Shown: positions 1-64,000 of the stretch, one piece after another
Position numbering within the stretch: the first letter of the stretch is position 1
Layout: the number at the start of each line of letters is the position of its first letter
NCBI GenBank assembly: GCA_963827685.1
Contig: CAWHBU010000002.1
Location: 1 to 64,000 of the forward strand
DNA from: an uncultured delta proteobacterium
GTDB taxonomy: Bacteria > Desulfobacterota > BSN033 > UBA1163
Reading direction: 5' to 3'
Length of the DNA stretch: 64,000 nt
Notes under the pieces: generated by a model
The model's input: only the letters and a program-made list of their open reading frames with translations
The model's database searches: none
Told to the model about the DNA's origin: nothing
Translations under genes and position numbers: made by a program

Positions 1-1
1 A

Positions 2-547
2 AGAAGGCGAGCCAATCTTGCAGATGTCTCCTGTGGGCAGGACGACTTCAAGGCCGGTCACCATATCGGAATTGAAGCCATATTGCTGGGTCAGGCGACC
101 CTGGCCATGCAGCGCTACATTGGCGGCAATGGTCGTGACGGGTGGCGCGTCAGGAAGGCTGTGCCTGAGGCGGGGATAATGATCTTGCAGGTAGGCTTTG
201 AGAACGCCTTGAGAGGTGCCCCCCTCCACAACGGCGTACCTGGCTTTTTCATTCACTTCCAGGATCTTGTTCATCCGCTTCATATCCATGACAATGCCGC
301 CTTTTAACGGGATCACGAGGCCGGTCAAGGCCATGCCATTTCCCATGGGAACGATCGGAATCCGTTCCCTGTTGGCTAACTGGACTACCTTTTGCACGTG
401 TTCGGTCGTTTCGGGCGCCACCACATAGTCCGGCAGGTGTGGCGCCAATACTCCAGGATCTCGCGAATAAAACCACAGCTCTTCGGCTGAATTCGAAACG
501 CCCCGATCTCCTAATATTTCAATTAAAGACTTAAGGATATCGCTCAT
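2..547 (-). CDS. FAD-binding oxidoreductase (GlcD/D-lactate dehydrogenase family), N-terminal part; runs off the window start
   Basis: Manual translation from ATG 547: MSDILKSLIEILGDRGVSNSAEELWFYSRDPG...PDYVVAPETTEHVQKVVQLANRERIPIVPMGNG...GGIVMDMKRMNKILEVN...GLEVVLPTG (FAD_binding_4 pattern); GGAGG RBS upstream. Confidence 0.85.
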   Translation of the reverse strand, partial: MSDILKSLIEILGDRGVSNSAEELWFYSRDPGVLAPHLPDYVVAPETTEHVQKVVQLANRERIPIVPMGNGMALTGLVIPLKGGIVMDMKRMNKILEVNEKARYAVVEGGTSQGVLKAYLQDHYPRLRHSLPDAPPVTTIAANVALHGQGRLTQQYGFNSDMVTGLEVVLPTGDICKIGSPS

Positions 548-548
548 C

Positions 549-1578
549 TCACTTCACCTCCCTTTCCTTCTCGCCTATGGCCATCTTACATAAGTCTATG
601 ATATGGATCGGTCTCAACCCCTTTTTTGCAACTTTTTCAGATAGTGTGGACTGACAGGCCGGGCAGTTAAATACACAGTACTTGGCGCCGGTTTTCAGCA
701 TATCCTCTATATTCCTCTGCTGCACATCATTAGCCAATTTGTACCCCGATACCGACCGGAGAATGTCTGCGCAACACAGACAATTTTCGCCTTGATATTC
801 TCTGTCGGGAAGCTCAACGCCTATGAAGTCCAGTATCTCTTTGACAAGAGGGTGTTTGTCAGGGATCAGTCTATTGGAGCAAGGACGCTGGTAAGCTGCT
901 TTGATGTTGAGCGGCTTGATCTTGTCCTTCAATTGCTTCAGCCTGTCCAATAAGAAGTCCATATAATAGATGGGTTGAAACGGAACTTTCATGCCATAGG
1001 CGGACGCGATGGAGGTGTAAGTGCCATAACATTCATCATGCAGACAAATCACCTCTTTCACGCCCAACCGATTAAAATTTTCAATGACGATGGGAAGCCT
1101 CTCTTTAACGACTGACATCTTTGCAAAATGGGTGTGAACCGCAGGACACATGAACTCCGCACCCAAAACCACAGCCGAGGCAACCTCCTTGAAGATTTCC
1201 CCGGAACTCAAACCGCCCAGGGCAGGGATGAGGCAGGAAGAAAGCATCCGATCCTTAATGTTCCCGACCATCGATTTGCCCTGCATCTGGGTCATATTAA
1301 TCCATTGGTTGGTAATGGGTCTCGGCGCGGTGTATATGCCCCTTTTCTTCTCTTCGTTCGCTGATGAGATAAAAAGGATGATTTCCTCTCTTGCAATATT
1401 CTTCGCAGGCATAACACGTGACACAGTCTTTCAGCACACGGGAGTCCTGCCCTTTCACCACCTTCATCATCTCTTCATGAGCTTCGTTCTTATTGAACGT
1501 CATGTATTGGCACTTTAGGAGACAATCGGCCGATGGACAGGCGGCACAAACCTTTTCATCGAATTTCAGGGCATGCAT
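549..1578 (-). CDS. (Fe-S)-binding/CCG-domain oxidoreductase, split by a 1-bp frameshift near 1340
   Basis: ORF 1297-1578 (CAACPSADC, CVTCYACEEYC) and ORF 549-1424 (YQRPCS, CLCC, CVFNCPAC) join as EEKG|IYTAPRP if one G of a G4 run is removed. Confidence 0.75.
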
Positions 1579-1594
1579 AAGAACCTCCTTTTGG

Positions 1595-1700
1595 TTACTC
1601 CGGAAAAGCTTTTTCCCCCAGGGCCATACGGCAAAGGTCGGTGATGAAAATCTTCTTCAGGCCACGGGCAGTGGCGGGCTTAGACGCAACCCACATTTTA
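1595..1700 (-). pseudogene. C-terminal remnant of a paralogous (Fe-S)-binding protein
   Basis: Reads ...ARGLKKIFITDLCRMALGEKAFPE*, resembling the C-terminus of 549-1424 (GLRPIHIIDLCKMAIGEK); no 5' part present. Confidence 0.55.
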
Positions 1701-1994
1701 TTTGCTCCTTGACGATATGTAACCCTTGACCTTTATAGCATACTGCAACATTTGAAAGCAATGATTTAGACGTTGCATTACCTCATTTTACTATGGTCCT
1801 CTACTTTTACCCTTTCACTCCTACGATCACCCTTCCATCGTCTCATGAGCCTTTTCGTCACCAAACTGTTTATAAAGCAGGACCGGTTCGGATAAGATGA
1901 TTTTAAGAGATCGTGAGAAGGAATAAAAAGAATAAAAGGAAGGGCGATGTCATCTAAAATAATTTTAAGAGCGTTAAAGAAAGGAGGAGATGTC

Positions 1995-2678
1995 ATGAAT
2001 CGTATTTCTCACAGCTCATTGTTTGACATGTTTGGGGTGCTAAGTCTGGTTTTTTTTCTATTTACATCTCTGGCCTATGCCGAAGAGAAACCTGAGGATA
2101 AGGAACTGGCAGCCATGTTAGCCCAAATCGCTCAGTTGCAGCAGCGTCTTGATAAAAACCCTTCTGACTACGAGGCGCTCCGTGATCTCGGGATAGCCTA
2201 CCATAATGCGGCCCTTAAGGACTCCAAAGTCTATGCAAAAAAGGCAGTCCAATGTCTTGAGCAGACCCGTCAGAAGAAAATTGACGATACTGTGGTCCTT
2301 TGTTATCTTGGTAGTGCCTATACATTGCTGGCCCGGGATGCCGCGGACCCAATGGACCGGCTGTCTTACGTGAATAAAGGAGTTGAGTATATGGATAAGG
2401 CGGTTCGAAAGGATCCCGATAATATCTCAGATTATGTCACGATAAGATTGGTCCGGGCAAACAACTCAATGCGTTTACCCAAGTCCTTAAACCGGAGGCC
2501 AATCGCCTACGAAGATTTTGAGCTTCTGGCCAGTTTATTCCAAAAGGGTCTGAAGGTTCCTTCACCGCTAAAAATTTCTGTTTATCGCAACCTGGCAGCT
2601 TTATATCAAGAGGACGGCAATATGGCCGAAGCGAAAAAATATCAAACCATGGCTGAAACCGTTCAGAAGGAGAAATGA
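1995..2678 (+). CDS. Exported TPR-repeat protein
   Basis: AGGAGG RBS; signal peptide ending LAYA; TPR-like helices (YEALRDLGIAYH, YLGSAY, YRNLAALYQEDGN). Confidence 0.7.
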   Translation: MNRISHSSLFDMFGVLSLVFFLFTSLAYAEEKPEDKELAAMLAQIAQLQQRLDKNPSDYEALRDLGIAYHNAALKDSKVYAKKAVQCLEQTRQKKIDDTVVLCYLGSAYTLLARDAADPMDRLSYVNKGVEYMDKAVRKDPDNISDYVTIRLVRANNSMRLPKSLNRRPIAYEDFELLASLFQKGLKVPSPLKISVYRNLAALYQEDGNMAEAKKYQTMAETVQKEK

Positions 2679-2679
2679 T

Positions 2680-3366
2680 ATGGCTCTTATTGAAATGAAA
2701 GACATAACAAAAGACTATCATCTGGGTGAAACAGTCGTGCATGCCCTTCGCGGAATCAACTTAGAGATAGAAAAAGGGGAGTTTGTGGCCATATGGGGAC
2801 CATCCGGTTCCGGTAAGACCACCCTCCTGAATCTTATCGGCGCGATTGATGAACCAACAACCGGGGAACTGGCCATTGCCGGCAAGGACGTTCGTTCTTT
2901 GTCGGACAACCAAAGAAGCAAACATCGCAATGAAACGATTGGTTTTATCTTTCAAGGCTTTAACCTGGTTCCGGTTCTCTCAGCCCTGGAGAATGTGATG
3001 TTGCCCCTTCAGATAAAGGGTGCCTCCTTTTCAGAAGCTAAGACCAAGGCCTTGAGCCGTCTAGAGGAAGTAGGCTTAAGTGAACTTATCCGTAATCGCC
3101 CTGCCAAAATGTCGGGAGGACAACAGCAAAGGGTGTCGATTGCGAGGGCATTGGTGAATAATCCCTCTTTGGTGATTGCCGATGAACCCACCGCCAATCT
3201 TGATTCGGAAACCGCCCGCATGATCATTGGCCTCATGCGAGAGCTGAATGAAAAAGAGGGAACGACATTTATCTTTTCCACGCACGATCAGCGGCTTTTG
3301 GATCAGGTCAAACGTCTGGTGCGTTTAGAGGATGGCCGGATCGTCGACGGAGGTACGAAGCCATGA
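2680..3366 (+). CDS. ABC transporter ATP-binding protein, LolD/MacB family
   Basis: GPSGSGKTT Walker A, MSGGQQQRV signature, ADEPTANLD, STHD. Confidence 0.92.
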   Translation: MALIEMKDITKDYHLGETVVHALRGINLEIEKGEFVAIWGPSGSGKTTLLNLIGAIDEPTTGELAIAGKDVRSLSDNQRSKHRNETIGFIFQGFNLVPVLSALENVMLPLQIKGASFSEAKTKALSRLEEVGLSELIRNRPAKMSGGQQQRVSIARALVNNPSLVIADEPTANLDSETARMIIGLMRELNEKEGTTFIFSTHDQRLLDQVKRLVRLEDGRIVDGGTKP

Positions 3367-4601
3367 TGAAATGGACGAAATTAGCCATTCGCAATATTCT
3401 AAGAAATAAGCGTCGGTCCTTTGTTACGTTGCTCGCGATCGGTGTAGGATTTGCAGCGATCAGCCTCTTTTATGGTTACGTTCACAATATGTATAACGGG
3501 CTAAGGTTTTCAGCTATTCGGGGAGAGGGTTTGGGTAATTTGACAATCAACAAGGCCGGCTGGCAGGAGAAAGGAAAACTCGAACCTGAGAAGTATATGT
3601 TCTCGAAAGCGGAGACAGAAAAAATTGTAAAACTCGTTGAAGAGGAGAACGGGGTCATTTTGGCCACGCCTCAGATTCAAGCTACCGGCATTGTGTCAAA
3701 TGGAATTACGTCCACCATTTTCATAGCACAGGGAGTCGTTCCGCGGGATGACAGGACCATTAAAGGAGCGTGGGCTGCTTTTAGACCCATTAAAGGAGAG
3801 GGATTAAATGACAAAAAGTCGTATGGGGTGGAGGTTGCCCAGGACTTAGCCAGGTATCTGAACCTCACCGCTGGCAAAGACGGAGTGGTGATGACCACGA
3901 CCCTCGGTGGGCAGATGAACGCCATGGACATGCAAGTGATGGGTGTATATGATTCCGGCTCGGATGCCACGAACGACAAATATATGCGCTTCACTTTTGA
4001 CTTCGCCCAGTCCCTTCTTGACACGAAAATGGCCGAAAGAATCGTAGTCCTGCTGGACAACTGGCAAAAAACCGAGGAGATGCGCAGTCTCCTTCGAGCG
4101 AAACTCGCCAAGGCAGGCATCGCCTGTGAAATAAAGACCTGGAACGAACTCTCGTTATTTTATTCCAAGGTCAGAGGGATGTTCGACATGATGTTTCTTT
4201 TCCTATTTTCCATCGTTTTGGTCATCGTGGTGATGAGCACGGTGAACACCATGGGTATGGCGGTTCTGGAGAGAACGAGGGAGATTGGAACCTTAAGAGC
4301 TCTGGGCCTGAAGCGAAGAGGTGTATCGTTGCTCTTTGCCATGGAGGGCGGCCTGTTAGGCCTTTTCGGCAGTTTCATAGGGGTCGTCCTGTATCTAAGC
4401 GTCTGGGCTATTATTCGGGGTCTGTCTCCGACCTATACCCCTCCGGGTATTTCTACGCCTGTACCATTGGTTGTTGACCTTGTACCTCAAGCCCTGTTTC
4501 TGCTGATACTCTGCCTGATACTCCTCTCTTTGTTTGCGGCCATTATCCCGGCAAGGCGTGCAGCCAAACAAAACGTCGTGGACGCCCTGGGGCACGTATA
4601 A
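3363..4601 (+). CDS. FtsX/LolE-like ABC permease
   Basis: LAIRNILRNKRRSFVT start, ERTREIGTLRALG, PARRAAK...VVDAL end. Confidence 0.9.
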   Translation: MMKWTKLAIRNILRNKRRSFVTLLAIGVGFAAISLFYGYVHNMYNGLRFSAIRGEGLGNLTINKAGWQEKGKLEPEKYMFSKAETEKIVKLVEEENGVILATPQIQATGIVSNGITSTIFIAQGVVPRDDRTIKGAWAAFRPIKGEGLNDKKSYGVEVAQDLARYLNLTAGKDGVVMTTTLGGQMNAMDMQVMGVYDSGSDATNDKYMRFTFDFAQSLLDTKMAERIVVLLDNWQKTEEMRSLLRAKLAKAGIACEIKTWNELSLFYSKVRGMFDMMFLFLFSIVLVIVVMSTVNTMGMAVLERTREIGTLRALGLKRRGVSLLFAMEGGLLGLFGSFIGVVLYLSVWAIIRGLSPTYTPPGISTPVPLVVDLVPQALFLLILCLILLSLFAAIIPARRAAKQNVVDALGHV

Positions 4602-4623
4602 AGATGATGAAAGGAGAAAAATA

Positions 4624-5389
4624 GTGAGCTACCGATCTGATAAACGATATTTGCTGGTGTTAGCTTTAACGCTTGCTTATTGGATGAGCCTTCCCCTCCC
4701 CTCGCTTCAGGCCGCCATGACCCCTAAGGAGATCCTCACACAAAGCGGATGAAGCCCGGGGTAATGCGGCGGGAGTGGAGTGGGAAATTGCAATTGATTC
4801 CATCGAAGGAGGTCGCCAGCAACAAAGAACCATCCGAGTCACGGCTCGTGGTTTCAACTCACTGGCAGATTTTTTGGCCCCGCCCAATGTGAAAGGCCAG
4901 AAGCTGTTGATGCTGGATCGCAACATGTGGTTTGCCAAACCCGGCCTTTCCAAACCGGTTCCCATCTCTCCCCGGCAAAAACTATTGGGTGGTGCTGCCA
5001 ATGGTGACATAGCATCCACCAACTATGCGGGCGATTATAATGTCGCCCATACTTCAGAAGATACAGTAAACGGCGAGATTTGCTATTTCTTTGATTTGAG
5101 CGCAGTAGATAACAGGGCTACTTATGACCGGATCAAATATTGGATATCCAAAGAGCGACTGGTAGGGCTGAGGGCTGAATTCTACACGGTTTCAGGAAAA
5201 ATGTTTAAGACAGCCACTTTTGAATATGAAAATAGCATCACTATTGATGGTATGCCACGGGAATTCATTTCTAAAATGGTTATCACAAGCGCCATAATAA
5301 AAGAGGATGTCACGACCATGAGCTATCGCAAGGCATCGATTAAGAAAGTTCCTGATTCCATTTTCAACCTGAACCTGTTGGTAAAATAG
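4624..5389 (+). CDS. LolA-like outer-membrane lipoprotein-sorting protein, 1-bp frameshift near 4743
   Basis: GTG after AGGAG; signal peptide ...LQAAMTPKEILTQ continues as ADEARG...GQKLLMLDRNMW...ISPRQKLLG.AANGDIA...EFYTVSGK if one A is removed. Confidence 0.75.
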
Positions 5390-5473
5390 AGAATTCAGAA
5401 TTCAGGAGTCAGAAGTCAGAATAAAAATCTCACTGAAAGGTTCTCAATTCTCTCTTCTGGATTCTGGCTTCTT
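5389..5473. repeat. Degenerate heptamer tandem repeat (AGAATTC/AGGAGTC/AGAAGTC) with an inverted counterpart, forming an intergenic hairpin
   Basis: agaattcagaattcaggagtcagaagtcagaat ... attctctcttctggattctggcttct. Confidence 0.6.
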
Positions 5474-5503
5474 ACACCAATCCGAGTGACCGAGCGCATT
5501 CGC

Positions 5504-6880
5504 ATGAAAAAGCGTCTTCTCACGATTTTTGTCTTACTAGTGGTTGGCTTTGGATCATGGCCTGGGAGAGGTATGGCCGATGAGGATGGCAATACAAACT
5601 TTGCTGCAATCCAGAAGACGCTGGCCGAGCATTTTTCGTTCGATTTGAGGATTTTAGCCTCTGGCGTTATCCAGGAGCCTACTGATTCAAGTCAAAATCC
5701 AGGAAACAATTTTCTTCAAATCCCACGTTACTTGGTGGATTTGGAGATACGACCGGATCTGCGTCTGAACATCGACCCTTTAGAGTTAAGCATTAAACCC
5801 AGAATGAGACTTGACTACAGTGACTGGCGAGAAGGGCTCCGCAAGGGAAATTCAGAATGGAATGTCGATTGGTACATCAATGAATGGCTGGCAAGATGGA
5901 AAGTGCGTCAAAATCTTTTCGTATCCTATGGCCGCGAAAACCTGCAATGGGGGCCTTCGTTTCTTTTCTCTCCTTCCAATCCATTTTTCCAGGATAATGG
6001 TCGCCGCAACCCGTATGTGGAAGTGCCGGGCATGGACTTCGGCCGATTGGTCTGGATTCCGGGAAGTTCCTGGACCTTATCCTTTATCGCGAATACGGAT
6101 GAAGGGCAGAACAAGACTCACGGACTCGACCCATTTGAGAAGATCTTCATTCCCCCGAATGGGCTACCACCTTTTGAAAGGACCTATGCCTTAAAGGCAG
6201 ATTATACAGGCCGGGAGAATTATGGCTCGGTGATTCTCTCTTACAGGGAAGGCTCCAAGTTATCGCTCGGTTTTTTTGGAGGGTGGACGATTTCCGACGC
6301 CGTCGTGCTCTATGGTGAGGGAGTCATTACTCAAGGAAGCGATGCATTGTACCCCAAGAGGGATAGCTCCCCTTTGGGGGCCTCCATGCAACCATTTCAT
6401 AAAAACGACTCGACCATTAAACCGGTCCTCTTAATCGGAGGCTCCTATACCTTTGCAGGGGGCGGAACCTTGTACCTTGAATATGCCTATAACAGCCCGG
6501 GCTACAGCGATTCTGAGGCGGATAATTACTATTCTTTAAGGCGCAGGGCAGCGGGAGCGGTCAGCCTTGGTGGTTTAATATCGGCATTGGGAGAAAAGAC
6601 CCTTGGCCAAACGGAAATTACAGGATTAAGATTTTTGCGGAAGAATTATGCTATGCTTCAATATACTCAGACAAATATTAAGAACAAAATCGATCTTACC
6701 TTACGTTGGACCCAGAAGCTGAATGATGGATCCGGTCAATTTACAGCCGTTGTGTCATATTCTCTGGGTAATCATCTGGAGCTGTTTTCTGTCGGTACCG
6801 TAGACGAGGGTGGCAGGAATACAGAGTTTGGAAGTATCTTACGTTATCAATGGATGGCGGGCTTAAAGTACACATTTTAA
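5504..6880 (+). CDS. Putative outer-membrane beta-barrel protein
   Basis: Signal peptide; GRENLQWG motif; alternating beta-strand pattern; C-terminal GLKYTF. Confidence 0.7.
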   Translation: MKKRLLTIFVLLVVGFGSWPGRGMADEDGNTNFAAIQKTLAEHFSFDLRILASGVIQEPTDSSQNPGNNFLQIPRYLVDLEIRPDLRLNIDPLELSIKPRMRLDYSDWREGLRKGNSEWNVDWYINEWLARWKVRQNLFVSYGRENLQWGPSFLFSPSNPFFQDNGRRNPYVEVPGMDFGRLVWIPGSSWTLSFIANTDEGQNKTHGLDPFEKIFIPPNGLPPFERTYALKADYTGRENYGSVILSYREGSKLSLGFFGGWTISDAVVLYGEGVITQGSDALYPKRDSSPLGASMQPFHKNDSTIKPVLLIGGSYTFAGGGTLYLEYAYNSPGYSDSEADNYYSLRRRAAGAVSLGGLISALGEKTLGQTEITGLRFLRKNYAMLQYTQTNIKNKIDLTLRWTQKLNDGSGQFTAVVSYSLGNHLELFSVGTVDEGGRNTEFGSILRYQWMAGLKYTF

Positions 6881-6905
6881 GGCAGAAAGGGCCGATCATT
6901 TTAGT

Positions 6906-7970
6906 ATGGGACAGGTAGGGAATCACGTAAAGAACTATATCCATCGCAAAAATGTCCTTATCGATTTCCTCTATACCGTGATCATCTCCACCTTGATCGC
7001 GGCATTCCTGACCATTTCGGGCATCACCACGAAGTCCTTTATCATTAATCTCATTGTGTCTCAATCTTTCGGGATCTCCATTTGCTCGACGATCATGTTC
7101 TTGCTGTGGATATTCAAACCAGAGAAAACGGCATTTTTAGTGCTCATCGTTTTGGTAGGCATTGCCGGTGGAACCTTGATCGGCTTACAGTTAGGGTCTT
7201 TTGTCCTTCAGGAGATTTTTTCCGTAGTCCTGAAGCAGCCTGAGAAAAGCCTTTTTCGAACCATCATATTAGCCATTACTTTCAGTATTGTGGTCAGTTA
7301 CTTTTTCATCTCCAAATCAAGATTAAGAACCAGTCAGGAGGAGATGCAGCAAGAAAGGATCAAACGTCTTTCCAGTGAAAAAGAAGCCCTCGAGGCCAAT
7401 CTGAGACTGCTTCAGGCCCAGATCGAGCCTCATTTCCTGTTCAACACCCTTTCCAATATCCTGAGCCTGATCGACACAGACCCGGCCAATGGCAAGGTCA
7501 TGCTATTGGATCTGATTCACTACCTGCGCACCTCTTTATCAAGGACGTTTCCTGATCCAATTACGTTGGGCCAGGAAATGGATATCCTCAAGGCCTATCT
7601 GAATATTCAGAAAATAAGGATGGGGGAGAGACTCCATTTTAGGATTGAGCTTCCTGATGCGATTCGTCAACATCCCTTCCCTCCTATGCTGCTTCAGCCT
7701 CTGGTAGAGAATGCAATAAAACACGGTCTTGAGCCAAAGATGGACGGAGGAGAAATCCTGATAAAGGCTACGGAAGAAACCGACCTCATTAAAATCGAAG
7801 TCGTAGATACGGGCAGCGGATTCTCTTCTTTTCATAACACTGGGGTGGGAATTGCAAACGTGAGAGAACGTATTAAATTGCTTTACGGAGAAAAAGGGCG
7901 TTTCATACTTGAGCAAAACAAGCCGAATGGAGTCAGGGCGATCATCGAGGTGCAAAAGCATGGTGTATAA
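6906..7970 (+). CDS. LytS/YehU-family sensor histidine kinase
   Basis: N-terminal TM helices; LQAQIEPHFLFNTL, LQPLVENAIKHG, GVGIANVRERI. Confidence 0.92.
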   Translation: MGQVGNHVKNYIHRKNVLIDFLYTVIISTLIAAFLTISGITTKSFIINLIVSQSFGISICSTIMFLLWIFKPEKTAFLVLIVLVGIAGGTLIGLQLGSFVLQEIFSVVLKQPEKSLFRTIILAITFSIVVSYFFISKSRLRTSQEEMQQERIKRLSSEKEALEANLRLLQAQIEPHFLFNTLSNILSLIDTDPANGKVMLLDLIHYLRTSLSRTFPDPITLGQEMDILKAYLNIQKIRMGERLHFRIELPDAIRQHPFPPMLLQPLVENAIKHGLEPKMDGGEILIKATEETDLIKIEVVDTGSGFSSFHNTGVGIANVRERIKLLYGEKGRFILEQNKPNGVRAIIEVQKHGV

Positions 7971-8697
7971 AGCCATCATTGCTGACGATGAAAAGGAGTT
8001 GAGAACATACCTCAAATCCATCTTATCAGGGATTTGGCCGGAGCTCGTCATTTGCGGTGAGGCCGAGAACGGCAAAGAAGCCGTTGAATTAGTCGAATCA
8101 GAGCACCCGCAGATCGCCTTCCTCGACATCAAGATGCCCGGTTTCTCAGGCATGGAAGTGGCAAAAAGAATTGCAGGTCAATGTCGGATCATATTTGTCA
8201 CCGCATTTGATCAGTATGCGGTAGAAGCCTTCGAGAGAGAAGCGGTTGATTATCTCGTCAAACCCGTATCAAAAGACAGGCTGGTTCAGACCGTTCAACG
8301 CCTTAAAAACCAATTAGATTCCTCCACTGAACCACCTGCAAGATTGGCTGAGGTCGTAGAACAGATTCTTTCCAAGTTACCAGCCAAAGGGGGAACTGAT
8401 TTTCTGCGTTGGATTAAAACACAAGATAAAGATAGCGTCCGTCTCGTACCCGTGGAGGAGGCGGACTACTTCAAGGCCGAGGATAAATACACCCTGGTCG
8501 TCACAAAACAAGGGGAGTCCCTCATCAAGAAGAGTATTAAGGAATTGGCCCAGGAACTCGACCCCGGTCAATTCTGGCAGATCCATCGGGCAACCATCGT
8601 GAATGTGTCCAAGATAGACAAAGTCAGTCGTTCACTAACCGGAAGAGGAATGTTGAAACTTAAAGGCAGGCCAGAGCTTCTCACCGTAAGCCGCTAA
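7960..8697 (+). CDS. LytTR-family response regulator; last residues displaced by an insertion
   Basis: IADDE, FLDIKMPG, FVTAFDQYAVEAFE, FWQIHRATIVN; ends LTVSR* at the element boundary, and the frame resumes AHSHL after 11831. Confidence 0.9.
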   Translation: MVYKAIIADDEKELRTYLKSILSGIWPELVICGEAENGKEAVELVESEHPQIAFLDIKMPGFSGMEVAKRIAGQCRIIFVTAFDQYAVEAFEREAVDYLVKPVSKDRLVQTVQRLKNQLDSSTEPPARLAEVVEQILSKLPAKGGTDFLRWIKTQDKDSVRLVPVEEADYFKAEDKYTLVVTKQGESLIKKSIKELAQELDPGQFWQIHRATIVNVSKIDKVSRSLTGRGMLKLKGRPELLTVSR

Positions 8698-8732
8698 CTA
8701 CCAGATCGTACGTTTAAGGAAAAGGGAGAAAT

Positions 8733-8768
8733 GGGTGACACTCCCAATAGGGAGAAAGGAGTGTCACC
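8733..8768 (+). promoter_or_regulatory. Hairpin covering the RBS of the first transposase
   Basis: GGTGACACTCC...GGAGTGTCACC is a perfect 11-bp stem whose 3' arm includes GGAG and ends at ATG 8769. Confidence 0.55.
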
Positions 8769-10709
8769 ATGGAGAATGTAGCAGGAGTCAGGAGGAAGAG
8801 CAAGAGGAAAGAGGGTCGGTATGGAAAGCGGTATGAGTTAGAGTTGAAGCTTCGTTGTGTGAAGCTGCGATTGGAAGAAGGATTACCGGTTTCACTTTTG
8901 AGTAAGGAGGTTGGATGCAGTAACGACGTTATTCGTCGTTGGGTGAAGGCGTATCAGGAGCGGGGAGAGGCGGGGTTACAGAATCGGGTTGTATCCGCGG
9001 GGAGACGGCGGAAGCTTCCCGGTCCGGTACGTGAGAAGATTGTCGAGATCAAGAAACGGGAGCCCCTCTTTGGTGTCAAGCGGATTTCCCATCTTTTAAA
9101 GCGTGCGTTCTTCCTCAGTGCCAGCCCAGAAACAGTTCGGCGGACGCTGCGGGCAGAATCGTTAATAGTTCCCTCCAAAAAGAAACACCAGCGCAACGTA
9201 ACCCGTCCTCGGTTTTTTGAGCGGTCGACACCGAATCAAATGTGGCAGTCAGATATCTTTACGTTCCGTTTAGGGGGTCGGTATGCCTATTTGATTGGGT
9301 TTATCGATGATTATTCGCGGTATGTGGCGGGCTTGGAGTTATACCGGACTCAGACAGCGGATCAGGTGTTAGAGGTGTATCGTCGGGCAATTGGGGAGTA
9401 TGGGGTGCCGAAGGAGATGCTCACGGACCGGGGGCGGCAATATACAAACTGGCGTGGATCGACCCGGTTTGAGCGGGAGTTAGGGAAGGATCGGGTGAGG
9501 CACATTAAATCGCAGGCCCACCATCCGATGACGTTAGGGAAGATCGAGCGGTTTTGGAAGACGATCTATGAGGAGTTTTTGGTGCGGGCGCAGTTTGTGA
9601 GTTTCGAGGAGGCAAGAGAAAGAATCCGGCACTGGGTGCAGTATTACAATCACAAGCGGCCTCACCAGGGAATTGCGGGGCTGTGCCCTGCAGATCGGTA
9701 CTTTGAGATCCAGGCAGAGCTGCGAAAGACGATGGAACGGGGGATTGCGGAGAATGTGCTGGAGATGGCGCTAAGGGGGAAACCACGAGAACCGTTTTAC
9801 ATGGTGGGGCGTATGGAGGGCCAGTCGGTGGTATTACGGGCGGAGAAGGGAAAGCTGCGTTTGATGGTGGATGATGAGGAGGGCGGTGGAAAGAAGGAGA
9901 TGATCTATGAAGTTGGCGCCAAAGGCGAAGAGAAAGATCGTTCTATTAAGAAGGAGGACAGCGATGGACAAGGTAGACAAGCCGAAGGCGGAGAGGCCAG
10001 GGATAGAGGACAAGAGAGGGAGAAAGGTTTCGAGGCATACGGCGGAGGAGAAGTGCCGGGCGGTGCTCTCGGTGTGGACGGAGAGACGCAAACCCGGAGA
10101 GGTTTGCCGGGAGTTAGGGGTTACGTGGAATTTATTAACCCAGTGGCAGGACCAGGCGATGGAGGGGATGCTCTTGTCGTTGCAGCCCAGGGTTTCAGTG
10201 GAGAAAGGAGTAGCATTGAACCCGCGCCTTGCAGTATTGTTAGAGCGGAAGAGCAAGGGAGGGGAGATGAAAGGGTTGGAGCGGCGTTTGGCCCGACTCC
10301 AAGGGAGCCCGGTCAAACAAGGGGAGTTGCGGGAGATTGCAGCAGAGAAGAAGGTCTAACGATCTTCGGGGAGACTGGGAATGAAGGAAAGGAGACGGCG
10401 ACACAAGAAGGAGAAGGAGCAGAAGCTTGCGCGGGAGCGGGCGTTGGCGATTCTTCAGGTGCGCAGCGGAGCCTTAACGGCAAAGGAGGGAGCGAAGCGG
10501 CTGGGGGTATCGCGCAAGACGTATTACGAGTGGGAGGAGAAGTCCCTGAAAGCCATGGCCCTGGCGTTGGAGAATCGTTCTGCAGGGAGGCCCACTGCGC
10601 CTATAGACGAGGAGAAGGAGACGCTACGGGAGAGGATCCGGGAGTTAGAGAAGAAACTGGATCTGGCCGAGAAGGCCGTCCGGGTGAAGGAGCTGCTGGG
10701 GACCAATGA
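8769..10709 (+). CDS. IS481-like transposase (HTH-HTH-rve) with a long low-complexity tail
   Basis: PNQMWQSDIF, FIDDYSRY, LTDRGRQY, GKIERFWKT, YNHKRPHQGI; tail after ~aa 400 overlaps two other ORFs. Confidence 0.85.
   Translation: MENVAGVRRKSKRKEGRYGKRYELELKLRCVKLRLEEGLPVSLLSKEVGCSNDVIRRWVKAYQERGEAGLQNRVVSAGRRRKLPGPVREKIVEIKKREPLFGVKRISHLLKRAFFLSASPETVRRTLRAESLIVPSKKKHQRNVTRPRFFERSTPNQMWQSDIFTFRLGGRYAYLIGFIDDYSRYVAGLELYRTQTADQVLEVYRRAIGEYGVPKEMLTDRGRQYTNWRGSTRFERELGKDRVRHIKSQAHHPMTLGKIERFWKTIYEEFLVRAQFVSFEEARERIRHWVQYYNHKRPHQGIAGLCPADRYFEIQAELRKTMERGIAENVLEMALRGKPREPFYMVGRMEGQSVVLRAEKGKLRLMVDDEEGGGKKEMIYEVGAKGEEKDRSIKKEDSDGQGRQAEGGEARDRGQEREKGFEAYGGGEVPGGALGVDGETQTRRGLPGVRGYVEFINPVAGPGDGGDALVVAAQGFSGERSSIEPAPCSIVRAEEQGRGDERVGAAFGPTPREPGQTRGVAGDCSREEGLTIFGETGNEGKETATQEGEGAEACAGAGVGDSSGAQRSLNGKGGSEAAGGIAQDVLRVGGEVPESHGPGVGESFCREAHCAYRRGEGDATGEDPGVREETGSGREGRPGEGAAGDQ
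9964..10359 (+). CDS. HTH protein (OrfA-like) nested in another frame of the transposase tail
   Basis: AGGAGG before ATG 9964; HTAEEKCRAVLSVW...GEVCRELGVTWNLLTQW HTH pattern. Confidence 0.65.
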   Translation: MDKVDKPKAERPGIEDKRGRKVSRHTAEEKCRAVLSVWTERRKPGEVCRELGVTWNLLTQWQDQAMEGMLLSLQPRVSVEKGVALNPRLAVLLERKSKGGEMKGLERRLARLQGSPVKQGELREIAAEKKV

Positions 10710-10794
10710 GGAGTTTCGGAATAATGGCACTAAAAAAAACCGACGGATCGGCAAGAGGCAATCAAAAGGGTTGTGGAGATCATTGAGGAGATGA
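10381..10794 (+). CDS. HTH/coiled-coil OrfA of the second transposase
   Basis: AKEGAKRLGVSRKTYYEWE HTH, GRP, then coiled coil; ends over the A8C run at 10732-10740. Confidence 0.75.
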   Translation: MKERRRRHKKEKEQKLARERALAILQVRSGALTAKEGAKRLGVSRKTYYEWEEKSLKAMALALENRSAGRPTAPIDEEKETLRERIRELEKKLDLAEKAVRVKELLGTNEEFRNNGTKKNRRIGKRQSKGLWRSLRR

Positions 10795-11816
10795 AGGAAC
10801 GAACAGGGATGCCTTATAAGATGATCTGCGAGACGCTCCAATTACCCTTGGGGAGTTTTAATCGATGGCGGTGTCGGATTCGGGAAGGCTTGGTTTTAAT
10901 CAAGCGTCCGGGTCCGAAGAAGGTGGAGTCGTTTGATTCCTCGGTCCTTGACGCGGAGATTCGATTGTTAGGTCATGGAAAGAAACGGAGCGCAGGGACC
11001 ACCGAGTTGTACCAACGACACTACTTGAGTTTGTCCCGGCGAGAGCTGGGGCGAATGGTAGAAAGGGTGAGGCAGGATCTTTGGGCAGATTATCGGCGGC
11101 ACCTTCGGCGGGTTGAATGGCTCATGCCCGGGGTTGCTTGGGCGATGGACGGCACGGAATACGACGTGGGCCTCACTGGCAAAGTCTATCTGTGCAATAT
11201 GCAGGATTTGAGTTCGAGGTATAAGTTCTTGCCTCTGGCAGGGGAGTATCCGGTCGGTGAAGAGATCGCGGGATACTTGAGCGAGAAGTTTGATCGGTAC
11301 GGTGCTCCTTTAGTGCTGAAACGAGATAACGAGGGTAATATGAACCATGCAGCCGTGAACGAGGTTCTGGAGGAATTCTTCATTCTACCCCTAAACAGCC
11401 CCGAGTATTACGCACCGTATAATGGAGCGATTGAGGAGTCACAGCGGGAGTTAAAGAGTTGTTTGCGGGAGAAGCTTGTGCTGGGTTTGCCAGACTGCTC
11501 CGATCATCTTGCTGCGTATGCAGAAGCTACGGTCAATGATCTGAACCATCGGATCCGACCTTGCCTCAACGGAAGGACCTCCTGCCAGGTATTCTTTGAA
11601 TCCGCCAACAAACCAGTATTTACAAAGCGCCAAAGGAGGGAGATTTATGATAGTATAATGGAAAAGGTAGAAAGGATTTCATCGGCGATGAAACAACCCA
11701 CACAGGCTATCAGAGAACTGGCCTGGAGGATTGCGTTGGAGTCGTGGCTCAGATCTGAGGGATATATCAAGGTTTACATCAACCAAAAGTGTCACCCAAT
11801 TTTATCCCTTTTTTAG
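10773..11816 (+). CDS. Integrase-core (rve) OrfB, probably fused to OrfA by a -1 frameshift
   Basis: WAMDGT, QDLSSRY, LKRDNEGN, YNGAIEE, LNHRIRPCL; the -1 frame opens at 10734, directly after a TAA, within the A run. Confidence 0.8.
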   Translation: MEIIEEMKERTGMPYKMICETLQLPLGSFNRWRCRIREGLVLIKRPGPKKVESFDSSVLDAEIRLLGHGKKRSAGTTELYQRHYLSLSRRELGRMVERVRQDLWADYRRHLRRVEWLMPGVAWAMDGTEYDVGLTGKVYLCNMQDLSSRYKFLPLAGEYPVGEEIAGYLSEKFDRYGAPLVLKRDNEGNMNHAAVNEVLEEFFILPLNSPEYYAPYNGAIEESQRELKSCLREKLVLGLPDCSDHLAAYAEATVNDLNHRIRPCLNGRTSCQVFFESANKPVFTKRQRREIYDSIMEKVERISSAMKQPTQAIRELAWRIALESWLRSEGYIKVYINQKCHPILSLF

Positions 11817-11876
11817 CTCACGAATAGGTAGGGCGCACAGTCATTTAGAATCCTCCCTTAAGTCGAAAACAAAATC

Positions 11877-12092
11877 CTACTCCTTAGAAGACTCGTGTCT
11901 TACTAACGCCTGCGAATACAATCTTTTCTTCCCTCCGGCAATTACTGAAACTCCACCCGCCAACTCATAACCGTCATCAAGAAGCCTTTCAACTCTCAAT
12001 TCAAAATTTCTCAAATCCTCTTCTTCGAGCTTCGGGTCCTTCACCACTTTCGTTAAATCCACCTCTCTTTGCACAATCACATATCGCTTCAT
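11877..12092 (-). CDS. Small protein, DUF1737-like
   Basis: GGAGG RBS; VERLLDDGYELAGGVSV...YSQALV pattern. Confidence 0.5.
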   Translation of the reverse strand: MKRYVIVQREVDLTKVVKDPKLEEEDLRNFELRVERLLDDGYELAGGVSVIAGGKKRLYSQALVRHESSKE

Positions 12093-12181
12093 CCGAACCA
12101 CCTCCCTTTGTCAACTGAGACGGCAATTGGCCTCGTAGAATGAATTATCTGTCGCATATTATACAAAAAGCAACACGGTGT

Positions 12182-12212
12182 CGCAAATTAGTTATCCACA
12201 AGTGAAGCAAAT
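12182..12212 (+). repeat. 31-bp direct repeat, copy 1 (copy 2 at 13332-13362), containing TTATCCACA
   Basis: cgcaaattagttatccacaagtgaagcaaat vs cgcaaattaattatccacaagtgagccaaat. Confidence 0.7.
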
Positions 12213-12445
12213 AAAAGAATTTTTGAAGGAGAGAGAAAGAAAATATCGCCGTTCTTCTTAGAAGGCGATAGGAGATTGGTCAGAAAACCCGTTGAACAAA
12301 TCTATGGTAAGGAGGACTATTAGACTATTACAACTTTAAGCCTTACACCTTGGTAGAATGTTTGGTATAATGAATCAAGGGGTAACGAATACAATCAGAC
12401 CCGGAGTCGTGAAGAAGATTTGACTTTCAGGACATTTAGCGGGAT

Positions 12446-13303
12446 ATGAATCTCAATACGCCCGCAGAATACGCTCAATGTAAATCGACAGAAAGAACAA
12501 AACCTATGAACCATTCAGATACTCTCGGGATGTCCGTCAATTTTGAGGTCGTACAGATAAAAAAGGGTAACACAACGAACACCATCGCATCAGTACCCAC
12601 AGAAGTACCGCTCACGATTGTGGCGAACGATGAAGAGATTGCCACGCTCTCAGGCAGCCCTGATCATCTGCGGGAATTCGTTTACGGATTCCTATTTACC
12701 GCCGGTTTCATTCAAGAGGCCCATGATGTCCAATCTTTCTTTTGGGATGAGACAAAATGGCGGATCGAAGTGAAACTGAACAATCCGCCGGAACCTAACC
12801 TGCTTACAAAACGGCTCTATACGTCGGGTTGTGGAAGAGGCGTTATGTTCTCCAGTGTGGTTGAACTCGCTCTACGAAGACCTCTTGCAGATGAATTTAC
12901 AATTGACAGCGATGTTATTCTTCGACTTATGCGATGGCTGCAAACCTCATCGCAACTTTATCGAAGCACAAGAGGAGTCCATACCGCTGCATTAAGCAAA
13001 GGAGGAACACTGCCGGAAATAGTCTGTGACGACATTGGCAGACATAATGCAGTTGACAAAGTCATAGGTTCCGCCCTCATTACAGGGGTTGATTTCAAAG
13101 TGTCGGTATTACTGTGTTCAGGACGCATTTCATCGGATATTCTTTTTAAAGCTAAACGGTGCGAGATTCCCGTGCTGATTTCCCTCGGTGCACCAACGCA
13201 TCAGGCAGTCCTGCTTGCGCGCGATATGCATATGACACTGGTTGGTTTTGCACGAGGATTGTCGTTCACTATATTTTCGCACTCCGAAAGAATTATCATA
13301 TGA
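12446..13303 (+). CDS. fdhD: Formate dehydrogenase accessory sulfurtransferase FdhD
   Basis: TEVPLTI, TSGCGRG, TRGVHTAAL, DDIGRHNAVDKVIG, SGRISSD, TLVGFARG; true start may be 12506. Confidence 0.9.
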   Translation: MNLNTPAEYAQCKSTERTKPMNHSDTLGMSVNFEVVQIKKGNTTNTIASVPTEVPLTIVANDEEIATLSGSPDHLREFVYGFLFTAGFIQEAHDVQSFFWDETKWRIEVKLNNPPEPNLLTKRLYTSGCGRGVMFSSVVELALRRPLADEFTIDSDVILRLMRWLQTSSQLYRSTRGVHTAALSKGGTLPEIVCDDIGRHNAVDKVIGSALITGVDFKVSVLLCSGRISSDILFKAKRCEIPVLISLGAPTHQAVLLARDMHMTLVGFARGLSFTIFSHSERIII

Positions 13304-13353
13304 TTTCTTTTAACGAAGCGATCAGCACTGACGCAAATTAATTATCCACAAGT

Positions 13354-13553
13354 GAGCCAAATCGTTTATCCTTGACTTTGTATATATTTCACGAAAGTTT
13401 CCTTCTGACCCCAGGCTTTTTTCCTGAAAAAGAAGAAGTATCTGCACCGCACCCTGTGGATTGTTGATTGGAATATATAAATTTTATGAAAATTGGTCAA
13501 CCGAAACTTTCAGGAAGAAAGAGTCAAAGAAGTGGGATGTTTGTTCCACCTAC
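13354..13553 (-). repeat. ~200-bp dispersed repeat, copy 1 (uninterrupted)
   Basis: tttatccttgactttg...ctgaccccaggctttttt...tatctgcaccgc...ggaatata...ggtcaaccgaaactttcag...gagtcaaagaagtggg...ccacctac; matches six other loci. Confidence 0.9.
13472..13500 (-). promoter_or_regulatory. Sigma70-like promoter inside the repeat (also at 15907-15935, 18553-18581, 27870-27898, 33531-33559, 39237-39265)
   Basis: Minus strand TTGACC-N17-TATATT; hexamers and spacer length identical in 6 of 6 copies while spacer bases vary. Confidence 0.65.
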
Positions 13554-13781
13554 AGGTCAATAGTGGGAACCATATTCAGGAATAGAAGATTACGGGTTGA
13601 AATGTAGTATAATGTTCTTGGTGCAAAAGAAGCGCGAAGGGTTTTAACGTTTGTCTTTTGCACCATGTTAGCCGTCCGCTGCAGGCATTCCTAAAATAGA
13701 ACCGTCGCATTTTTTATTTTTTGACGATCTTTAGATGAAGTGATTCCTAATTCTCAATTCCGGCGGTCCCTGTCGCCTCTT

Positions 13782-14114
13782 TCATATTCCAATGTTCGAT
13801 AAGGTATTGCAGATCGAATTGACAATCCCCACGAGCTTAGGATGGGAATTCTCGAACCTTTCCACAGAGGTAGAAAGCCCCTTCAAGGATAGATTGAGAA
13901 GTTGCGGATTCTTCTTCTCACGGATTGCCTCGTGAATTGAGACTTCGGTAAAACCGGTAATACTCAGGGCGTCCTCGGCGTCGGTCTTGGAGAGTTGGGA
14001 AACTTCGGTCTTCAAAGTGGAAAGCAGATCCAGTAATTCCTTCTTTCTTTCGTCATCTAAAGATTTGGCCCTTTTGATTCTCGCTTCAATTTGGTTAATT
14101 GTCTCCTCGACCAT
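13782..14114 (-). CDS. DUF4404-family protein
   Basis: C-terminal SVERFENSHPKLVGIVNSICNTLSNIGI is characteristic; AGGA RBS before MVEET. Confidence 0.7.
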   Translation of the reverse strand: MVEETINQIEARIKRAKSLDDERKKELLDLLSTLKTEVSQLSKTDAEDALSITGFTEVSIHEAIREKKNPQLLNLSLKGLSTSVERFENSHPKLVGIVNSICNTLSNIGI

Positions 14115-14201
14115 ATTTTCATCCTTTCTTCCAGGCACTCAATAAGAGAAACTGATGAGGGTCTCTGGCTCCCTTTCTGCTGCTCTGGGGTCGAATCTTT
14201 A

Positions 14202-15796
14202 CAGTCTGTTGAAAAACTAAGCATTTATCAGCAACCCTGAAGAAAATATTGAGTTCGAAACCTGAAAAGAGTCATCAAACCAAATAATTTAGAAAATGTC
14301 TTTGAAAGAAACGATTCCCCAAGCTGTTGGGCCACCTGGGCTTGCTTTGTGTATCCTCCTTTGGATAACAGCTTTACCATCCTTTTTATATTCTGCGCTG
14401 TCGCCGTCATTAATACCTGTTCTCTGATAAACTTCCGCCTCCGGAATTTAGCCCTCCTCAGTCCCATCCACTCCTTTGCTTCTCCAAATAGCTCCTCAAT
14501 CCTCTTCCTCATCCTCTGCGATATCCGATAAGCCCTTGTTTGATTGATTTGCCTCGCTTGATTGATAAACTCCTCATAAATGTGATAACTGAGTGATCTG
14601 GACCTGTCCCTCGTACACTCCGCCTTCCTCGAACACACTTTGCAATCCTTCGCCCTCGCCCTATAGACATGCTGCTTACTGGGTTTATGAATTCCCCAAT
14701 ATTTCAACTCCTTCCCCGACGGACAGAGAAACCGGTTTTCACCCGGATCAAAGCTAAATTGTTCTATCGAGTAGATCCCTCGATCGTTTTGACTCCGAGA
14801 ATCCATGATTGGAATGTGAGGCTGTACCTTCTCTTTGACCAGTGCATTGATAAATTCTCCCGTGGAGTACCCCTTATCTGCTCCTAAGCTCTCCGGCTTT
14901 ATCCCAAAAGCAAATGGAATCCTTCGTATCTGCTTCAACGCCTTTTCGCAGTCAGTTTTCCGATCTGGTTTTCCCACATCCGCCCCTACGATGATCCGGC
15001 TCCGGTTGTCCATGATATAGGTCACTCCATGATAAAGTTGGGTGTTTGCTTTCAACGATTTCCTTGCCAGACGGGCATCCGGATCGGTCTTGGACCGATG
15101 AGTCCCATTGCTTATTTTCTGACCCCGATGGGGATAGTCGTCCCCAGGCTCCCAAGGCTCTTCTGTTACAGGGTTTTCTCTCTCTAATTTCTCTATGTAT
15201 TCTCCTGTCCCCATGGTCACCACTATTGGTTCTAGACTCTTTAAGGCCGCATTGGCTTGTACATAGGTGCTGTCCACCGTCAGATGCTTTCCTGTTAACA
15301 ACCCCTGAGAGACACATTGATTCACAATCTCGTCAAAGATTCTCTGAAATAGATCGCTCTCTGAAAACCGCTCATGCCGATTCTTGGAGAAGGTCGAATG
15401 ATCTGGCACCTTGTCTTCAAGGTTCAAGCCCACAAACCACCTGTACCCAATGTGCATCTGTACTTCTTCGCATAGGCGACGCTCTGATGTGATTCCATAC
15501 AGATACCCAATTAAAAGCATCCTGAGTAATACCTCCGGATCAATCGATGGACGCCCTGTATGACTGTATAGATGCTTCACTTTGTCCCGAATGAATTTTA
15601 GATCGATATGTCTGTCGATCAATCTTAGAAGATGGTTCTCTGGAACGATATCTTCCATCCGGACATAGTAGAACATGCGCTCACTTCGTGGGTTTTCTCC
15701 TAACAATGGCTCCTCCTTTATTCAAAAGTTGCCATATTCTACCATTGTGATATATTAAAGCAAAGAATTTATTGAATAGAGTTTTTCAACAGACTG
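14202..15796 (-). mobile_element. IS1182-family element type A, copy 1 (1595 bp)
   Basis: Perfect 17-bp IR CAGTCTGTTGAAAAACT; TSD TTTA; three copies with identical transposases. Confidence 0.93.
14228..15706 (-). CDS. IS1182-family transposase (type A)
   Basis: GRPSIDPEVLLRMLLIGYLYGITSERRL, VPDHSTFS, VDST, TDPDARL, ADKGY, C-terminal Cys cluster, RKRIEELFG. Confidence 0.93.
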   Translation of the reverse strand: MLGENPRSERMFYYVRMEDIVPENHLLRLIDRHIDLKFIRDKVKHLYSHTGRPSIDPEVLLRMLLIGYLYGITSERRLCEEVQMHIGYRWFVGLNLEDKVPDHSTFSKNRHERFSESDLFQRIFDEIVNQCVSQGLLTGKHLTVDSTYVQANAALKSLEPIVVTMGTGEYIEKLERENPVTEEPWEPGDDYPHRGQKISNGTHRSKTDPDARLARKSLKANTQLYHGVTYIMDNRSRIIVGADVGKPDRKTDCEKALKQIRRIPFAFGIKPESLGADKGYSTGEFINALVKEKVQPHIPIMDSRSQNDRGIYSIEQFSFDPGENRFLCPSGKELKYWGIHKPSKQHVYRARAKDCKVCSRKAECTRDRSRSLSYHIYEEFINQARQINQTRAYRISQRMRKRIEELFGEAKEWMGLRRAKFRRRKFIREQVLMTATAQNIKRMVKLLSKGGYTKQAQVAQQLGESFLSKTFSKLFGLMTLFRFRTQYFLQGC

Positions 15797-16009
15797 TTTA
15801 TCCTTGACTTTGCCTATATTTCACGAACATTTCCTTATGACCCCAGGCTTTTTTCCCCTGAAAACGAAGAAATATCTGCACCGCCACCCCGTGGATTCCT
15901 GATTGGAATATACATATTTTATGAAAATTGGTCAACCCGAAACTTTCAGAAAGAGGTTGCGGGTAGAAGACTAACTGGGGGGGTTGGTGGTGTTAAACCA
16001 CCACCGGAC

Positions 16010-16038
16010 TTGCAATATATCGAATATCGATATATAAT
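16010..16038 (+). promoter_or_regulatory. higBA promoter with palindromic operator
   Basis: TTGCAA-N17-TATAAT overlapping atatatcga-ata-tcgatatat. Confidence 0.65.
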
Positions 16039-16045
16039 AAAACTG

Positions 16046-16324
16046 ATGATCAAGAGTTTTCGTGGTAAAGACACCCAAGCCCTGTTCGAGGGGCGCTGCC
16101 CACGCCGCTGGCAGGCCATCCGCAGAGTGGCCGAGCGAAAGTTGATCCAGTTGAATGCTGCGGCGACTCTTGATTTTCTGAGGGCGCCGCCAGGCAACCG
16201 CCTGGAAGCACTGAAAGGAGAGCGTGCAGGCCAGCACAGCATCCGTATCAACGAACAGTGGCGTGTGTGTTTTACCTGGACAGCCGGAGATGTATTTGAC
16301 GTTGAGATTGTAGATTACCATTAA
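16046..16324 (+). CDS. higB: HigB (RelE/ParE-family) toxin
   Basis: MIKSFRGKDT...LRAPPGNRLEALKGERAGQHSIRINEQWRVCF...VEIVDYH. Confidence 0.93.
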   Translation: MIKSFRGKDTQALFEGRCPRRWQAIRRVAERKLIQLNAAATLDFLRAPPGNRLEALKGERAGQHSIRINEQWRVCFTWTAGDVFDVEIVDYH

Positions 16325-16336
16325 GGAGGTGTGATC

Positions 16337-16639
16337 ATGATCAAGAACGGTATGCGCCCTATTCACCCGGGCGAGATATTGCGTGAGGATTACATGCTGC
16401 CGCTGGGGCTGTCAGCCACCGCTTTGGCCCACGCGTTGGGCGTGACGCCCGCCCGCATCAACGATATTGTGCGCGAGCGGCGTGGCATCACAGCTGATAC
16501 AGCGTTACGTCTGGCGCGGTACTTCGGCACGGATGCACAATCGTGGATCAACCTGCAAACCGCGTACGATCTCCGCGTGGCCGAGCTGGCGGCAGGTGAG
16601 GCGATAGATCGCGTCGTGAAACCTCGCCGGGCCGCGTAA
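16337..16639 (+). CDS. higA: HigA antitoxin (Xre HTH)
   Basis: MRPIHPGEILREDY...RGITADTALRLARYFGT...WINLQTAYDL. Confidence 0.93.
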   Translation: MIKNGMRPIHPGEILREDYMLPLGLSATALAHALGVTPARINDIVRERRGITADTALRLARYFGTDAQSWINLQTAYDLRVAELAAGEAIDRVVKPRRAA

Positions 16640-16706
16640 GATCCCGGAGAGGGGCTTTGGGTCGAATCTTTATCCTTATCTTGGGGACGGTTCTTATATT
16701 CTGATT

Positions 16707-16813
16707 GAAGCTCCTCGCCCACAGGGCGGGGCTTCCCGGTATTGTATAATATCATTCATATTGTGCCCCTTAACCCTGCCTGCAAGGCGGGGCTTGCGGG
16801 GCACGTTCCGGCC
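16707..16813. mobile_element. ~107-bp non-coding element with two GC-rich hairpins, likely an IS200/IS605-derived miniature element
   Basis: gaagctcctcgcccacagggcggggcttc and gtgccccttaaccctgcctgcaaggcggggcttgcggggcac joined by an AT-rich linker. Confidence 0.55.
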
Positions 16814-16868
16814 ATTAACATTAGATACAAACTATTTTATTGGTCTCGCCATTTTTGTCCCATGTCAA

Positions 16869-18463
16869 CAGTCTGTTGAAAAACTAAGCATTTATCAGCA
16901 ACCCTGAAGAAAATATTGAGTTCGAAACCTGAAAAGAGTCATCAAACCAAATAATTTAGAAAATGTCTTTGAAAGAAACGATTCCCCAAGCTGTTGGGCC
17001 ACCTGGGCTTGCTTTGTGTATCCTCCTTTGGATAACAGCTTTACCATCCTTTTTATATTCTGCGCTGTCGCCGTCATTAATACCTGTTCTCTGATAAACT
17101 TCCGCCTCCGGAATTTAGCCCTCCTCAGTCCCATCCACTCCTTTGCTTCTCCAAATAGCTCCTCAATCCTCTTCCTCATCCTCTGCGATATCCGATAAGC
17201 CCTTGTTTGATTGATTTGCCTCGCTTGATTGATAAACTCCTCATAAATGTGATAACTGAGTGATCTGGACCTGTCCCTCGTACACTCCGCCTTCCTCGAA
17301 CACACTTTGCAATCCTTCGCCCTCGCCCTATAGACATGCTGCTTACTGGGTTTATGAATTCCCCAATATTTCAACTCCTTCCCCGACGGACAGAGAAACC
17401 GGTTTTCACCCGGATCAAAGCTAAATTGTTCTATCGAGTAGATCCCTCGATCGTTTTGACTCCGAGAATCCATGATTGGAATGTGAGGCTGTACCTTCTC
17501 TTTGACCAGTGCATTGATAAATTCTCCCGTGGAGTACCCCTTATCTGCTCCTAAGCTCTCCGGCTTTATCCCAAAAGCAAATGGAATCCTTCGTATCTGC
17601 TTCAACGCCTTTTCGCAGTCAGTTTTCCGATCTGGTTTTCCCACATCCGCCCCTACGATGATCCGGCTCCGGTTGTCCATGATATAGGTCACTCCATGAT
17701 AAAGTTGGGTGTTTGCTTTCAACGATTTCCTTGCCAGACGGGCATCCGGATCGGTCTTGGACCGATGAGTCCCATTGCTTATTTTCTGACCCCGATGGGG
17801 ATAGTCGTCCCCAGGCTCCCAAGGCTCTTCTGTTACAGGGTTTTCTCTCTCTAATTTCTCTATGTATTCTCCTGTCCCCATGGTCACCACTATTGGTTCT
17901 AGACTCTTTAAGGCCGCATTGGCTTGTACATAGGTGCTGTCCACCGTCAGATGCTTTCCTGTTAACAACCCCTGAGAGACACATTGATTCACAATCTCGT
18001 CAAAGATTCTCTGAAATAGATCGCTCTCTGAAAACCGCTCATGCCGATTCTTGGAGAAGGTCGAATGATCTGGCACCTTGTCTTCAAGGTTCAAGCCCAC
18101 AAACCACCTGTACCCAATGTGCATCTGTACTTCTTCGCATAGGCGACGCTCTGATGTGATTCCATACAGATACCCAATTAAAAGCATCCTGAGTAATACC
18201 TCCGGATCAATCGATGGACGCCCTGTATGACTGTATAGATGCTTCACTTTGTCCCGAATGAATTTTAGATCGATATGTCTGTCGATCAATCTTAGAAGAT
18301 GGTTCTCTGGAACGATATCTTCCATCCGGACATAGTAGAACATGCGCTCACTTCGTGGGTTTTCTCCTAACAATGGCTCCTCCTTTATTCAAAAGTTGCC
18401 ATATTCTACCATTGTGATATATTAAAGCAAAGAATTTATTGAATAGAGTTTTTCAACAGACTG
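16869..18463 (-). mobile_element. IS1182-family element type A, copy 2
   Basis: Same IRs as copy 1; TSD TCAA. Confidence 0.93.
16895..18373 (-). CDS. IS1182-family transposase (type A)
   Basis: Protein identical to 14228-15706. Confidence 0.93.
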   Translation of the reverse strand: MLGENPRSERMFYYVRMEDIVPENHLLRLIDRHIDLKFIRDKVKHLYSHTGRPSIDPEVLLRMLLIGYLYGITSERRLCEEVQMHIGYRWFVGLNLEDKVPDHSTFSKNRHERFSESDLFQRIFDEIVNQCVSQGLLTGKHLTVDSTYVQANAALKSLEPIVVTMGTGEYIEKLERENPVTEEPWEPGDDYPHRGQKISNGTHRSKTDPDARLARKSLKANTQLYHGVTYIMDNRSRIIVGADVGKPDRKTDCEKALKQIRRIPFAFGIKPESLGADKGYSTGEFINALVKEKVQPHIPIMDSRSQNDRGIYSIEQFSFDPGENRFLCPSGKELKYWGIHKPSKQHVYRARAKDCKVCSRKAECTRDRSRSLSYHIYEEFINQARQINQTRAYRISQRMRKRIEELFGEAKEWMGLRRAKFRRRKFIREQVLMTATAQNIKRMVKLLSKGGYTKQAQVAQQLGESFLSKTFSKLFGLMTLFRFRTQYFLQGC

Positions 18464-19220
18464 TCAAGGGCTGACCCTGTGTTTTTATTGCCAAGCTTTT
18501 TTCGATGAAAACGAAGAAATATCTGCACCGCCACCCTGTGGATTGTGATTGGAATATACATATTTTATGAGAGTTGGTCAACCGAAACTTTCAGAAAGAA
18601 AGAGTCAAAGAAGTGGGCTGTTTGTTACACCTCTTCACCTTTGATAAGAGCGAGGGATGAATGATTATGATAGAAACCATCAATGACGCCGTGGTATGCG
18701 GTCTTCTTTCACTACAATTCTAAAGGCCAGGAGGTACCCTCTCTCCTTTTTACACAGAGAGCTTGACAGCCAACCCCTTTTTCCCGTATATTCAATCCAA
18801 CCCAAGATGAGTTCTGATAAAAAATCCCCGCCAACAATTTGTGCTGAAGGAATTGGGCCCAGATACAGAGGTCAAAGTAACCGCTCCGGCTGGGGAGGTT
18901 AACTTCACTCCAGTCTAATTTCAAATCATGCCTTTCAAGAATTTCACAGACACGAATGGACCATTTCTTTTGAAGATCGCCCACAAAATAATCGGGAAGA
19001 TGACTTAGAAAATGCCATGACTAAGGGTCCTAAACCTTATCAAAAATGGAAGAAACCGAGGGGAGCGCCACTGCCGCGTCCAAGAATTTGGGCGAGCAAG
19101 GGTGCCAGAGGTCGCCTTGTTGCAAACCCACCGAAGAAGAAAGGAGGTCAAATTATTTTGTCAGCGGATAGATGGCTTATTTAAGTAGTATTATCTAAAA
19201 CCAATCAAAGGAGGACTCTC

Positions 19221-20459
19221 ATGAAAAAAACAATCTTTTTCCCAACCTTGGCAGTATTTTTTTTGATGATGCTCCTTAGTTTTTCTTCTCCAGCGCATTC
19301 AGCAAAAGAGCCCATTGTTGTCGGGTTCATCCATTCGATGAGCGGAGCTATGTCCATGTATGGTATTAGCTCCGAGGCCGGAGGACAAATCGCTGTGGAG
19401 GAAATCAATGCCGCTGGCGGGATTCTGGGCCGGCCCCTGAAAATGATCACCCGGGACGATAAACTAAATGCCGAGACAGGGTTAAGGGAGGCCAAGGATC
19501 TCATATTAAGCGAGAAGGCTGATTTTCTCACTGGAACAATCAGCAGTGCTGTGGCCTTGGCCATCTCGAACTATGTAAAAAGAGAAAAGAAAATCTTTCT
19601 CGTCAACATTTCTCAATCCTCGAGTTTAACAGAGGAGAACTGGCATCGTTATATTTTCCGGATCGACACGAATGCCGTTCCCTATTGGGGATATGCCCCG
19701 GCTCTGGCCCTGGCGAAAAAATGGAAAGACAAAAAGATCGTTAGTCTTGGTTTCGATTACGAAACGGGGAAAAACTCCCTCAAGGCTTTCAAAGAAAAAT
19801 ACTTGGAACTGGTTCCAGATGCCAAAATTATAGACGAACTCTGGGCCCCTTTGGGGACGACCGACTTTACCGCTTACATTTCCAAAATAGCTAACTCTGG
19901 AGCAGACGCCTTTTTTCTCGCTTGCATTTACGGAGGAGGAGAATTAGCTTTTTCCAAACAGGCCTATGCCTTCGGCCTTTATGACAAGATGCATGCGATT
20001 CAGCCCTGTGCGGGTGATATAGAAACCTGGTTTAGCATTAAGAAGGGAGATCCCTACCCCAAAGGAACCTTGGCCACCTGCCGGTACCCATTCTGGGCCA
20101 TTAAGGATCCGAAAAGCAAACAATTCGCCGAAAAACACAACAAGAAAGTCGGGTTTTTGCCCTCCTATGGGGCCATGAACCAGTATTTAATCATGTACGC
20201 CTTGAAGGCCGCCATCGAAAAGGTTGGAGCCGTTGATACGGAGAAGATCATCAATGCTCTGGAAGGGATGGTCCTGGATAGCTTTGTGGGGAAGATCCCC
20301 ATCCGGCCTTATGACCACCAAGCCATGATGCCAAACTGGTATGGGATTATGGATTTTACTCCCGAATTCTCCTTCCCCCATATCACCAAGATTGATGTCA
20401 TCGGGGAAGAAGGGTACCACACCGTTGAACAGATCAAGAAGCTTCGGGAAGGCAAGTAA
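19221..20459 (+). CDS. Branched-chain amino acid-type ABC substrate-binding protein
   Basis: Signal peptide; EEINAAGGILGRPL, GTTDFTAYISKI, IRPYDHQA. Confidence 0.9.
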   Translation: MKKTIFFPTLAVFFLMMLLSFSSPAHSAKEPIVVGFIHSMSGAMSMYGISSEAGGQIAVEEINAAGGILGRPLKMITRDDKLNAETGLREAKDLILSEKADFLTGTISSAVALAISNYVKREKKIFLVNISQSSSLTEENWHRYIFRIDTNAVPYWGYAPALALAKKWKDKKIVSLGFDYETGKNSLKAFKEKYLELVPDAKIIDELWAPLGTTDFTAYISKIANSGADAFFLACIYGGGELAFSKQAYAFGLYDKMHAIQPCAGDIETWFSIKKGDPYPKGTLATCRYPFWAIKDPKSKQFAEKHNKKVGFLPSYGAMNQYLIMYALKAAIEKVGAVDTEKIINALEGMVLDSFVGKIPIRPYDHQAMMPNWYGIMDFTPEFSFPHITKIDVIGEEGYHTVEQIKKLREGK

Positions 20460-20480
20460 AGCCTCCCGGGGCGTTTTTTT
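20460..20480 (+). terminator. Hairpin plus T-run after the substrate-binding protein gene (weak terminator or stabiliser)
   Basis: gcctcccggggcgttttttt. Confidence 0.4.
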
Positions 20481-20577
20481 ATGCACCCTGCGGTGAAGCT
20501 TTAAATGACTGATTTTGACGAGGATGCCGGGGAGGTGATTCTCCTTCCCCGGTGTCTCGAAAGAGAGGACGAATCTC

Positions 20578-21456
20578 GTGACCTTTGAGGCGATTGCGGG
20601 GCAGACCTTGAGCGGGATCAGCGTGGGAATGGTCCTGTTCTTAATCGCTGCCGGCCTGTCTATTATTTTTGGTACCTTGAAAGTATTGAACCTCGCCCAC
20701 GGGTCCATCTATATGTTGGGCGGGTTCTTGTGTTATGGATTTACTTCCACTTTTGCTTCCCTCCCGGGTGTGTTCTGGTGGACCCTGCTGGCGGCCCCCT
20801 TGATGGTCGCCGTGGCGGGCGGCCTTATCGAAATCTTTCTCTTGCGTCGGATTTATGCCCAGGAAATGCTTTATCAGTATATTCTAACCTTCGGGTTGAT
20901 TCTAATTATCGGAGAGACGTGTAAGTTTATCTGGGGGGTCGGATACCACACCGTAGGAACCCCCTGGCCATTTAACGGGAAAGTATCTTTATGGGGATTG
21001 TCTTTCCCGGTATATAACCTTTTTCTGATTGGCTGTGGATTTGCAGTTTTTATCGGACTCGCGTCCTTGATGCGCTACACCGGATTGGGAAGAATTATCC
21101 GGGCCGTAACCTACCATCGGGAGATGGCCAGCGCCCTCGGAATCAATGTGCCCAAAGTCTACACGGGGGTATTCATGCTGGGGTGCTGGCTCGGGGGGCT
21201 GGCTGGAACATTGATGCCTCCTATGTCCGTGGTCGCTTTAGGTTCGGATATGGCGGTCATCATTGAGTGTTTTATCATCGTGGTCATCGGCGGGCTGGGC
21301 AGTCTACCCGGTGCCTTCATCGGGGCCATCATTCTTGGGCTGCTAACCGCGTTTGGCATCTATATCATTCCGAAACTGGCTGTGGCCTTTGCTTTCATGT
21401 TGATGATTGTCATTCTGATTATCCGGCCCTGGGGGTTGATGGGCAAACCGGAATGA
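20578..21456 (+). CDS. LivH-like ABC permease
   Basis: GLSIIFGTLKVLNLAHG, VVIGGLGSLPGA, RPWGLMG. Confidence 0.9.
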   Translation: MTFEAIAGQTLSGISVGMVLFLIAAGLSIIFGTLKVLNLAHGSIYMLGGFLCYGFTSTFASLPGVFWWTLLAAPLMVAVAGGLIEIFLLRRIYAQEMLYQYILTFGLILIIGETCKFIWGVGYHTVGTPWPFNGKVSLWGLSFPVYNLFLIGCGFAVFIGLASLMRYTGLGRIIRAVTYHREMASALGINVPKVYTGVFMLGCWLGGLAGTLMPPMSVVALGSDMAVIIECFIIVVIGGLGSLPGAFIGAIILGLLTAFGIYIIPKLAVAFAFMLMIVILIIRPWGLMGKPE

Positions 21457-21468
21457 GGAAAATCGGGG

Positions 21469-22446
21469 ATGAACCGTTTGGTCAATGCGTTAAATTCCCA
21501 CCGCTTCGTGCCGCTGCTGGCGTTGCTTCTCTTTCTTTTCATTGTGCCCTTCATCATGAAGCCAAGCTGGGTAAGCCTGGTCAATGAAATGTTGATCATG
21601 GCCCTGGCCGGTTGCGCCCTGAACCTGATGCTGGGCTACACTGGAATGGTCTCCTTTGGCCCGGCGGGTCTGTATGCCGTAGGAGCTTACACGACGGCCA
21701 TTCTCCTGACCCGTTATCGGTTTCCGTTTGCGATCGCGGTGATTTCCGCCCCGGTCTTGGCCGGAATCATTGGGGGCCTGATCGGGTGGTTTTGTGTTCG
21801 CCGAAGCGCCGTCTACTTTGCTTTGCTCACCCTGGCGTTCGCCCAGATTATCTGGACCGTCATCTTTGAATGGTATGGCTTTACCGGGGGCGACAACGGC
21901 ATTGTCTCGATCCCCATCCCGGAATTTTTCTTTTCGATCAGCCATTGCTATTATCTTACCCTGATAGTGGTGGGGATCAGTTTGCTCCTGCTATGGACGA
22001 TCGTTCAGTCCCCGTTCGGAAAGACGCTTCAGGCCATACGAGAAAATCCCGGAAGAACAGAATTCATAGCTATTCATCTGAAAAGATATCAGCTGGCGGC
22101 CTTTGTTCTGTCGAGCGCATTTCTTGGTATCGCGGGTTCTTTGTTCTGTGTTTTCAGCGGAAGCGTTTTCCCAGATTATGCTCATTGGGTGAAATCCACG
22201 GATATGCTGGTCATCTGCCTTTTAGGAGGGTTTTATAATTTTGCGGGCCCGATCGTCGGCTCCGCCGTCTATATTTTGCTCAGCAAGATGATTGCCAAAC
22301 AGACCATGTTCTGGATGTTTTTCCTGGGGGTCATCATCGTCTTCCTGGTTTTGTTCATGCGGAACGGCATTGTAGGATTTCTCTCGGAGAAACTCGCCCC
22401 TGCTCTCCACAAAACCACTGGATCCGGCCCGGACGAGGGAACCTAA
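21469..22446 (+). CDS. LivM-like ABC permease
   Basis: LGYTGMVSFG, YFALLTLAFAQ, TGGDNG, SPFGKTLQAIREN. Confidence 0.9.
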   Translation: MNRLVNALNSHRFVPLLALLLFLFIVPFIMKPSWVSLVNEMLIMALAGCALNLMLGYTGMVSFGPAGLYAVGAYTTAILLTRYRFPFAIAVISAPVLAGIIGGLIGWFCVRRSAVYFALLTLAFAQIIWTVIFEWYGFTGGDNGIVSIPIPEFFFSISHCYYLTLIVVGISLLLLWTIVQSPFGKTLQAIRENPGRTEFIAIHLKRYQLAAFVLSSAFLGIAGSLFCVFSGSVFPDYAHWVKSTDMLVICLLGGFYNFAGPIVGSAVYILLSKMIAKQTMFWMFFLGVIIVFLVLFMRNGIVGFLSEKLAPALHKTTGSGPDEGT

Positions 22447-23204
22447 TGATTTTGGAAACTCAGAAACTTGTGAAATCGTTTGGGGGCCTGACGGCTGTTT
22501 TTGATGTCAATCTCCATATCCGGCAAGGAGAGCTGGTATCGATCATCGGGCCCAATGGCGCCGGGAAGACGACCCTATTCAACCTTCTCACCGGGCACAT
22601 ACCCGTTGATTCGGGGAGGGTGATTTTCAAAGGGAAAGATATCACCAAACTGCCTCCTCATGCGATTTCGCGCATGGGCATCGGCCGTTCCTTTCAGCGG
22701 CTGAATATTTTCCCCCGACTGAGCGCCTTTGAGAACGTCCAGGTGGCCGTCTTCTCCGAGCAACGGAAAAGCCGCAATGTATTTGCCCGGGCTTCCAAAC
22801 TGGCTCGGCAGGAGACCGAAGCGATTTTGAGAAGCGTGGGGCTTCTGGATAAGAAAAACATTAAAGGGGGGCTCTTGGCCCATGGAGACCAAAAACGATT
22901 GGAAATGGGAATCGCCCTGGCGGTTGAACCCAGCTTGCTCCTACTGGATGAGCCGACTCAAGGAATGAGTCCCAGGGAAAGCGGCGAGCTTACCCAGTTG
23001 ATTCAAAAACTGGTCAGAGAACGGGGATTGACGCTCATCTTTGTGGAACACGACATGAACGTCGTCTTCGGCATTTCCGATAGCATAAAAGTCCTGCACC
23101 AGGGAAAGATCATATTTGAGGGTAAGCCCGACAAAGTCAAGAAAAACGAAGATGTCCAAAGAATTTATTTGGGAGATGAAAAAGGAACATGGTCCTCGCT
23201 GTAA
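22446..23204 (+). CDS. LivG-like ABC ATP-binding protein
   Basis: GPNGAGKTT, LLLDEPT, VEHDM. Confidence 0.92.
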   Translation: MILETQKLVKSFGGLTAVFDVNLHIRQGELVSIIGPNGAGKTTLFNLLTGHIPVDSGRVIFKGKDITKLPPHAISRMGIGRSFQRLNIFPRLSAFENVQVAVFSEQRKSRNVFARASKLARQETEAILRSVGLLDKKNIKGGLLAHGDQKRLEMGIALAVEPSLLLLDEPTQGMSPRESGELTQLIQKLVRERGLTLIFVEHDMNVVFGISDSIKVLHQGKIIFEGKPDKVKKNEDVQRIYLGDEKGTWSSL

Positions 23205-23899
23205 AGGAAATAGACACCTTCTATGGACTCAGCCACATCCTCTTTGGTGTTTCTCTCGAAGTAAAGCAGAGCGAAACCGTCTGTATTTTGGGAAGAAACG
23301 GAGTTGGCAAGACGACTACCCTCCGGAGCATCATGGGTCTTGCCCCACCGCGTTCAGGGAGCATAAAATTCATGGGCGAAGAAATTAGGGGGAAACAGCC
23401 CTTCGATATTTACCGCTTGGGCATTGGTCTGGTGCCTGAAGATCGGATTATCTTTCCGGACCTTACTGTTCACGAAAATCTTGAGATTGCAATCAAGAAG
23501 GGTAAAAGATGGAAAACGATTGAAGGCTGGACCATTGAGAAAGTTCACCAGTTGTTTCCCATATTGAAGGCGAGGGACAAGCAATGGGGAGGGACCCTTT
23601 CCGGAGGAGAACAGCAGATGCTCACCATCGCCAGGACCCTAATGGGCAACCCCCGTCTCCTGCTCTTAGACGAACCGTCGGAGGGACTAGCTCCGCTCGT
23701 TGTTAAGGCGATCGAGGAACAAACCTTGTTGCTCAAGAAAGAAGGGATGACGATCCTTCTTTCAGAGCAAAATTCCAACTTTGCCCTTAAGATTTCCGAC
23801 CGCGGCTATATACTCGAAAAAGGTCTTGTGGCCTGGCAAGGGGATATCTCGGAGTTGAAAGGAAACCCGGAAATCATGAAAAATTATTTAGGCCTATGA
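23189..23899 (+). CDS. LivF-like ABC ATP-binding protein
   Basis: GRNGVGKTT, LSGGEQQM, LDEPSEGLAP, SEQN. Confidence 0.92.
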   Translation: MVLAVKEIDTFYGLSHILFGVSLEVKQSETVCILGRNGVGKTTTLRSIMGLAPPRSGSIKFMGEEIRGKQPFDIYRLGIGLVPEDRIIFPDLTVHENLEIAIKKGKRWKTIEGWTIEKVHQLFPILKARDKQWGGTLSGGEQQMLTIARTLMGNPRLLLLDEPSEGLAPLVVKAIEEQTLLLKKEGMTILLSEQNSNFALKISDRGYILEKGLVAWQGDISELKGNPEIMKNYLGL

Positions 23900-23926
23900 G
23901 ATCACTTTATTCAGACTCATTAGAAA

Positions 23927-24127
23927 ATGAGGTTTTTAGGGGAGCAGATTCGGAAGCTAAAGGCCGAGCGGCCGATGATCCTTCTTTGCGAGCAAAACAC
24001 CCACTTTTCTTTTCCGTTAAGCGACCGTGCCTATATCATTGAGAAAGGCAGCATTCAATACCACGGAAAAATCGCCGAACTTAAGGAAAGCCCGACCATC
24101 ATGTTACGCTACCTGGAAATCACCTAG
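23927..24127 (+). pseudogene. C-terminal fragment of a second LivF-like ATPase
   Basis: ILLCEQNTHFSFPLSDRAYIIEKG...ELKESPTIMLRYL parallels the end of 23189-23899; no Walker A. Confidence 0.65.
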
Positions 24128-24252
24128 ACCTGGGCGGCGATTCCAATGACAGGGCACCTCGTCACATCCTTCGTTTCGTCCTCCCCTATGGAATGCGTCT
24201 AAAGCCCCTCATAAAGAACTCCTTCATAATTTTCCATCCAACCGCACGGGCT

Positions 24253-25028
24253 CTATTCCTTCTTCAAAAAGATGCCTGTGGGATCGAGTTCTTCTCTCAG
24301 AATGCGGATCAGTTCCGGAGTGGGCCGTTCTGTCTCCCGGACATGATCAGAGACTTTCAAGTCCCAGCCTGTGTTTTCTTTGACCTTCTCGATCGTAACT
24401 CCGGGATGGTGTGATTCGAGATACATTTCTCTTGTTTCGGGATGAAACCGGAGAATGCCCATCGTTGATACAACCGCGCTCGGGCCACTGCCCGGCAGAC
24501 CCAGTTTCTCTCTCTGGCCTCTTCCGGAGAGAAATCCCGGCGTCGTTATGAAATCGACCTTTTCCGGAAATCTTCGTTTTTCATGGAGCATCATGATGAT
24601 CGTGCGCTTGCATCCGGCGCCAATATCATTGTTGCCGCCGCTTCCGGCAAGACGCACCCGGGGATTTCGATAATCCCCGATGACGTGCGTATTCAGATTG
24701 CCATATCTATCGATCTGGGCCCCCCGAGGAAACCGACATCAATATCTCCGGCATGAACCATACCGAGGCCTTCCATGAGACCGCCCTGCATTGCGGAACC
24801 GGGCGCGAGAACGGAATCGGCAACGGAAAAAGGTGTCACTAAAGGCTTGCAATCGATTGCCCCCGATTCATAAATGGCGACCATATTCGGAGCATGCGTC
24901 TTTTGAGCCAGAATTGCACCAAGAAGAGGAAGCCCCGTTCCAATAATGACTTTTTCCCCATCCTTAATTTCTCTTGCGGCCGCGACCGCCATCAATTCCT
25001 GTAATGTGAAATCCTGGTAAGGACTCAT
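24253..25028 (-). CDS. Family I CoA-transferase beta subunit (GctB-like), 1-bp frameshift at the G-run ~24720-24725
   Basis: GTGLPL, IYESGAID, FLGG|AQIDRYGNLN, RLAGSGGNND, VDFITTPG; one extra G restores the frame. Confidence 0.82.
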
Positions 25029-25038
25029 GATCCCCTCC

Positions 25039-25983
25039 TTAATAACCGTAATTCACCGAGGCGCAGCTCATGTCTTCCGCTTTAAAGCTCAGAAATTTTT
25101 TCAGGCCGAAGGTTTGGATATACTTTTCCAGGTAAGCATTCCTGTCCTTGACCCCATACACCCATTCATCCATAAATTTCCGCCAGCCTTCCTGCTGCTT
25201 TGATTCCCGAATGTATTTAAATATGAAATCCCGATCCGCGTCATAATATCCCTGGATGTTCTTCGGATGGGCCCCGAATGACTCGTGCAAAACAGCGACA
25301 ACTTTGTATCCCGGCAAGATGGTCCTGTTAGGATCCCCGCTGATCACCCTACGGCTCACTATCTCTTCGACAGAAACAATAACCTTTTTGCTGGCCCGCA
25401 TGCTCCAGGGTAAATCGCCGCAAATCCCCCACATCTGCACGTTCCCTTCCGCATCCGCTCTTTGGGCATGGAAATAGCCGATGTCGGGCACGAGCGCCGG
25501 AACAACGGCATGTTCGACACCGGAACCAAAAGGATCTTTTACCAACTTTACCTTGCCGTCCCCCATCCAGGCGGAATGCGTCATCATATCGCTTCCCATT
25601 AGGGAATGCAGGGGAATATACGGCAGCCCAAGAGCACCAGCCATCAATCGCGCCATCATCGAGAAATTCGAATAGTCTTCCATTTCGATTTTATGCGGAA
25701 TCCCTTTTTCCATGGCCCTCCGGAAACAGTAGAGCGGCCCGAAGACCTCCATCCAAACATAGGCTGAAATGATCCTGTCGACGCATCCTGCTCCGATCAA
25801 CTGATCTGCATGCTCGTTAAAGCTGGGCGTGCAAATTGTCAGGTGGGCCTTCTTTTGCCTGATGATCTCATGAGTAATTGCAAAAGAGATCCCGTGGAAA
25901 AAACCACCGATAGCCACGGTCATGCCGTTTTCTATGAATTTCGATACGGCTTCTTCAGTGCTCATCACTTTTGATTCTCTCAC
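25039..25983 (-). CDS. Family I CoA-transferase alpha subunit (GctA-like)
   Basis: GTG after GAGGAGG; GMTVAIGG, DQLIGAGCV, AGALGLPY, HAQRADAEGN, GAHP. Confidence 0.85.
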   Translation of the reverse strand: MRESKVMSTEEAVSKFIENGMTVAIGGFFHGISFAITHEIIRQKKAHLTICTPSFNEHADQLIGAGCVDRIISAYVWMEVFGPLYCFRRAMEKGIPHKIEMEDYSNFSMMARLMAGALGLPYIPLHSLMGSDMMTHSAWMGDGKVKLVKDPFGSGVEHAVVPALVPDIGYFHAQRADAEGNVQMWGICGDLPWSMRASKKVIVSVEEIVSRRVISGDPNRTILPGYKVVAVLHESFGAHPKNIQGYYDADRDFIFKYIRESKQQEGWRKFMDEWVYGVKDRNAYLEKYIQTFGLKKFLSFKAEDMSCASVNYGY

Positions 25984-26138
25984 GTAAGATGCCCCTCCTC
26001 TTATTTTGTCTGCACTTTGCTCAAAGATCTCCTCAGCATGTTTTCGGTTACGGTTTCCCTTCGCGCAATGCACATGCCAAGAAGAAACCCATGATCCGTT
26101 ACATCCCCAAAGGGTCGGGCTCTGGGGTCGAATCTTTA

Positions 26139-27759
26139 CGGCCTGTTGCTCAAAAGCCCAATTCAAAAATATCTGAAAATTTAAGTTTCGATGAATGATA
26201 GCCGGGGGTAAATAGAACCAAATAGCACCATTTGGCCAATTTTAAAGCTCATCAGCTCCTTAAAATCTGAAAAAGACCTTATCTCCCTTGTCACAGCCCC
26301 TTTGATCTGCTCCATCATTACCGATGGACTTCTCTTTAGGTAAGATCCATACCTCAGCAAAACCTCAATGTTCTGGACAGCAGAGATCAGGTATTCCTGT
26401 ATCTGCACCCGCCAAAGCCCTCTCCATCGTGCCCGGTCATATCCATACCGCGTCCCTCTGGCATAGGAACGCTCCATCAAATGCTGCCTCACTTTGATAT
26501 CCCGCTTCGCTTTGGCCGATCGACTCGCCTCTCGCATCCTGTCTAGATCTTCCTGCCTCAGATGTCGCTTAATTGTCCGACCCGACTTGTTCTTGGTACA
26601 CTGCTCTCTTAAGTCACATGCTGCACAAATCTTCTTGGGTGCAGCGTAATCTCTACTTTGCCGACTCATATGTAATGATCTAGGCTTCAACCGATGCCCA
26701 GCTGGACAAAGATAGGTGTCACTCTCCCGATCATACTCAAACCGCTCTTCCCCAAAGATATTCTGCTTTTCTGTACGCTTCAATGAAATTTCCCTCAAGT
26801 CCGGCATGTGGGCCTCTACCCCTCTATCATGACACGCCAAAAAGTTCTCGATCGTCCCGTATTTGCTGTCGGCCACCACCGTATCCGCCTTGACCCCTGT
26901 ATTTAAATGGTGGCTCTCTATCAGAGGAATCATCTCATGCGCTTCATTGACATCTCCTGTTGTCGTTTCGATCGCCGTGATCACTTCACTCCGCTCATCC
27001 ACTGCCCGATGAACCTGATAGGAGAGTTTGGGCTTGCCACGATTCACTATCGATGCATCCGGATCGGTCGTTGAAATGTATCGGCTGTTCTCTTTAACGT
27101 ATCTCCTGGAGGAATCCGTGCTCTCGCTCTTTTCCTCTAATCGTGCTTCCAGCTTCTTGTAGCCCTCCTGGAGTTGAACCTTCAACGATCGCGTGTCGAT
27201 CACGGAGTTGTTCGATGCATCCGCATCCACCAGGCTCGAATCCACAAAGATCTTTCTGCCGTCCACTAACCCCGCCTCCACACATTGCCACACCATTCGC
27301 TCAAAGAACCCCCTAAACGCTTCCACTCCCCACCGCGCCCTGGCTTTACTCAAAACACTGTGATCCGGCACCTCACTGTCTATGTCGTACCCTAAAAACC
27401 ATAGCCAGTCTAAACGCATGGGGATCGTTTCCATTAACTCTCGTTCCGATCGAACATTGTAAAGAACTAACAGCAACATCATCTTCAGGATTACAGGAGG
27501 GGGAATGGACACATTCCCGTTGCCCCCATAGGTGTCTCTGACCTCTGCATAGATGAAGTTAAAGTCAATCTGCTCTTGAATCCTTCTCAGAAGGTGTGTC
27601 CGGGGAATCCTTTGTTCCAGGTTCATATGATGATAGAAGATCTTCGGCTGAATTCCTGTCTGTTGTCCCATCATGGCAATATCTCCATTCCTGATTTGTC
27701 TTGCCATGCTTATAGCTCGAATGTATAATCGTTGCAAGCATCATTTGGGCAACAGCCCG
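26139..27759 (-). mobile_element. IS1182-family element type B, copy 1 (1621 bp)
   Basis: IRs CGGGCTGTTGCCCAAA / CGGCCTGTTGCTCAAA; TSD TTTA. Confidence 0.92.
26181..27674 (-). CDS. IS1182-family transposase (type B)
   Basis: GNVSIPPPVILKM, RSERELM, VPDHSVLSKAR, VDSS, TTDPDAS, VADSKYGT, Cys cluster, HLMERSYA; start MMGQQ after GGAG. Confidence 0.92.
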   Translation of the reverse strand: MMGQQTGIQPKIFYHHMNLEQRIPRTHLLRRIQEQIDFNFIYAEVRDTYGGNGNVSIPPPVILKMMLLLVLYNVRSERELMETIPMRLDWLWFLGYDIDSEVPDHSVLSKARARWGVEAFRGFFERMVWQCVEAGLVDGRKIFVDSSLVDADASNNSVIDTRSLKVQLQEGYKKLEARLEEKSESTDSSRRYVKENSRYISTTDPDASIVNRGKPKLSYQVHRAVDERSEVITAIETTTGDVNEAHEMIPLIESHHLNTGVKADTVVADSKYGTIENFLACHDRGVEAHMPDLREISLKRTEKQNIFGEERFEYDRESDTYLCPAGHRLKPRSLHMSRQSRDYAAPKKICAACDLREQCTKNKSGRTIKRHLRQEDLDRMREASRSAKAKRDIKVRQHLMERSYARGTRYGYDRARWRGLWRVQIQEYLISAVQNIEVLLRYGSYLKRSPSVMMEQIKGAVTREIRSFSDFKELMSFKIGQMVLFGSIYPRLSFIET

Positions 27760-28160
27760 TTTATTCTTGACTTTGCCTATATTTCGCAAAAGTTTCCTTC
27801 TGACCCCAGGCTTTTTCTCCATGAAAACGAAGAAATATCTAAACCGCCACCCTGCGGATTCCTGATTGGAATATACATATTTTGTGAGAATTGGTCAACC
27901 GAAACTTTCAGAAAGAAAGAGTCAAAGAAGTGGGCTGTTTGTTACAGATAGAAAGCAAGCATAACTAAGGCTTCAGATAAACTAAGGCGGGGCCATTTCT
28001 GACCCTGCCTCGTGGAATCGTTCTTTGTTACACGAGACTCCTAATTCACGTCAGCCATACGGAAATTTGATGCCATCCTATACTGTATGAAAGAGTTTCC
28101 GTACTTACGCCCTCTGTTCAACAAAAATATCTCCCAAAAGCAATTTGCGGGTTCCGTAAA

Positions 28161-29234
28161 TCAGGATCGCGACTGAGGGGTGCGACGCTCGGTTTCGATC
28201 TTCAAAAGGGTCTCACCAAAGTCCTTGGGGGGAGCTTCCATTCCCGGCCTGGCCATTAATGAGATCGCTTGCTCCGGACAAGTGGTGACACATAATCCAC
28301 AGCCGATGCATTTCTCATCTCTGATCTCGGAGCGTCCATCCCCTTGCTTGATTGCGTCCACTTGACACCGCTCGATGCAGAGACCGCAGTCCAAACACAA
28401 ATCCGGGTCGATTTTGGCCTGGTAATATGATGAAACTACATATTTAGACTTTGGGAGTAGTTTGGCCGCCTTAAGGACGGGGCAACAGCAGGAACAGCAA
28501 CAGCAGATGGATTCCAACTCCTGGGCATTGGTTGGGGAGAGCACCAGGCCGGACTCCTCCGCTAAGTCCAGGATCTTCATGGCTTCATCTGTGGTGATTA
28601 ACCTCCCCAGCTTATTGTCGATATAGAACCGGCCAAACTTCCCGAACCCAAGGCAGGTCTCTTTCGGACGATTGCACTCCTTCCCTAAGAGCTTTTGCTC
28701 TTTACGGCAGATGCATTCCGCCACCGAAATCAAATCCTGCTGTCTGACCAGTTCTCTGATCTTGTTGTAGGGGGCCACACCGGGAAGGGCCTTGACCGCT
28801 GACTCAACCGGAATGACCCGGAGCTGCTTTGTCTTTACGGAAGCTAATGACATACCGAAATAGGGCAAGTACTCCTCAAACATTTGGGAGAATTCGCTGT
28901 CCAGGCTTTTCAGTTGGAACTCATAGATCCCGATCATAAATTGTGAAGCCTTATATTGCACTTGGTCTCCTTGGCGGACTCTGTAAATAAGCCCTTTTTG
29001 AGCCATGTCCTCAAACTTAGAGACCAGTTCGGATTCCCCCCTTCCCATACGAGCCGCGATCTGTGAGAGTTCTTCCGGTTCGTTCCGAAGATTCATGGTC
29101 AGTTCAGCTTCTTCAGGAGTAAAGAGCTTCTTGAGAATCCTTAGTTCAACTCCGGTGGGCGTCGTCGGAAAACCTGTCGGCAAGGTATCCAGAAAACCTC
29201 TAAGCCTTTCGTAAATATCATTGCCCATTTCCAT
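28161..29234 (-). CDS. 4Fe-4S dicluster-binding protein
   Basis: GFPTTPTGVELRILKKLFTPEEA, ECICR, ICCCCSCCC, CLDCGLCIERC, CIGCGLCVTTC. Confidence 0.85.
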   Translation of the reverse strand: MEMGNDIYERLRGFLDTLPTGFPTTPTGVELRILKKLFTPEEAELTMNLRNEPEELSQIAARMGRGESELVSKFEDMAQKGLIYRVRQGDQVQYKASQFMIGIYEFQLKSLDSEFSQMFEEYLPYFGMSLASVKTKQLRVIPVESAVKALPGVAPYNKIRELVRQQDLISVAECICRKEQKLLGKECNRPKETCLGFGKFGRFYIDNKLGRLITTDEAMKILDLAEESGLVLSPTNAQELESICCCCSCCCPVLKAAKLLPKSKYVVSSYYQAKIDPDLCLDCGLCIERCQVDAIKQGDGRSEIRDEKCIGCGLCVTTCPEQAISLMARPGMEAPPKDFGETLLKIETERRTPQSRS

Positions 29235-29492
29235 CCTCCTTCAGGTTTATTGCGGATTATCTAATAAAAGTTTCTCTCCATTTCTTAATTAGATTTCCCA
29301 AAATGGGTAATTCCGGAAGCCATTCGGCCAAATGAGGACGTGGAGGAGAGATGAAACAGGGCCACATCTTCAGATGTCATGAATTTGTCTGATGCTCTTT
29401 TCCGTGTCTCCCCGTGTTCGGGCACTTCCTGGTTCAGAGAATATACTTCTCAGATTTCTATGTCAAACATAAGTTTCAATGTCATATGTTGA

Positions 29493-31113
29493 CGGGCTGT
29501 TGCCCAAATGATACTTGCAACGATTATACATTCGAGCTATAAGCATGGCAGCACAAATCTGGAATGGAGATATTGCCATGATGGGACAACAGACAGGAAT
29601 TCAGCCGAAGATCTTCTATCATCATATGAACCTGGAACAAAGGATTCCCCGGACACACCTTCTGAGAAGGATTCAAGAGCAGATTGACTTTAACTTCATC
29701 TATGCAGAGGTCAGAGACACCTATGGGGGCAACGGGAATGTGTCCATTCCCCCTCCTGTAATCCTGAAGATGATGTTGCTGTTAGTTCTTTACAATGTTC
29801 GATCGGAACGAGAGTTGATGGAAACGATCCCCATGCGTTTAGACTGGCTATGGTTTTTAGGGTACGACATAGACAGCGAGGTGCCGGATCACAGTGTATT
29901 GAGTAAAGCCAGGGCGCGGTGGGGAGTAGAGGCGTTTAGGGGATTTTTTGAGCGAATGGTGTGGCAATGTGTGGAGGCGGGGTTAGTGGACGGCAGAAAG
30001 ATCTTTGTGGATTCGAGCTTGGTGGATGCGGATGCATCGAACAACTCCGTGATCGACACGCGATCGTTGAAGGTTCAACTCCAGGAGGGCTACAAGAAGC
30101 TGGAAGCGCGATTGGAGGAAAAGAGCGAGAGCACGGATTCTTCGAGGAGATACGTCAAAGAGAACAGCCGATACATTTCAACGACCGATCCGGATGCATC
30201 GATTGTGAATCGTGGCAAGCCCAAACTCTCCTATCAGGTTCATCGGGCAGTGGATGAGCGGAGTGAAGTGATCACGGCGATCGAAACGACAACAGGAGAT
30301 GTCAATGAAGCGCATGAGATGATTCCTCTGATAGAGAGCCACCATTTAAATACAGGGGTCAAGGCGGATACGGTGGTGGCCGACAGCAAATACGGGACGA
30401 TCGAGAACTTTTTGGCGTGTCATGATAGAGGGGTAGAGGCCCACATGCCGGACTTGAGGGAAATTTCATTGAAGCGTACAGAAAAGCAGAATATCTTTGG
30501 GGAAGAGCGGTTTGAGTATGATCGGGAGAGTGACACCTATCTTTGTCCAGCTGGGCATCGGTTGAAGCCTAGATCATTACATATGAGTCGGCAAAGTAGA
30601 GATTACGCTGCACCCAAGAAGATTTGTGCAGCATGTGACTTAAGAGAGCAGTGTACCAAGAACAAGTCGGGTCGGACAATTAAGCGACATCTGAGGCAGG
30701 AAGATCTAGACAGGATGCGAGAGGCGAGTCGATCGGCCAAAGCGAAGCGGGATATCAAAGTGAGGCAGCATTTGATGGAGCGTTCCTATGCCAGAGGGAC
30801 GCGGTATGGATATGACCGGGCACGATGGAGAGGGCTTTGGCGGGTGCAGATACAGGAATACCTGATCTCTGCTGTCCAGAACATTGAGGTTTTGCTGAGG
30901 TATGGATCTTACCTAAAGAGAAGTCCATCGGTAATGATGGAGCAGATCAAAGGGGCTGTGACAAGGGAGATAAGGTCTTTTTCAGATTTTAAGGAGCTGA
31001 TGAGCTTTAAAATTGGCCAAATGGTGCTATTTGGTTCTATTTACCCCCGGCTATCATTCATCGAAACTTAAATTTTCAGATATTTTTGAATTGGGCTTTT
31101 GAGCAACAGGCCG
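29493..31113 (+). mobile_element. IS1182-family element type B, copy 2
   Basis: Type B IRs; TSD TTGA; adjacent gacctgccccc. Confidence 0.92.
29578..31071 (+). CDS. IS1182-family transposase (type B)
   Basis: Same protein as 26181-27674. Confidence 0.92.
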   Translation: MMGQQTGIQPKIFYHHMNLEQRIPRTHLLRRIQEQIDFNFIYAEVRDTYGGNGNVSIPPPVILKMMLLLVLYNVRSERELMETIPMRLDWLWFLGYDIDSEVPDHSVLSKARARWGVEAFRGFFERMVWQCVEAGLVDGRKIFVDSSLVDADASNNSVIDTRSLKVQLQEGYKKLEARLEEKSESTDSSRRYVKENSRYISTTDPDASIVNRGKPKLSYQVHRAVDERSEVITAIETTTGDVNEAHEMIPLIESHHLNTGVKADTVVADSKYGTIENFLACHDRGVEAHMPDLREISLKRTEKQNIFGEERFEYDRESDTYLCPAGHRLKPRSLHMSRQSRDYAAPKKICAACDLREQCTKNKSGRTIKRHLRQEDLDRMREASRSAKAKRDIKVRQHLMERSYARGTRYGYDRARWRGLWRVQIQEYLISAVQNIEVLLRYGSYLKRSPSVMMEQIKGAVTREIRSFSDFKELMSFKIGQMVLFGSIYPRLSFIET

Positions 31114-31245
31114 TTGAGACCTGCCCCCTATGTCTTCCCCCGGGATAGAAGGAATCAGGTCATCGTCGTCGTGTCATTGCGAGGCGTATAATGCCGTGGC
31201 AATCTCGGTGGTTCGAGTTGTAGGGGCAGACCTTCAGGCCTGCGT
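31114..31245. repeat. Cluster of three REP-like motifs
   Basis: ttgagacctgccccc (GGGG-type); tgtcattgcgaggcgtataatgccgtggcaatc (TGTC-type); gtaggggcagaccttcaggcctgc (GTAG-type). Confidence 0.55.
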
Positions 31246-31290
31246 ACTTTGGACTGCGCCCGAAGAACATTATCGATGACGAAAAGTCGG

Positions 31291-32223
31291 TTATGGCGCC
31301 GGTCTGTCGATGAATCCGGCGTATTCCAGTATCCTGCGTATTGCCGTGTTTAAAACCATTAGTTGCATTTCCATGCCCATACCCATAAAGTCGAATTCGT
31401 TCCTCGACAGGATTTCGGCAGCAGCTTTTTGAACTGTCTCGTCCAAATCTCTTGTCTGTTGGTACATCTCGATAATGCGGTTCCGGAATCTTTCCGTTTG
31501 TCTTAGCCCTTCTTGTAATAATTGCCCAGCCTGGGCGCCGGTGACAGCGCCATAATGCTCTGAGGCAAATATTTCAACTTCGAGACTAGCCAGTCTTGCC
31601 ATTGATTGTTTAAACAGGCCGAAGTGATACTGCGGTCCGGGGAAAAATACTGTATTTTCGTCGTCCGTTGGTGGTGGTGCCGCATCCGCTGGAAACAGAA
31701 CTTTCAACTTAGGGACATACGCGGCAATGGAACACTGGGTATGCCCTGGCACTTCCAGGAAGTGCACGTCTATGCCGTCTCCAAGGTCTATGATGTCTTT
31801 TTCCGTGATGATGCGGTCAACATGGATTCCGTCGAACTTCAAATCTAAGCTCTCATATTCACTTTGCAGTCCCAGCCTGGCAATCGCATACTGATTGGTA
31901 ACAGCGATGAAATTAACCGCCTTCTCCCTGGCAAAGATCCTTTCAGCGTGCGCCGAGGCTAGTATCTGGATATGTGGGAATTTCTTTTTCAAATAAGGCA
32001 CAGCCCCGCAGTGGTCGAAGTGGGAGTGGGAGACCACCAGGTACTTAAGCTTTTTGGGCTCGAAATCAATTTTTGATAACTGTATTTCTAGAGACGGTGC
32101 TATCCAGCTCATTCCACCGCCGATAATCATCATGTCTCTGCCCCGGAGCAGGTACAGGCAATTTTCCCTTGCGCCTAAAAAATCTAACCGGTCGCTGACT
32201 TTTCCCGGCTCTCTAATCCACAT
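31291..32223 (-). CDS. MBL-fold metallo-hydrolase
   Basis: SHSHFDHCG (HxHxDH), PGHT, ADA, EHYG. Confidence 0.88.
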   Translation of the reverse strand: MWIREPGKVSDRLDFLGARENCLYLLRGRDMMIIGGGMSWIAPSLEIQLSKIDFEPKKLKYLVVSHSHFDHCGAVPYLKKKFPHIQILASAHAERIFAREKAVNFIAVTNQYAIARLGLQSEYESLDLKFDGIHVDRIITEKDIIDLGDGIDVHFLEVPGHTQCSIAAYVPKLKVLFPADAAPPPTDDENTVFFPGPQYHFGLFKQSMARLASLEVEIFASEHYGAVTGAQAGQLLQEGLRQTERFRNRIIEMYQQTRDLDETVQKAAAEILSRNEFDFMGMGMEMQLMVLNTAIRRILEYAGFIDRPAP

Positions 32224-32346
32224 GTCAGCTCCTCGTTGTTTCCTAAAGATATCTTGGGGAGGGTTCTTGTAATCTGGTTCAATAACAATTAATACAAACG
32301 TCCTAAATAAAGTGACATAACAGTTTATTTATGTTAATATGTGGGC

Positions 32347-32862
32347 ATGAAAAATCCCACATTAATCTTAGAGCATAAAGAGGCCAATAAAGAGCATTTA
32401 TTAGCATTAGCCGAACAAATATCAGGGGCTTGGATAGGCATAAAGATAGCCGCCTTACTCCTGGTGCTTGAAGGGCAACGTCCGGGATGGATAACCGAGG
32501 TGTTAGGGTTGACCCGGATGAGTTTAAGCCGATGGATTCACGGGGTGAACAAAGACGGCTTAGAGTTCTTAAAATCCAAGCCAAGATCGGGAAGGCCTCC
32601 ACGGTTAGAGACAAAGATTCAAAGGGTGCTGGAGGGACACTTAGAGAAGTCTCCGCGGGAATTTGGTTTAAACCGGACTCAATGGGATGGGCCAACGGTT
32701 GCGATTCATCTGAAACGGTCTTTCGGGATAAACCTGAAGGTGCGGCAAGCCCAACGCTGGATGCATCATTTGGGTTATCGGTTAAAGAGAGCGAGTTATT
32801 CTTATCTTCAAGCACAAAGCCAAGAAGCCCGAAAGTTCCAGCGGGCTTTAAAAAAAACTTGA
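32347..32862 (+). CDS. IS630 transposase OrfA (HTH)
   Basis: KPRSGRPPRL, SPREFGL...W, ends KKT over the A8 run. Confidence 0.85.
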   Translation: MKNPTLILEHKEANKEHLLALAEQISGAWIGIKIAALLLVLEGQRPGWITEVLGLTRMSLSRWIHGVNKDGLEFLKSKPRSGRPPRLETKIQRVLEGHLEKSPREFGLNRTQWDGPTVAIHLKRSFGINLKVRQAQRWMHHLGYRLKRASYSYLQAQSQEARKFQRALKKT

Positions 32863-33385
32863 GTCCCTGGGGCCAAAAGAGACAATTGTATTCCAGGATG
32901 AGACAGGCTTTACGATGCACCCCAGGCTTAGCCGGGGCTGGGCGAAAAAAGGAAAGCGTCTTAAGATTCCCACGACCAGCCAGCATCGTATCCGTTTGAA
33001 TATCTCTGGGTGGGTCAATCCTTTGCTTGGACGCTATGGCATGATTCAGACAAAACGGGGGGATAGAGAAGGGTTTCTCAAACTTTTGCGCCACCTCTAT
33101 GGAAGGCTTAAAGGATATACCATTTGGCTTTATGTCGACAGGGCCCGCTGGCACAGAGGCGATCCCATCGAACAATTTCTTAAAAAACATCCGAGGCTCC
33201 ATATCGAATATTTACCCCCGTATCAACCGGGATTAAACGTGCAAGAACGGATTTGGCGCAGTGTTCGCTATGAATCCACCACCAACCGTTGGTTTGAAAA
33301 CCTTGATAATCTTTGGTCTGTCGTTTGTAAAACAACTCGCTCATGGTCTTGTCAAAAGATTCGTAGGCTATGTAACATTACTTAA
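32855..33385 (+). CDS. IS630 transposase OrfB (DDE_3), reached by frameshift; start approximate
   Basis: FQDETGF upstream of MHP, YVDRARWH, YLPPYQPGLNVQERIW. Confidence 0.85.
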   Translation, partial: KLESLGPKETIVFQDETGFTMHPRLSRGWAKKGKRLKIPTTSQHRIRLNISGWVNPLLGRYGMIQTKRGDREGFLKLLRHLYGRLKGYTIWLYVDRARWHRGDPIEQFLKKHPRLHIEYLPPYQPGLNVQERIWRSVRYESTTNRWFENLDNLWSVVCKTTRSWSCQKIRRLCNIT

Positions 33386-33396
33386 TGCGTTTGTAT

Positions 33397-33612
33397 TAGA
33401 TACAAACTATTTTATTGGTCTCTCCATTTTTGTCCTGTGTCAAGGGCAAACCCCATGTTTTTATTGCCAAGCTTTTTTTCCATGGAAACGAAAAAGTATC
33501 TGCACCGCCACCCCGTGGATTCTTGATTGGAATATATCTATTTTATGAAAATTGGTCAACCGAAACTTTCAGAAAGAAAGAGTCAAAAAAGTGGGCCGTT
33601 TGTTCCACCTAC
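33397..33612 (-). repeat. Dispersed repeat copy 5 (variant B); IS630 inserted at its left edge
   Basis: tagatacaaactattttattggtctc...tgtcaagggcaaacccc...core...ccacctac. Confidence 0.88.
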
Positions 33613-33878
33613 AAATCTTGCTCTGGAACGATTCTGGGATTCAACGATTACGGGTGGAAATCAGGAACTCCAAATGAATAGTTGAGAATCATACCGAAAC
33701 ATTTTCGATGGTATGAAAACAGAAGATCTATAGCAGAAATACGCGCTTGCGGCCGAACCTTCTTGTTAAGTCAAGCCGCCCCTAACTGTGCTGAACGAAA
33801 TTTGACTGGGTAGAAAGTGAGTAACGATGTTGGCTGAAGACTTCACGGGTTCCATTTGCCGAGGAGCGCCAGCGGCGG

Positions 33879-34718
33879 TTATTTGGCCATTGCCGCGGCT
33901 TCCGCAGCGCAATCGCGCAGAGGTTTGAGCCCTTTGGCGCGAACGGCCGCGAGTTCGGCCTTGGCGGCCTCCAGATCAGCACGGAATGTGGGATCGGCAT
34001 GCAGTCGAGCGACAGTGCCTGCTCCCATGAAACGCCCCTCAATCACGTCGCTCTGCCAATGTACGTTGCATATCACACGGTTCTCTCCGAAAGCCCGGCC
34101 CCGTGCGAGGATCACATTGGTCTGCTCCGGGGCAATCTCACTCAGGATGAGCGCCCAGGCCCAGCCGACAGCGGCATGCCCGGAAGGATACGAGCCATTC
34201 TTTATCAAGAGTTTTTCCTCATCCGGTGTGCAGGTGGGTTCCTTGTTCACGACGAACGGACGAGTACGACTGTAATGATTCTTGGCCGTGTAGGTGGAAA
34301 GGCCAGCGTCAGTAAGAGTTCGACGGAGTAGCATGTAGAGATGCGGCACGTCCTGTTCCGTGATCGGGGCGTTCAATGCACAGGAGAACGTACCGGCCGC
34401 CCGTGGAAACATCAGGTTCGCGTCCTCCGTCGCCAGCGTCCAGCGCGGCGTACCGCGCAAAGCCAGACCCTTTCGGCTGACCTCCTCGTCGTATGCCAGA
34501 GCGGCCGAGCCTGCGGCGGGAGGAGGGGGAATCAGGGCAAGGCTATTAGGGAGCGCTTTGGGCGGTAGATAGCCAGCCAGAATGCCCGGACGAATCTCAG
34601 GCACGGCAGCCGGCTGACTTAGCCTGCCGGAACTCGCACAACCCGTGGTGAGAGCAAGGCACGCCAGCACAGCAACCAATGCAAACAAGATAGAACAGTT
34701 TTTCATGATACATCTCAT
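33879..34718 (-). CDS. Class A non-specific acid phosphatase (PAP2, PhoC/PhoN-like), lipoprotein
   Basis: KNHYSRTRP, SYPSGH, RVICNVHWQSD motifs; lipobox-like LTTGC. Confidence 0.9.
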   Translation of the reverse strand: MRCIMKNCSILFALVAVLACLALTTGCASSGRLSQPAAVPEIRPGILAGYLPPKALPNSLALIPPPPAAGSAALAYDEEVSRKGLALRGTPRWTLATEDANLMFPRAAGTFSCALNAPITEQDVPHLYMLLRRTLTDAGLSTYTAKNHYSRTRPFVVNKEPTCTPDEEKLLIKNGSYPSGHAAVGWAWALILSEIAPEQTNVILARGRAFGENRVICNVHWQSDVIEGRFMGAGTVARLHADPTFRADLEAAKAELAAVRAKGLKPLRDCAAEAAAMAK

Positions 34719-34859
34719 TTTCTTTCTCCTTTCTTTGCTCTTCCTTTCAAATGAATTCAAAGACTTTCGGCGTGCTTGCCTAATAATTGGTTCCAAAAAA
34801 CTGTCATTTCTTTCTTGGTTTGAGCAAAATATGCCTCGTGCTTTGGGGTCAAATCTTTA

Positions 34860-36480
34860 CGGGCTGTTGCCCAAATGATACTTGCAACGATTATACATTC
34901 GAGCTATAAGCATGGCAAGACAAATCTGGAATGGAGATATTGCCATGATGGGACAACAGACAGGAATTCAGCCGAAGATCTTCTATCATCATATGAACCT
35001 GGAACAAAGGATTCCCCGGACACACCTTCTGAGAAGGATTCAAGAGCAGATTGACTTTAACTTCATCTATGCAGAGGTCAGAGACACCTATGGGGGCAAC
35101 GGGAATGTGTCCATTCCCCCTCCTGTAATCCTGAAGATGATGTTGCTGTTAGTTCTTTACAATGTTCGATCGGAACGAGAGTTAATGGAAACGATCCCCA
35201 TGCGTTTAGACTGGCTATGGTTTTTAGGGTACGACATAGACAGTGAGGTGCCGGATCACAGTGTTTTGAGTAAAGCCAGGGCGCGGTGGGGAGTGGAAGC
35301 GTTTAGGGGGTTCTTTGAGCGAATGGTGTGGCAATGTGTGGAGGCGGGGTTAGTGGACGGCAGAAAGATCTTTGTGGATTCGAGCCTGGTGGATGCGGAT
35401 GCATCGAACAACTCCGTGATCGACACGCGATCGTTGAAGGTTCAACTCCAGGAGGGCTACAAGAAGCTGGAAGCACGATTAGAGGAAAAGAGCGAGAGCA
35501 CGGATTCCTCCAGGAGATACGTTAAAGAGAACAGCCGATACATTTCAACGACCGATCCGGATGCATCGATAGTGAATCGTGGCAAGCCCAAACTCTCCTA
35601 TCAGGTACATCGGGCCGTGGATGAGCGGAGTGAAGTGATCACGGCGATCGAGACGACAACAGGAGATGTCAATGAAGCGCATGAGATGATTCCTCTGATA
35701 GAGAGCCACCGTTTAAATACAGGGGTCAAGGCGGATACGGTGGTGGCCGACAGCAAATACGGGACGATCGAGAACTTTTTGGCCTGTCATGATAGAGGAG
35801 TAGAGGCCCACATGCCGGACTTGAGGGAAATTTCATTGAAGCGTACAGAAAAGCAGAATATCTTTGGGGAAGAGCGGTTTGAGTATGATCGGGAGAGTGA
35901 CACCTATCGTTGTCCGGCTGGGCATCGGTTGAAGCCTAGATCATTACATATGAGTCGGCAAAGTAGAGATTACGCTGCACCCAAGAAGATTTGTGCAGCA
36001 TGTGACTTAAGAGAGCAGTGTACTAGAAACAGATCAGGTCGGACAATTAAGCGACATCTGAGGCAGGAAGATCTAGACAGGATGCGAGAAGCGAGTCGAT
36101 CGGCCAAAGCGAAGCGGGATATCAAAGTGAGGCAGCATTTGATGGAGCGTTCCTATGCCAGAGGGACGCGGTATGGATATGACCGGGCACGATGGAGAGG
36201 GCTTTGGCGGGTGCAGATACAGGAATACCTGATCTCTGCTGTCCAGAACATTGAGGTTTTGCTTAGGTACGGATCTTACCTAAAGAGAAGTCCATCGGTG
36301 ATGATGGAGCAGATCAAAGGGGCTGTGACAAGGGAGATAAGGTCCTTTTCAGATTTTAAGGAGCTAATGAACTCAAAAATTGGCCGAATGGTGCTATTTG
36401 GTTTTACTTACCCTCGGCTATCATTCATGGAAACTCAAACTGTCAGATATTTTTGAATTGGGCTTTTGAGCAACAGCCCG
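34860..36480 (+). mobile_element. IS1182-family element type B, copy 3
   Basis: Type B IRs; TSD TTTA. Confidence 0.92.
34945..36456 (+). CDS. IS1182-family transposase (type B variant)
   Basis: Near-identical to the other type B copies; several substitutions and a 6-aa longer C-terminus. Confidence 0.92.
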   Translation: MMGQQTGIQPKIFYHHMNLEQRIPRTHLLRRIQEQIDFNFIYAEVRDTYGGNGNVSIPPPVILKMMLLLVLYNVRSERELMETIPMRLDWLWFLGYDIDSEVPDHSVLSKARARWGVEAFRGFFERMVWQCVEAGLVDGRKIFVDSSLVDADASNNSVIDTRSLKVQLQEGYKKLEARLEEKSESTDSSRRYVKENSRYISTTDPDASIVNRGKPKLSYQVHRAVDERSEVITAIETTTGDVNEAHEMIPLIESHRLNTGVKADTVVADSKYGTIENFLACHDRGVEAHMPDLREISLKRTEKQNIFGEERFEYDRESDTYRCPAGHRLKPRSLHMSRQSRDYAAPKKICAACDLREQCTRNRSGRTIKRHLRQEDLDRMREASRSAKAKRDIKVRQHLMERSYARGTRYGYDRARWRGLWRVQIQEYLISAVQNIEVLLRYGSYLKRSPSVMMEQIKGAVTREIRSFSDFKELMNSKIGRMVLFGFTYPRLSFMETQTVRYF

Positions 36481-36571
36481 TTTATCCTTGACTTTGCCTA
36501 TATTTCATGAAAGTTTCCTTCTGCCCCCAGGCTTTTCCCCTCGATTGTCGCCCACACCTTTTCTCTTTATT

Positions 36572-37444
36572 TTAAAAATTATAAATAATGGGAGCATTTA
36601 AAGATACTTGATGAATACTACAATAAGGGTGGCATTTAGCTAAAAAGAGAAAAGAAACCTTTCCTTTCAGCCCTTCCTCCTCGGTCAACGAGTCATAGTT
36701 TCCTCCTCCTTTTGAAATAACCAAGTCCGATACCTCTATCTGCCCCTTCAACTCCTGACTGATCTTTTTCAGAAAGGTGCCAGGTAAAGGCTCATGCATT
36801 CCATTTTCCATAATTTGAGCCACTTTCCCAATGCCCACTGACATAGCATCTTGTATGGTAGCGTCATTCATTATAGGGAGGGTTCTAGTGACAAAAATTA
36901 TCTTTAAATTATACATCTCACGAAGGACCTCGATCAAAAGCTTGTCAAAAACAATCTCACCACAATTATCACCGAGGTATACAAGCCTCCGGGTCTTTTT
37001 TAGCCTCCCCTTTAAACGATTCAAATTTCCTACATCGATGTCAAACTTGCCAAACCTATTGAGTTTTTCGGGTGTTCCCCCTCCTATATCCATCATCGCG
37101 TCTATTGAGTTGCCTGCTATGGTCAATTTAATGGCTTCAAGAAATGGATCACGGCTTTTCAAAACCAACTCTTTCGCAGCAGGATAAATCTCCAATGCCT
37201 TGTTATTCTGTTCCTTCTTTATTCCTTTCATAGGGTCTACTTCTCCTGAAATCTCAAGGATCTTGAACCAGACGTTCTTGATTACCTCGGGTGATGTCAC
37301 CCTCCAGTCTTCTCCTCTAAAATAGTTTAACTTTAATATTTGTTTCATAAATCTTCTAACCTGATTTTCGTCTTTCATTACCAAGTGGGCGATTCCCAAA
37401 GACATCTTTAAAATACAGGGAATACAATCAGGCCATATTTTCAT
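36572..37444 (-). CDS. ARMT1-like/DUF89 damage-control phosphatase
   Basis: DCIPC, AGNSID, YLGDNCGEIVFD, NDAT, ISKGGGNYDSL, AKC. Confidence 0.88.
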   Translation of the reverse strand: MKIWPDCIPCILKMSLGIAHLVMKDENQVRRFMKQILKLNYFRGEDWRVTSPEVIKNVWFKILEISGEVDPMKGIKKEQNNKALEIYPAAKELVLKSRDPFLEAIKLTIAGNSIDAMMDIGGGTPEKLNRFGKFDIDVGNLNRLKGRLKKTRRLVYLGDNCGEIVFDKLLIEVLREMYNLKIIFVTRTLPIMNDATIQDAMSVGIGKVAQIMENGMHEPLPGTFLKKISQELKGQIEVSDLVISKGGGNYDSLTEEEGLKGKVSFLFLAKCHPYCSIHQVSLNAPIIYNF

Positions 37445-37534
37445 GAATACCTTTCCCCATTCTTTAAAAGGAATAAGATTCTAAGTAATTTGTGTTGTTA
37501 AAAGGATGAATGGGTTGCTGGGGTCGAATCTTTA

Positions 37535-39129
37535 CAGTCTGTTGAAAAACTAAGCATTTATCAGCAACCCTGAAGAAAATATTGAGTTCGAAACCTGAAA
37601 AGAGTCATCAAACCAAATAATTTAGAAAATGTCTTTGAAAGAAACGATTCCCCAAGCTGTTGGGCCACCTGGGCTTGCTTTGTGTATCCTCCTTTGGATA
37701 ACAGCTTTACCATCCTTTTTATATTCTGCGCTGTCGCCGTCATTAATACCTGTTCTCTGATAAACTTCCGCCTCCGGAATTTAGCCCTCCTCAGTCCCAT
37801 CCACTCCTTTGCTTCTCCAAATAGCTCCTCAATCCTCTTCCTCATCCTCTGCGATATCCGATAAGCCCTTGTTTGATTGATTTGCCTCGCTTGATTGATA
37901 AACTCCTCATAAATGTGATAACTGAGTGATCTGGACCTGTCCCTCGTACACTCCGCCTTCCTCGAACACACTTTGCAATCCTTCGCCCTCGCCCTATAGA
38001 CATGCTGCTTACTGGGTTTATGAATTCCCCAATATTTCAACTCCTTCCCCGACGGACAGAGAAACCGGTTTTCACCCGGATCAAAGCTAAATTGTTCTAT
38101 CGAGTAGATCCCTCGATCGTTTTGACTCCGAGAATCCATGATTGGAATGTGAGGCTGTACCTTCTCTTTGACCAGTGCATTGATAAATTCTCCCGTGGAG
38201 TACCCCTTATCTGCTCCTAAGCTCTCCGGCTTTATCCCAAAAGCAAATGGAATCCTTCGTATCTGCTTCAACGCCTTTTCGCAGTCAGTTTTCCGATCTG
38301 GTTTTCCCACATCCGCCCCTACGATGATCCGGCTCCGGTTGTCCATGATATAGGTCACTCCATGATAAAGTTGGGTGTTTGCTTTCAACGATTTCCTTGC
38401 CAGACGGGCATCCGGATCGGTCTTGGACCGATGAGTCCCATTGCTTATTTTCTGACCCCGATGGGGATAGTCGTCCCCAGGCTCCCAAGGCTCTTCTGTT
38501 ACAGGGTTTTCTCTCTCTAATTTCTCTATGTATTCTCCTGTCCCCATGGTCACCACTATTGGTTCTAGACTCTTTAAGGCCGCATTGGCTTGTACATAGG
38601 TGCTGTCCACCGTCAGATGCTTTCCTGTTAACAACCCCTGAGAGACACATTGATTCACAATCTCGTCAAAGATTCTCTGAAATAGATCGCTCTCTGAAAA
38701 CCGCTCATGCCGATTCTTGGAGAAGGTCGAATGATCTGGCACCTTGTCTTCAAGGTTCAAGCCCACAAACCACCTGTACCCAATGTGCATCTGTACTTCT
38801 TCGCATAGGCGACGCTCTGATGTGATTCCATACAGATACCCAATTAAAAGCATCCTGAGTAATACCTCCGGATCAATCGATGGACGCCCTGTATGACTGT
38901 ATAGATGCTTCACTTTGTCCCGAATGAATTTTAGATCGATATGTCTGTCGATCAATCTTAGAAGATGGTTCTCTGGAACGATATCTTCCATCCGGACATA
39001 GTAGAACATGCGCTCACTTCGTGGGTTTTCTCCTAACAATGGCTCCTCCTTTATTCAAAAGTTGCCATATTCTACCATTGTGATATATTAAAGCAAAGAA
39101 TTTATTGAATAGAGTTTTTCAACAGACTG
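37535..39129 (-). mobile_element. IS1182-family element type A, copy 3
   Basis: Type A IRs; TSD TTTA. Confidence 0.93.
37561..39039 (-). CDS. IS1182-family transposase (type A)
   Basis: Protein identical to 14228-15706. Confidence 0.93.
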   Translation of the reverse strand: MLGENPRSERMFYYVRMEDIVPENHLLRLIDRHIDLKFIRDKVKHLYSHTGRPSIDPEVLLRMLLIGYLYGITSERRLCEEVQMHIGYRWFVGLNLEDKVPDHSTFSKNRHERFSESDLFQRIFDEIVNQCVSQGLLTGKHLTVDSTYVQANAALKSLEPIVVTMGTGEYIEKLERENPVTEEPWEPGDDYPHRGQKISNGTHRSKTDPDARLARKSLKANTQLYHGVTYIMDNRSRIIVGADVGKPDRKTDCEKALKQIRRIPFAFGIKPESLGADKGYSTGEFINALVKEKVQPHIPIMDSRSQNDRGIYSIEQFSFDPGENRFLCPSGKELKYWGIHKPSKQHVYRARAKDCKVCSRKAECTRDRSRSLSYHIYEEFINQARQINQTRAYRISQRMRKRIEELFGEAKEWMGLRRAKFRRRKFIREQVLMTATAQNIKRMVKLLSKGGYTKQAQVAQQLGESFLSKTFSKLFGLMTLFRFRTQYFLQGC

Positions 39130-39281
39130 TTTATCCTCGACTTTGCCTATATTTCACGAAAGCTTCCTCCTGACCCCAGGCTTTTTCCATGAAAACGAAG
39201 AAATATCTACACACCCACCCTGCGGATTCTGATTGAAATATACATATTTTGTGAAAATTGGTCAACCGAAACCTTCAGAAA

Positions 39282-40712
39282 TGTCAAGCCAAATTAGAAA
39301 TGTCCTATTCTTACCAAAGTAGAAATGTCCTGTTTTCAGGGTTGAGATTCAATGGGTCTTCCTCGTTCATAACGATGTTTACCAAACTTGAATCCCCTCC
39401 AGGGATGGTTCGTTGGGGGAGTGGATGATTTTCTCATTCTCACAACAGGCGAAGGTCTTTTCTCTGTGATCGGTCTTTCGGTGATTTCCCTGAATCTCAG
39501 GGCGCGGTTTTTATGGGTGATGCGTATGGAACCATCCATTCGATCTTGAACCATCACCTTCGAAGTATTGACCTTATCCTCAACCTGATAGAGCTTACGA
39601 TTGTGCGCCACGGTGAAGTCATTTCGCAGCGTCCTCTCTGTCTTGATACATAAAATTGCATCCAGATCCAACCCCCTCCCTAAGGGTCTGTGTAGATCGT
39701 CTCTCTCCTTAGGACTCACAGAGAACCTCCGGTTATAAATAGGAAGATACTCCTCTAAGAAAGCATTGGCTTCTTCGAGAGTCCTGATTCCTCTTAAACG
39801 CATCTCCTTGACCAGCCGGTCTTGAAGCGTCCCGAAAAGTCGCTCGATCCGACCCTTGGCCTGCGGTGAGTTCGCATGCACAACCTCCACCCCAAGCTCT
39901 CTTAAGGCCCTCTCAAAGTCGCTTAACGGCTCCTCATCATTCAACTCATCCTCGAGGGTAGGTTTCGCCGTCGATTTATACGTCTTATATCGATCCAAAT
40001 AAACGCTCAACGGTAACCCATACTTCTTGATATACCGCTTGAAACTGTCCATCGCAGGAATCGTCCCTTCATAGTCGTAAAATCTCCCAAACACTCTCCC
40101 GGTGGCATCGTCAATGTAGCCCATCAAAACACACCACGGCCCTCTCCCTTCAAACCAGTCGTGATGAGAACCATCCATCTGGACCATCTCTCCATCATGG
40201 TGCTTCCGCTCCCTCCACTGACGATGTCTCCTACGTCTCCGGGTCTTCCTCCAATCCCCCGTCCCAATAAGCCACATCCGCAAGGTCTCGTCATTGATCC
40301 GAATCCCATTTCTCTCCAGAAGCTTCTCCGAGGCCAGCGTCGGACCAAAATCTTTGTACTGCGTCCGGTAGAGGTTGATGACCCTTTCTTTAATCTTATG
40401 GGATATCCTCCGGCTTGATGGCCTCCCTCTCGATCTGTGGATGATCCCTCTGCTCCCTTCACTCCTTATTCGCTTAACGATCCTTCGAATCTGCCTCCCA
40501 CTGAGCGACAGGATCTCCGCTGCCTCTACCTGCTTGACAATCCCCTCCAGAACCTTCTCAATGACGTGCAATCGCTTTAATTCTCCTTGACGTGCCATGG
40601 ATCATGTCCTCTTCTGCCATCATGCCCTCCTCCAAAAAAAGGGCATTGTAGCATGCCTCAAAGAGGACATTTCTATTTTGGCCAATTAGGACATTATCAT
40701 TTTGGGATTACA
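39282..40712 (-). mobile_element. IS1202-family (ISNCY) element
   Basis: TGT...ACA ends, each with doubled AATGTCCT motifs; no TSD evident. Confidence 0.82.
39336..40598 (-). CDS. IS1202-family transposase; natural start probably 40620, with a 1-bp indel
   Basis: YKDFGPTLASEKL, GEMVQMDGSHHDWFE, IDDATG, YLDR, ANSPQAKGRIERLFGTLQDRL; upstream GGAGG-MAEEDMI is out of frame by 1. Confidence 0.85.
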   Translation of the reverse strand: MARQGELKRLHVIEKVLEGIVKQVEAAEILSLSGRQIRRIVKRIRSEGSRGIIHRSRGRPSSRRISHKIKERVINLYRTQYKDFGPTLASEKLLERNGIRINDETLRMWLIGTGDWRKTRRRRRHRQWRERKHHDGEMVQMDGSHHDWFEGRGPWCVLMGYIDDATGRVFGRFYDYEGTIPAMDSFKRYIKKYGLPLSVYLDRYKTYKSTAKPTLEDELNDEEPLSDFERALRELGVEVVHANSPQAKGRIERLFGTLQDRLVKEMRLRGIRTLEEANAFLEEYLPIYNRRFSVSPKERDDLHRPLGRGLDLDAILCIKTERTLRNDFTVAHNRKLYQVEDKVNTSKVMVQDRMDGSIRITHKNRALRFREITERPITEKRPSPVVRMRKSSTPPTNHPWRGFKFGKHRYERGRPIESQP

Positions 40713-40774
40713 ATCTCGATAACAGGAAGAAAGAGTTAAGATAGGGGCTGCCTCTTTAACCTACAAATTTTGGA

Positions 40775-40925
40775 GATCAATCTCCTTCGCTCCTGGCTCA
40801 CCGATCTGTCACCCACTCGGAAAAGCTCTCCTATCCCCCGCCTCTCAATCCTCCTGCCCGGTATTGTAACCCATACCCGTCTGACGAAGAACCCGTTTCT
40901 CCTCCGAAGCGGTCTTGCCTTTTCA
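40775..40925 (-). pseudogene. Remnant of a RAYT-like gene 3' end (DnaA-C-like HTH), copy 1
   Basis: Broken frame RQTGM..YRAGGLRGG.IGELFRVGDRSVSQERRRL; shares tcaatctccttcgctcct..ctcaccgatctg with 43043 and 45947. Confidence 0.5.
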
Positions 40926-41113
40926 GGGATTTAGCATATTCTTATATGACTTATCAACAACGAAGAATTGCCCCCATTGACCTACTCAAAGGTATTGTCT
41001 ACCTATTTTTTATGGCGGAACTTCAGAAGGCATTTTAATCCTGAAGAAGATGATTTTCATTGCAAAAATCCTCGCTTTAAAGGAAAATGAAGAAAAATAA
41101 AGGAGGTTTTGCT

Positions 41114-42853
41114 ATGCTTTTGACAAGCCGACGGAAATTTCTCAAAATATCCGGTCTTGCCTTCGCCTCGATCATTACCGGGGAGACGCGAATAGAGGCC
41201 GCAATGGAGACGGCGGACCTTGTCCTCACAAAAGGAAAACTCATCACAGTCGACATGAAAGATTCCATCGCTCAGGCCGTTGCTGTCAGAAACGGACGCA
41301 TCCTCGATGTCGGAAGCAATGAAGCTATCCGACAATATATCGGTCATGAAACAAACGTCGTTGATCTTCACGGAAGGACAGTCACTCCCGGCCTGATCGA
41401 TTCCCACGCCCATCTGCCTGTCTTTGGCCTTCGGGAAAACGGTGCCTGGGTGAACCTTCAATCCTCGGAATCAAAAGAGGAGATTCTCGACGCAATTGCA
41501 GCCCGGGCAAAGCGACTCCCAAGCGGAGAATGGATCTACGCCTGGGGCATACAAGACATCACCTTTTCGTTCATGGACCGGCACGACCTCGACCGGGTAA
41601 GCCGGGATCATCCGATCCTTGCCGTACACACAAGTGGGCAGTGGGGCTTTGCAAACACACTTGCTTTGCAGCTTTCCGGCATTGACAGAAACACGCCGGA
41701 CCCTGCAGGCGCGAAAATCGGAAAGGACAGTGGAGGAAGCCCTACAGGCCTTCTCGTCCATTATCCCGCGCTCTATCTCGTGAGAAGGAAACTCCCGGTC
41801 CCCTCATATGAAAGGTACGCAGAGGCCCTTTCATTCGCGGCGAATCTCTATGCTGCAGAAGGCGTTACAACCGTGCACGACAATTTCTTTTTTGTTACGG
41901 AGATCTCTTCGACAAATCCTGCTGAGGCTTACCTCAACAGCCTTGAATCCAATAAGATACCCATCAGGGTGAAGCTGTGGCCGTATATACCCAATGTCCG
42001 GGAAGCGCGTCTTGTAGCAAAAGAGCTTTTTTCAAACAGAGACCCCGATCCGAATTCGGATTACAGGGCTCTCGCGCTCTGCAAAAAGGAAAAGGCGTCG
42101 TTCTTCTTCAATGTCTGGGGAGGCTGGAAGATAGCAGCCGATGGGGGCGGGCCTTCAGCACTCTACTACCGGAACCCCTTTGGCCTGCCCATGCATAGTG
42201 AAAACGAATTTCATGAAATGGTGAGCATTTTCCATAAGACAGGACAACAGATCAGTGTTCACGCCGTAGGTGATAAGGCCGTCGATCTCACCCTTTCGGC
42301 ATTTCTTCAGGCATTGAAGGAAGAGCCACGCAGGGACCACCGCCACCGTATTGAGCATGCCCTTTCACCGACGATCAAGGCAAGGGATCTCATTGCAAAA
42401 AGCGGCGTTGTCGTCTCAACCCATCCGCAGTGGATCTACAAGTGGTTCGACAGAGCGCGCCTTCTTCAGTACCTCGACGGAGAAAGAGGTGCGGTCCCTC
42501 TTAAATCCTATCTCGACAGAACCATTCCCGTGGCATTCGGTGCCGACCCTCCGGCTTTTCCCCTCTACAAACCCCAGGTGGCCCTCTGGCAGGCAACGGC
42601 CCGGGTTACGGAAAAGGGTCACCGATTAAGCTCATCGGAATCGATACCTACTAAAAAAGCTCTGAGATGTCAGACGATGGGAAGCGCGTATGCAGGCTTC
42701 CAGGAAAGGGAAATTGGCTCTATCGAAAAGGGAAAGCTCGCTGACCTCGTCGTCTGGGACAAAGACATCCATGCTGTCCAGGTCGATGAGATAAGAGACC
42801 TAAAAGCAGAAGCAACCATTGTTGGCGGCAAGGTCATTTACGGAAAGCTTTGA
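41114..42853 (+). CDS. Tat-exported amidohydrolase (Amidohydro_3/YtcJ-like)
   Basis: SRRKFLK Tat motif; PGLIDSHAH, KIAADG, VHAVGD, HRIEH, FGAD, GSIEKGKLADLVV. Confidence 0.88.
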   Translation: MLLTSRRKFLKISGLAFASIITGETRIEAAMETADLVLTKGKLITVDMKDSIAQAVAVRNGRILDVGSNEAIRQYIGHETNVVDLHGRTVTPGLIDSHAHLPVFGLRENGAWVNLQSSESKEEILDAIAARAKRLPSGEWIYAWGIQDITFSFMDRHDLDRVSRDHPILAVHTSGQWGFANTLALQLSGIDRNTPDPAGAKIGKDSGGSPTGLLVHYPALYLVRRKLPVPSYERYAEALSFAANLYAAEGVTTVHDNFFFVTEISSTNPAEAYLNSLESNKIPIRVKLWPYIPNVREARLVAKELFSNRDPDPNSDYRALALCKKEKASFFFNVWGGWKIAADGGGPSALYYRNPFGLPMHSENEFHEMVSIFHKTGQQISVHAVGDKAVDLTLSAFLQALKEEPRRDHRHRIEHALSPTIKARDLIAKSGVVVSTHPQWIYKWFDRARLLQYLDGERGAVPLKSYLDRTIPVAFGADPPAFPLYKPQVALWQATARVTEKGHRLSSSESIPTKKALRCQTMGSAYAGFQEREIGSIEKGKLADLVVWDKDIHAVQVDEIRDLKAEATIVGGKVIYGKL

Positions 42854-42873
42854 GTATTGGGGGCAGGCCTTGA

Positions 42874-42932
42874 CGGGCTGTTGAAAAAGGCAAAATTACT
42901 CAAACTGTCATGCCGAACTCGTTTCGGCATCT
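42874..42932 (+). mobile_element. Orphan IS1182-type end followed by a TGTC-type palindrome (MITE fragment)
   Basis: gggggcaggccttga|cgggctgttgaaaaag...tgtcatgccgaactcgtttcggcatct. Confidence 0.5.
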
Positions 42933-42960
42933 AATAGAAATCAGGGTGAAGGGAAGGCCA

Positions 42961-43075
42961 GGGGGTCAATTCTTCAATCATTCCATTTTCCAAGAAGGCC
43001 TTTGAATAAATCCTGAGCATTTCGATCATCGCTCAGCCGATCTCAATCTCCTTCGCTCCTTGCTCACCGATCTGG
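42961..43075 (-). pseudogene. RAYT-like 3' remnant, copy 2, ending in ...GACCCC
   Basis: Aligns with 45865-45986; the minus strand ends gaagaattgacccc. Confidence 0.5.
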
Positions 43076-43349
43076 AGGGAAGTCAAGGGGGGCGTTCGTG
43101 CGGGGCGTGCCCAGCGATCTTGATCTCTTAATCTAACCTCTTCCGGTAACTGCCTCCCGTCCCAATCTTTGTCCTCCAAGAACCAGCCACCCCAAGGCTC
43201 TGTGAAGCTCGCTCTTCATGAACATCCCCTATTTTTTACTTGGATTAAGAGAGATCGGGCGTTTGAAATAGACTTCCTGAGGGGGTCGGTTTCCCAAAAA
43301 GGTATGCATCCTCTCCCTGCTATAAAATAGAAAGTACCTTGTTAGGCTG

Positions 43350-43787
43350 TCACGAACCTCCAAGATATGCATCCCGCACCTCTTCGTTGTCCTTCATCTC
43401 TTCCAGGCTTTCCTGAATGATCGTTCGTCCCTGGCGCATTATGGAATGAACCAACGGGAGACTTTCGATTCCACCTTTCGAAGGAGAAGGTGGGACAAGG
43501 AACTTGAATAGCCCCGACAACAAGAAGGGGTCACTTTGATTCCCCACATCGTCTCTGGATGTAATCCCAATGTGGTATGTTCCTGGTTCCTTGGGGAATT
43601 CAGGCCACTCATCTGGGACGATCAACTCCGTCTTCCCGATGACTGGCTTGGAAAGGATGTCAGGTGTATTCTCCCACAAGAACTTGGCGGGATCATGAAT
43701 TTTGCCATCTTTGCTGACATACACCACATAGCTTGTAGCTTCGGGAACAGGTCCCCACCAAATGCGTCTTTTATGAATTAATGGCAT
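43350..43787 (-). CDS. Hypothetical protein, FN3/Ig-like pattern
   Basis: WGPVPEATSYVVY...GTYHIGITSRDDVGNQSDP; AGGAG RBS. Confidence 0.55.
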   Translation of the reverse strand: MPLIHKRRIWWGPVPEATSYVVYVSKDGKIHDPAKFLWENTPDILSKPVIGKTELIVPDEWPEFPKEPGTYHIGITSRDDVGNQSDPFLLSGLFKFLVPPSPSKGGIESLPLVHSIMRQGRTIIQESLEEMKDNEEVRDAYLGGS

Positions 43788-43937
43788 GGGTTCTCCTTTC
43801 TAACCCATCCCACCCATCTCTGCTTTCCCAGCAAAGCCGGGGTTGGGCGGGGATGGTATCACTTTGGGGGAAGGTCGGGCCTTCACGTTCCAGAGTCCAG
43901 GATACTTGAGGATCTTTTGCACGGATCCTCTATTTGG

Positions 43938-45071
43938 TTAGATTTCCATTACGGAGTCGAAACTTCCGAATGTGTTTATCTCACGTGCCTGATTCTTCCA
44001 GTCTACCGTCCACTCACCGTCAACAACAAATTTGTATCGGTACCTGCCGTGAGGTAACCTCATCCGCTTCTCCCAGAACCCGTTTTCGCCGCGGGCAAGC
44101 CTGCTCCCATCGTTTATCTGCCAATCGTTAAAGTCACCGGCGACGTAGATGTCTTTCGCTGCCGATGATTCCATAGCGAATGTCACTTCCTTTATATCCG
44201 GCTCGAATGATGTTTCGATCGCTTCTTGTGTGGACAAGACATTTTCCCGTTTTTCGGGAACCTGAACGGACATGGATGACGCGATCGGTTTCTCAGGATC
44301 CTCTACACCGTCCAGCCTCAGGGTCTCATAGCAAAGCGCCGTGTAGTCCTTGGCACCGTTCGATGTCTTATCGAAATCAATGACGGAGACACCTTCGGAT
44401 ACCGCTCGTTTGAGTGCAACATTGAGTCGTATGACGGTCTGAAACATTCGATCTCCAAAGAAGGCCTTTAATTCATCGAGCACCGACTGCGAATATGTGG
44501 TTCGCATGTCGAAAAGGGTGGCGAGTGCATTCGGCCGAGGAGCGTGTCCGATCTTCGTCTTGATGAGTTCGACCATTCCCAGGAGCTTACCGACGCCCAT
44601 AAGAGTAAAGGCGCTCATATCGATGGGGACGATGACCTGGTCAGCGGCTCTCAGGGCATTGAAGGTGAGGAAGCCGAGGCTGGGCGGACAATCAATAATG
44701 ATGTATTCGTACGGTGACGGGTAGGAGGACAATACTCTGTAAAGTTCTGAGACCGCATCGTCTTTACCTTTGAACTCCTGCTCCAGGGTGCTCAGCTGGA
44801 TATTTGATGGCACGATGTCAAAGTTCCGGGAGACATTTGCTATGCAACTGTCCAATGACCGCCTCTTCTCGGGATTGTCCGTCAAGACGTAGTAAATGGA
44901 TTTGTCTGTTGGCAGGTTACTTGCCCTTAAACCAAAGGATGCATGAGCCTGAGGGTCCAGATCGATAAGGAGAGTCCTTCTTCCGGTAGCGGCTAAGGCG
45001 GCGCTTACATTTATGGCGGTTGTCGTCTTACCGCATCCACCTTTCTGATTTGCTATGGCAATCATCTTCAT
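43938..45071 (-). CDS. ParA/Soj-family ATPase with a C-terminal CBM48/AMPK-type glycogen-binding domain
   Basis: NQKGGCGKTT, IDLDPQ, IDCPPSLG; tail VAGDFNDW...GRYRYKFVVDGEW...NTFGSFDS. Confidence 0.85.
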   Translation of the reverse strand: MKMIAIANQKGGCGKTTTAINVSAALAATGRRTLLIDLDPQAHASFGLRASNLPTDKSIYYVLTDNPEKRRSLDSCIANVSRNFDIVPSNIQLSTLEQEFKGKDDAVSELYRVLSSYPSPYEYIIIDCPPSLGFLTFNALRAADQVIVPIDMSAFTLMGVGKLLGMVELIKTKIGHAPRPNALATLFDMRTTYSQSVLDELKAFFGDRMFQTVIRLNVALKRAVSEGVSVIDFDKTSNGAKDYTALCYETLRLDGVEDPEKPIASSMSVQVPEKRENVLSTQEAIETSFEPDIKEVTFAMESSAAKDIYVAGDFNDWQINDGSRLARGENGFWEKRMRLPHGRYRYKFVVDGEWTVDWKNQAREINTFGSFDSVMEI

Positions 45072-45379
45072 ACCTCATCCCTCCTTTTCATTCGAAGCTA
45101 CGGCAGACACATACTCTTACATTCCAGGACGAGCGAATATCTTCGTCGCCCTCTTCAGAATAACCATTTCCAATTTGAATCAACGCTATTCTTGGCAACT
45201 CGTACCGCTGTATGGTCCGTTTTTTGTCTGTAATGTGTCTCAATGGGCGGTGTTCTGGGGAGGGGGATACGCGACGGAGGGTTAACGGTGTTATCCCTCC
45301 CTGGTGCATTCTTTTTGGTGTGACGTTTGTCTCGCCCATTTAGCGACTGGCGTCACCGTCTTTTTTCAGAACTAATTAC

Positions 45380-45734
45380 GACCGTCCCGATGTCAATTGA
45401 ACAAAGACCACTGGTTACAAGTAACGATCTTTAATTCTGTATCGTCGATAGATGACGATATCTGTAAAAATGGGCGTTTTTTGAAAAGAATCAGACTCAA
45501 AATCTCTCGAATTGTATAAAGGCTTATACCCAGATTCAGATGTTTCTTGAGAATAGCGACCAGGACATTGACGGCGATTGCAATCCAGATATAAGTCATT
45601 ACCGCCTTTTCGGTTATGCCAAAAAGGCCTTGATTCGTAAACGCTGCATGACTGGTTTGAAAAAATTCCACCTGCCAGCGGCGGCGCAAAAGTTCGGCAC
45701 TCGTCAGTGCCTCAAAAAGCCCTTTTAATAACAC
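45380..45734 (-). pseudogene. IS4-family transposase C-terminal remnant
   Basis: AELLRRRWQVEFF...FGITEKAVMTYIWIAIAVNVLVAILKKHLNL.ISLYTI.EILSL, a decayed IS4 C-terminus. Confidence 0.65.
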
Positions 45735-45864
45735 AAAATATGGTATTAATCAGGTTCTTTACCACAAAATGGCTATTAGTCAATAGAAAAATTGGCTTGT
45801 GTGAAAATTATCTTTTAATTTTATAGAATTACCTGGCGTTTAAGCCCCAGGAGGAAAAGCCAAG

Positions 45865-45986
45865 GGGAAAATCCTTGAATCGTTACATTTCCCAAGAAAC
45901 CCTTTGAACAACTTCTGAGCATTTCGATCAATGCTCAGCCGATCCCTCAATCTCCTTCGCTCCTGGCCCACCGATCTGTAACCCAC
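45865..45986 (-). pseudogene. RAYT-like 3' remnant, copy 3
   Basis: VGYRSVGQERRRLRDRLSIDRNAQKLFKGFLGKCND. Confidence 0.5.
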
Positions 45987-46112
45987 GTTCAGCATATTGT
46001 CATATGGCTTATCAGCGGTGAGGAATTGACCTATTTTTCTTTCTTAAATACTTTGTTAGGATTGCCTGACCCCCTCCGTCATATTTTATAGCTGTCAGGT
46101 TGGTAGTAAGAA

Positions 46113-46613
46113 TTACTGGCTTAAAGATTTCAGATACTTGAAGCCAAAGAGGGCATCGGTAACAAGGATATATGATGTTATAGCTTTAGAGTATGTGTAG
46201 ACCCTTTCTTTCCTTTCCATCACTAACTCTCCCATTTTCACGGGAAATGCATCTTCCACACCACAGCTCAGCTGCAGCCATTCACCTGTCTTCACCCCCC
46301 CCTCTTCGAGATTGATCGAAAATGGGCTTTTTCCGAATCCGAGAGGTCTGGACGTTAATTGACTTGGATCATACGTTTCCTTACAGACTTTGCAGTAGGC
46401 GTGGCCTTTATCTGCCTTAATTAAATCCAGGACTATGTAGCCAAAATAGTCTGATTCAACTTTAACGGTTTCCGAGGGGGATGAAGCAATTGCGTCCAGT
46501 ATTTCGGTGGCCTCGTGGACTTTTTGATCAGAGTAGTACTTAAGGCGGTCAATTACGTCTGACAGCACAAAATCAAAGATAGCGTTATCATTTTTATACA
46601 TCACTGTTCTCAT
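46113..46613 (-). CDS. Hypothetical protein with CxxC
   Basis: GGAGG RBS; YCKVC; family not recognised. Confidence 0.45.
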   Translation of the reverse strand: MRTVMYKNDNAIFDFVLSDVIDRLKYYSDQKVHEATEILDAIASSPSETVKVESDYFGYIVLDLIKADKGHAYCKVCKETYDPSQLTSRPLGFGKSPFSINLEEGGVKTGEWLQLSCGVEDAFPVKMGELVMERKERVYTYSKAITSYILVTDALFGFKYLKSLSQ

Positions 46614-47188
46614 GGGACCTCCATTGTGGTTGTGGACGAATGAATTGTTGGTGAATAGGAGCCTTCTCTAAAAATTAATATATATAGAAGTTAAGGGTAT
46701 CCCTGATTGTTTAGCTGAGGAAAATAATGGGGATGGAGAGAAGGCAACTGAGGGAAGGGAGGTTCTTTGGAGCCAGGGTTTCAATACGGTTTTTATGTTG
46801 CAACATTCAAAGAGGTTCATATAGTGGCAGGATATGTGCAGTTTAGAGTTCTTTATTTATCACCTTATTTGTTTTTCCTTCGTTAATCTGAATAGACTCA
46901 AAATTGAATGGCGGAATCAATCTTGGTTTCATCCCCCGTTTATTGATTTTTAGAGAAGTAGACAAAGTTAATGTTTAACAACAGTTACGGTTACATGACA
47001 TTCTAAATAAAGGAAGGTTAGAGACTTAAAAAGACGGTGGAATGTATAGCCTCTCATGGAAATATACCTCTTTTTTTACTCCAAGAAAGGCATAAAAATT
47101 TTCTATAAAAATTTTTCTTGACAATTTTTTTATTTTGTGTAATAAACGGCATCGTAAATTGTATATAATTTTATATCTGAATCGGTTT

Positions 47189-47857
47189 ATGGAACCAATA
47201 GCAGAGAAAAAATTATTAAATAGGGAGATTGTTTACAATAAAATTCGTGAAGATATTGTTTATTGCCGGCTAAAACCTGGGGTAAGACTAATCGAAGAAG
47301 ATCTAGCGAAAAGTTTTAACGTCAGTAAAACCCCGTTACGCGAAGCATTAAGTCAATTGAATGCGGAAGGTTTTGTTGAGTATCTTCCCAACAGGGGAGT
47401 GAGAGTAGCGAGTTTATCGGTTAAGGAAGTATACGAAATATACAGCATTAGGGCTGTTTTGGAAGGATATGCTGCCAGGCTGGCCGCTAAACTAATCATA
47501 CCTAAGGGCATAGGAAAGCTAAACTTTTTCCAAAAACAATTAGAAAAACATGGAGGAAATAACAATTTTCCTGGGTGGCTTCAAAATAATACAAGATTCC
47601 ACCTTTATATCTCAGAAATTGGTGGGAATCAACATTTGTTTAATAGTATCCGACAGTTCCAAAGGCGTGTGTTCAGATATGGATACCTAGCCATATCCAT
47701 TCCCGGACACATTGAAAATTATATTTGCATCCACGAAAAAGTCATTGAGGCATTGGCAAATAAGAATTCCGATGGCGCTGAGCAATTTATGAAAAAACAT
47801 TTAATGGAAGTTCGTGACATTCTGGCGGATTTTCTGGAAAAGTATCCAGGATTCTAA
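47189..47857 (+). CDS. GntR-family (FCD) transcriptional regulator
   Basis: LKPGVRLIEEDLAKSFNVSKTPLREAL, IRAVLEG, NTRFHLYI, IHEKVI. Confidence 0.9.
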   Translation: MEPIAEKKLLNREIVYNKIREDIVYCRLKPGVRLIEEDLAKSFNVSKTPLREALSQLNAEGFVEYLPNRGVRVASLSVKEVYEIYSIRAVLEGYAARLAAKLIIPKGIGKLNFFQKQLEKHGGNNNFPGWLQNNTRFHLYISEIGGNQHLFNSIRQFQRRVFRYGYLAISIPGHIENYICIHEKVIEALANKNSDGAEQFMKKHLMEVRDILADFLEKYPGF

Positions 47858-47946
47858 AGAAAAATTTACCGAACTGCATAAACTTTGTAATTTTAATACA
47901 GTGAAGAGTTTAGTTTTAAATAATAAATTTCTTCTGGAGGTTTTAA

Positions 47947-48375
47947 ATGAAATTATTTAAAAAAATATGTGAAATTGATGAAAAGGATTTAGTAAAAATT
48001 GAGACAGTTAACGGGGTTCTATGGATAAAAAGATATTTTAGGGAGCCTGCTGGCAATATTGCTGTAGAAGATTTTCCCCCAGGTCAAATACTAAGATGGA
48101 GTTACTGGCACGATGAGGTTCACTATATTATTAAGGGGAAAGCAGAAATTACATTCTCCATGCCGCCCTTTCATCAGAAGGAGGAGAAAATCGTAGCGGA
48201 GGCGGGCGATGTTTATATGATTTATAAGGGGGAAAGTTTAACTTTTAAAGTTATTTCTGAGGAGCCGTTCAGGCATCTATGTATTATTATGCCCGCAATA
48301 CCGATACCCAGCGGTGACCACCTCGTCCTCGATCAAATGAAGAAGTCGGCATATCCTGGTGAAAAGAGAAAATAA
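47947..48375 (+). CDS. Cupin-domain protein (EutQ-like)
   Basis: WSYWHDEVHYIIKG...AGDVYMIYKG. Confidence 0.7.
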   Translation: MKLFKKICEIDEKDLVKIETVNGVLWIKRYFREPAGNIAVEDFPPGQILRWSYWHDEVHYIIKGKAEITFSMPPFHQKEEKIVAEAGDVYMIYKGESLTFKVISEEPFRHLCIIMPAIPIPSGDHLVLDQMKKSAYPGEKRK

Positions 48376-48590
48376 AGAGATCATTTCAATAATATACGAG
48401 TGAAAGAAAGCCCCAAAAATCTTCAATGAAATAAGGGTATTTTGGTAAAGCCTAAAAATAATTATCACCGTATTAATACCATAAGTTTGTAACGAAGATC
48501 AGAGTTCATAGTTCAATAAGAAAGATAACAAGACAAGCCTTTTATTTAAGAATTTGAGCAGAGGGCTGAATTTTAATCCGGGGGTAGAAA

Positions 48591-50717
48591 ATGGAGCAAA
48601 TTATAAGAACCTGCTGTCAAGCGAGTCACTCTGAGTGCGGTGTCCTTGCTCATGTTCGGGATGGAAAAGTGATTAAGATTGAGGGGGATCCCGAACATCC
48701 AATGAATCGGAGTTATATATGCCCCAAGGGAAAAAATTATACTCAATTTATATACCACCCCGACCGACTTAAATATCCTTTAAAAAGAACAGGCTTAAGA
48801 GGCGAAGGGAAATGGGCCCGGATATCGTGGCCTGAGGCCCTCGATACTATTGCTTATAAGCTAAATGAAATCTGTAAGAAAGATGGCCCCTTGGCAGTCA
48901 CGACGTCCTTGGGAACAGGACCTAAGGGTTATGAATTCATGGTCTTTCAATTAGCTTATGCTTTAGGCTGTAATGCCATGTATGCTACACATATGTGCTA
49001 TGTACCATCCCGTATTGCCGGCATGATTACCGTCGGTGCCGATATTGCTCAAGAAAGAGGCCCTGATTACCTCAACTCAAAGTGTATATTGGTCTGGGGA
49101 GGTAATCCCGTCATCTCACATCCACCTAGAGGAAGAGATATATTAGAAGCGAAAAAGAAGGGCGCCAAACTGATTGTAGTAGACCCAAGGAAGACGGTGC
49201 TGGCGTCAAAAGCTGATATTTGGCTTCAGGTAAGGCCAGCTACAGATGATGCACTAGCTTTAGGCTTCCTAAATGTACTCATAAATGAGAAACTTTACGA
49301 TAAGCAGTTTGTCGAAAACTGGTGTATAGGATTTGACAAACTGGAGAAGCACATCCAATCCTATACTCCAGAAAAAGTAGCTGAAATTACATGGATCCCA
49401 GCCGAAAAGATAAAAGCCGCTGCGAGGCTTTACGGCAGTGCCAAGCCAGCTGCGTCAACATTACATCATCGAGTTGCCGTAGAACACCACACCAACAGTT
49501 TTCAGACACTACGAACATTCTATATTATTATGGCTCTCGGAGGTAGCATAGATGCAGCAGGAGGAAATCTGATATCTGATTTTCCTAAGGGATTCAGAGG
49601 ACTATGGAGTCTTTTTAATGATCCAACCCTGCGTCCTCCTGGGAGAGATGAACCAAATCGTCTGGGGGCAAAAGAGTTTCCAATGTATTCTGGCCCAGAA
49701 GCAATTTATCGACCCGTTTCGCATAATCCATCGGTTATAAAAGCAATGTTGACCGGGAAGCCATATCCAGTCAAGGCTATGTTTGCATTTAACAACGTTG
49801 CAGTCTCCTCAGAAAGTACCAATGACACTTGGGCTGCGCTCAATAATTTGGAGTTTTCCGTGGTATCAGACTTCTTCATGACGCCTACGGCGGAGTTGGC
49901 CGATATTGTTCTCCCATCCGCCACCTGGCTGGAAAAGGATGAGATCCCCACCATTTCTTATGAGAATTTTATATGCGCTCGCCAGAAAGTTGTGGAACCC
50001 CTTTATGAATGCTGGGATGATAAGAAGATGATCTTGGAATTAGCGCCAAGACTAGGAGTTAAAAAGTGGTTTCCATGGGATAATGTTGAAGAGTTTAACA
50101 ATTGGCAACTGGCAGATATGGATTTGACGTTTAATGATTTAAAGGAAAAGGGCTACATAATTGAACCCCGAAATTATAAAAAATATGAGACTAGAGGTTT
50201 TGCAACTCCTTCTGGTAAAATCGAGCTATATTCGAGCACACTTGAAAAATACGGCTACGAACCACTCCCTCATTATCATGAGAATCCTGAGAGTCCAATT
50301 AATACCCCGGACCTTTTGCTGGAATTCCCTCTTGTATTGATTACTGGTGCGCGTCATATTGCATTTTTTCATTCAGAGGGTCGGCAAATACCGAATTTGC
50401 GAAAGTTGAACCCCTTCCCGATATTAGAGTTGCACACTGATACAGCAAAAGAATTGGGTATTAGTGATGGGGACTGGGTATGGATTGAAACCCCAAGGGG
50501 AAAGGGTAGGATTAAACAGATGGCAAAACTAACTTCAGATATCGATCCGCGAGTATGTAGTGCCGCACACCATTGGTGGTTCCCTGAAGACCCAGGGCCG
50601 GACCATGGTATTTGGAGGTCAAATGTAAATGTTGTTACGTGCATTGATCCTCCATATGATCCAGTGGTGGGAGCGGCCCCATTAAGGGGTCTGTTATGTA
50701 AAGTTTATAAGGCATAG
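48591..50717 (+). CDS. Mo/W-bisPGD oxidoreductase (DMSO reductase family, acetylene-hydratase-like group)
   Basis: Fe-S motif ...ECGV...GDPEHPMN...CPKG, WGGNP, VVDPR, RPATDDAL, TPTAELADIVLP, TPSGKIEL, FHSEGRQ; no Tat signal. Confidence 0.85.
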   Translation: MEQIIRTCCQASHSECGVLAHVRDGKVIKIEGDPEHPMNRSYICPKGKNYTQFIYHPDRLKYPLKRTGLRGEGKWARISWPEALDTIAYKLNEICKKDGPLAVTTSLGTGPKGYEFMVFQLAYALGCNAMYATHMCYVPSRIAGMITVGADIAQERGPDYLNSKCILVWGGNPVISHPPRGRDILEAKKKGAKLIVVDPRKTVLASKADIWLQVRPATDDALALGFLNVLINEKLYDKQFVENWCIGFDKLEKHIQSYTPEKVAEITWIPAEKIKAAARLYGSAKPAASTLHHRVAVEHHTNSFQTLRTFYIIMALGGSIDAAGGNLISDFPKGFRGLWSLFNDPTLRPPGRDEPNRLGAKEFPMYSGPEAIYRPVSHNPSVIKAMLTGKPYPVKAMFAFNNVAVSSESTNDTWAALNNLEFSVVSDFFMTPTAELADIVLPSATWLEKDEIPTISYENFICARQKVVEPLYECWDDKKMILELAPRLGVKKWFPWDNVEEFNNWQLADMDLTFNDLKEKGYIIEPRNYKKYETRGFATPSGKIELYSSTLEKYGYEPLPHYHENPESPINTPDLLLEFPLVLITGARHIAFFHSEGRQIPNLRKLNPFPILELHTDTAKELGISDGDWVWIETPRGKGRIKQMAKLTSDIDPRVCSAAHHWWFPEDPGPDHGIWRSNVNVVTCIDPPYDPVVGAAPLRGLLCKVYKA

Positions 50718-50754
50718 ATTACGCGACAATTTTGGAAAGGAGGGAAAGATAGTA

Positions 50755-52311
50755 ATGTACATTGATGAAGATAAATGTATCCTATGTGATGAGTGCATTC
50801 GAGCATGTGCTTTAGGAGCGATTTCGGAACGGGATGGGCAGATAGTCATTGGTAAAGAGTGCGTCAACTCTTTGGGGTGTCCTGCAGCAACCATTTGCCC
50901 TCAAGAAGCCATATTACACCATGATAAGAGTCCGGTTATAAGTGCTGTTATGTGCAGTGTTTGCCCTGTGCGGTGTGAAATTCCACCTGGGGGTACAGGG
51001 GATTGCCAAATGTTAACGAACAAAGAGGGCCAAATCGTTCGTAGAACCGAGCTTACGCCGTATGAGGATATCAGGCAAAATCTAAAGCCTGAATTTGACC
51101 CGGTTATATCCAAACCTTTAATGACAGGAATAGGCGCTGGGACTCATTGTATTAATCCCCCAGCGCCTTTAGTCGTTTTAGAAAATGTTGAAGGGGTTGA
51201 TGTAGTTACTTCAGTCACTGAGTGTCACTATCTTTATGCAGGCATAAAGGTGAAAATAGATACCGAGAAGTATGTTGGTGAGGAAGGCTCAAAAGTCTTT
51301 TTTGAGGGAAAAGAAGTTGGCATGGTAAGTAAGGAACATTACGGGTCTAAATTTCTCGAATTAGGTGATGTAAACACTTTTACTAATGGTAAGGACGGCT
51401 GGAAGGCTGCCAAGCTGGTAGCTGATATCGCCAACCGAAAACCTGTGAAATTGGAAATTAAGGAAGGAAGTACCTTAGAAGTTCAAGTAGGCAAGAAGCC
51501 GATAATAGACGGGGAGCTGTCTGAGCGTCGACGTTATGGTTGTGGTGGGGAGGTTGGGGTTTCCTTGGGGAGTGTGTTTTTGAAAGAACTATTCGAGAAA
51601 GGGATCGTCAACGAAGGGATTGTTATAGATCGGGGATACACTGGTCGTTTTGGGATCCCAGCTGTGGATTTTAATCTAGACCCTTGGGGTAAACCTATTA
51701 TGAAAAGTGGTATAAGGATTAAGTACGTGAACCCAGTCCGCTTCTGTTTGCCTCATGTTGGTGGAAAAGGCTGGGGATGTACACCCCTAAAAAAGGGTTT
51801 TGACATTATTCTCGATTACGATCCGAATCGTATAGAACCGGGTTATACCCTCTTGATTACTGAACCTAGTGCAGATAGAATCGAATTTTATGAGTTTACT
51901 AAGGGTAAGACTTTCAAAGAAATACCTTTGCCTAAGGAGGTTGAAGAAGCTATAGAAGTGTTCCGGAGCGAATGCGAACCAGCTCGTGTATCCGCTTATT
52001 TCATCGCCGGCGCTGGTGGCACAGCGAGAAAAGGGGTCGCCAAAAAACCAGTACGTCTTTCACAGGCTGTGCTGGAAAGAAAAGCGAGAGTAACGGTGGG
52101 GGGAGCGCCAGCGTTTGTTTATACCGGTGGAGGGATAAATTTTACGGTTGACGTGGAAGAGGTTAAACCAGGGGCTTTCTACTGGACGGCGGCTCCTGCT
52201 GTTGTAGCCCCCTTGGAATTCACCCTGAAACTTGAAGACTATAAGCAGATTGGCGGTTTTATAGAAGACATACGTCCATTAGCTGAGGTTTTAAAAAAGA
52301 TTGTAAAGTAA
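50755..52311 (+). CDS. 6-hydroxynicotinate reductase (Hnr)-like Fe-S protein
   Basis: N-terminal ferredoxin, CSVCPVRC, TGIGAGT, GVDVVTSVTE, KVKIDT, YGS, GCG, GKGWG, CEPARVS, AGAGGTAR, VTVGGAP, GGGINF.VDV, APLEFT follow the Hnr block order as recalled. Confidence 0.75.
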   Translation: MYIDEDKCILCDECIRACALGAISERDGQIVIGKECVNSLGCPAATICPQEAILHHDKSPVISAVMCSVCPVRCEIPPGGTGDCQMLTNKEGQIVRRTELTPYEDIRQNLKPEFDPVISKPLMTGIGAGTHCINPPAPLVVLENVEGVDVVTSVTECHYLYAGIKVKIDTEKYVGEEGSKVFFEGKEVGMVSKEHYGSKFLELGDVNTFTNGKDGWKAAKLVADIANRKPVKLEIKEGSTLEVQVGKKPIIDGELSERRRYGCGGEVGVSLGSVFLKELFEKGIVNEGIVIDRGYTGRFGIPAVDFNLDPWGKPIMKSGIRIKYVNPVRFCLPHVGGKGWGCTPLKKGFDIILDYDPNRIEPGYTLLITEPSADRIEFYEFTKGKTFKEIPLPKEVEEAIEVFRSECEPARVSAYFIAGAGGTARKGVAKKPVRLSQAVLERKARVTVGGAPAFVYTGGGINFTVDVEEVKPGAFYWTAAPAVVAPLEFTLKLEDYKQIGGFIEDIRPLAEVLKKIVK

Positions 52312-52326
52312 TGGGAATATCACCTT

Positions 52327-53199
52327 ATGAGTACACATGAATGTCAAGATGAATACAAAAGCATTAAAGAAATGGATGATGGCACTGTCGTTGTTCACAG
52401 AGGGCCAATGTTAATGAGTATTTTTGTATCGAATGGAACAATTTCCAACAGCACTTTAGCCAAACGAGGGGCTGAAAAAGCATTAGAGGTGTTGGACACA
52501 CTAGGAAGGTTTCGAAAGGTGATAACTAAAAAAATTGGGGAGATAGGATCCATTGAAGTGTTACCACCGATCGTTAGGAGAATGGTGTCGGCCGCTCAAA
52601 AATTTGAAGACCCAACTGTAACACCTTTAATTGCAGTGGCCGGAGTTGGAGCTGATGAGGTGGCCGATTTCATTTTCAATGTTGGGAATTCTACGAAAGT
52701 AATAGTAAATAATGGTGGTGATATAGCTATTCGATTAGAGAAACATGAGGAGGTAAAGGTTGGTATCAAAACAGACCTCTCTGAAAGAAAGGTTACGCAT
52801 ATCCTAACTGTTAGGGGAACAAATGGCATAGGAGGGGTGGCTACAAGTGGTTTTGGAGGGAGAAGTTTTACAAGAGGCATCGCTAATGCAGCAGTAGCTA
52901 TCGCGGTGGATGCAACTTCGGCCGATGTGGCTGCCACACTGATTGGCAATGCCACCGATATCGAAAGTCCTAATATAATAAAGGCTCTAGCTCGGGATTT
53001 GTATGAGTTTACAGATATTCCTGATCTCTGGGTTACAAAAAGTATTGGTGTCTTGGAAGCATCTGAAGTCAAACAGGCTCTCGATCGCGGTATGCGAAAG
53101 GCTGAAACATTTCAAGAAAAAGGACTAATCATTGGAACCTTTTTGGCTGTAAAAGACCAATTTACGGTTTCCAAACCGATATTTCCGTTTATTCAATAA
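52327..53199 (+). CDS. UPF0280/ApbE-like protein
   Basis: TPLIAVAG, VNNGGDIA, GGVATSGFGGRSFTRGIA, ADVAATLIGNA. Confidence 0.82.
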   Translation: MSTHECQDEYKSIKEMDDGTVVVHRGPMLMSIFVSNGTISNSTLAKRGAEKALEVLDTLGRFRKVITKKIGEIGSIEVLPPIVRRMVSAAQKFEDPTVTPLIAVAGVGADEVADFIFNVGNSTKVIVNNGGDIAIRLEKHEEVKVGIKTDLSERKVTHILTVRGTNGIGGVATSGFGGRSFTRGIANAAVAIAVDATSADVAATLIGNATDIESPNIIKALARDLYEFTDIPDLWVTKSIGVLEASEVKQALDRGMRKAETFQEKGLIIGTFLAVKDQFTVSKPIFPFIQ

Positions 53200-53244
53200 A
53201 TAATTCAGTTTAGCTGATCTAATTACGTTATAGGAAAAGCTATT

Positions 53245-54120
53245 ATGCGTATCCATCTAGTTCAGATGAAACCTAAGCTATTTGATAAGAAAACAAACCT
53301 TGAGATTATGGCAAGGTACATTGAACAAGCCATCAAACAAAAGATAAGTTTGGTGGTTTTTCCTGAACTTTCTCTAACAGGATATATGTGCAGGAAGGCC
53401 TTTGCAGAACTTGCGGAGCCTATACCGGGTCCTTCGATAAGAGATATTGCTTTAAAAGCTCAGAAAAACAAAATTTACGTCCTTTTTGGTATGGCAGAAA
53501 AAAAAGGTGATGGAATTTATAACTCGGCTCCTCTTTGTGGTCCAAATGGAATAGTTGGCATATGGAGGAAAACCTATCTTCCTCAATTTATTTCCTTCAG
53601 CGGAGTGCGCTATGAGGAGAAAAAATATTTCCGTTCTGGTGAACAATTAAATGTCTTCGACACCAGATTCGGGAAAATTGGTATTCAAATATGCTACGAG
53701 ATTTGGTTTCCAGAGATTGCGAGAGCGCAAGCCAGACAAGGTGCCTGGCTACTTTTAAATATTTCCGCTGCCCCTATGGGTGTACCAAGAACTTTTCGAC
53801 AATTAGGGCAAGCCCGAGCACTCGAAAATAGTTGCTGGTTTGGTTTCGTAAATCAGGTGGGCCGTCAAGAAAGTATTTCTTTTGGAGGTGGAACATGTAT
53901 GGTTGATCCCAATGGAGCCCTTACAGATTTGGCCACTCTTGAATCGGAATCAAAGGAAGAGGTTCTTTGCTGCGAGATTATACCACAACCCGTATTCAAA
54001 AGGCGGAAGAGTCTACCAGTTTTAAGGGATGTTCGCCCTAAGATAATTCGTAAATTCGCCCACGTATTAGATAATCAGGAGAGAGGAGGTGAGAAAAAGA
54101 GAAAGGAGAAGATGATATAA
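53245..54120 (+). CDS. Carbon-nitrogen hydrolase (nitrilase superfamily amidase)
   Basis: E-K-C triad: FPELSLTGY, WRKTYLP, ICYEIWFPE; ARALEN. Confidence 0.88.
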   Translation: MRIHLVQMKPKLFDKKTNLEIMARYIEQAIKQKISLVVFPELSLTGYMCRKAFAELAEPIPGPSIRDIALKAQKNKIYVLFGMAEKKGDGIYNSAPLCGPNGIVGIWRKTYLPQFISFSGVRYEEKKYFRSGEQLNVFDTRFGKIGIQICYEIWFPEIARAQARQGAWLLLNISAAPMGVPRTFRQLGQARALENSCWFGFVNQVGRQESISFGGGTCMVDPNGALTDLATLESESKEEVLCCEIIPQPVFKRRKSLPVLRDVRPKIIRKFAHVLDNQERGGEKKRKEKMI

Positions 54121-54212
54121 AGAAGAGGTGAGCAATAGGAGGGGTTTTAGTGCTCTTCACATTTAAATTTAGAGAGGCAACTCGAGGCGGAAGTTGACCT
54201 AAGGAGGAAGCT

Positions 54213-55430
54213 ATGGTGAAAAAACAATCGTTATACATAATGACTTTTTGCTGCATTTTGGGGTTGATCTTAGCCATTTTCTGTTCAAGTAGGATTGTTT
54301 CGGCTGCTGATACCCTGAAACTGGGGGTAATTGTGCCCTTAAGTGGTGCGGCAGCGGAACCAGGAACGCGAATGTTGAAAGCTATAGAGCTAGCAGCTAA
54401 CGATGTAAATAAATCAGGGGGTGTGTTAGGCAAGAAAATTGAGTTAGTCGTATGGGACGAGGAAGCCAAAGTTGATAAAGCTTTGACTGGAGCAAAGAAA
54501 CTCATCATGCAAGATAAAGTCTGGGGACTTGTGGGTGGCTATCGTACGGGGGTTTCTTTAGCCATTATGGATGTTTCTGCTGACGAAAAGGTGATTTGGA
54601 TGATTACTGATTCTGTCGGAGACCAAATCACAGATAAGATCAAGGAAAATTATGACAAATATAAATATACCTTTCGGAGTCAATCCCCTGCCAGCGATTT
54701 TGCAAAGAATGGGATCCCTTTTTTAACTGACGTCGTGAAAACTAAAAAATACTTTTATGTTTCAGAAAATACCCAATGGACCAAGAGCCTAGGGGAAGCA
54801 CTAAATAAATTCGCTGTTCCCCTTGGCATCGAGTGTGTTGGGACAGTTGAATGTGACCCTGGTGCTACGGAATTTACTTCGGAAATTGAAAAAATCAGGC
54901 AAGCCAACCCTGGGGCTGTCATTTGTAGCCTAGCTGCTGCTGCAGGGCCAGCTTTTGCAAGGCAATACGCAGAGGCCAGAATAAGGATACCAATTATGTA
55001 CTGTGCAGGCATCATGACCTTTCAAGATGTGGTTCAGGGACTTGGCGACAAAGCAAATTATCAATGCACGATGGCTTGGCTATGGGATATTCCCGTGACT
55101 CCCAAAACCTTAGATTTTTACAAAAGATACACCCAATACTATGCACGTCCAGGGGGTTCAGAAGATAGCCGAGGCTATGATGGCTTAATGCTTATAGTGG
55201 AGGGTATCAACAAGGCAAAATCCTTTGATGTGGATAAAGTTGCAAAAGCTCTGGAAGGTATTGAGTATGTCGGCGTAAGCGGGAAATTCGTTTTTGGAAA
55301 AGATCATCAACCTAAGTATGGGCAAGGACTTCTGGAACCTATAATAGTCCAGTGGTTTAATAAGAAAGGTTACGTGATTTATCCAGCAAGGTTGGCAAAT
55401 TCTGCTTTCAAATTGATGCCTAGTAAATAA
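54213..55430 (+). CDS. Branched-chain amino acid-type ABC substrate-binding protein
   Basis: Signal peptide; LKLGVIVPLSG, VNKSGGVLGKKIEL, GYDG, GVSGKF. Confidence 0.9.
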   Translation: MVKKQSLYIMTFCCILGLILAIFCSSRIVSAADTLKLGVIVPLSGAAAEPGTRMLKAIELAANDVNKSGGVLGKKIELVVWDEEAKVDKALTGAKKLIMQDKVWGLVGGYRTGVSLAIMDVSADEKVIWMITDSVGDQITDKIKENYDKYKYTFRSQSPASDFAKNGIPFLTDVVKTKKYFYVSENTQWTKSLGEALNKFAVPLGIECVGTVECDPGATEFTSEIEKIRQANPGAVICSLAAAAGPAFARQYAEARIRIPIMYCAGIMTFQDVVQGLGDKANYQCTMAWLWDIPVTPKTLDFYKRYTQYYARPGGSEDSRGYDGLMLIVEGINKAKSFDVDKVAKALEGIEYVGVSGKFVFGKDHQPKYGQGLLEPIIVQWFNKKGYVIYPARLANSAFKLMPSK

Positions 55431-55439
55431 TAGCATTAG

Positions 55440-55486
55440 CCCTTTCGGTTGGTGGAAATCATTAATGAACTCACCAACCGAAAGGG
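55440..55486 (+). promoter_or_regulatory. Intergenic 15-bp stem-loop between the substrate-binding and permease genes
   Basis: ccctttcggttggtg...caccaaccgaaaggg. Confidence 0.6.
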
Positions 55487-55510
55487 TATTAATGATCGAA
55501 GGTTAACTTC

Positions 55511-56365
55511 ATGCTATTGCAAATCCTAGTAAGTGGTTTTTTCCTCGGGGGTATTTATGCCCTTATGGCCTGCGGTTTGTCGCTTATACTTGGCGTGATG
55601 CGCATTGTGAACTTAACCCATGGGTGTTTTTTCACTCTCGGTGCTTATATTCTTTTTTCTTTTATTTTAAGGGCAAATGTAAATCCTTTCATCGGTATGT
55701 TTTTTACCATCATCGTTTTATTCTTCATTGGAAGCATTTTGGAGTGGTTGATAATAAAGAGAATAAAGTATTCGGAAATAAACATGATGGTTCTTACTCT
55801 GGCCTTAGCAATTGCTGGTGAGGAATTCATCCGCATTGCCTGGGGACCTAAGTATTTGCATATTCCCCCTTTGATCGAAGGTGAATTTAGATTGGGACAT
55901 ATATATATGTCCAATCAACGGATATTAGCTTGTTTCATTGGATTATTTATGCTCTTTCTTCTGATGCTTTTCTTAAAGAAGACTAAGACTGGAAAGGCCA
56001 TCCGTATGGTACAACAAATTCCAGAAACTGCTGCGTTGATGGGAATTAATGTGAGGACAATCTCTATGGTTGTCTTTGGATTAGGAGTAGTTTTGGCTGG
56101 TGCGGCAGGAAGTTTGTGGGCCCCTATGTATATTATATATCCGGCAATGGGATGGACACCACTACTTATCTCATTTGCCATCGTAATATTGGGTGGCATG
56201 GGTAGTCTCGGTGGCTCAATCTTGGGAGGCTTCTTATTTGGTTTCGCTACTCTTCTAACATCTATGTACATATCGTCTGGGCTGGTTAATGTTATTCCCT
56301 TTATAACTTTGTTCATAGTGCTGCTGATACGACCAACTGGTTTTTTTGGAAAGGATATTTTTTAA
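55511..56365 (+). CDS. LivH-like permease
   Basis: GLSLILGVMRIVNLTHG, VILGGMGS, RPTGFFG. Confidence 0.9.
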   Translation: MLLQILVSGFFLGGIYALMACGLSLILGVMRIVNLTHGCFFTLGAYILFSFILRANVNPFIGMFFTIIVLFFIGSILEWLIIKRIKYSEINMMVLTLALAIAGEEFIRIAWGPKYLHIPPLIEGEFRLGHIYMSNQRILACFIGLFMLFLLMLFLKKTKTGKAIRMVQQIPETAALMGINVRTISMVVFGLGVVLAGAAGSLWAPMYIIYPAMGWTPLLISFAIVILGGMGSLGGSILGGFLFGFATLLTSMYISSGLVNVIPFITLFIVLLIRPTGFFGKDIF

Positions 56366-56427
56366 AAAGTATTTCATATATTTGTGAGAAATGGATATTT
56401 TAATGACCAAGATCTTTACAGTGAATT

Positions 56428-57405
56428 GTGAGTTCTAGAACTTACGCCATGGAAAAACACACTTTAGCGAAAAATGAGATAGTGGCTACAAGAAACACAT
56501 TCCCAATTTTAATATATTTTATTTTTTTTACGTTATTTACTATTATTTTCCCGATCATATTTAACAATAAATTTCTGCTTCATGTAGCAATATTAGCAAA
56601 TATATTTGCGTTGGTTGCTATCAGTTGGGATTTGTTATTTGGTTTTGTTGGAATTTTGAATTTGGCTCCGGCAGTGTTTTACGGCGCTGGCGCTTACACC
56701 GTGGGCTTTCTGACAAAATACTATCATATTTACCCCATTGGAGGGTTGATTATAGCTGGATGTGTTGGATTATTGCTCTCTCTTTTGTTGGGTTTACCCA
56801 GCCTCAGACTAAGAGGAGCCTATTACGCTATGGCTACTTTGGCTTTTTGCGCGGTACTTAATACCCTTGCTTTGGGCATGCCCAATATAACAGGTGGCGA
56901 GGAGGGCATTATTGGAATACCTTCCTTAATAAGTGAGACGAAATGGAATTTTTATTTTTCGTCATGTTTGGTATTTACTTGTGTTCTTGCCTTAAAGTAC
57001 ATGTTGAGCACAAAATTTGGCAGAAGACTCACCTCGATACGGGAAGACGAGATACTCAGTCAGGCAGCGGGAATTGATACTAGCAAATATAAGGTTATTG
57101 CCTCCACTGTTGGTGGGGTCATAGCGGGTTTGGCCGGAGGATATAGCTGCTATTATCTTAACAATGTCGCTCCAGAGGTTTTTTCTATTGCTTTTACCTT
57201 TTCTATAATTACGATTACTGTAACCGGGGGGATTGGAACCATAATTGGCCCGGTCATTGGTTCTTATTTGCTCACCTTTGCTAACGAAAATTTATTCATT
57301 ATTGGTCAATACCGGTTACTGGTTTATAGTGGAATCATTATATTCGTTATACTTTTTTCCCCTACAGGTATTATTGGTGTGGTAAAAAAATTAAAAGGGA
57401 ATTAA
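56428..57405 (+). CDS. LivM-like permease
   Basis: LRLRGAYYAMATL, TGGEEG, SIREDE, GGIGTIIGP. Confidence 0.9.
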   Translation: MSSRTYAMEKHTLAKNEIVATRNTFPILIYFIFFTLFTIIFPIIFNNKFLLHVAILANIFALVAISWDLLFGFVGILNLAPAVFYGAGAYTVGFLTKYYHIYPIGGLIIAGCVGLLLSLLLGLPSLRLRGAYYAMATLAFCAVLNTLALGMPNITGGEEGIIGIPSLISETKWNFYFSSCLVFTCVLALKYMLSTKFGRRLTSIREDEILSQAAGIDTSKYKVIASTVGGVIAGLAGGYSCYYLNNVAPEVFSIAFTFSIITITVTGGIGTIIGPVIGSYLLTFANENLFIIGQYRLLVYSGIIIFVILFSPTGIIGVVKKLKGN

Positions 57406-58137
57406 GTGATGCTTGAATTAAAAAACGTAAGCAAGAGTTTTAAAGGTTTAACTGCCTTGTTGAACGTCAGCCTTGAAGCCCAAAGAGGTGAGATTTTGGG
57501 CCTCATGGGTCCAAATGGAGCTGGGAAGACTACGCTAATAAACTTGATGAGCGGATTCCTTAAACCGACTTCAGGAGAAATAATTTGGAAAGGTGCTAAT
57601 ATCGAGAAATTGAAGCCTTATCATAGAGTGGTAAAAGGGATTTCAAGAACCTTTCAACAACCGAGGGTTTTTTTAAATATGAGCATATTCGATAACATAT
57701 ACGTCGGCTTACTTCCTTCCAATAAGTCGGGTTTATTTAAAAATAATAACCTTAAGGAGAGAGTGTTTGAAATTATTAAGAAAGTGAGTATATCTGACGC
57801 CCCTTCAACTTTGGGCAAAGATCTTGCGCATGACGAATTGAGAAAGTTGGAAATCGCTCGAGCTATAGCAACAGATCCAGAATTACTTCTATTAGACGAA
57901 ATTGTCTCAGGACTAACCGCTGAAGAAAGTAATGAAATTGGAGAAATCATTCGGATGCTTAATCGGGCCGGATTAACAATTATCATAATTGAGCATGTAA
58001 TGAGATTTCTTATGAATATTTCGCAAAGAGTAGTGGTTCTGGACCACGGTGAAAAACTTTGTGAAGGGAGCCCAGAGGAAATAAGCCGTAATCCCAAAGC
58101 TTTGGATGTATATTTTGGAGAAGAAAGCCTTGCTTAA
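57406..58137 (+). CDS. LivG-like ATP-binding protein
   Basis: GPNGAGKTT, LEIARA, LLDE, IEHVM. Confidence 0.9.
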   Translation: MMLELKNVSKSFKGLTALLNVSLEAQRGEILGLMGPNGAGKTTLINLMSGFLKPTSGEIIWKGANIEKLKPYHRVVKGISRTFQQPRVFLNMSIFDNIYVGLLPSNKSGLFKNNNLKERVFEIIKKVSISDAPSTLGKDLAHDELRKLEIARAIATDPELLLLDEIVSGLTAEESNEIGEIIRMLNRAGLTIIIIEHVMRFLMNISQRVVVLDHGEKLCEGSPEEISRNPKALDVYFGEESLA

Positions 58138-58837
58138 AATTGAAAATTGTTGGGTTTATTATCATAAAGCCTTAGCCCTTGAGGATATTTCTCTGGAGGT
58201 AATGGAAGGGGAGGCCGTGTCAATTCTAGGAGCCAACGGTGCTGGTAAAACCACTATTATAAGACTCATTTTAGGCTTTAAAAAACCCACCAAAGGCGGT
58301 GTTTTCTTCAACAATGAGTCGATCAGTGGGTTACCGCCCCACCGGATTGTAGCCCGAGGTATTAGTATTTCTCCAGAAGGAATGAGCTTAGCTTCAGAGA
58401 TGACAGTTATGGAGAATCTGGAGATGGGCGCCTATTTGATAAAGAACCGTCAAGTGAAAAAGGACACTCTTCACGAAATTTTTGAGATGTTTCCTGTTCT
58501 ATATCAGAGACGTAACCAACTTGCAGGTACCCTTAGTGGCGGAGAACGGCAAATGGTTGGGCTGGGACGAGCCTTCATGTCAAAGCCCAAACTTCTAATA
58601 TTGGATGAACCCTCCCTAGGGCTGGCGCCTTTGGTAAGAAAAGAGATTTTCAAGCAAATTGCGAAAATCAAATTGAAACACTTATCAGTATTACTGGCAG
58701 AACAGGAAGCAACTTTAGGTCTTACAGTAACCGACAGGTGTTATATCATTGAAAATGGTAAAAACGTACTAAGCGCAAATAGTAAAGAAATGATAAGCAA
58801 TGATTTTGTTCAAAGAGTCTATCTTGGCATGGGCTAA
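58106..58837 (+). CDS. LivF-like ATP-binding protein
   Basis: GANGAGKTT, LSGGERQM, LDEPSLGLAP; start may be ~58130. Confidence 0.9.
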   Translation: MYILEKKALLKIENCWVYYHKALALEDISLEVMEGEAVSILGANGAGKTTIIRLILGFKKPTKGGVFFNNESISGLPPHRIVARGISISPEGMSLASEMTVMENLEMGAYLIKNRQVKKDTLHEIFEMFPVLYQRRNQLAGTLSGGERQMVGLGRAFMSKPKLLILDEPSLGLAPLVRKEIFKQIAKIKLKHLSVLLAEQEATLGLTVTDRCYIIENGKNVLSANSKEMISNDFVQRVYLGMG

Positions 58838-58931
58838 TCATATTGTAATTCGAAATATTATAGATTTTTTGAAGAGCCCATTTGGGGACTAAAAATATCT
58901 GCACTTTTTATGGACAATTTAAAGGAGAGTA

Positions 58932-59801
58932 TTGAAGATGAGAGATTTTGAATATTTCAGAGTAGAGTCCTTGGACGAAGCAATTTTTCTTATGCGGAAG
59001 AACGGCCAAACCAAAATATTGGCCGGAGGTACAGATCTCATTCCGAAAATGAAGCGATACGAAATAAGCCCTAAAACTGTAATTGATATAAAAAGAATAC
59101 CTGACCTCCACAAATTTAAATGCAACGGGGACGGAAGCCTTTCAATTGGTCCGCTAGTTACTTTCTCGGATATCCTAGATGATCCTGTCATTAAGAGAAG
59201 TTATTTTATCCTTTACCAATCAGCAAAGGTTTTAGGGACGGCCCAGACAAGAAATCGCGCTACAATTGGTGGAAATATTTGTAATGGTTCTCCAGCTGGA
59301 GATAGCATTCCTCCATTAATTTGTTTGAATGCCCAGTTACGATTGATTAATCAAGAAGGTGAAAGGTGGATACCTGTTGAGCATTTTTTTGAAGGTCCTC
59401 AAAAAACTTGTGCGCGTTCAGATGAATTGTTATCTGAAATCAAAATCCCTCCTCTTCGACCAAACACCTTTGGGGTATACCTGAAATTAGGTGCCAGAAA
59501 AGCTTTAGAAATTGCTATCATAAGTATTGGTGTTTCGATCACTTTTAGTAAAGAAGTGAAAATCGTGGATGATATTAGAATCTCATTAGGTTCAGTTGCG
59601 CCTACCCCTATCCGTTGTAGGCAGGCAGAGAATATCTTAAAAGGGAGAGAGATTACAGAAGGTATTATTGAAAAGGCAAGTCTGGAAGTTCAAAAGAATA
59701 TCAACCCCATTTCTGATTTGAGGGGAACGTCTGAATACCGCTATGAAATGGCCTATATCTTAACTAAAAAAGCTTTTGAAGGTGTGTTAACAAAACAATG
59801 A
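58932..59801 (+). CDS. Xanthine dehydrogenase family FAD-binding subunit
   Basis: AGGTDL, RNRATIGGNICNGSPAGD, GSVAPTP, PISDLRGTSEYR. Confidence 0.92.
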   Translation: MKMRDFEYFRVESLDEAIFLMRKNGQTKILAGGTDLIPKMKRYEISPKTVIDIKRIPDLHKFKCNGDGSLSIGPLVTFSDILDDPVIKRSYFILYQSAKVLGTAQTRNRATIGGNICNGSPAGDSIPPLICLNAQLRLINQEGERWIPVEHFFEGPQKTCARSDELLSEIKIPPLRPNTFGVYLKLGARKALEIAIISIGVSITFSKEVKIVDDIRISLGSVAPTPIRCRQAENILKGREITEGIIEKASLEVQKNINPISDLRGTSEYRYEMAYILTKKAFEGVLTKQ

Positions 59802-60283
59802 GAGATGGAGGAAAAATGATAGGCAAGAAATCAATAAGAATTCAATTAAATCAAGAAGCAGTAGAATGTACTGTTGATGATAATATGACCTTATTAGATC
59901 TACTGCGAGATGTTTTGGATTTAACTGGCACTAAAAAAGGATGTGATACAGGTGAATGCGGCGCTTGTACTGTAATTTTAGATGGGAAAGCAGTTAATGC
60001 CTGCCTTGTTCTGGCAGTGGAAGCTGATGGTAGTAAGGTACAAACAATTGAGGGTATAGGAAAATTGAACTTAGATCCCCTCCAGATCTCTTTTGTTGAA
60101 AATGGAGCGATCCAATGTGGATTTTGTACCCCGGGTTTCATCATGTCAGCTAAGGCTTTATTGGACAGGAATCGTAAACCCAATGATGAAGAAATCAAGA
60201 CTGCTTTATCTGGAAACCTGTGCCGCTGCGGAAGCTATAATAAGATATTAACGGCGATCAACAAAGTTATTTCAAAGGAATGA
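59798..60283 (+). CDS. Xanthine dehydrogenase family 2Fe-2S subunit
   Basis: GTKKGCDTGECGACTV, QCGFCTPG, GNLCRCGSY. Confidence 0.93.
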   Translation: MRDGGKMIGKKSIRIQLNQEAVECTVDDNMTLLDLLRDVLDLTGTKKGCDTGECGACTVILDGKAVNACLVLAVEADGSKVQTIEGIGKLNLDPLQISFVENGAIQCGFCTPGFIMSAKALLDRNRKPNDEEIKTALSGNLCRCGSYNKILTAINKVISKE

Positions 60284-62631
60284 CTTCTTCGGAAAGAGGT
60301 GAAATTATGACCGTAAATAAGGATGAGTGCGATGTTATTGGAAAGAATCTTCCACGAATCGACGCACTTACTAAGGTTACGGGAGAGGCAAAGTATGTTT
60401 CTGACATCAAAGTGCCAGGGATGCTTTATGGAAAAATTCTGAGGAGTCCTTTACCACACGCCAGAATATTAAATATTGATACCACCCGTGCAGAGTGTTT
60501 AAATGGCGTAAAGTCGGTCATAACTTACAAAGATACATTGGGCAAAGTATTTGGCGTAACCATGCGTACGGCCAATAATCTCCTTTTGCAAAATGAAAAG
60601 GTGCGCTACGTGGGCGACCAGGTGGCAGCGGTGGCTGCTACTGATGAAGAAATAGCCTTGGAAGCTCTGTCCTTGATCAAAGTAGATTATGAGGAACTTC
60701 CCGGCGTCTTTAATCCATTTGAAGCCATGAAGCCTGAAGCACCCAAGATTCACAAAGAAGAAAACAACATTGCATTGAGTGCCTCCAGATCATTTGGGGA
60801 TATTGAAAAGGGTTTTGCCCAATCAGAGTTCATCGTTGAGGATGAATTTTATAGTCCTCCAATAGCCCACTGTTGTTTGGAGCCTCGGGGATGCGTAGCA
60901 TCTGTGGATGCATCAGGAAGGCTCACTGTTTGGTCAACAACTCAAACTCCCCATCCACTACGTGAGGAATTATCGGATGTACTTGGTATATCTATGGCGA
61001 AAATCAGGGTAATTCAGCAATTTATGGGTGGTGCTTTTGGCAGCCGAATGGGTATGGACCCAATAGATGGTATTACCTGCATCTTATCCACAAAGACTGG
61101 GAAACCTGTTCGGATTGTGAATACACGCGATGAAGAATTCTTGAGTTCAAGGATAAGATATCCCATGTGGATACGGTTAAAGACAGGGGTAAAAAGAAAT
61201 GGCCGGTTGCATGCCAGACAGGTGAACATAATTACTGATAATGGCGCCTACAATATGGAGGGCGATTCGGTTATCGGGAATGCACTTGGAAAGATTGCTC
61301 AGCTTTACGCAATTCCAAATGTGAAATATGAGGGGAAATTAGTATATACAAACAATGTATACGGAGGAGCCTGTCGAGGTTACGGGAATCCACAAATAAC
61401 TTACGCCATTGAGATCCAAATGGACAAGATAGCTGAGATCGTTAATATGGATCCCGCTGAGATAAGGCTGATGAATGCAAATGAACCAAACAGTACTACT
61501 GTTTCGGGATTGCAAATAACTAGTTGTGGATTAAAAGATTGTATCCGGAAAGTGGTTGAAATATCTGGATGGAAGGAAAAGCGGAGCCGAAAATCAAGCC
61601 AGCAATCATCTACACGTCGCGGCATTGGCATGGCTACTATGATTCATGGTGGCGCAGGTGTCAAATTTTTCTGGGGTGATAACTGCAATTTTTCAGCCTC
61701 AACTGTCAAGTTAAATAGCGATGGGACAGCTGATCTATTTACTGGGTCTGCAGAGTTGGGACAGGGTTCTAATACTGTGTTAGCGATGATTGCTGCTGAG
61801 GAGCTCGGCCTCAAGCTTGAAGACATTAATATTGTTAACGGCGACACTCTGATTACACCTCCCTGTCGCGGTGCTTGGGCTAGCCGCCAAACGTTTACAG
61901 CAGGGCTGGCAGTAAAACTAGCGTGTCAAGATGCCAAACGAAAACTCTTTGAATTTGCAAGCTATTTACTGGAGGCAAATTCAAAGGATCTGGTAGCTAA
62001 AGGTCGCAACATATTTGTGAAAGAGAATCCCTCAAAATCCATTCCATTAGTGAAGGCAGTAATGGAAGCTTACTTCAATATGGGAACTCCTATTATAGGT
62101 GAAGGTGTAAACGATGATCCATGGTCTGCGAAACCAGATCCAAAAACTGGAATGGGAAATCCTACCTCTGCCTATGCTTTTGCTACCCAGGCGGCGGAGG
62201 TCGAAGTAGATACTCAAACAGGGTATGTCAAGGTTATAAATATGTACTGCGCTCACGATGTTGGAAGGGCAATAAATCCTCTAATGGCTGAATGCCAAAT
62301 AGAAGGTGGTGTGTTATCCATGGGGATGGGATATGCACTTACTGAGAAACTGGTTATGGAAAATGGCGAAGTTAAGAATCGGAACTTCACCGACTATAGA
62401 ATTATGACAATGGCTGATAGTTGTAACATTCACACCATTCTGGTGGAAACAATGGATCCGAGGGGTCCTTTTGGGGCTAAAGGCGTTGGTGAGCCGGCTA
62501 TGATTCCAACTGCAGCAGCAATTGCGAATGCAATCTATGATGCCATTGGGGTGTGGATACTTGACCTTCCCGTTACCCCAGAAAAAATAGTCAAGGCAAT
62601 AAGGAATAAACAAGAATTGAAGGTTGTGTAG
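60280..62631 (+). CDS. Xanthine dehydrogenase family molybdopterin-binding subunit
   Basis: KVTGEAKY, RSPLPHA, GGAFGSR, GACRGYGNPQ, ELGQG, DVGRAINP, GAKGVGE. Confidence 0.93.
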   Translation: MTSSERGEIMTVNKDECDVIGKNLPRIDALTKVTGEAKYVSDIKVPGMLYGKILRSPLPHARILNIDTTRAECLNGVKSVITYKDTLGKVFGVTMRTANNLLLQNEKVRYVGDQVAAVAATDEEIALEALSLIKVDYEELPGVFNPFEAMKPEAPKIHKEENNIALSASRSFGDIEKGFAQSEFIVEDEFYSPPIAHCCLEPRGCVASVDASGRLTVWSTTQTPHPLREELSDVLGISMAKIRVIQQFMGGAFGSRMGMDPIDGITCILSTKTGKPVRIVNTRDEEFLSSRIRYPMWIRLKTGVKRNGRLHARQVNIITDNGAYNMEGDSVIGNALGKIAQLYAIPNVKYEGKLVYTNNVYGGACRGYGNPQITYAIEIQMDKIAEIVNMDPAEIRLMNANEPNSTTVSGLQITSCGLKDCIRKVVEISGWKEKRSRKSSQQSSTRRGIGMATMIHGGAGVKFFWGDNCNFSASTVKLNSDGTADLFTGSAELGQGSNTVLAMIAAEELGLKLEDINIVNGDTLITPPCRGAWASRQTFTAGLAVKLACQDAKRKLFEFASYLLEANSKDLVAKGRNIFVKENPSKSIPLVKAVMEAYFNMGTPIIGEGVNDDPWSAKPDPKTGMGNPTSAYAFATQAAEVEVDTQTGYVKVINMYCAHDVGRAINPLMAECQIEGGVLSMGMGYALTEKLVMENGEVKNRNFTDYRIMTMADSCNIHTILVETMDPRGPFGAKGVGEPAMIPTAAAIANAIYDAIGVWILDLPVTPEKIVKAIRNKQELKVV

Positions 62632-62697
62632 ATTCTTATAAGTCAAAAATTAATTAAATTTCATTGAATAGATATGTATGGACAGGACAATATTCAA

Positions 62698-63300
62698 ATG
62701 CTTACTGTAAAAGAAACAATTAAAAGTCGTTGTAGTATTAGAGACTTTCTACCCGATCCTATTATCCGATGAAACTGTGGACGAACTTCTGGAAGCCACA
62801 AGATTGGCACCGTCAGCCGGTTTTTAATTCTGCGCGATGGGGAACGCAAGTGAGCGTTGCAAGGGGCAGCTTATCAGCCATTTATTTAAAATGCTCCTCT
62901 TCTTTTCATCTGCTGTGCGGATCTTTTCGCTTTTACCAAAAATATTCGAAAGGAACGATTGTAAGAGTTAATCGATTGTGATGCGGTTGCTATCTCCAAT
63001 CTGGAAGAACATTTGGGAAAATTTCCTGGTATTGGAGTATTCAATTCGAAAGAAGATGCCTTAAAAGCGTTGGGTCAGGCTTATGTTAAATGTAGCTATT
63101 TCAATTGAACATATAGTTTTACTTGCTACTTCCATAGGATCAGGTACGTGCTGGATTCAACGAATAGATTGTAAACGGATAAAGAAGATTTTCGATTGCC
63201 AGGCAACATCAGTGTTATTGCTTTATTGCTGATCGGATATACTAAAAGCAAGTCTTCCCAGCGCCCTAGATTTTCGAGGGAAAAATTCTTCTTGGTGAAA
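62698..63300 (+). pseudogene. Decayed nitroreductase
   Basis: Fragments MLTVKETIKSRCSIRDF.., DELLEATRLAPSAG, NVAISIEHIVLLATSIGSGTCWI, IALLLIGY lie in different frames with stops. Confidence 0.7.
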
Positions 63301-63331
63301 CAATTTAACTATTAAGAAGGAAAAATTAACA

Positions 63332-64000
63332 ATGTCAAATAAAAAAAACATAAAAAAAGAAGAAGAAAGATGGGAAAATGATTGCCTGAGAGAAACATCT
63401 GGACGAAAAAAAGAATTTTTCACTGAATCGGGAATCCCAGTCAAGGCAGTTTACACTCCGATAGACTTAGATAGAATCAAATTCGATTACGAGAAAGATC
63501 TTGGGTTCCCTGGCCAATATCCTTTTACAAGGGGAAGAGAACCCTTAATGTATAGAGGAAATTTCTGGGTTCGAACACAATTCTCAGGTTTTGGCGATCC
63601 GCAGGACGCGAATCGTAGATATAAATACATTCTTGGTCAAGGGCAAAGTGCATTTTCGATCGCCTTAGACCTTGTCACCCAAAGCGGATATGATCCCGAT
63701 CATAAGCTTGCCCATGGAGAAATTGGCAAGACAGGTGTTTCTTTATGTTCGCTAAAGGACATGGAGGATTTATTGGATGGAATTCCTTGGAACAAAGTCG
63801 AAGAATTGAGTTGTGATGCAAAAATTATTTCCATGGTCATTACTGCCATGTATATTTGCTTGGCAAAGAAGCAGGGATTTTCACCCAATAAGATTAAAGT
63901 GAGAGTTCAAACAGATGGACTAAAAGATTTCATAGCCACCGGGAATTATATTTTCCCTCCAAAGGCAACCGTGAGGATAATCACAGACCTGATTCAATAC
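63332..64000 (+). CDS. B12-dependent mutase of the methylmalonyl-CoA mutase family, substrate-binding subunit (partial)
   Basis: Manual translation: TESGIPVKAVYTP, LGFPGQYPFTRG, MYRGNFWVRTQFSGFG, SIALDLVTQSGYDPD, GEIGKTGV, VQTDGLKDFIATGNYIFPP. Confidence 0.88.
   Translation, partial: MSNKKNIKKEEERWENDCLRETSGRKKEFFTESGIPVKAVYTPIDLDRIKFDYEKDLGFPGQYPFTRGREPLMYRGNFWVRTQFSGFGDPQDANRRYKYILGQGQSAFSIALDLVTQSGYDPDHKLAHGEIGKTGVSLCSLKDMEDLLDGIPWNKVEELSCDAKIISMVITAMYICLAKKQGFSPNKIKVRVQTDGLKDFIATGNYIFPPKATVRIITDLIQY

Follow-up and report, generated by a model that had tools for sequence, protein, structure and literature searches.

A promoter-like repeat and its insertion elements

The stretch of DNA analyzed here, referred to as the window, comprises 64,000 nt of contig CAWHBU010000002.1 (positions 1 to 64,000, forward strand; assembly GCA_963827685.1). 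A motif search of the window for TTGACC-N17-TATATT returned exactly six matches without any mismatch, all of them on the minus strand (starting at positions 13472, 15907, 18553, 27870, 33531 and 39237), where 0.32 would be expected by chance and six were reached in 0 of 100 shuffles. The hexamers agree with the sigma-70 consensus in 10 of 12 positions and their spacer of 17 bp is likewise that of a sigma-70-type promoter. The first-pass annotation of this DNA had described hexamers and 17-bp spacing as unchanged in six core-containing copies of a repeat, had quoted their spacers and had predicted a transcript reading ...ATCCRCRGGGTGGCGGTGCAGAT..., and all of this was borne out. It had also placed a GACCCC arm about 120 nt into the transcript; in uninterrupted copies the arm is indeed found at about +125, whereas in the window it lies beyond inserted elements. 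On the minus strand, GGGGTC is present about 60-70 nt downstream of the promoter. Across the source genome, nhmmer retrieved 22 matches to the repeat, and 17 of them contain the promoter.

All copies in the window lie on the minus strand, and in five of the six the leader is disrupted by insertion elements. Copy 1 (13338..13569, core 13472-13500) has a leader that ends at the target site of an insertion sequence (IS); because fdhD, the gene that comes next, is convergent (12446-13303, plus strand), this copy probably closes the array. The leader is interrupted by the element IS-A in copies 2 (15798..16006, core 15907-15935) and 6 (39131..39332, core 39237-39265) and by IS-B in copy 4 (27761..27963, core 27870-27898). 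The displaced 3' ends of these leaders were located at about 14182-14200 for copy 2, followed by a DUF4404 gene (13782-14138, minus strand), at about 37515-37533 for copy 6, upstream of a gene for an ARMT1-like phosphatase (36572-37444, minus strand), and at about 26119-26137 for copy 4, upstream of a CoA-transferase gene cluster. From about +60 onward, the leader of copy 3 (18465..18649, core 18553-18581) is replaced by the end of another element that was subsequently hit by IS-A, and the leader of copy 5 (33401..33628, core 33531-33559) is replaced by an element bearing an IS630-type DDE_3 open reading frame (32915-33385, plus strand). A promoter-less fragment (36466..36538, minus strand) consists of the 3' part of the leader only and abuts an inverted IS-B. 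Finally, a second promoter-like repeat core, TTGACA-N17-TATTCT (29438..29466, minus strand), which belongs to a family unrelated to the main repeat, is situated about 200 nt upstream of a Fer4 gene (28161-29234, minus strand). An intact adjacent gene that is now driven by a repeat copy was not found in the window, which holds an IS-riddled remnant of a module array.

IS-A (1597 bp, perfect terminal inverted repeats) is present three times, always on the minus strand (14201-15797, 16868-18464 and 37534-39130), and encodes a transposase of 492 aa with the domains DUF772/DDE_Tnp_1_6. IS-B (1623 bp; 26138-27760 on the minus strand, 29492-31114 and 34859-36481 on the plus strand) encodes a transposase of 518 aa with the same Pfam make-up. 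Terminal inverted repeats together with DUF772 and DDE_Tnp_1_6, a domain pair that we take to be the mark of IS1182, assign both elements to this type. They hit the leader because its 3' end holds their palindromic target. As had been noted before, the four elements that follow intact promoters (all three IS-A copies and IS-B at 26138-27760) are co-oriented with them, and the oppositely oriented element, reported at 34860, is the IS-B copy that abuts the promoter-less fragment. The idea that the elements exploit the promoter was nevertheless not supported: their palindromic target also occurs away from the repeat and, with IS-A at C8:46189-47785 and a fragment of IS-B at C3:2201-3541 inverted beside intact promoters outside the window, the genome-wide orientation ratio is 4:2, which is not significant.

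Conservation extends beyond the promoter hexamers

Conservation was measured on 60 further copies. The spacing between -35 and -10 is 17 bp in all 60, TTGACC is kept in 57 and TATATT in 42, while A-11 and T-7 are present in 60/60. Identity amounts to 0.99 at -35 and 0.94 at -10; it falls to 0.72 farther upstream and to 0.51 within the spacer (positions -15 to -13). Indels in the form of heptamer expansions are common a few bases 3' of the -10 hexamer and never occur in the spacer. These values agree with the earlier proposal of selection for promoter function insofar as hexamers and spacing are constrained, but the hexamers are not uniquely conserved: identity is almost as high in the 11 nt preceding -35 (95.5%) and at 14 of the 17 spacer positions (91%). 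Such conservation outside the hexamers counts against a plain promoter, which does not need it. The core block of about 55 nt, which shows 84-99% identity over the 60 copies and in which the -35 hexamer sits within an imperfect inverted repeat, is constrained by something beyond RNA polymerase contacts. The minimal core reaches from about 10 bp upstream of -35 to just past -10 and spans roughly 50 bp; in the usual form, it is preceded by about 50-110 bp and followed by a leader that may reach about 125 nt. The repeat represents one family of a module of 50-250 bp.

Module arrays in related genomes

The repeat is present in 11 of 14 other genomes of the same genus. The record titles of the carrier genomes name Thermodesulfobacteriota, delta proteobacterium or Syntrophales. 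In same-genus Thermodesulfobacteriota genomes, the module recurs throughout arrays of accessory genes that are unrelated to each other and face one direction. Arrays of 27, 22 and 17 copies occupy one strand each (e.g., 27 copies in 50 kb), with neighboring copies spaced 1-3 kb apart, and all 116 strict cores, distributed over 18 segments, are co-oriented inside their own segment. The array genes encode esterases, reductases, beta-lactamase, parts of toxin-antitoxin systems, transporters and regulators; restriction-modification genes are also found within arrays, and the genes downstream of modules fall into unrelated Pfam families. The same arrays are occupied by the second, unrelated promoter family with the core TTGACA-N17-TATTCT. 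The first sizeable open reading frame downstream is co-oriented with the module in 41 of 53 units and lies on the opposite strand in the other 12, and in some copies a ribosome-binding site and ATG follow immediately. A mobile promoter, one of the two options offered in the first-pass annotation, or a re-used one fits a module that precedes unrelated, mostly co-oriented genes in several genomes. Solo copies also occur outside arrays; for one of them (C2:1092624), an empty-site comparison revealed mosaic flanks and the presence of another IS.

A recombinase was found neither in nor beside three arrays examined. A small GIY-YIG gene from the arrays of three genomes was considered as the missing nuclease and rejected; it is not linked to the repeat, since it is present without surrounding repeat in genomes with no or a single match. 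An HTH-cupin regulator common to two arrays has no close copy in the arrays of the source genome and was dismissed as well. Literature searches for the motif strings or for such arrays in this bacterial group yielded nothing relevant.

Block ends are enriched at module edges

Arrays of different species have few genes in common, and these are arranged in a different order. The ends of shared blocks fall on module edges in 35 of 152 cases against an expectation of 7.9% (binomial P 7e-9). The edges of the core are sharp: breaks on the left fall at -4 to -21, and those on the right lie between the -10 and the bases just beyond GGGTGGCGG. The module is retained alongside its upstream gene in two shared cassettes; in other pairs it accompanies the downstream gene. 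Because the modules are alike and a BLAST match from a shared flank continues through the module, the breakpoints do not distinguish homologous from site-specific recombination. Neither a circular intermediate nor a clean pair of "one module" versus "module-gene-module" was found. The module marks the joints of gene reshuffling and is very probably not a small RNA gene.

Alternative explanations

A small RNA present in many copies, or a leader RNA resembling a riboswitch, that starts from the promoter and ends near the GACCCC arm might be suspected from the conserved leader of about 125 nt, the strong promoter upstream of it and a possible long-range helix in which CTGGGGTC pairs with GACCCCAG, but we consider this highly improbable. 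Rfam gave no match at the gathering threshold for the whole window and none at E up to 5 for positions 33250-33900. For 31 leaders, RNAalifold gives a consensus energy of -1.5 kcal/mol and 0 compensatory pairs. The long helix shows pairing in 78.3% of cells compared with 78.7% in shuffles, and a T-run after it is absent. Furthermore, only about 46 of 107 copies have the full leader; in the rest, other sequence follows after GGGTGGCGG or after about +77. Given that an Rfam match, a terminator and covariation are all absent and that the 3' junction varies, the discrete RNA of about 120 nt envisaged earlier found no support. Folds of single copies are unremarkable (z -2.1 for a full copy as DNA, z -1.5 for one leader as RNA). 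Metatranscriptome contigs from four runs cover positions 31200-34850 in a patchy manner; they are short, show 88-99% likeness and, as contigs, give no information on starts, strand or expression, and since some of them cross the -35/-10 region, they may stem from read-through, DNA carry-over or other copies. An antisense open reading frame with its start codon in the spacer was also rejected, its ATG being absent in 17 of 55 copies and its length varying from 13 to 80 aa. A MITE with a chance outward promoter, comparable to the Correia elements of Neisseria, would account for the many copies of an element of about 250 bp in intergenic DNA, for the imperfect inverted repeat with GAAAGTTTC and TGACC flanking the promoter and early leader, and for the solo copies. 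Correia elements, however, have fixed inverted-repeat ends, create a TA duplication and insert in both orientations, whereas both boundaries of the repeat studied here differ from copy to copy, a target-site duplication was not seen and each array shows a single orientation, which is not expected from transposition. A matching autonomous element was not found either. Both are multicopy intergenic repeats with a functional-looking promoter (Correia elements are cited as promoter-bearing MITEs in PMC3575422), and we regard a MITE origin of the repeat as improbable.

The arrays also bring integrons to mind. Integron sites are folded palindromes of 57-141 bp with AAC/GTT cores, these triplets being part of the boxes R'' (RYYYAAC) and R' (GTTRRRY), and the module conforms to neither feature: the AAC...GTT core triplets lack conservation in the part that separates the upstream gene from the promoter, where a left arm could be sought, and as single-stranded DNA this part shows no more folding than shuffles do (mean z 0.0, n=8). 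Moreover, the module is 2-4 times longer than attC, and its best-conserved part is the promoter. Clusters of cassettes without nearby integrase (CALINs) nevertheless resemble the arrays in their length, co-orientation, single-gene units, recurring site, rapid gene turnover and toxin-antitoxin genes, as far as they are described by Cury et al. (2016, PMC4889954), where promoters are said to be rare in cassettes. Co-oriented arrays with 1-3 kb spacing and diverse cassette-like genes, along with integron-integrase-like fragments in genomes G000 and G010, could thus be read as a sedentary chromosomal integron with the repeat as its attC site. Yet an integrase next to the array, as in a complete integron, was not found for three arrays, and TIGR02249 (integron integrase) produced partial matches only, away from the arrays and, in G000, from a broken, intI-like sequence split over several frames; we regard the attC assignment as extremely improbable. 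It is rather unlikely, though considerably less so, that the core serves primarily as the site of recombination in a cassette system not yet described, with its recombinase encoded elsewhere, the promoter likeness being a second function or incidental. An integron-like layout of co-oriented arrays, fast gene turnover, the toxin-antitoxin and restriction-modification genes, the sharp core edges, the two cassettes in which the module is kept with its upstream gene, the conservation beyond the hexamers and the inverted repeat around -35 would all suit such a site. On the other hand, the arrays examined lack a recombinase, the junctions occur at several positions instead of one, the module is kept with the downstream gene in other pairs, the sole sequence resembling an integron integrase is a pseudogene in fragments that lies far away from the arrays, and homologous recombination fits the same facts.

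A probable portable promoter module

Taken together, the repeat is probably a portable sigma-70-type promoter module, near-identical copies of which head most genes of long, co-oriented accessory-gene arrays. Judging from its sequence, each copy of the promoter module most likely initiates transcription of the gene on its right-hand side. The 12 of 53 units in which the first sizeable open reading frame has the opposite orientation, and the finding that no copy in the window now drives an intact neighboring gene, count against this reading. As the copies are so alike, they most likely also provide the homology through which blocks of genes may be swapped, lost and gained by ordinary recombination.

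The closest analogue of this promoter module is the promoter-early stem-loop (PeSL) cassettes of T4-type phages (Arbiol et al. 2010, PMC2839356; Comeau et al. 2014, PMC4122927), for which an exchange of gene blocks at the modules, similar to the one we propose for the arrays, has been put forward. PeSLs are short conserved intergenic modules around a strong sigma-70-type promoter, occur as many repeats in the most variable genome regions directly upstream of unrelated, mostly unknown genes, coincide with the differences between related genomes, as module edges do with block ends here, and are proposed to recombine with each other and thereby move genes together with their expression signals. 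Differences are that PeSLs belong to phages and measure about 100 bp, while the module described here resides on a bacterial chromosome, reaches 250 bp, has a long leader and forms arrays that are tens of kilobases long. A stem-loop terminator is a defining part of PeSLs, whereas a conserved hairpin is missing here both upstream (z 0.0, n=8) and in the leader (-1.5 kcal/mol); terminator-like hairpins of upstream genes accompany some copies and lie outside the conserved module. Promoter activity and mini-circles have been shown for PeSLs; for the module, promoter activity is predicted from sequence, and a circular intermediate was not found.

The module also resembles putative mobile promoters (PMPs; Matus-Garcia, Nijveen and van Passel 2012), which the commentary PMC3575422 characterizes by an identity of 80% or more over 50 nt or more in front of non-homologous genes in one genome and its relatives. 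The core stretch of about 55 nt (84-99% identity, 60 copies) upstream of genes from unrelated Pfam families matches this description. Most PMP families are described there as scattered pairs, in contrast to the tens of copies per genome in co-oriented arrays and to the second, unrelated promoter family in the same arrays reported here. The family is also a good test case for the spread of promoters within genomes.

On a more speculative level, which we deem unlikely, the arrays could be an integrase-free platform for gene capture, in which the promoter core doubles as recombination site, each captured gene brings along or is placed behind a strong promoter of its own, at least two promoter families are interchangeable, and a protein binding at the conserved -42 palindrome or at the CAATCAN repeats at the transcription start switches the array or performs the exchange. 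If this were true, the distance-from-promoter problem of integrons would be removed. If the probable reading as a portable promoter module is right, the arrays represent the equivalent in cells of the phage PeSL system, and genetic work in a phylum that is poor in tools would gain the core as a strong promoter ready for use. Each of the array genes, many of which encode detoxification-type enzymes, would sit behind a copy of the same strong promoter and be traded at the promoter copies. Widespread bacteria of anaerobic sediments and peat would then hold tens of unrelated accessory genes ready for expression, and a second route beside integrons would exist for building and expressing a changeable store of genes.

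Distribution and conservation of the promoter-like core

Six exact TTGACC-N17-TATATT sites are present in the window, every one on the minus strand (core starts at 13472, 15907, 18553, 27870, 33531 and 39237), just as the first-pass annotation had placed them, and the spacer variants and downstream sequence of the six copies agree with its description. By chance, 0.32 sites are expected and none of 100 shuffles attained six; the observation is real and well beyond chance. Upon alignment, the six sites proved to be parts of one repeat of about 230 nt. A profile built from these copies located the repeat at 22 places in the 5.2-Mb source genome (G000), 17 of them including the promoter, and most lie in two regions, contig C2 up to 40 kb (inside the window) and contig C8 from 38 to 65 kb, on one strand throughout. 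Matches were obtained in 15 of 30 other genomes searched (same genus: 11 of 14), and a search of a species-level genome collection with a 22-mer from the core gave exact hits in 67 stretches, nearly all of them belonging to MAG records whose titles read Thermodesulfobacteriota, delta proteobacterium or Syntrophales. Single-strand arrays comprise 27 copies in 50 kb (genome G002), 22 in 62 kb (G010) and 17 in 29 kb (G012), and for the 116 strict cores of 18 array segments (seven genomes), every core has the same orientation as the others of its segment.

The first-pass annotation had noted that the hexamers and their spacing are constant while spacer bases differ. Over 60 copies, with the window's six left out, hexamer spacing is always 17 bp, the −35 element is TTGACC in 57 and the −10 element TATATT in 42 or TATACT in 10 copies, and in all −10 variants the second base is A and the sixth T. 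Mean identities of 0.99 (−35) and 0.94 (−10) do exceed the 0.72 found further upstream, but most of the surroundings are conserved nearly as well: identity is 0.955 over the 11 nt upstream of −35, within which lies the palindrome GAAAGTTTC (centred near −42), 0.91 over the first 14 spacer positions, and 0.90 over 7 nt after −10, with only the last three spacer positions falling to 0.51. This comparison shows a block of about 55 bp under extra constraint, beyond what contacts with RNA polymerase alone would explain. A few bases downstream of −10, tandem CAATCAN units vary in number among copies from zero to about seven. Indels thus occur often beside the promoter but never within it, which is what one expects of a working promoter. 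The heptamers lie at the expected transcription start, between −10 and GGGTGGCGG, in copies from genomes G010, G004, G009 and G012 (e.g., in stretches L034, L042 and L087); judged by eye, unit number appears genome-specific, and they could represent either an array that binds protein or a tract prone to slippage.

Module limits and the genes between copies

The first downstream open reading frame of at least 80 amino acids is co-oriented with the core in 41 of 53 units, at a median distance of about 190 nt. On the 3′ side, copies of the repeat end at different points: about 46 of 107 extend to the end of the leader at approximately +125, the others end in clusters just past GGGTGGCGG (about +55) or near +77, and in several shortened copies the ribosome-binding site and start codon of a different gene follow directly. 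As the 5′ limit is variable too, the shortest copy beginning about 10 nt upstream of −35, the constant part is the promoter itself. Many short metatranscriptome contigs match an optional upstream part of the module (window 33606–33737) and diverge to either side of it; in environmental data this part thus behaves like a repeat unit in its own right. At one end of the window's series, fdhD is convergent to copy 13472, which looks like an array end.

The genes between copies are mutually unrelated and encode esterases, a tannase, dienelactone hydrolases, a class A beta-lactamase, metallo-beta-lactamase-fold proteins, nitro- and flavin reductases and molybdoenzymes, besides transporters, regulators, toxin–antitoxin parts and one restriction–modification pair. 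No tyrosine or serine recombinase was found within or adjoining three annotated arrays. A small GIY-YIG protein, 78%–86% identical, is encoded within arrays of three genomes (C8:56799–57110 (−) in G000; stretches L032:16973–17368 and L037:4297–4671) and is found as well, in a different context, in relatives poor in the repeat. A further promoter-like repeat unrelated to the first, TTGACA-N17-TATTCT followed by a conserved part, has seven copies in G000 and none in the control (window 29438–29466 (−); C8:57211–57239, C8:35043–35071 and C8:36611–36639, co-oriented with the arrays; three places on C3); one copy stands directly upstream of the GIY-YIG gene, and one in G010 heads an HTH-cupin gene.

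Modules as joints of reshuffling

Arrays of different species have few genes in common, 0–2 for most pairs, and these stand in differing order. We examined 80 blocks of at least 450 bp common to arrays of different genomes, with 152 internal ends, and counted an end as lying at a module when, in one or both partners, it lay between −45 and +160 relative to a strict core. This applied to 35 of the 152 ends, against 7.9% expected (binomial P = 7e-9); block ends cluster at +40 to +59, and block starts at −20 to −1 and +120 to +179. For a Fer4 gene that G000 and G010 have in common, and for an HTH-cupin gene common to G002 and G010, homology begins a few tens of bases upstream of the start codon, continues across the gene and its 3′ region, takes in the next promoter, and ends at +30 to +58; in other pairs it begins at the left edge of a core and continues into the downstream gene. 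Taken together, the block ends identify the modules as the joints of reshuffling. As all modules are alike, the sequence match passes through them, so that homologous and site-specific exchange look the same here.

Insertion elements in the leaders

The six transposase genes in the window represent two IS1182-type elements, each with DUF772 and DDE_Tnp_1_6 domains (Pfam), and the element ends were located by BLAST and flank inspection: IS-A (1597 bp; 14201–15797, 16868–18464 and 37534–39130) and IS-B (1623 bp; 26138–27760, 29492–31114 and 34859–36481). Four repeat copies in the window are interrupted by these elements, and in three the order promoter, leader, gene is restored when the element is set aside, the genes being DUF4404 (copy 15907), a CoA-transferase cluster (27870) and an ARMT1-like phosphatase (39237). 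For both element types the flanks are symmetric: of 26 flank reads, all carry A at +3 and 21–25 carry GAC at +9 to +11, on either side (all six IS-A copies entered on both strands), which gives the palindromic target GTC-N8/N8-GAC with insertion at its centre. The leader carries this target at its 3′ end, many sites with no relation to the repeat carry it too, and the pattern is the same for copies inside and outside the repeat in G000; the elements thus accumulate in leaders because the leader end holds their target. Being symmetric, it has no effect on element orientation. The first-pass annotation had suggested that the elements may exploit the promoter, being co-oriented with it; genome-wide, four are indeed co-oriented with intact promoters, but two are inverted, and the bias is not significant.

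Other elements were also noted. In copies 18553 and 33531 the leader gives way, from about +60 onward, to an IS630-type (DDE_3) element or to its conserved end, which bears a hairpin (32915–33385 (+) and 33401–33470, at copy 33531); the end sequence also occurs in stretches L062 and L077 and in copies from G010, and in several relatives the element or its end follows the core at differing junction points. G000 also holds many near-identical copies of a further IS, about 1255 bp long and with rve, HTH_21 and rve_3 domains (L005 about 2280–3540, corresponding to C2:1091279–1092542, and at least 14 other places), one of them inside the C8 array (59916–61177).

Nature of the module

The repeat had alternatively been taken for a multicopy sRNA. 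One attractive long-range helix can be drawn in the leader, but it is paired in 78.3% of cells versus 78.7% when shuffled, 371 of 500 shuffles reach its value, and it has no trailing T-run; moreover, Rfam gave no match, the consensus fold of 31 complete leaders amounts to −1.5 kcal/mol with zero compensatory changes, and the 3′ end is variable. An sRNA is accordingly very unlikely. Integron arrays are similar in layout only, and an integron site is very unlikely too. The sequence between upstream gene and promoter, present only in some copies, lacks conserved AAC/GTT triplets and folds like shuffles (mean z 0.0, n = 8), and promoters are rare inside integron cassettes (PMC4889954). An integron-integrase model matched strongly but only in part (191 bits over the C-terminal 40%) and far from the arrays (G000:C3:782919–783275, L023 1492–2217; G010:C1:720402–721045); in G000 the match is broken across several short frames and looks like a decayed intI. 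A MITE is disfavoured by the variable ends, by the lack of any target duplication and by the strict co-orientation.

For this bacterial group, our literature search retrieved no account of the repeat or of comparable arrays. The repeat falls under the working definition of putative mobile promoters (PMC3575422). Among described systems, the PeSL cassettes of T4-type phages come closest; they combine a conserved strong sigma-70 promoter with a stem-loop, number about 50 per genome, lie in hyperplastic regions, and recombine with one another to shuffle ORFans and produce mini-circles (PMC2839356; PMC4122927). In our best reading, which we hold with somewhat more confidence than doubt, the repeat would be a portable module of putative promoter plus leader, standing at the head of the units in hypervariable arrays of accessory genes and linking these units together.
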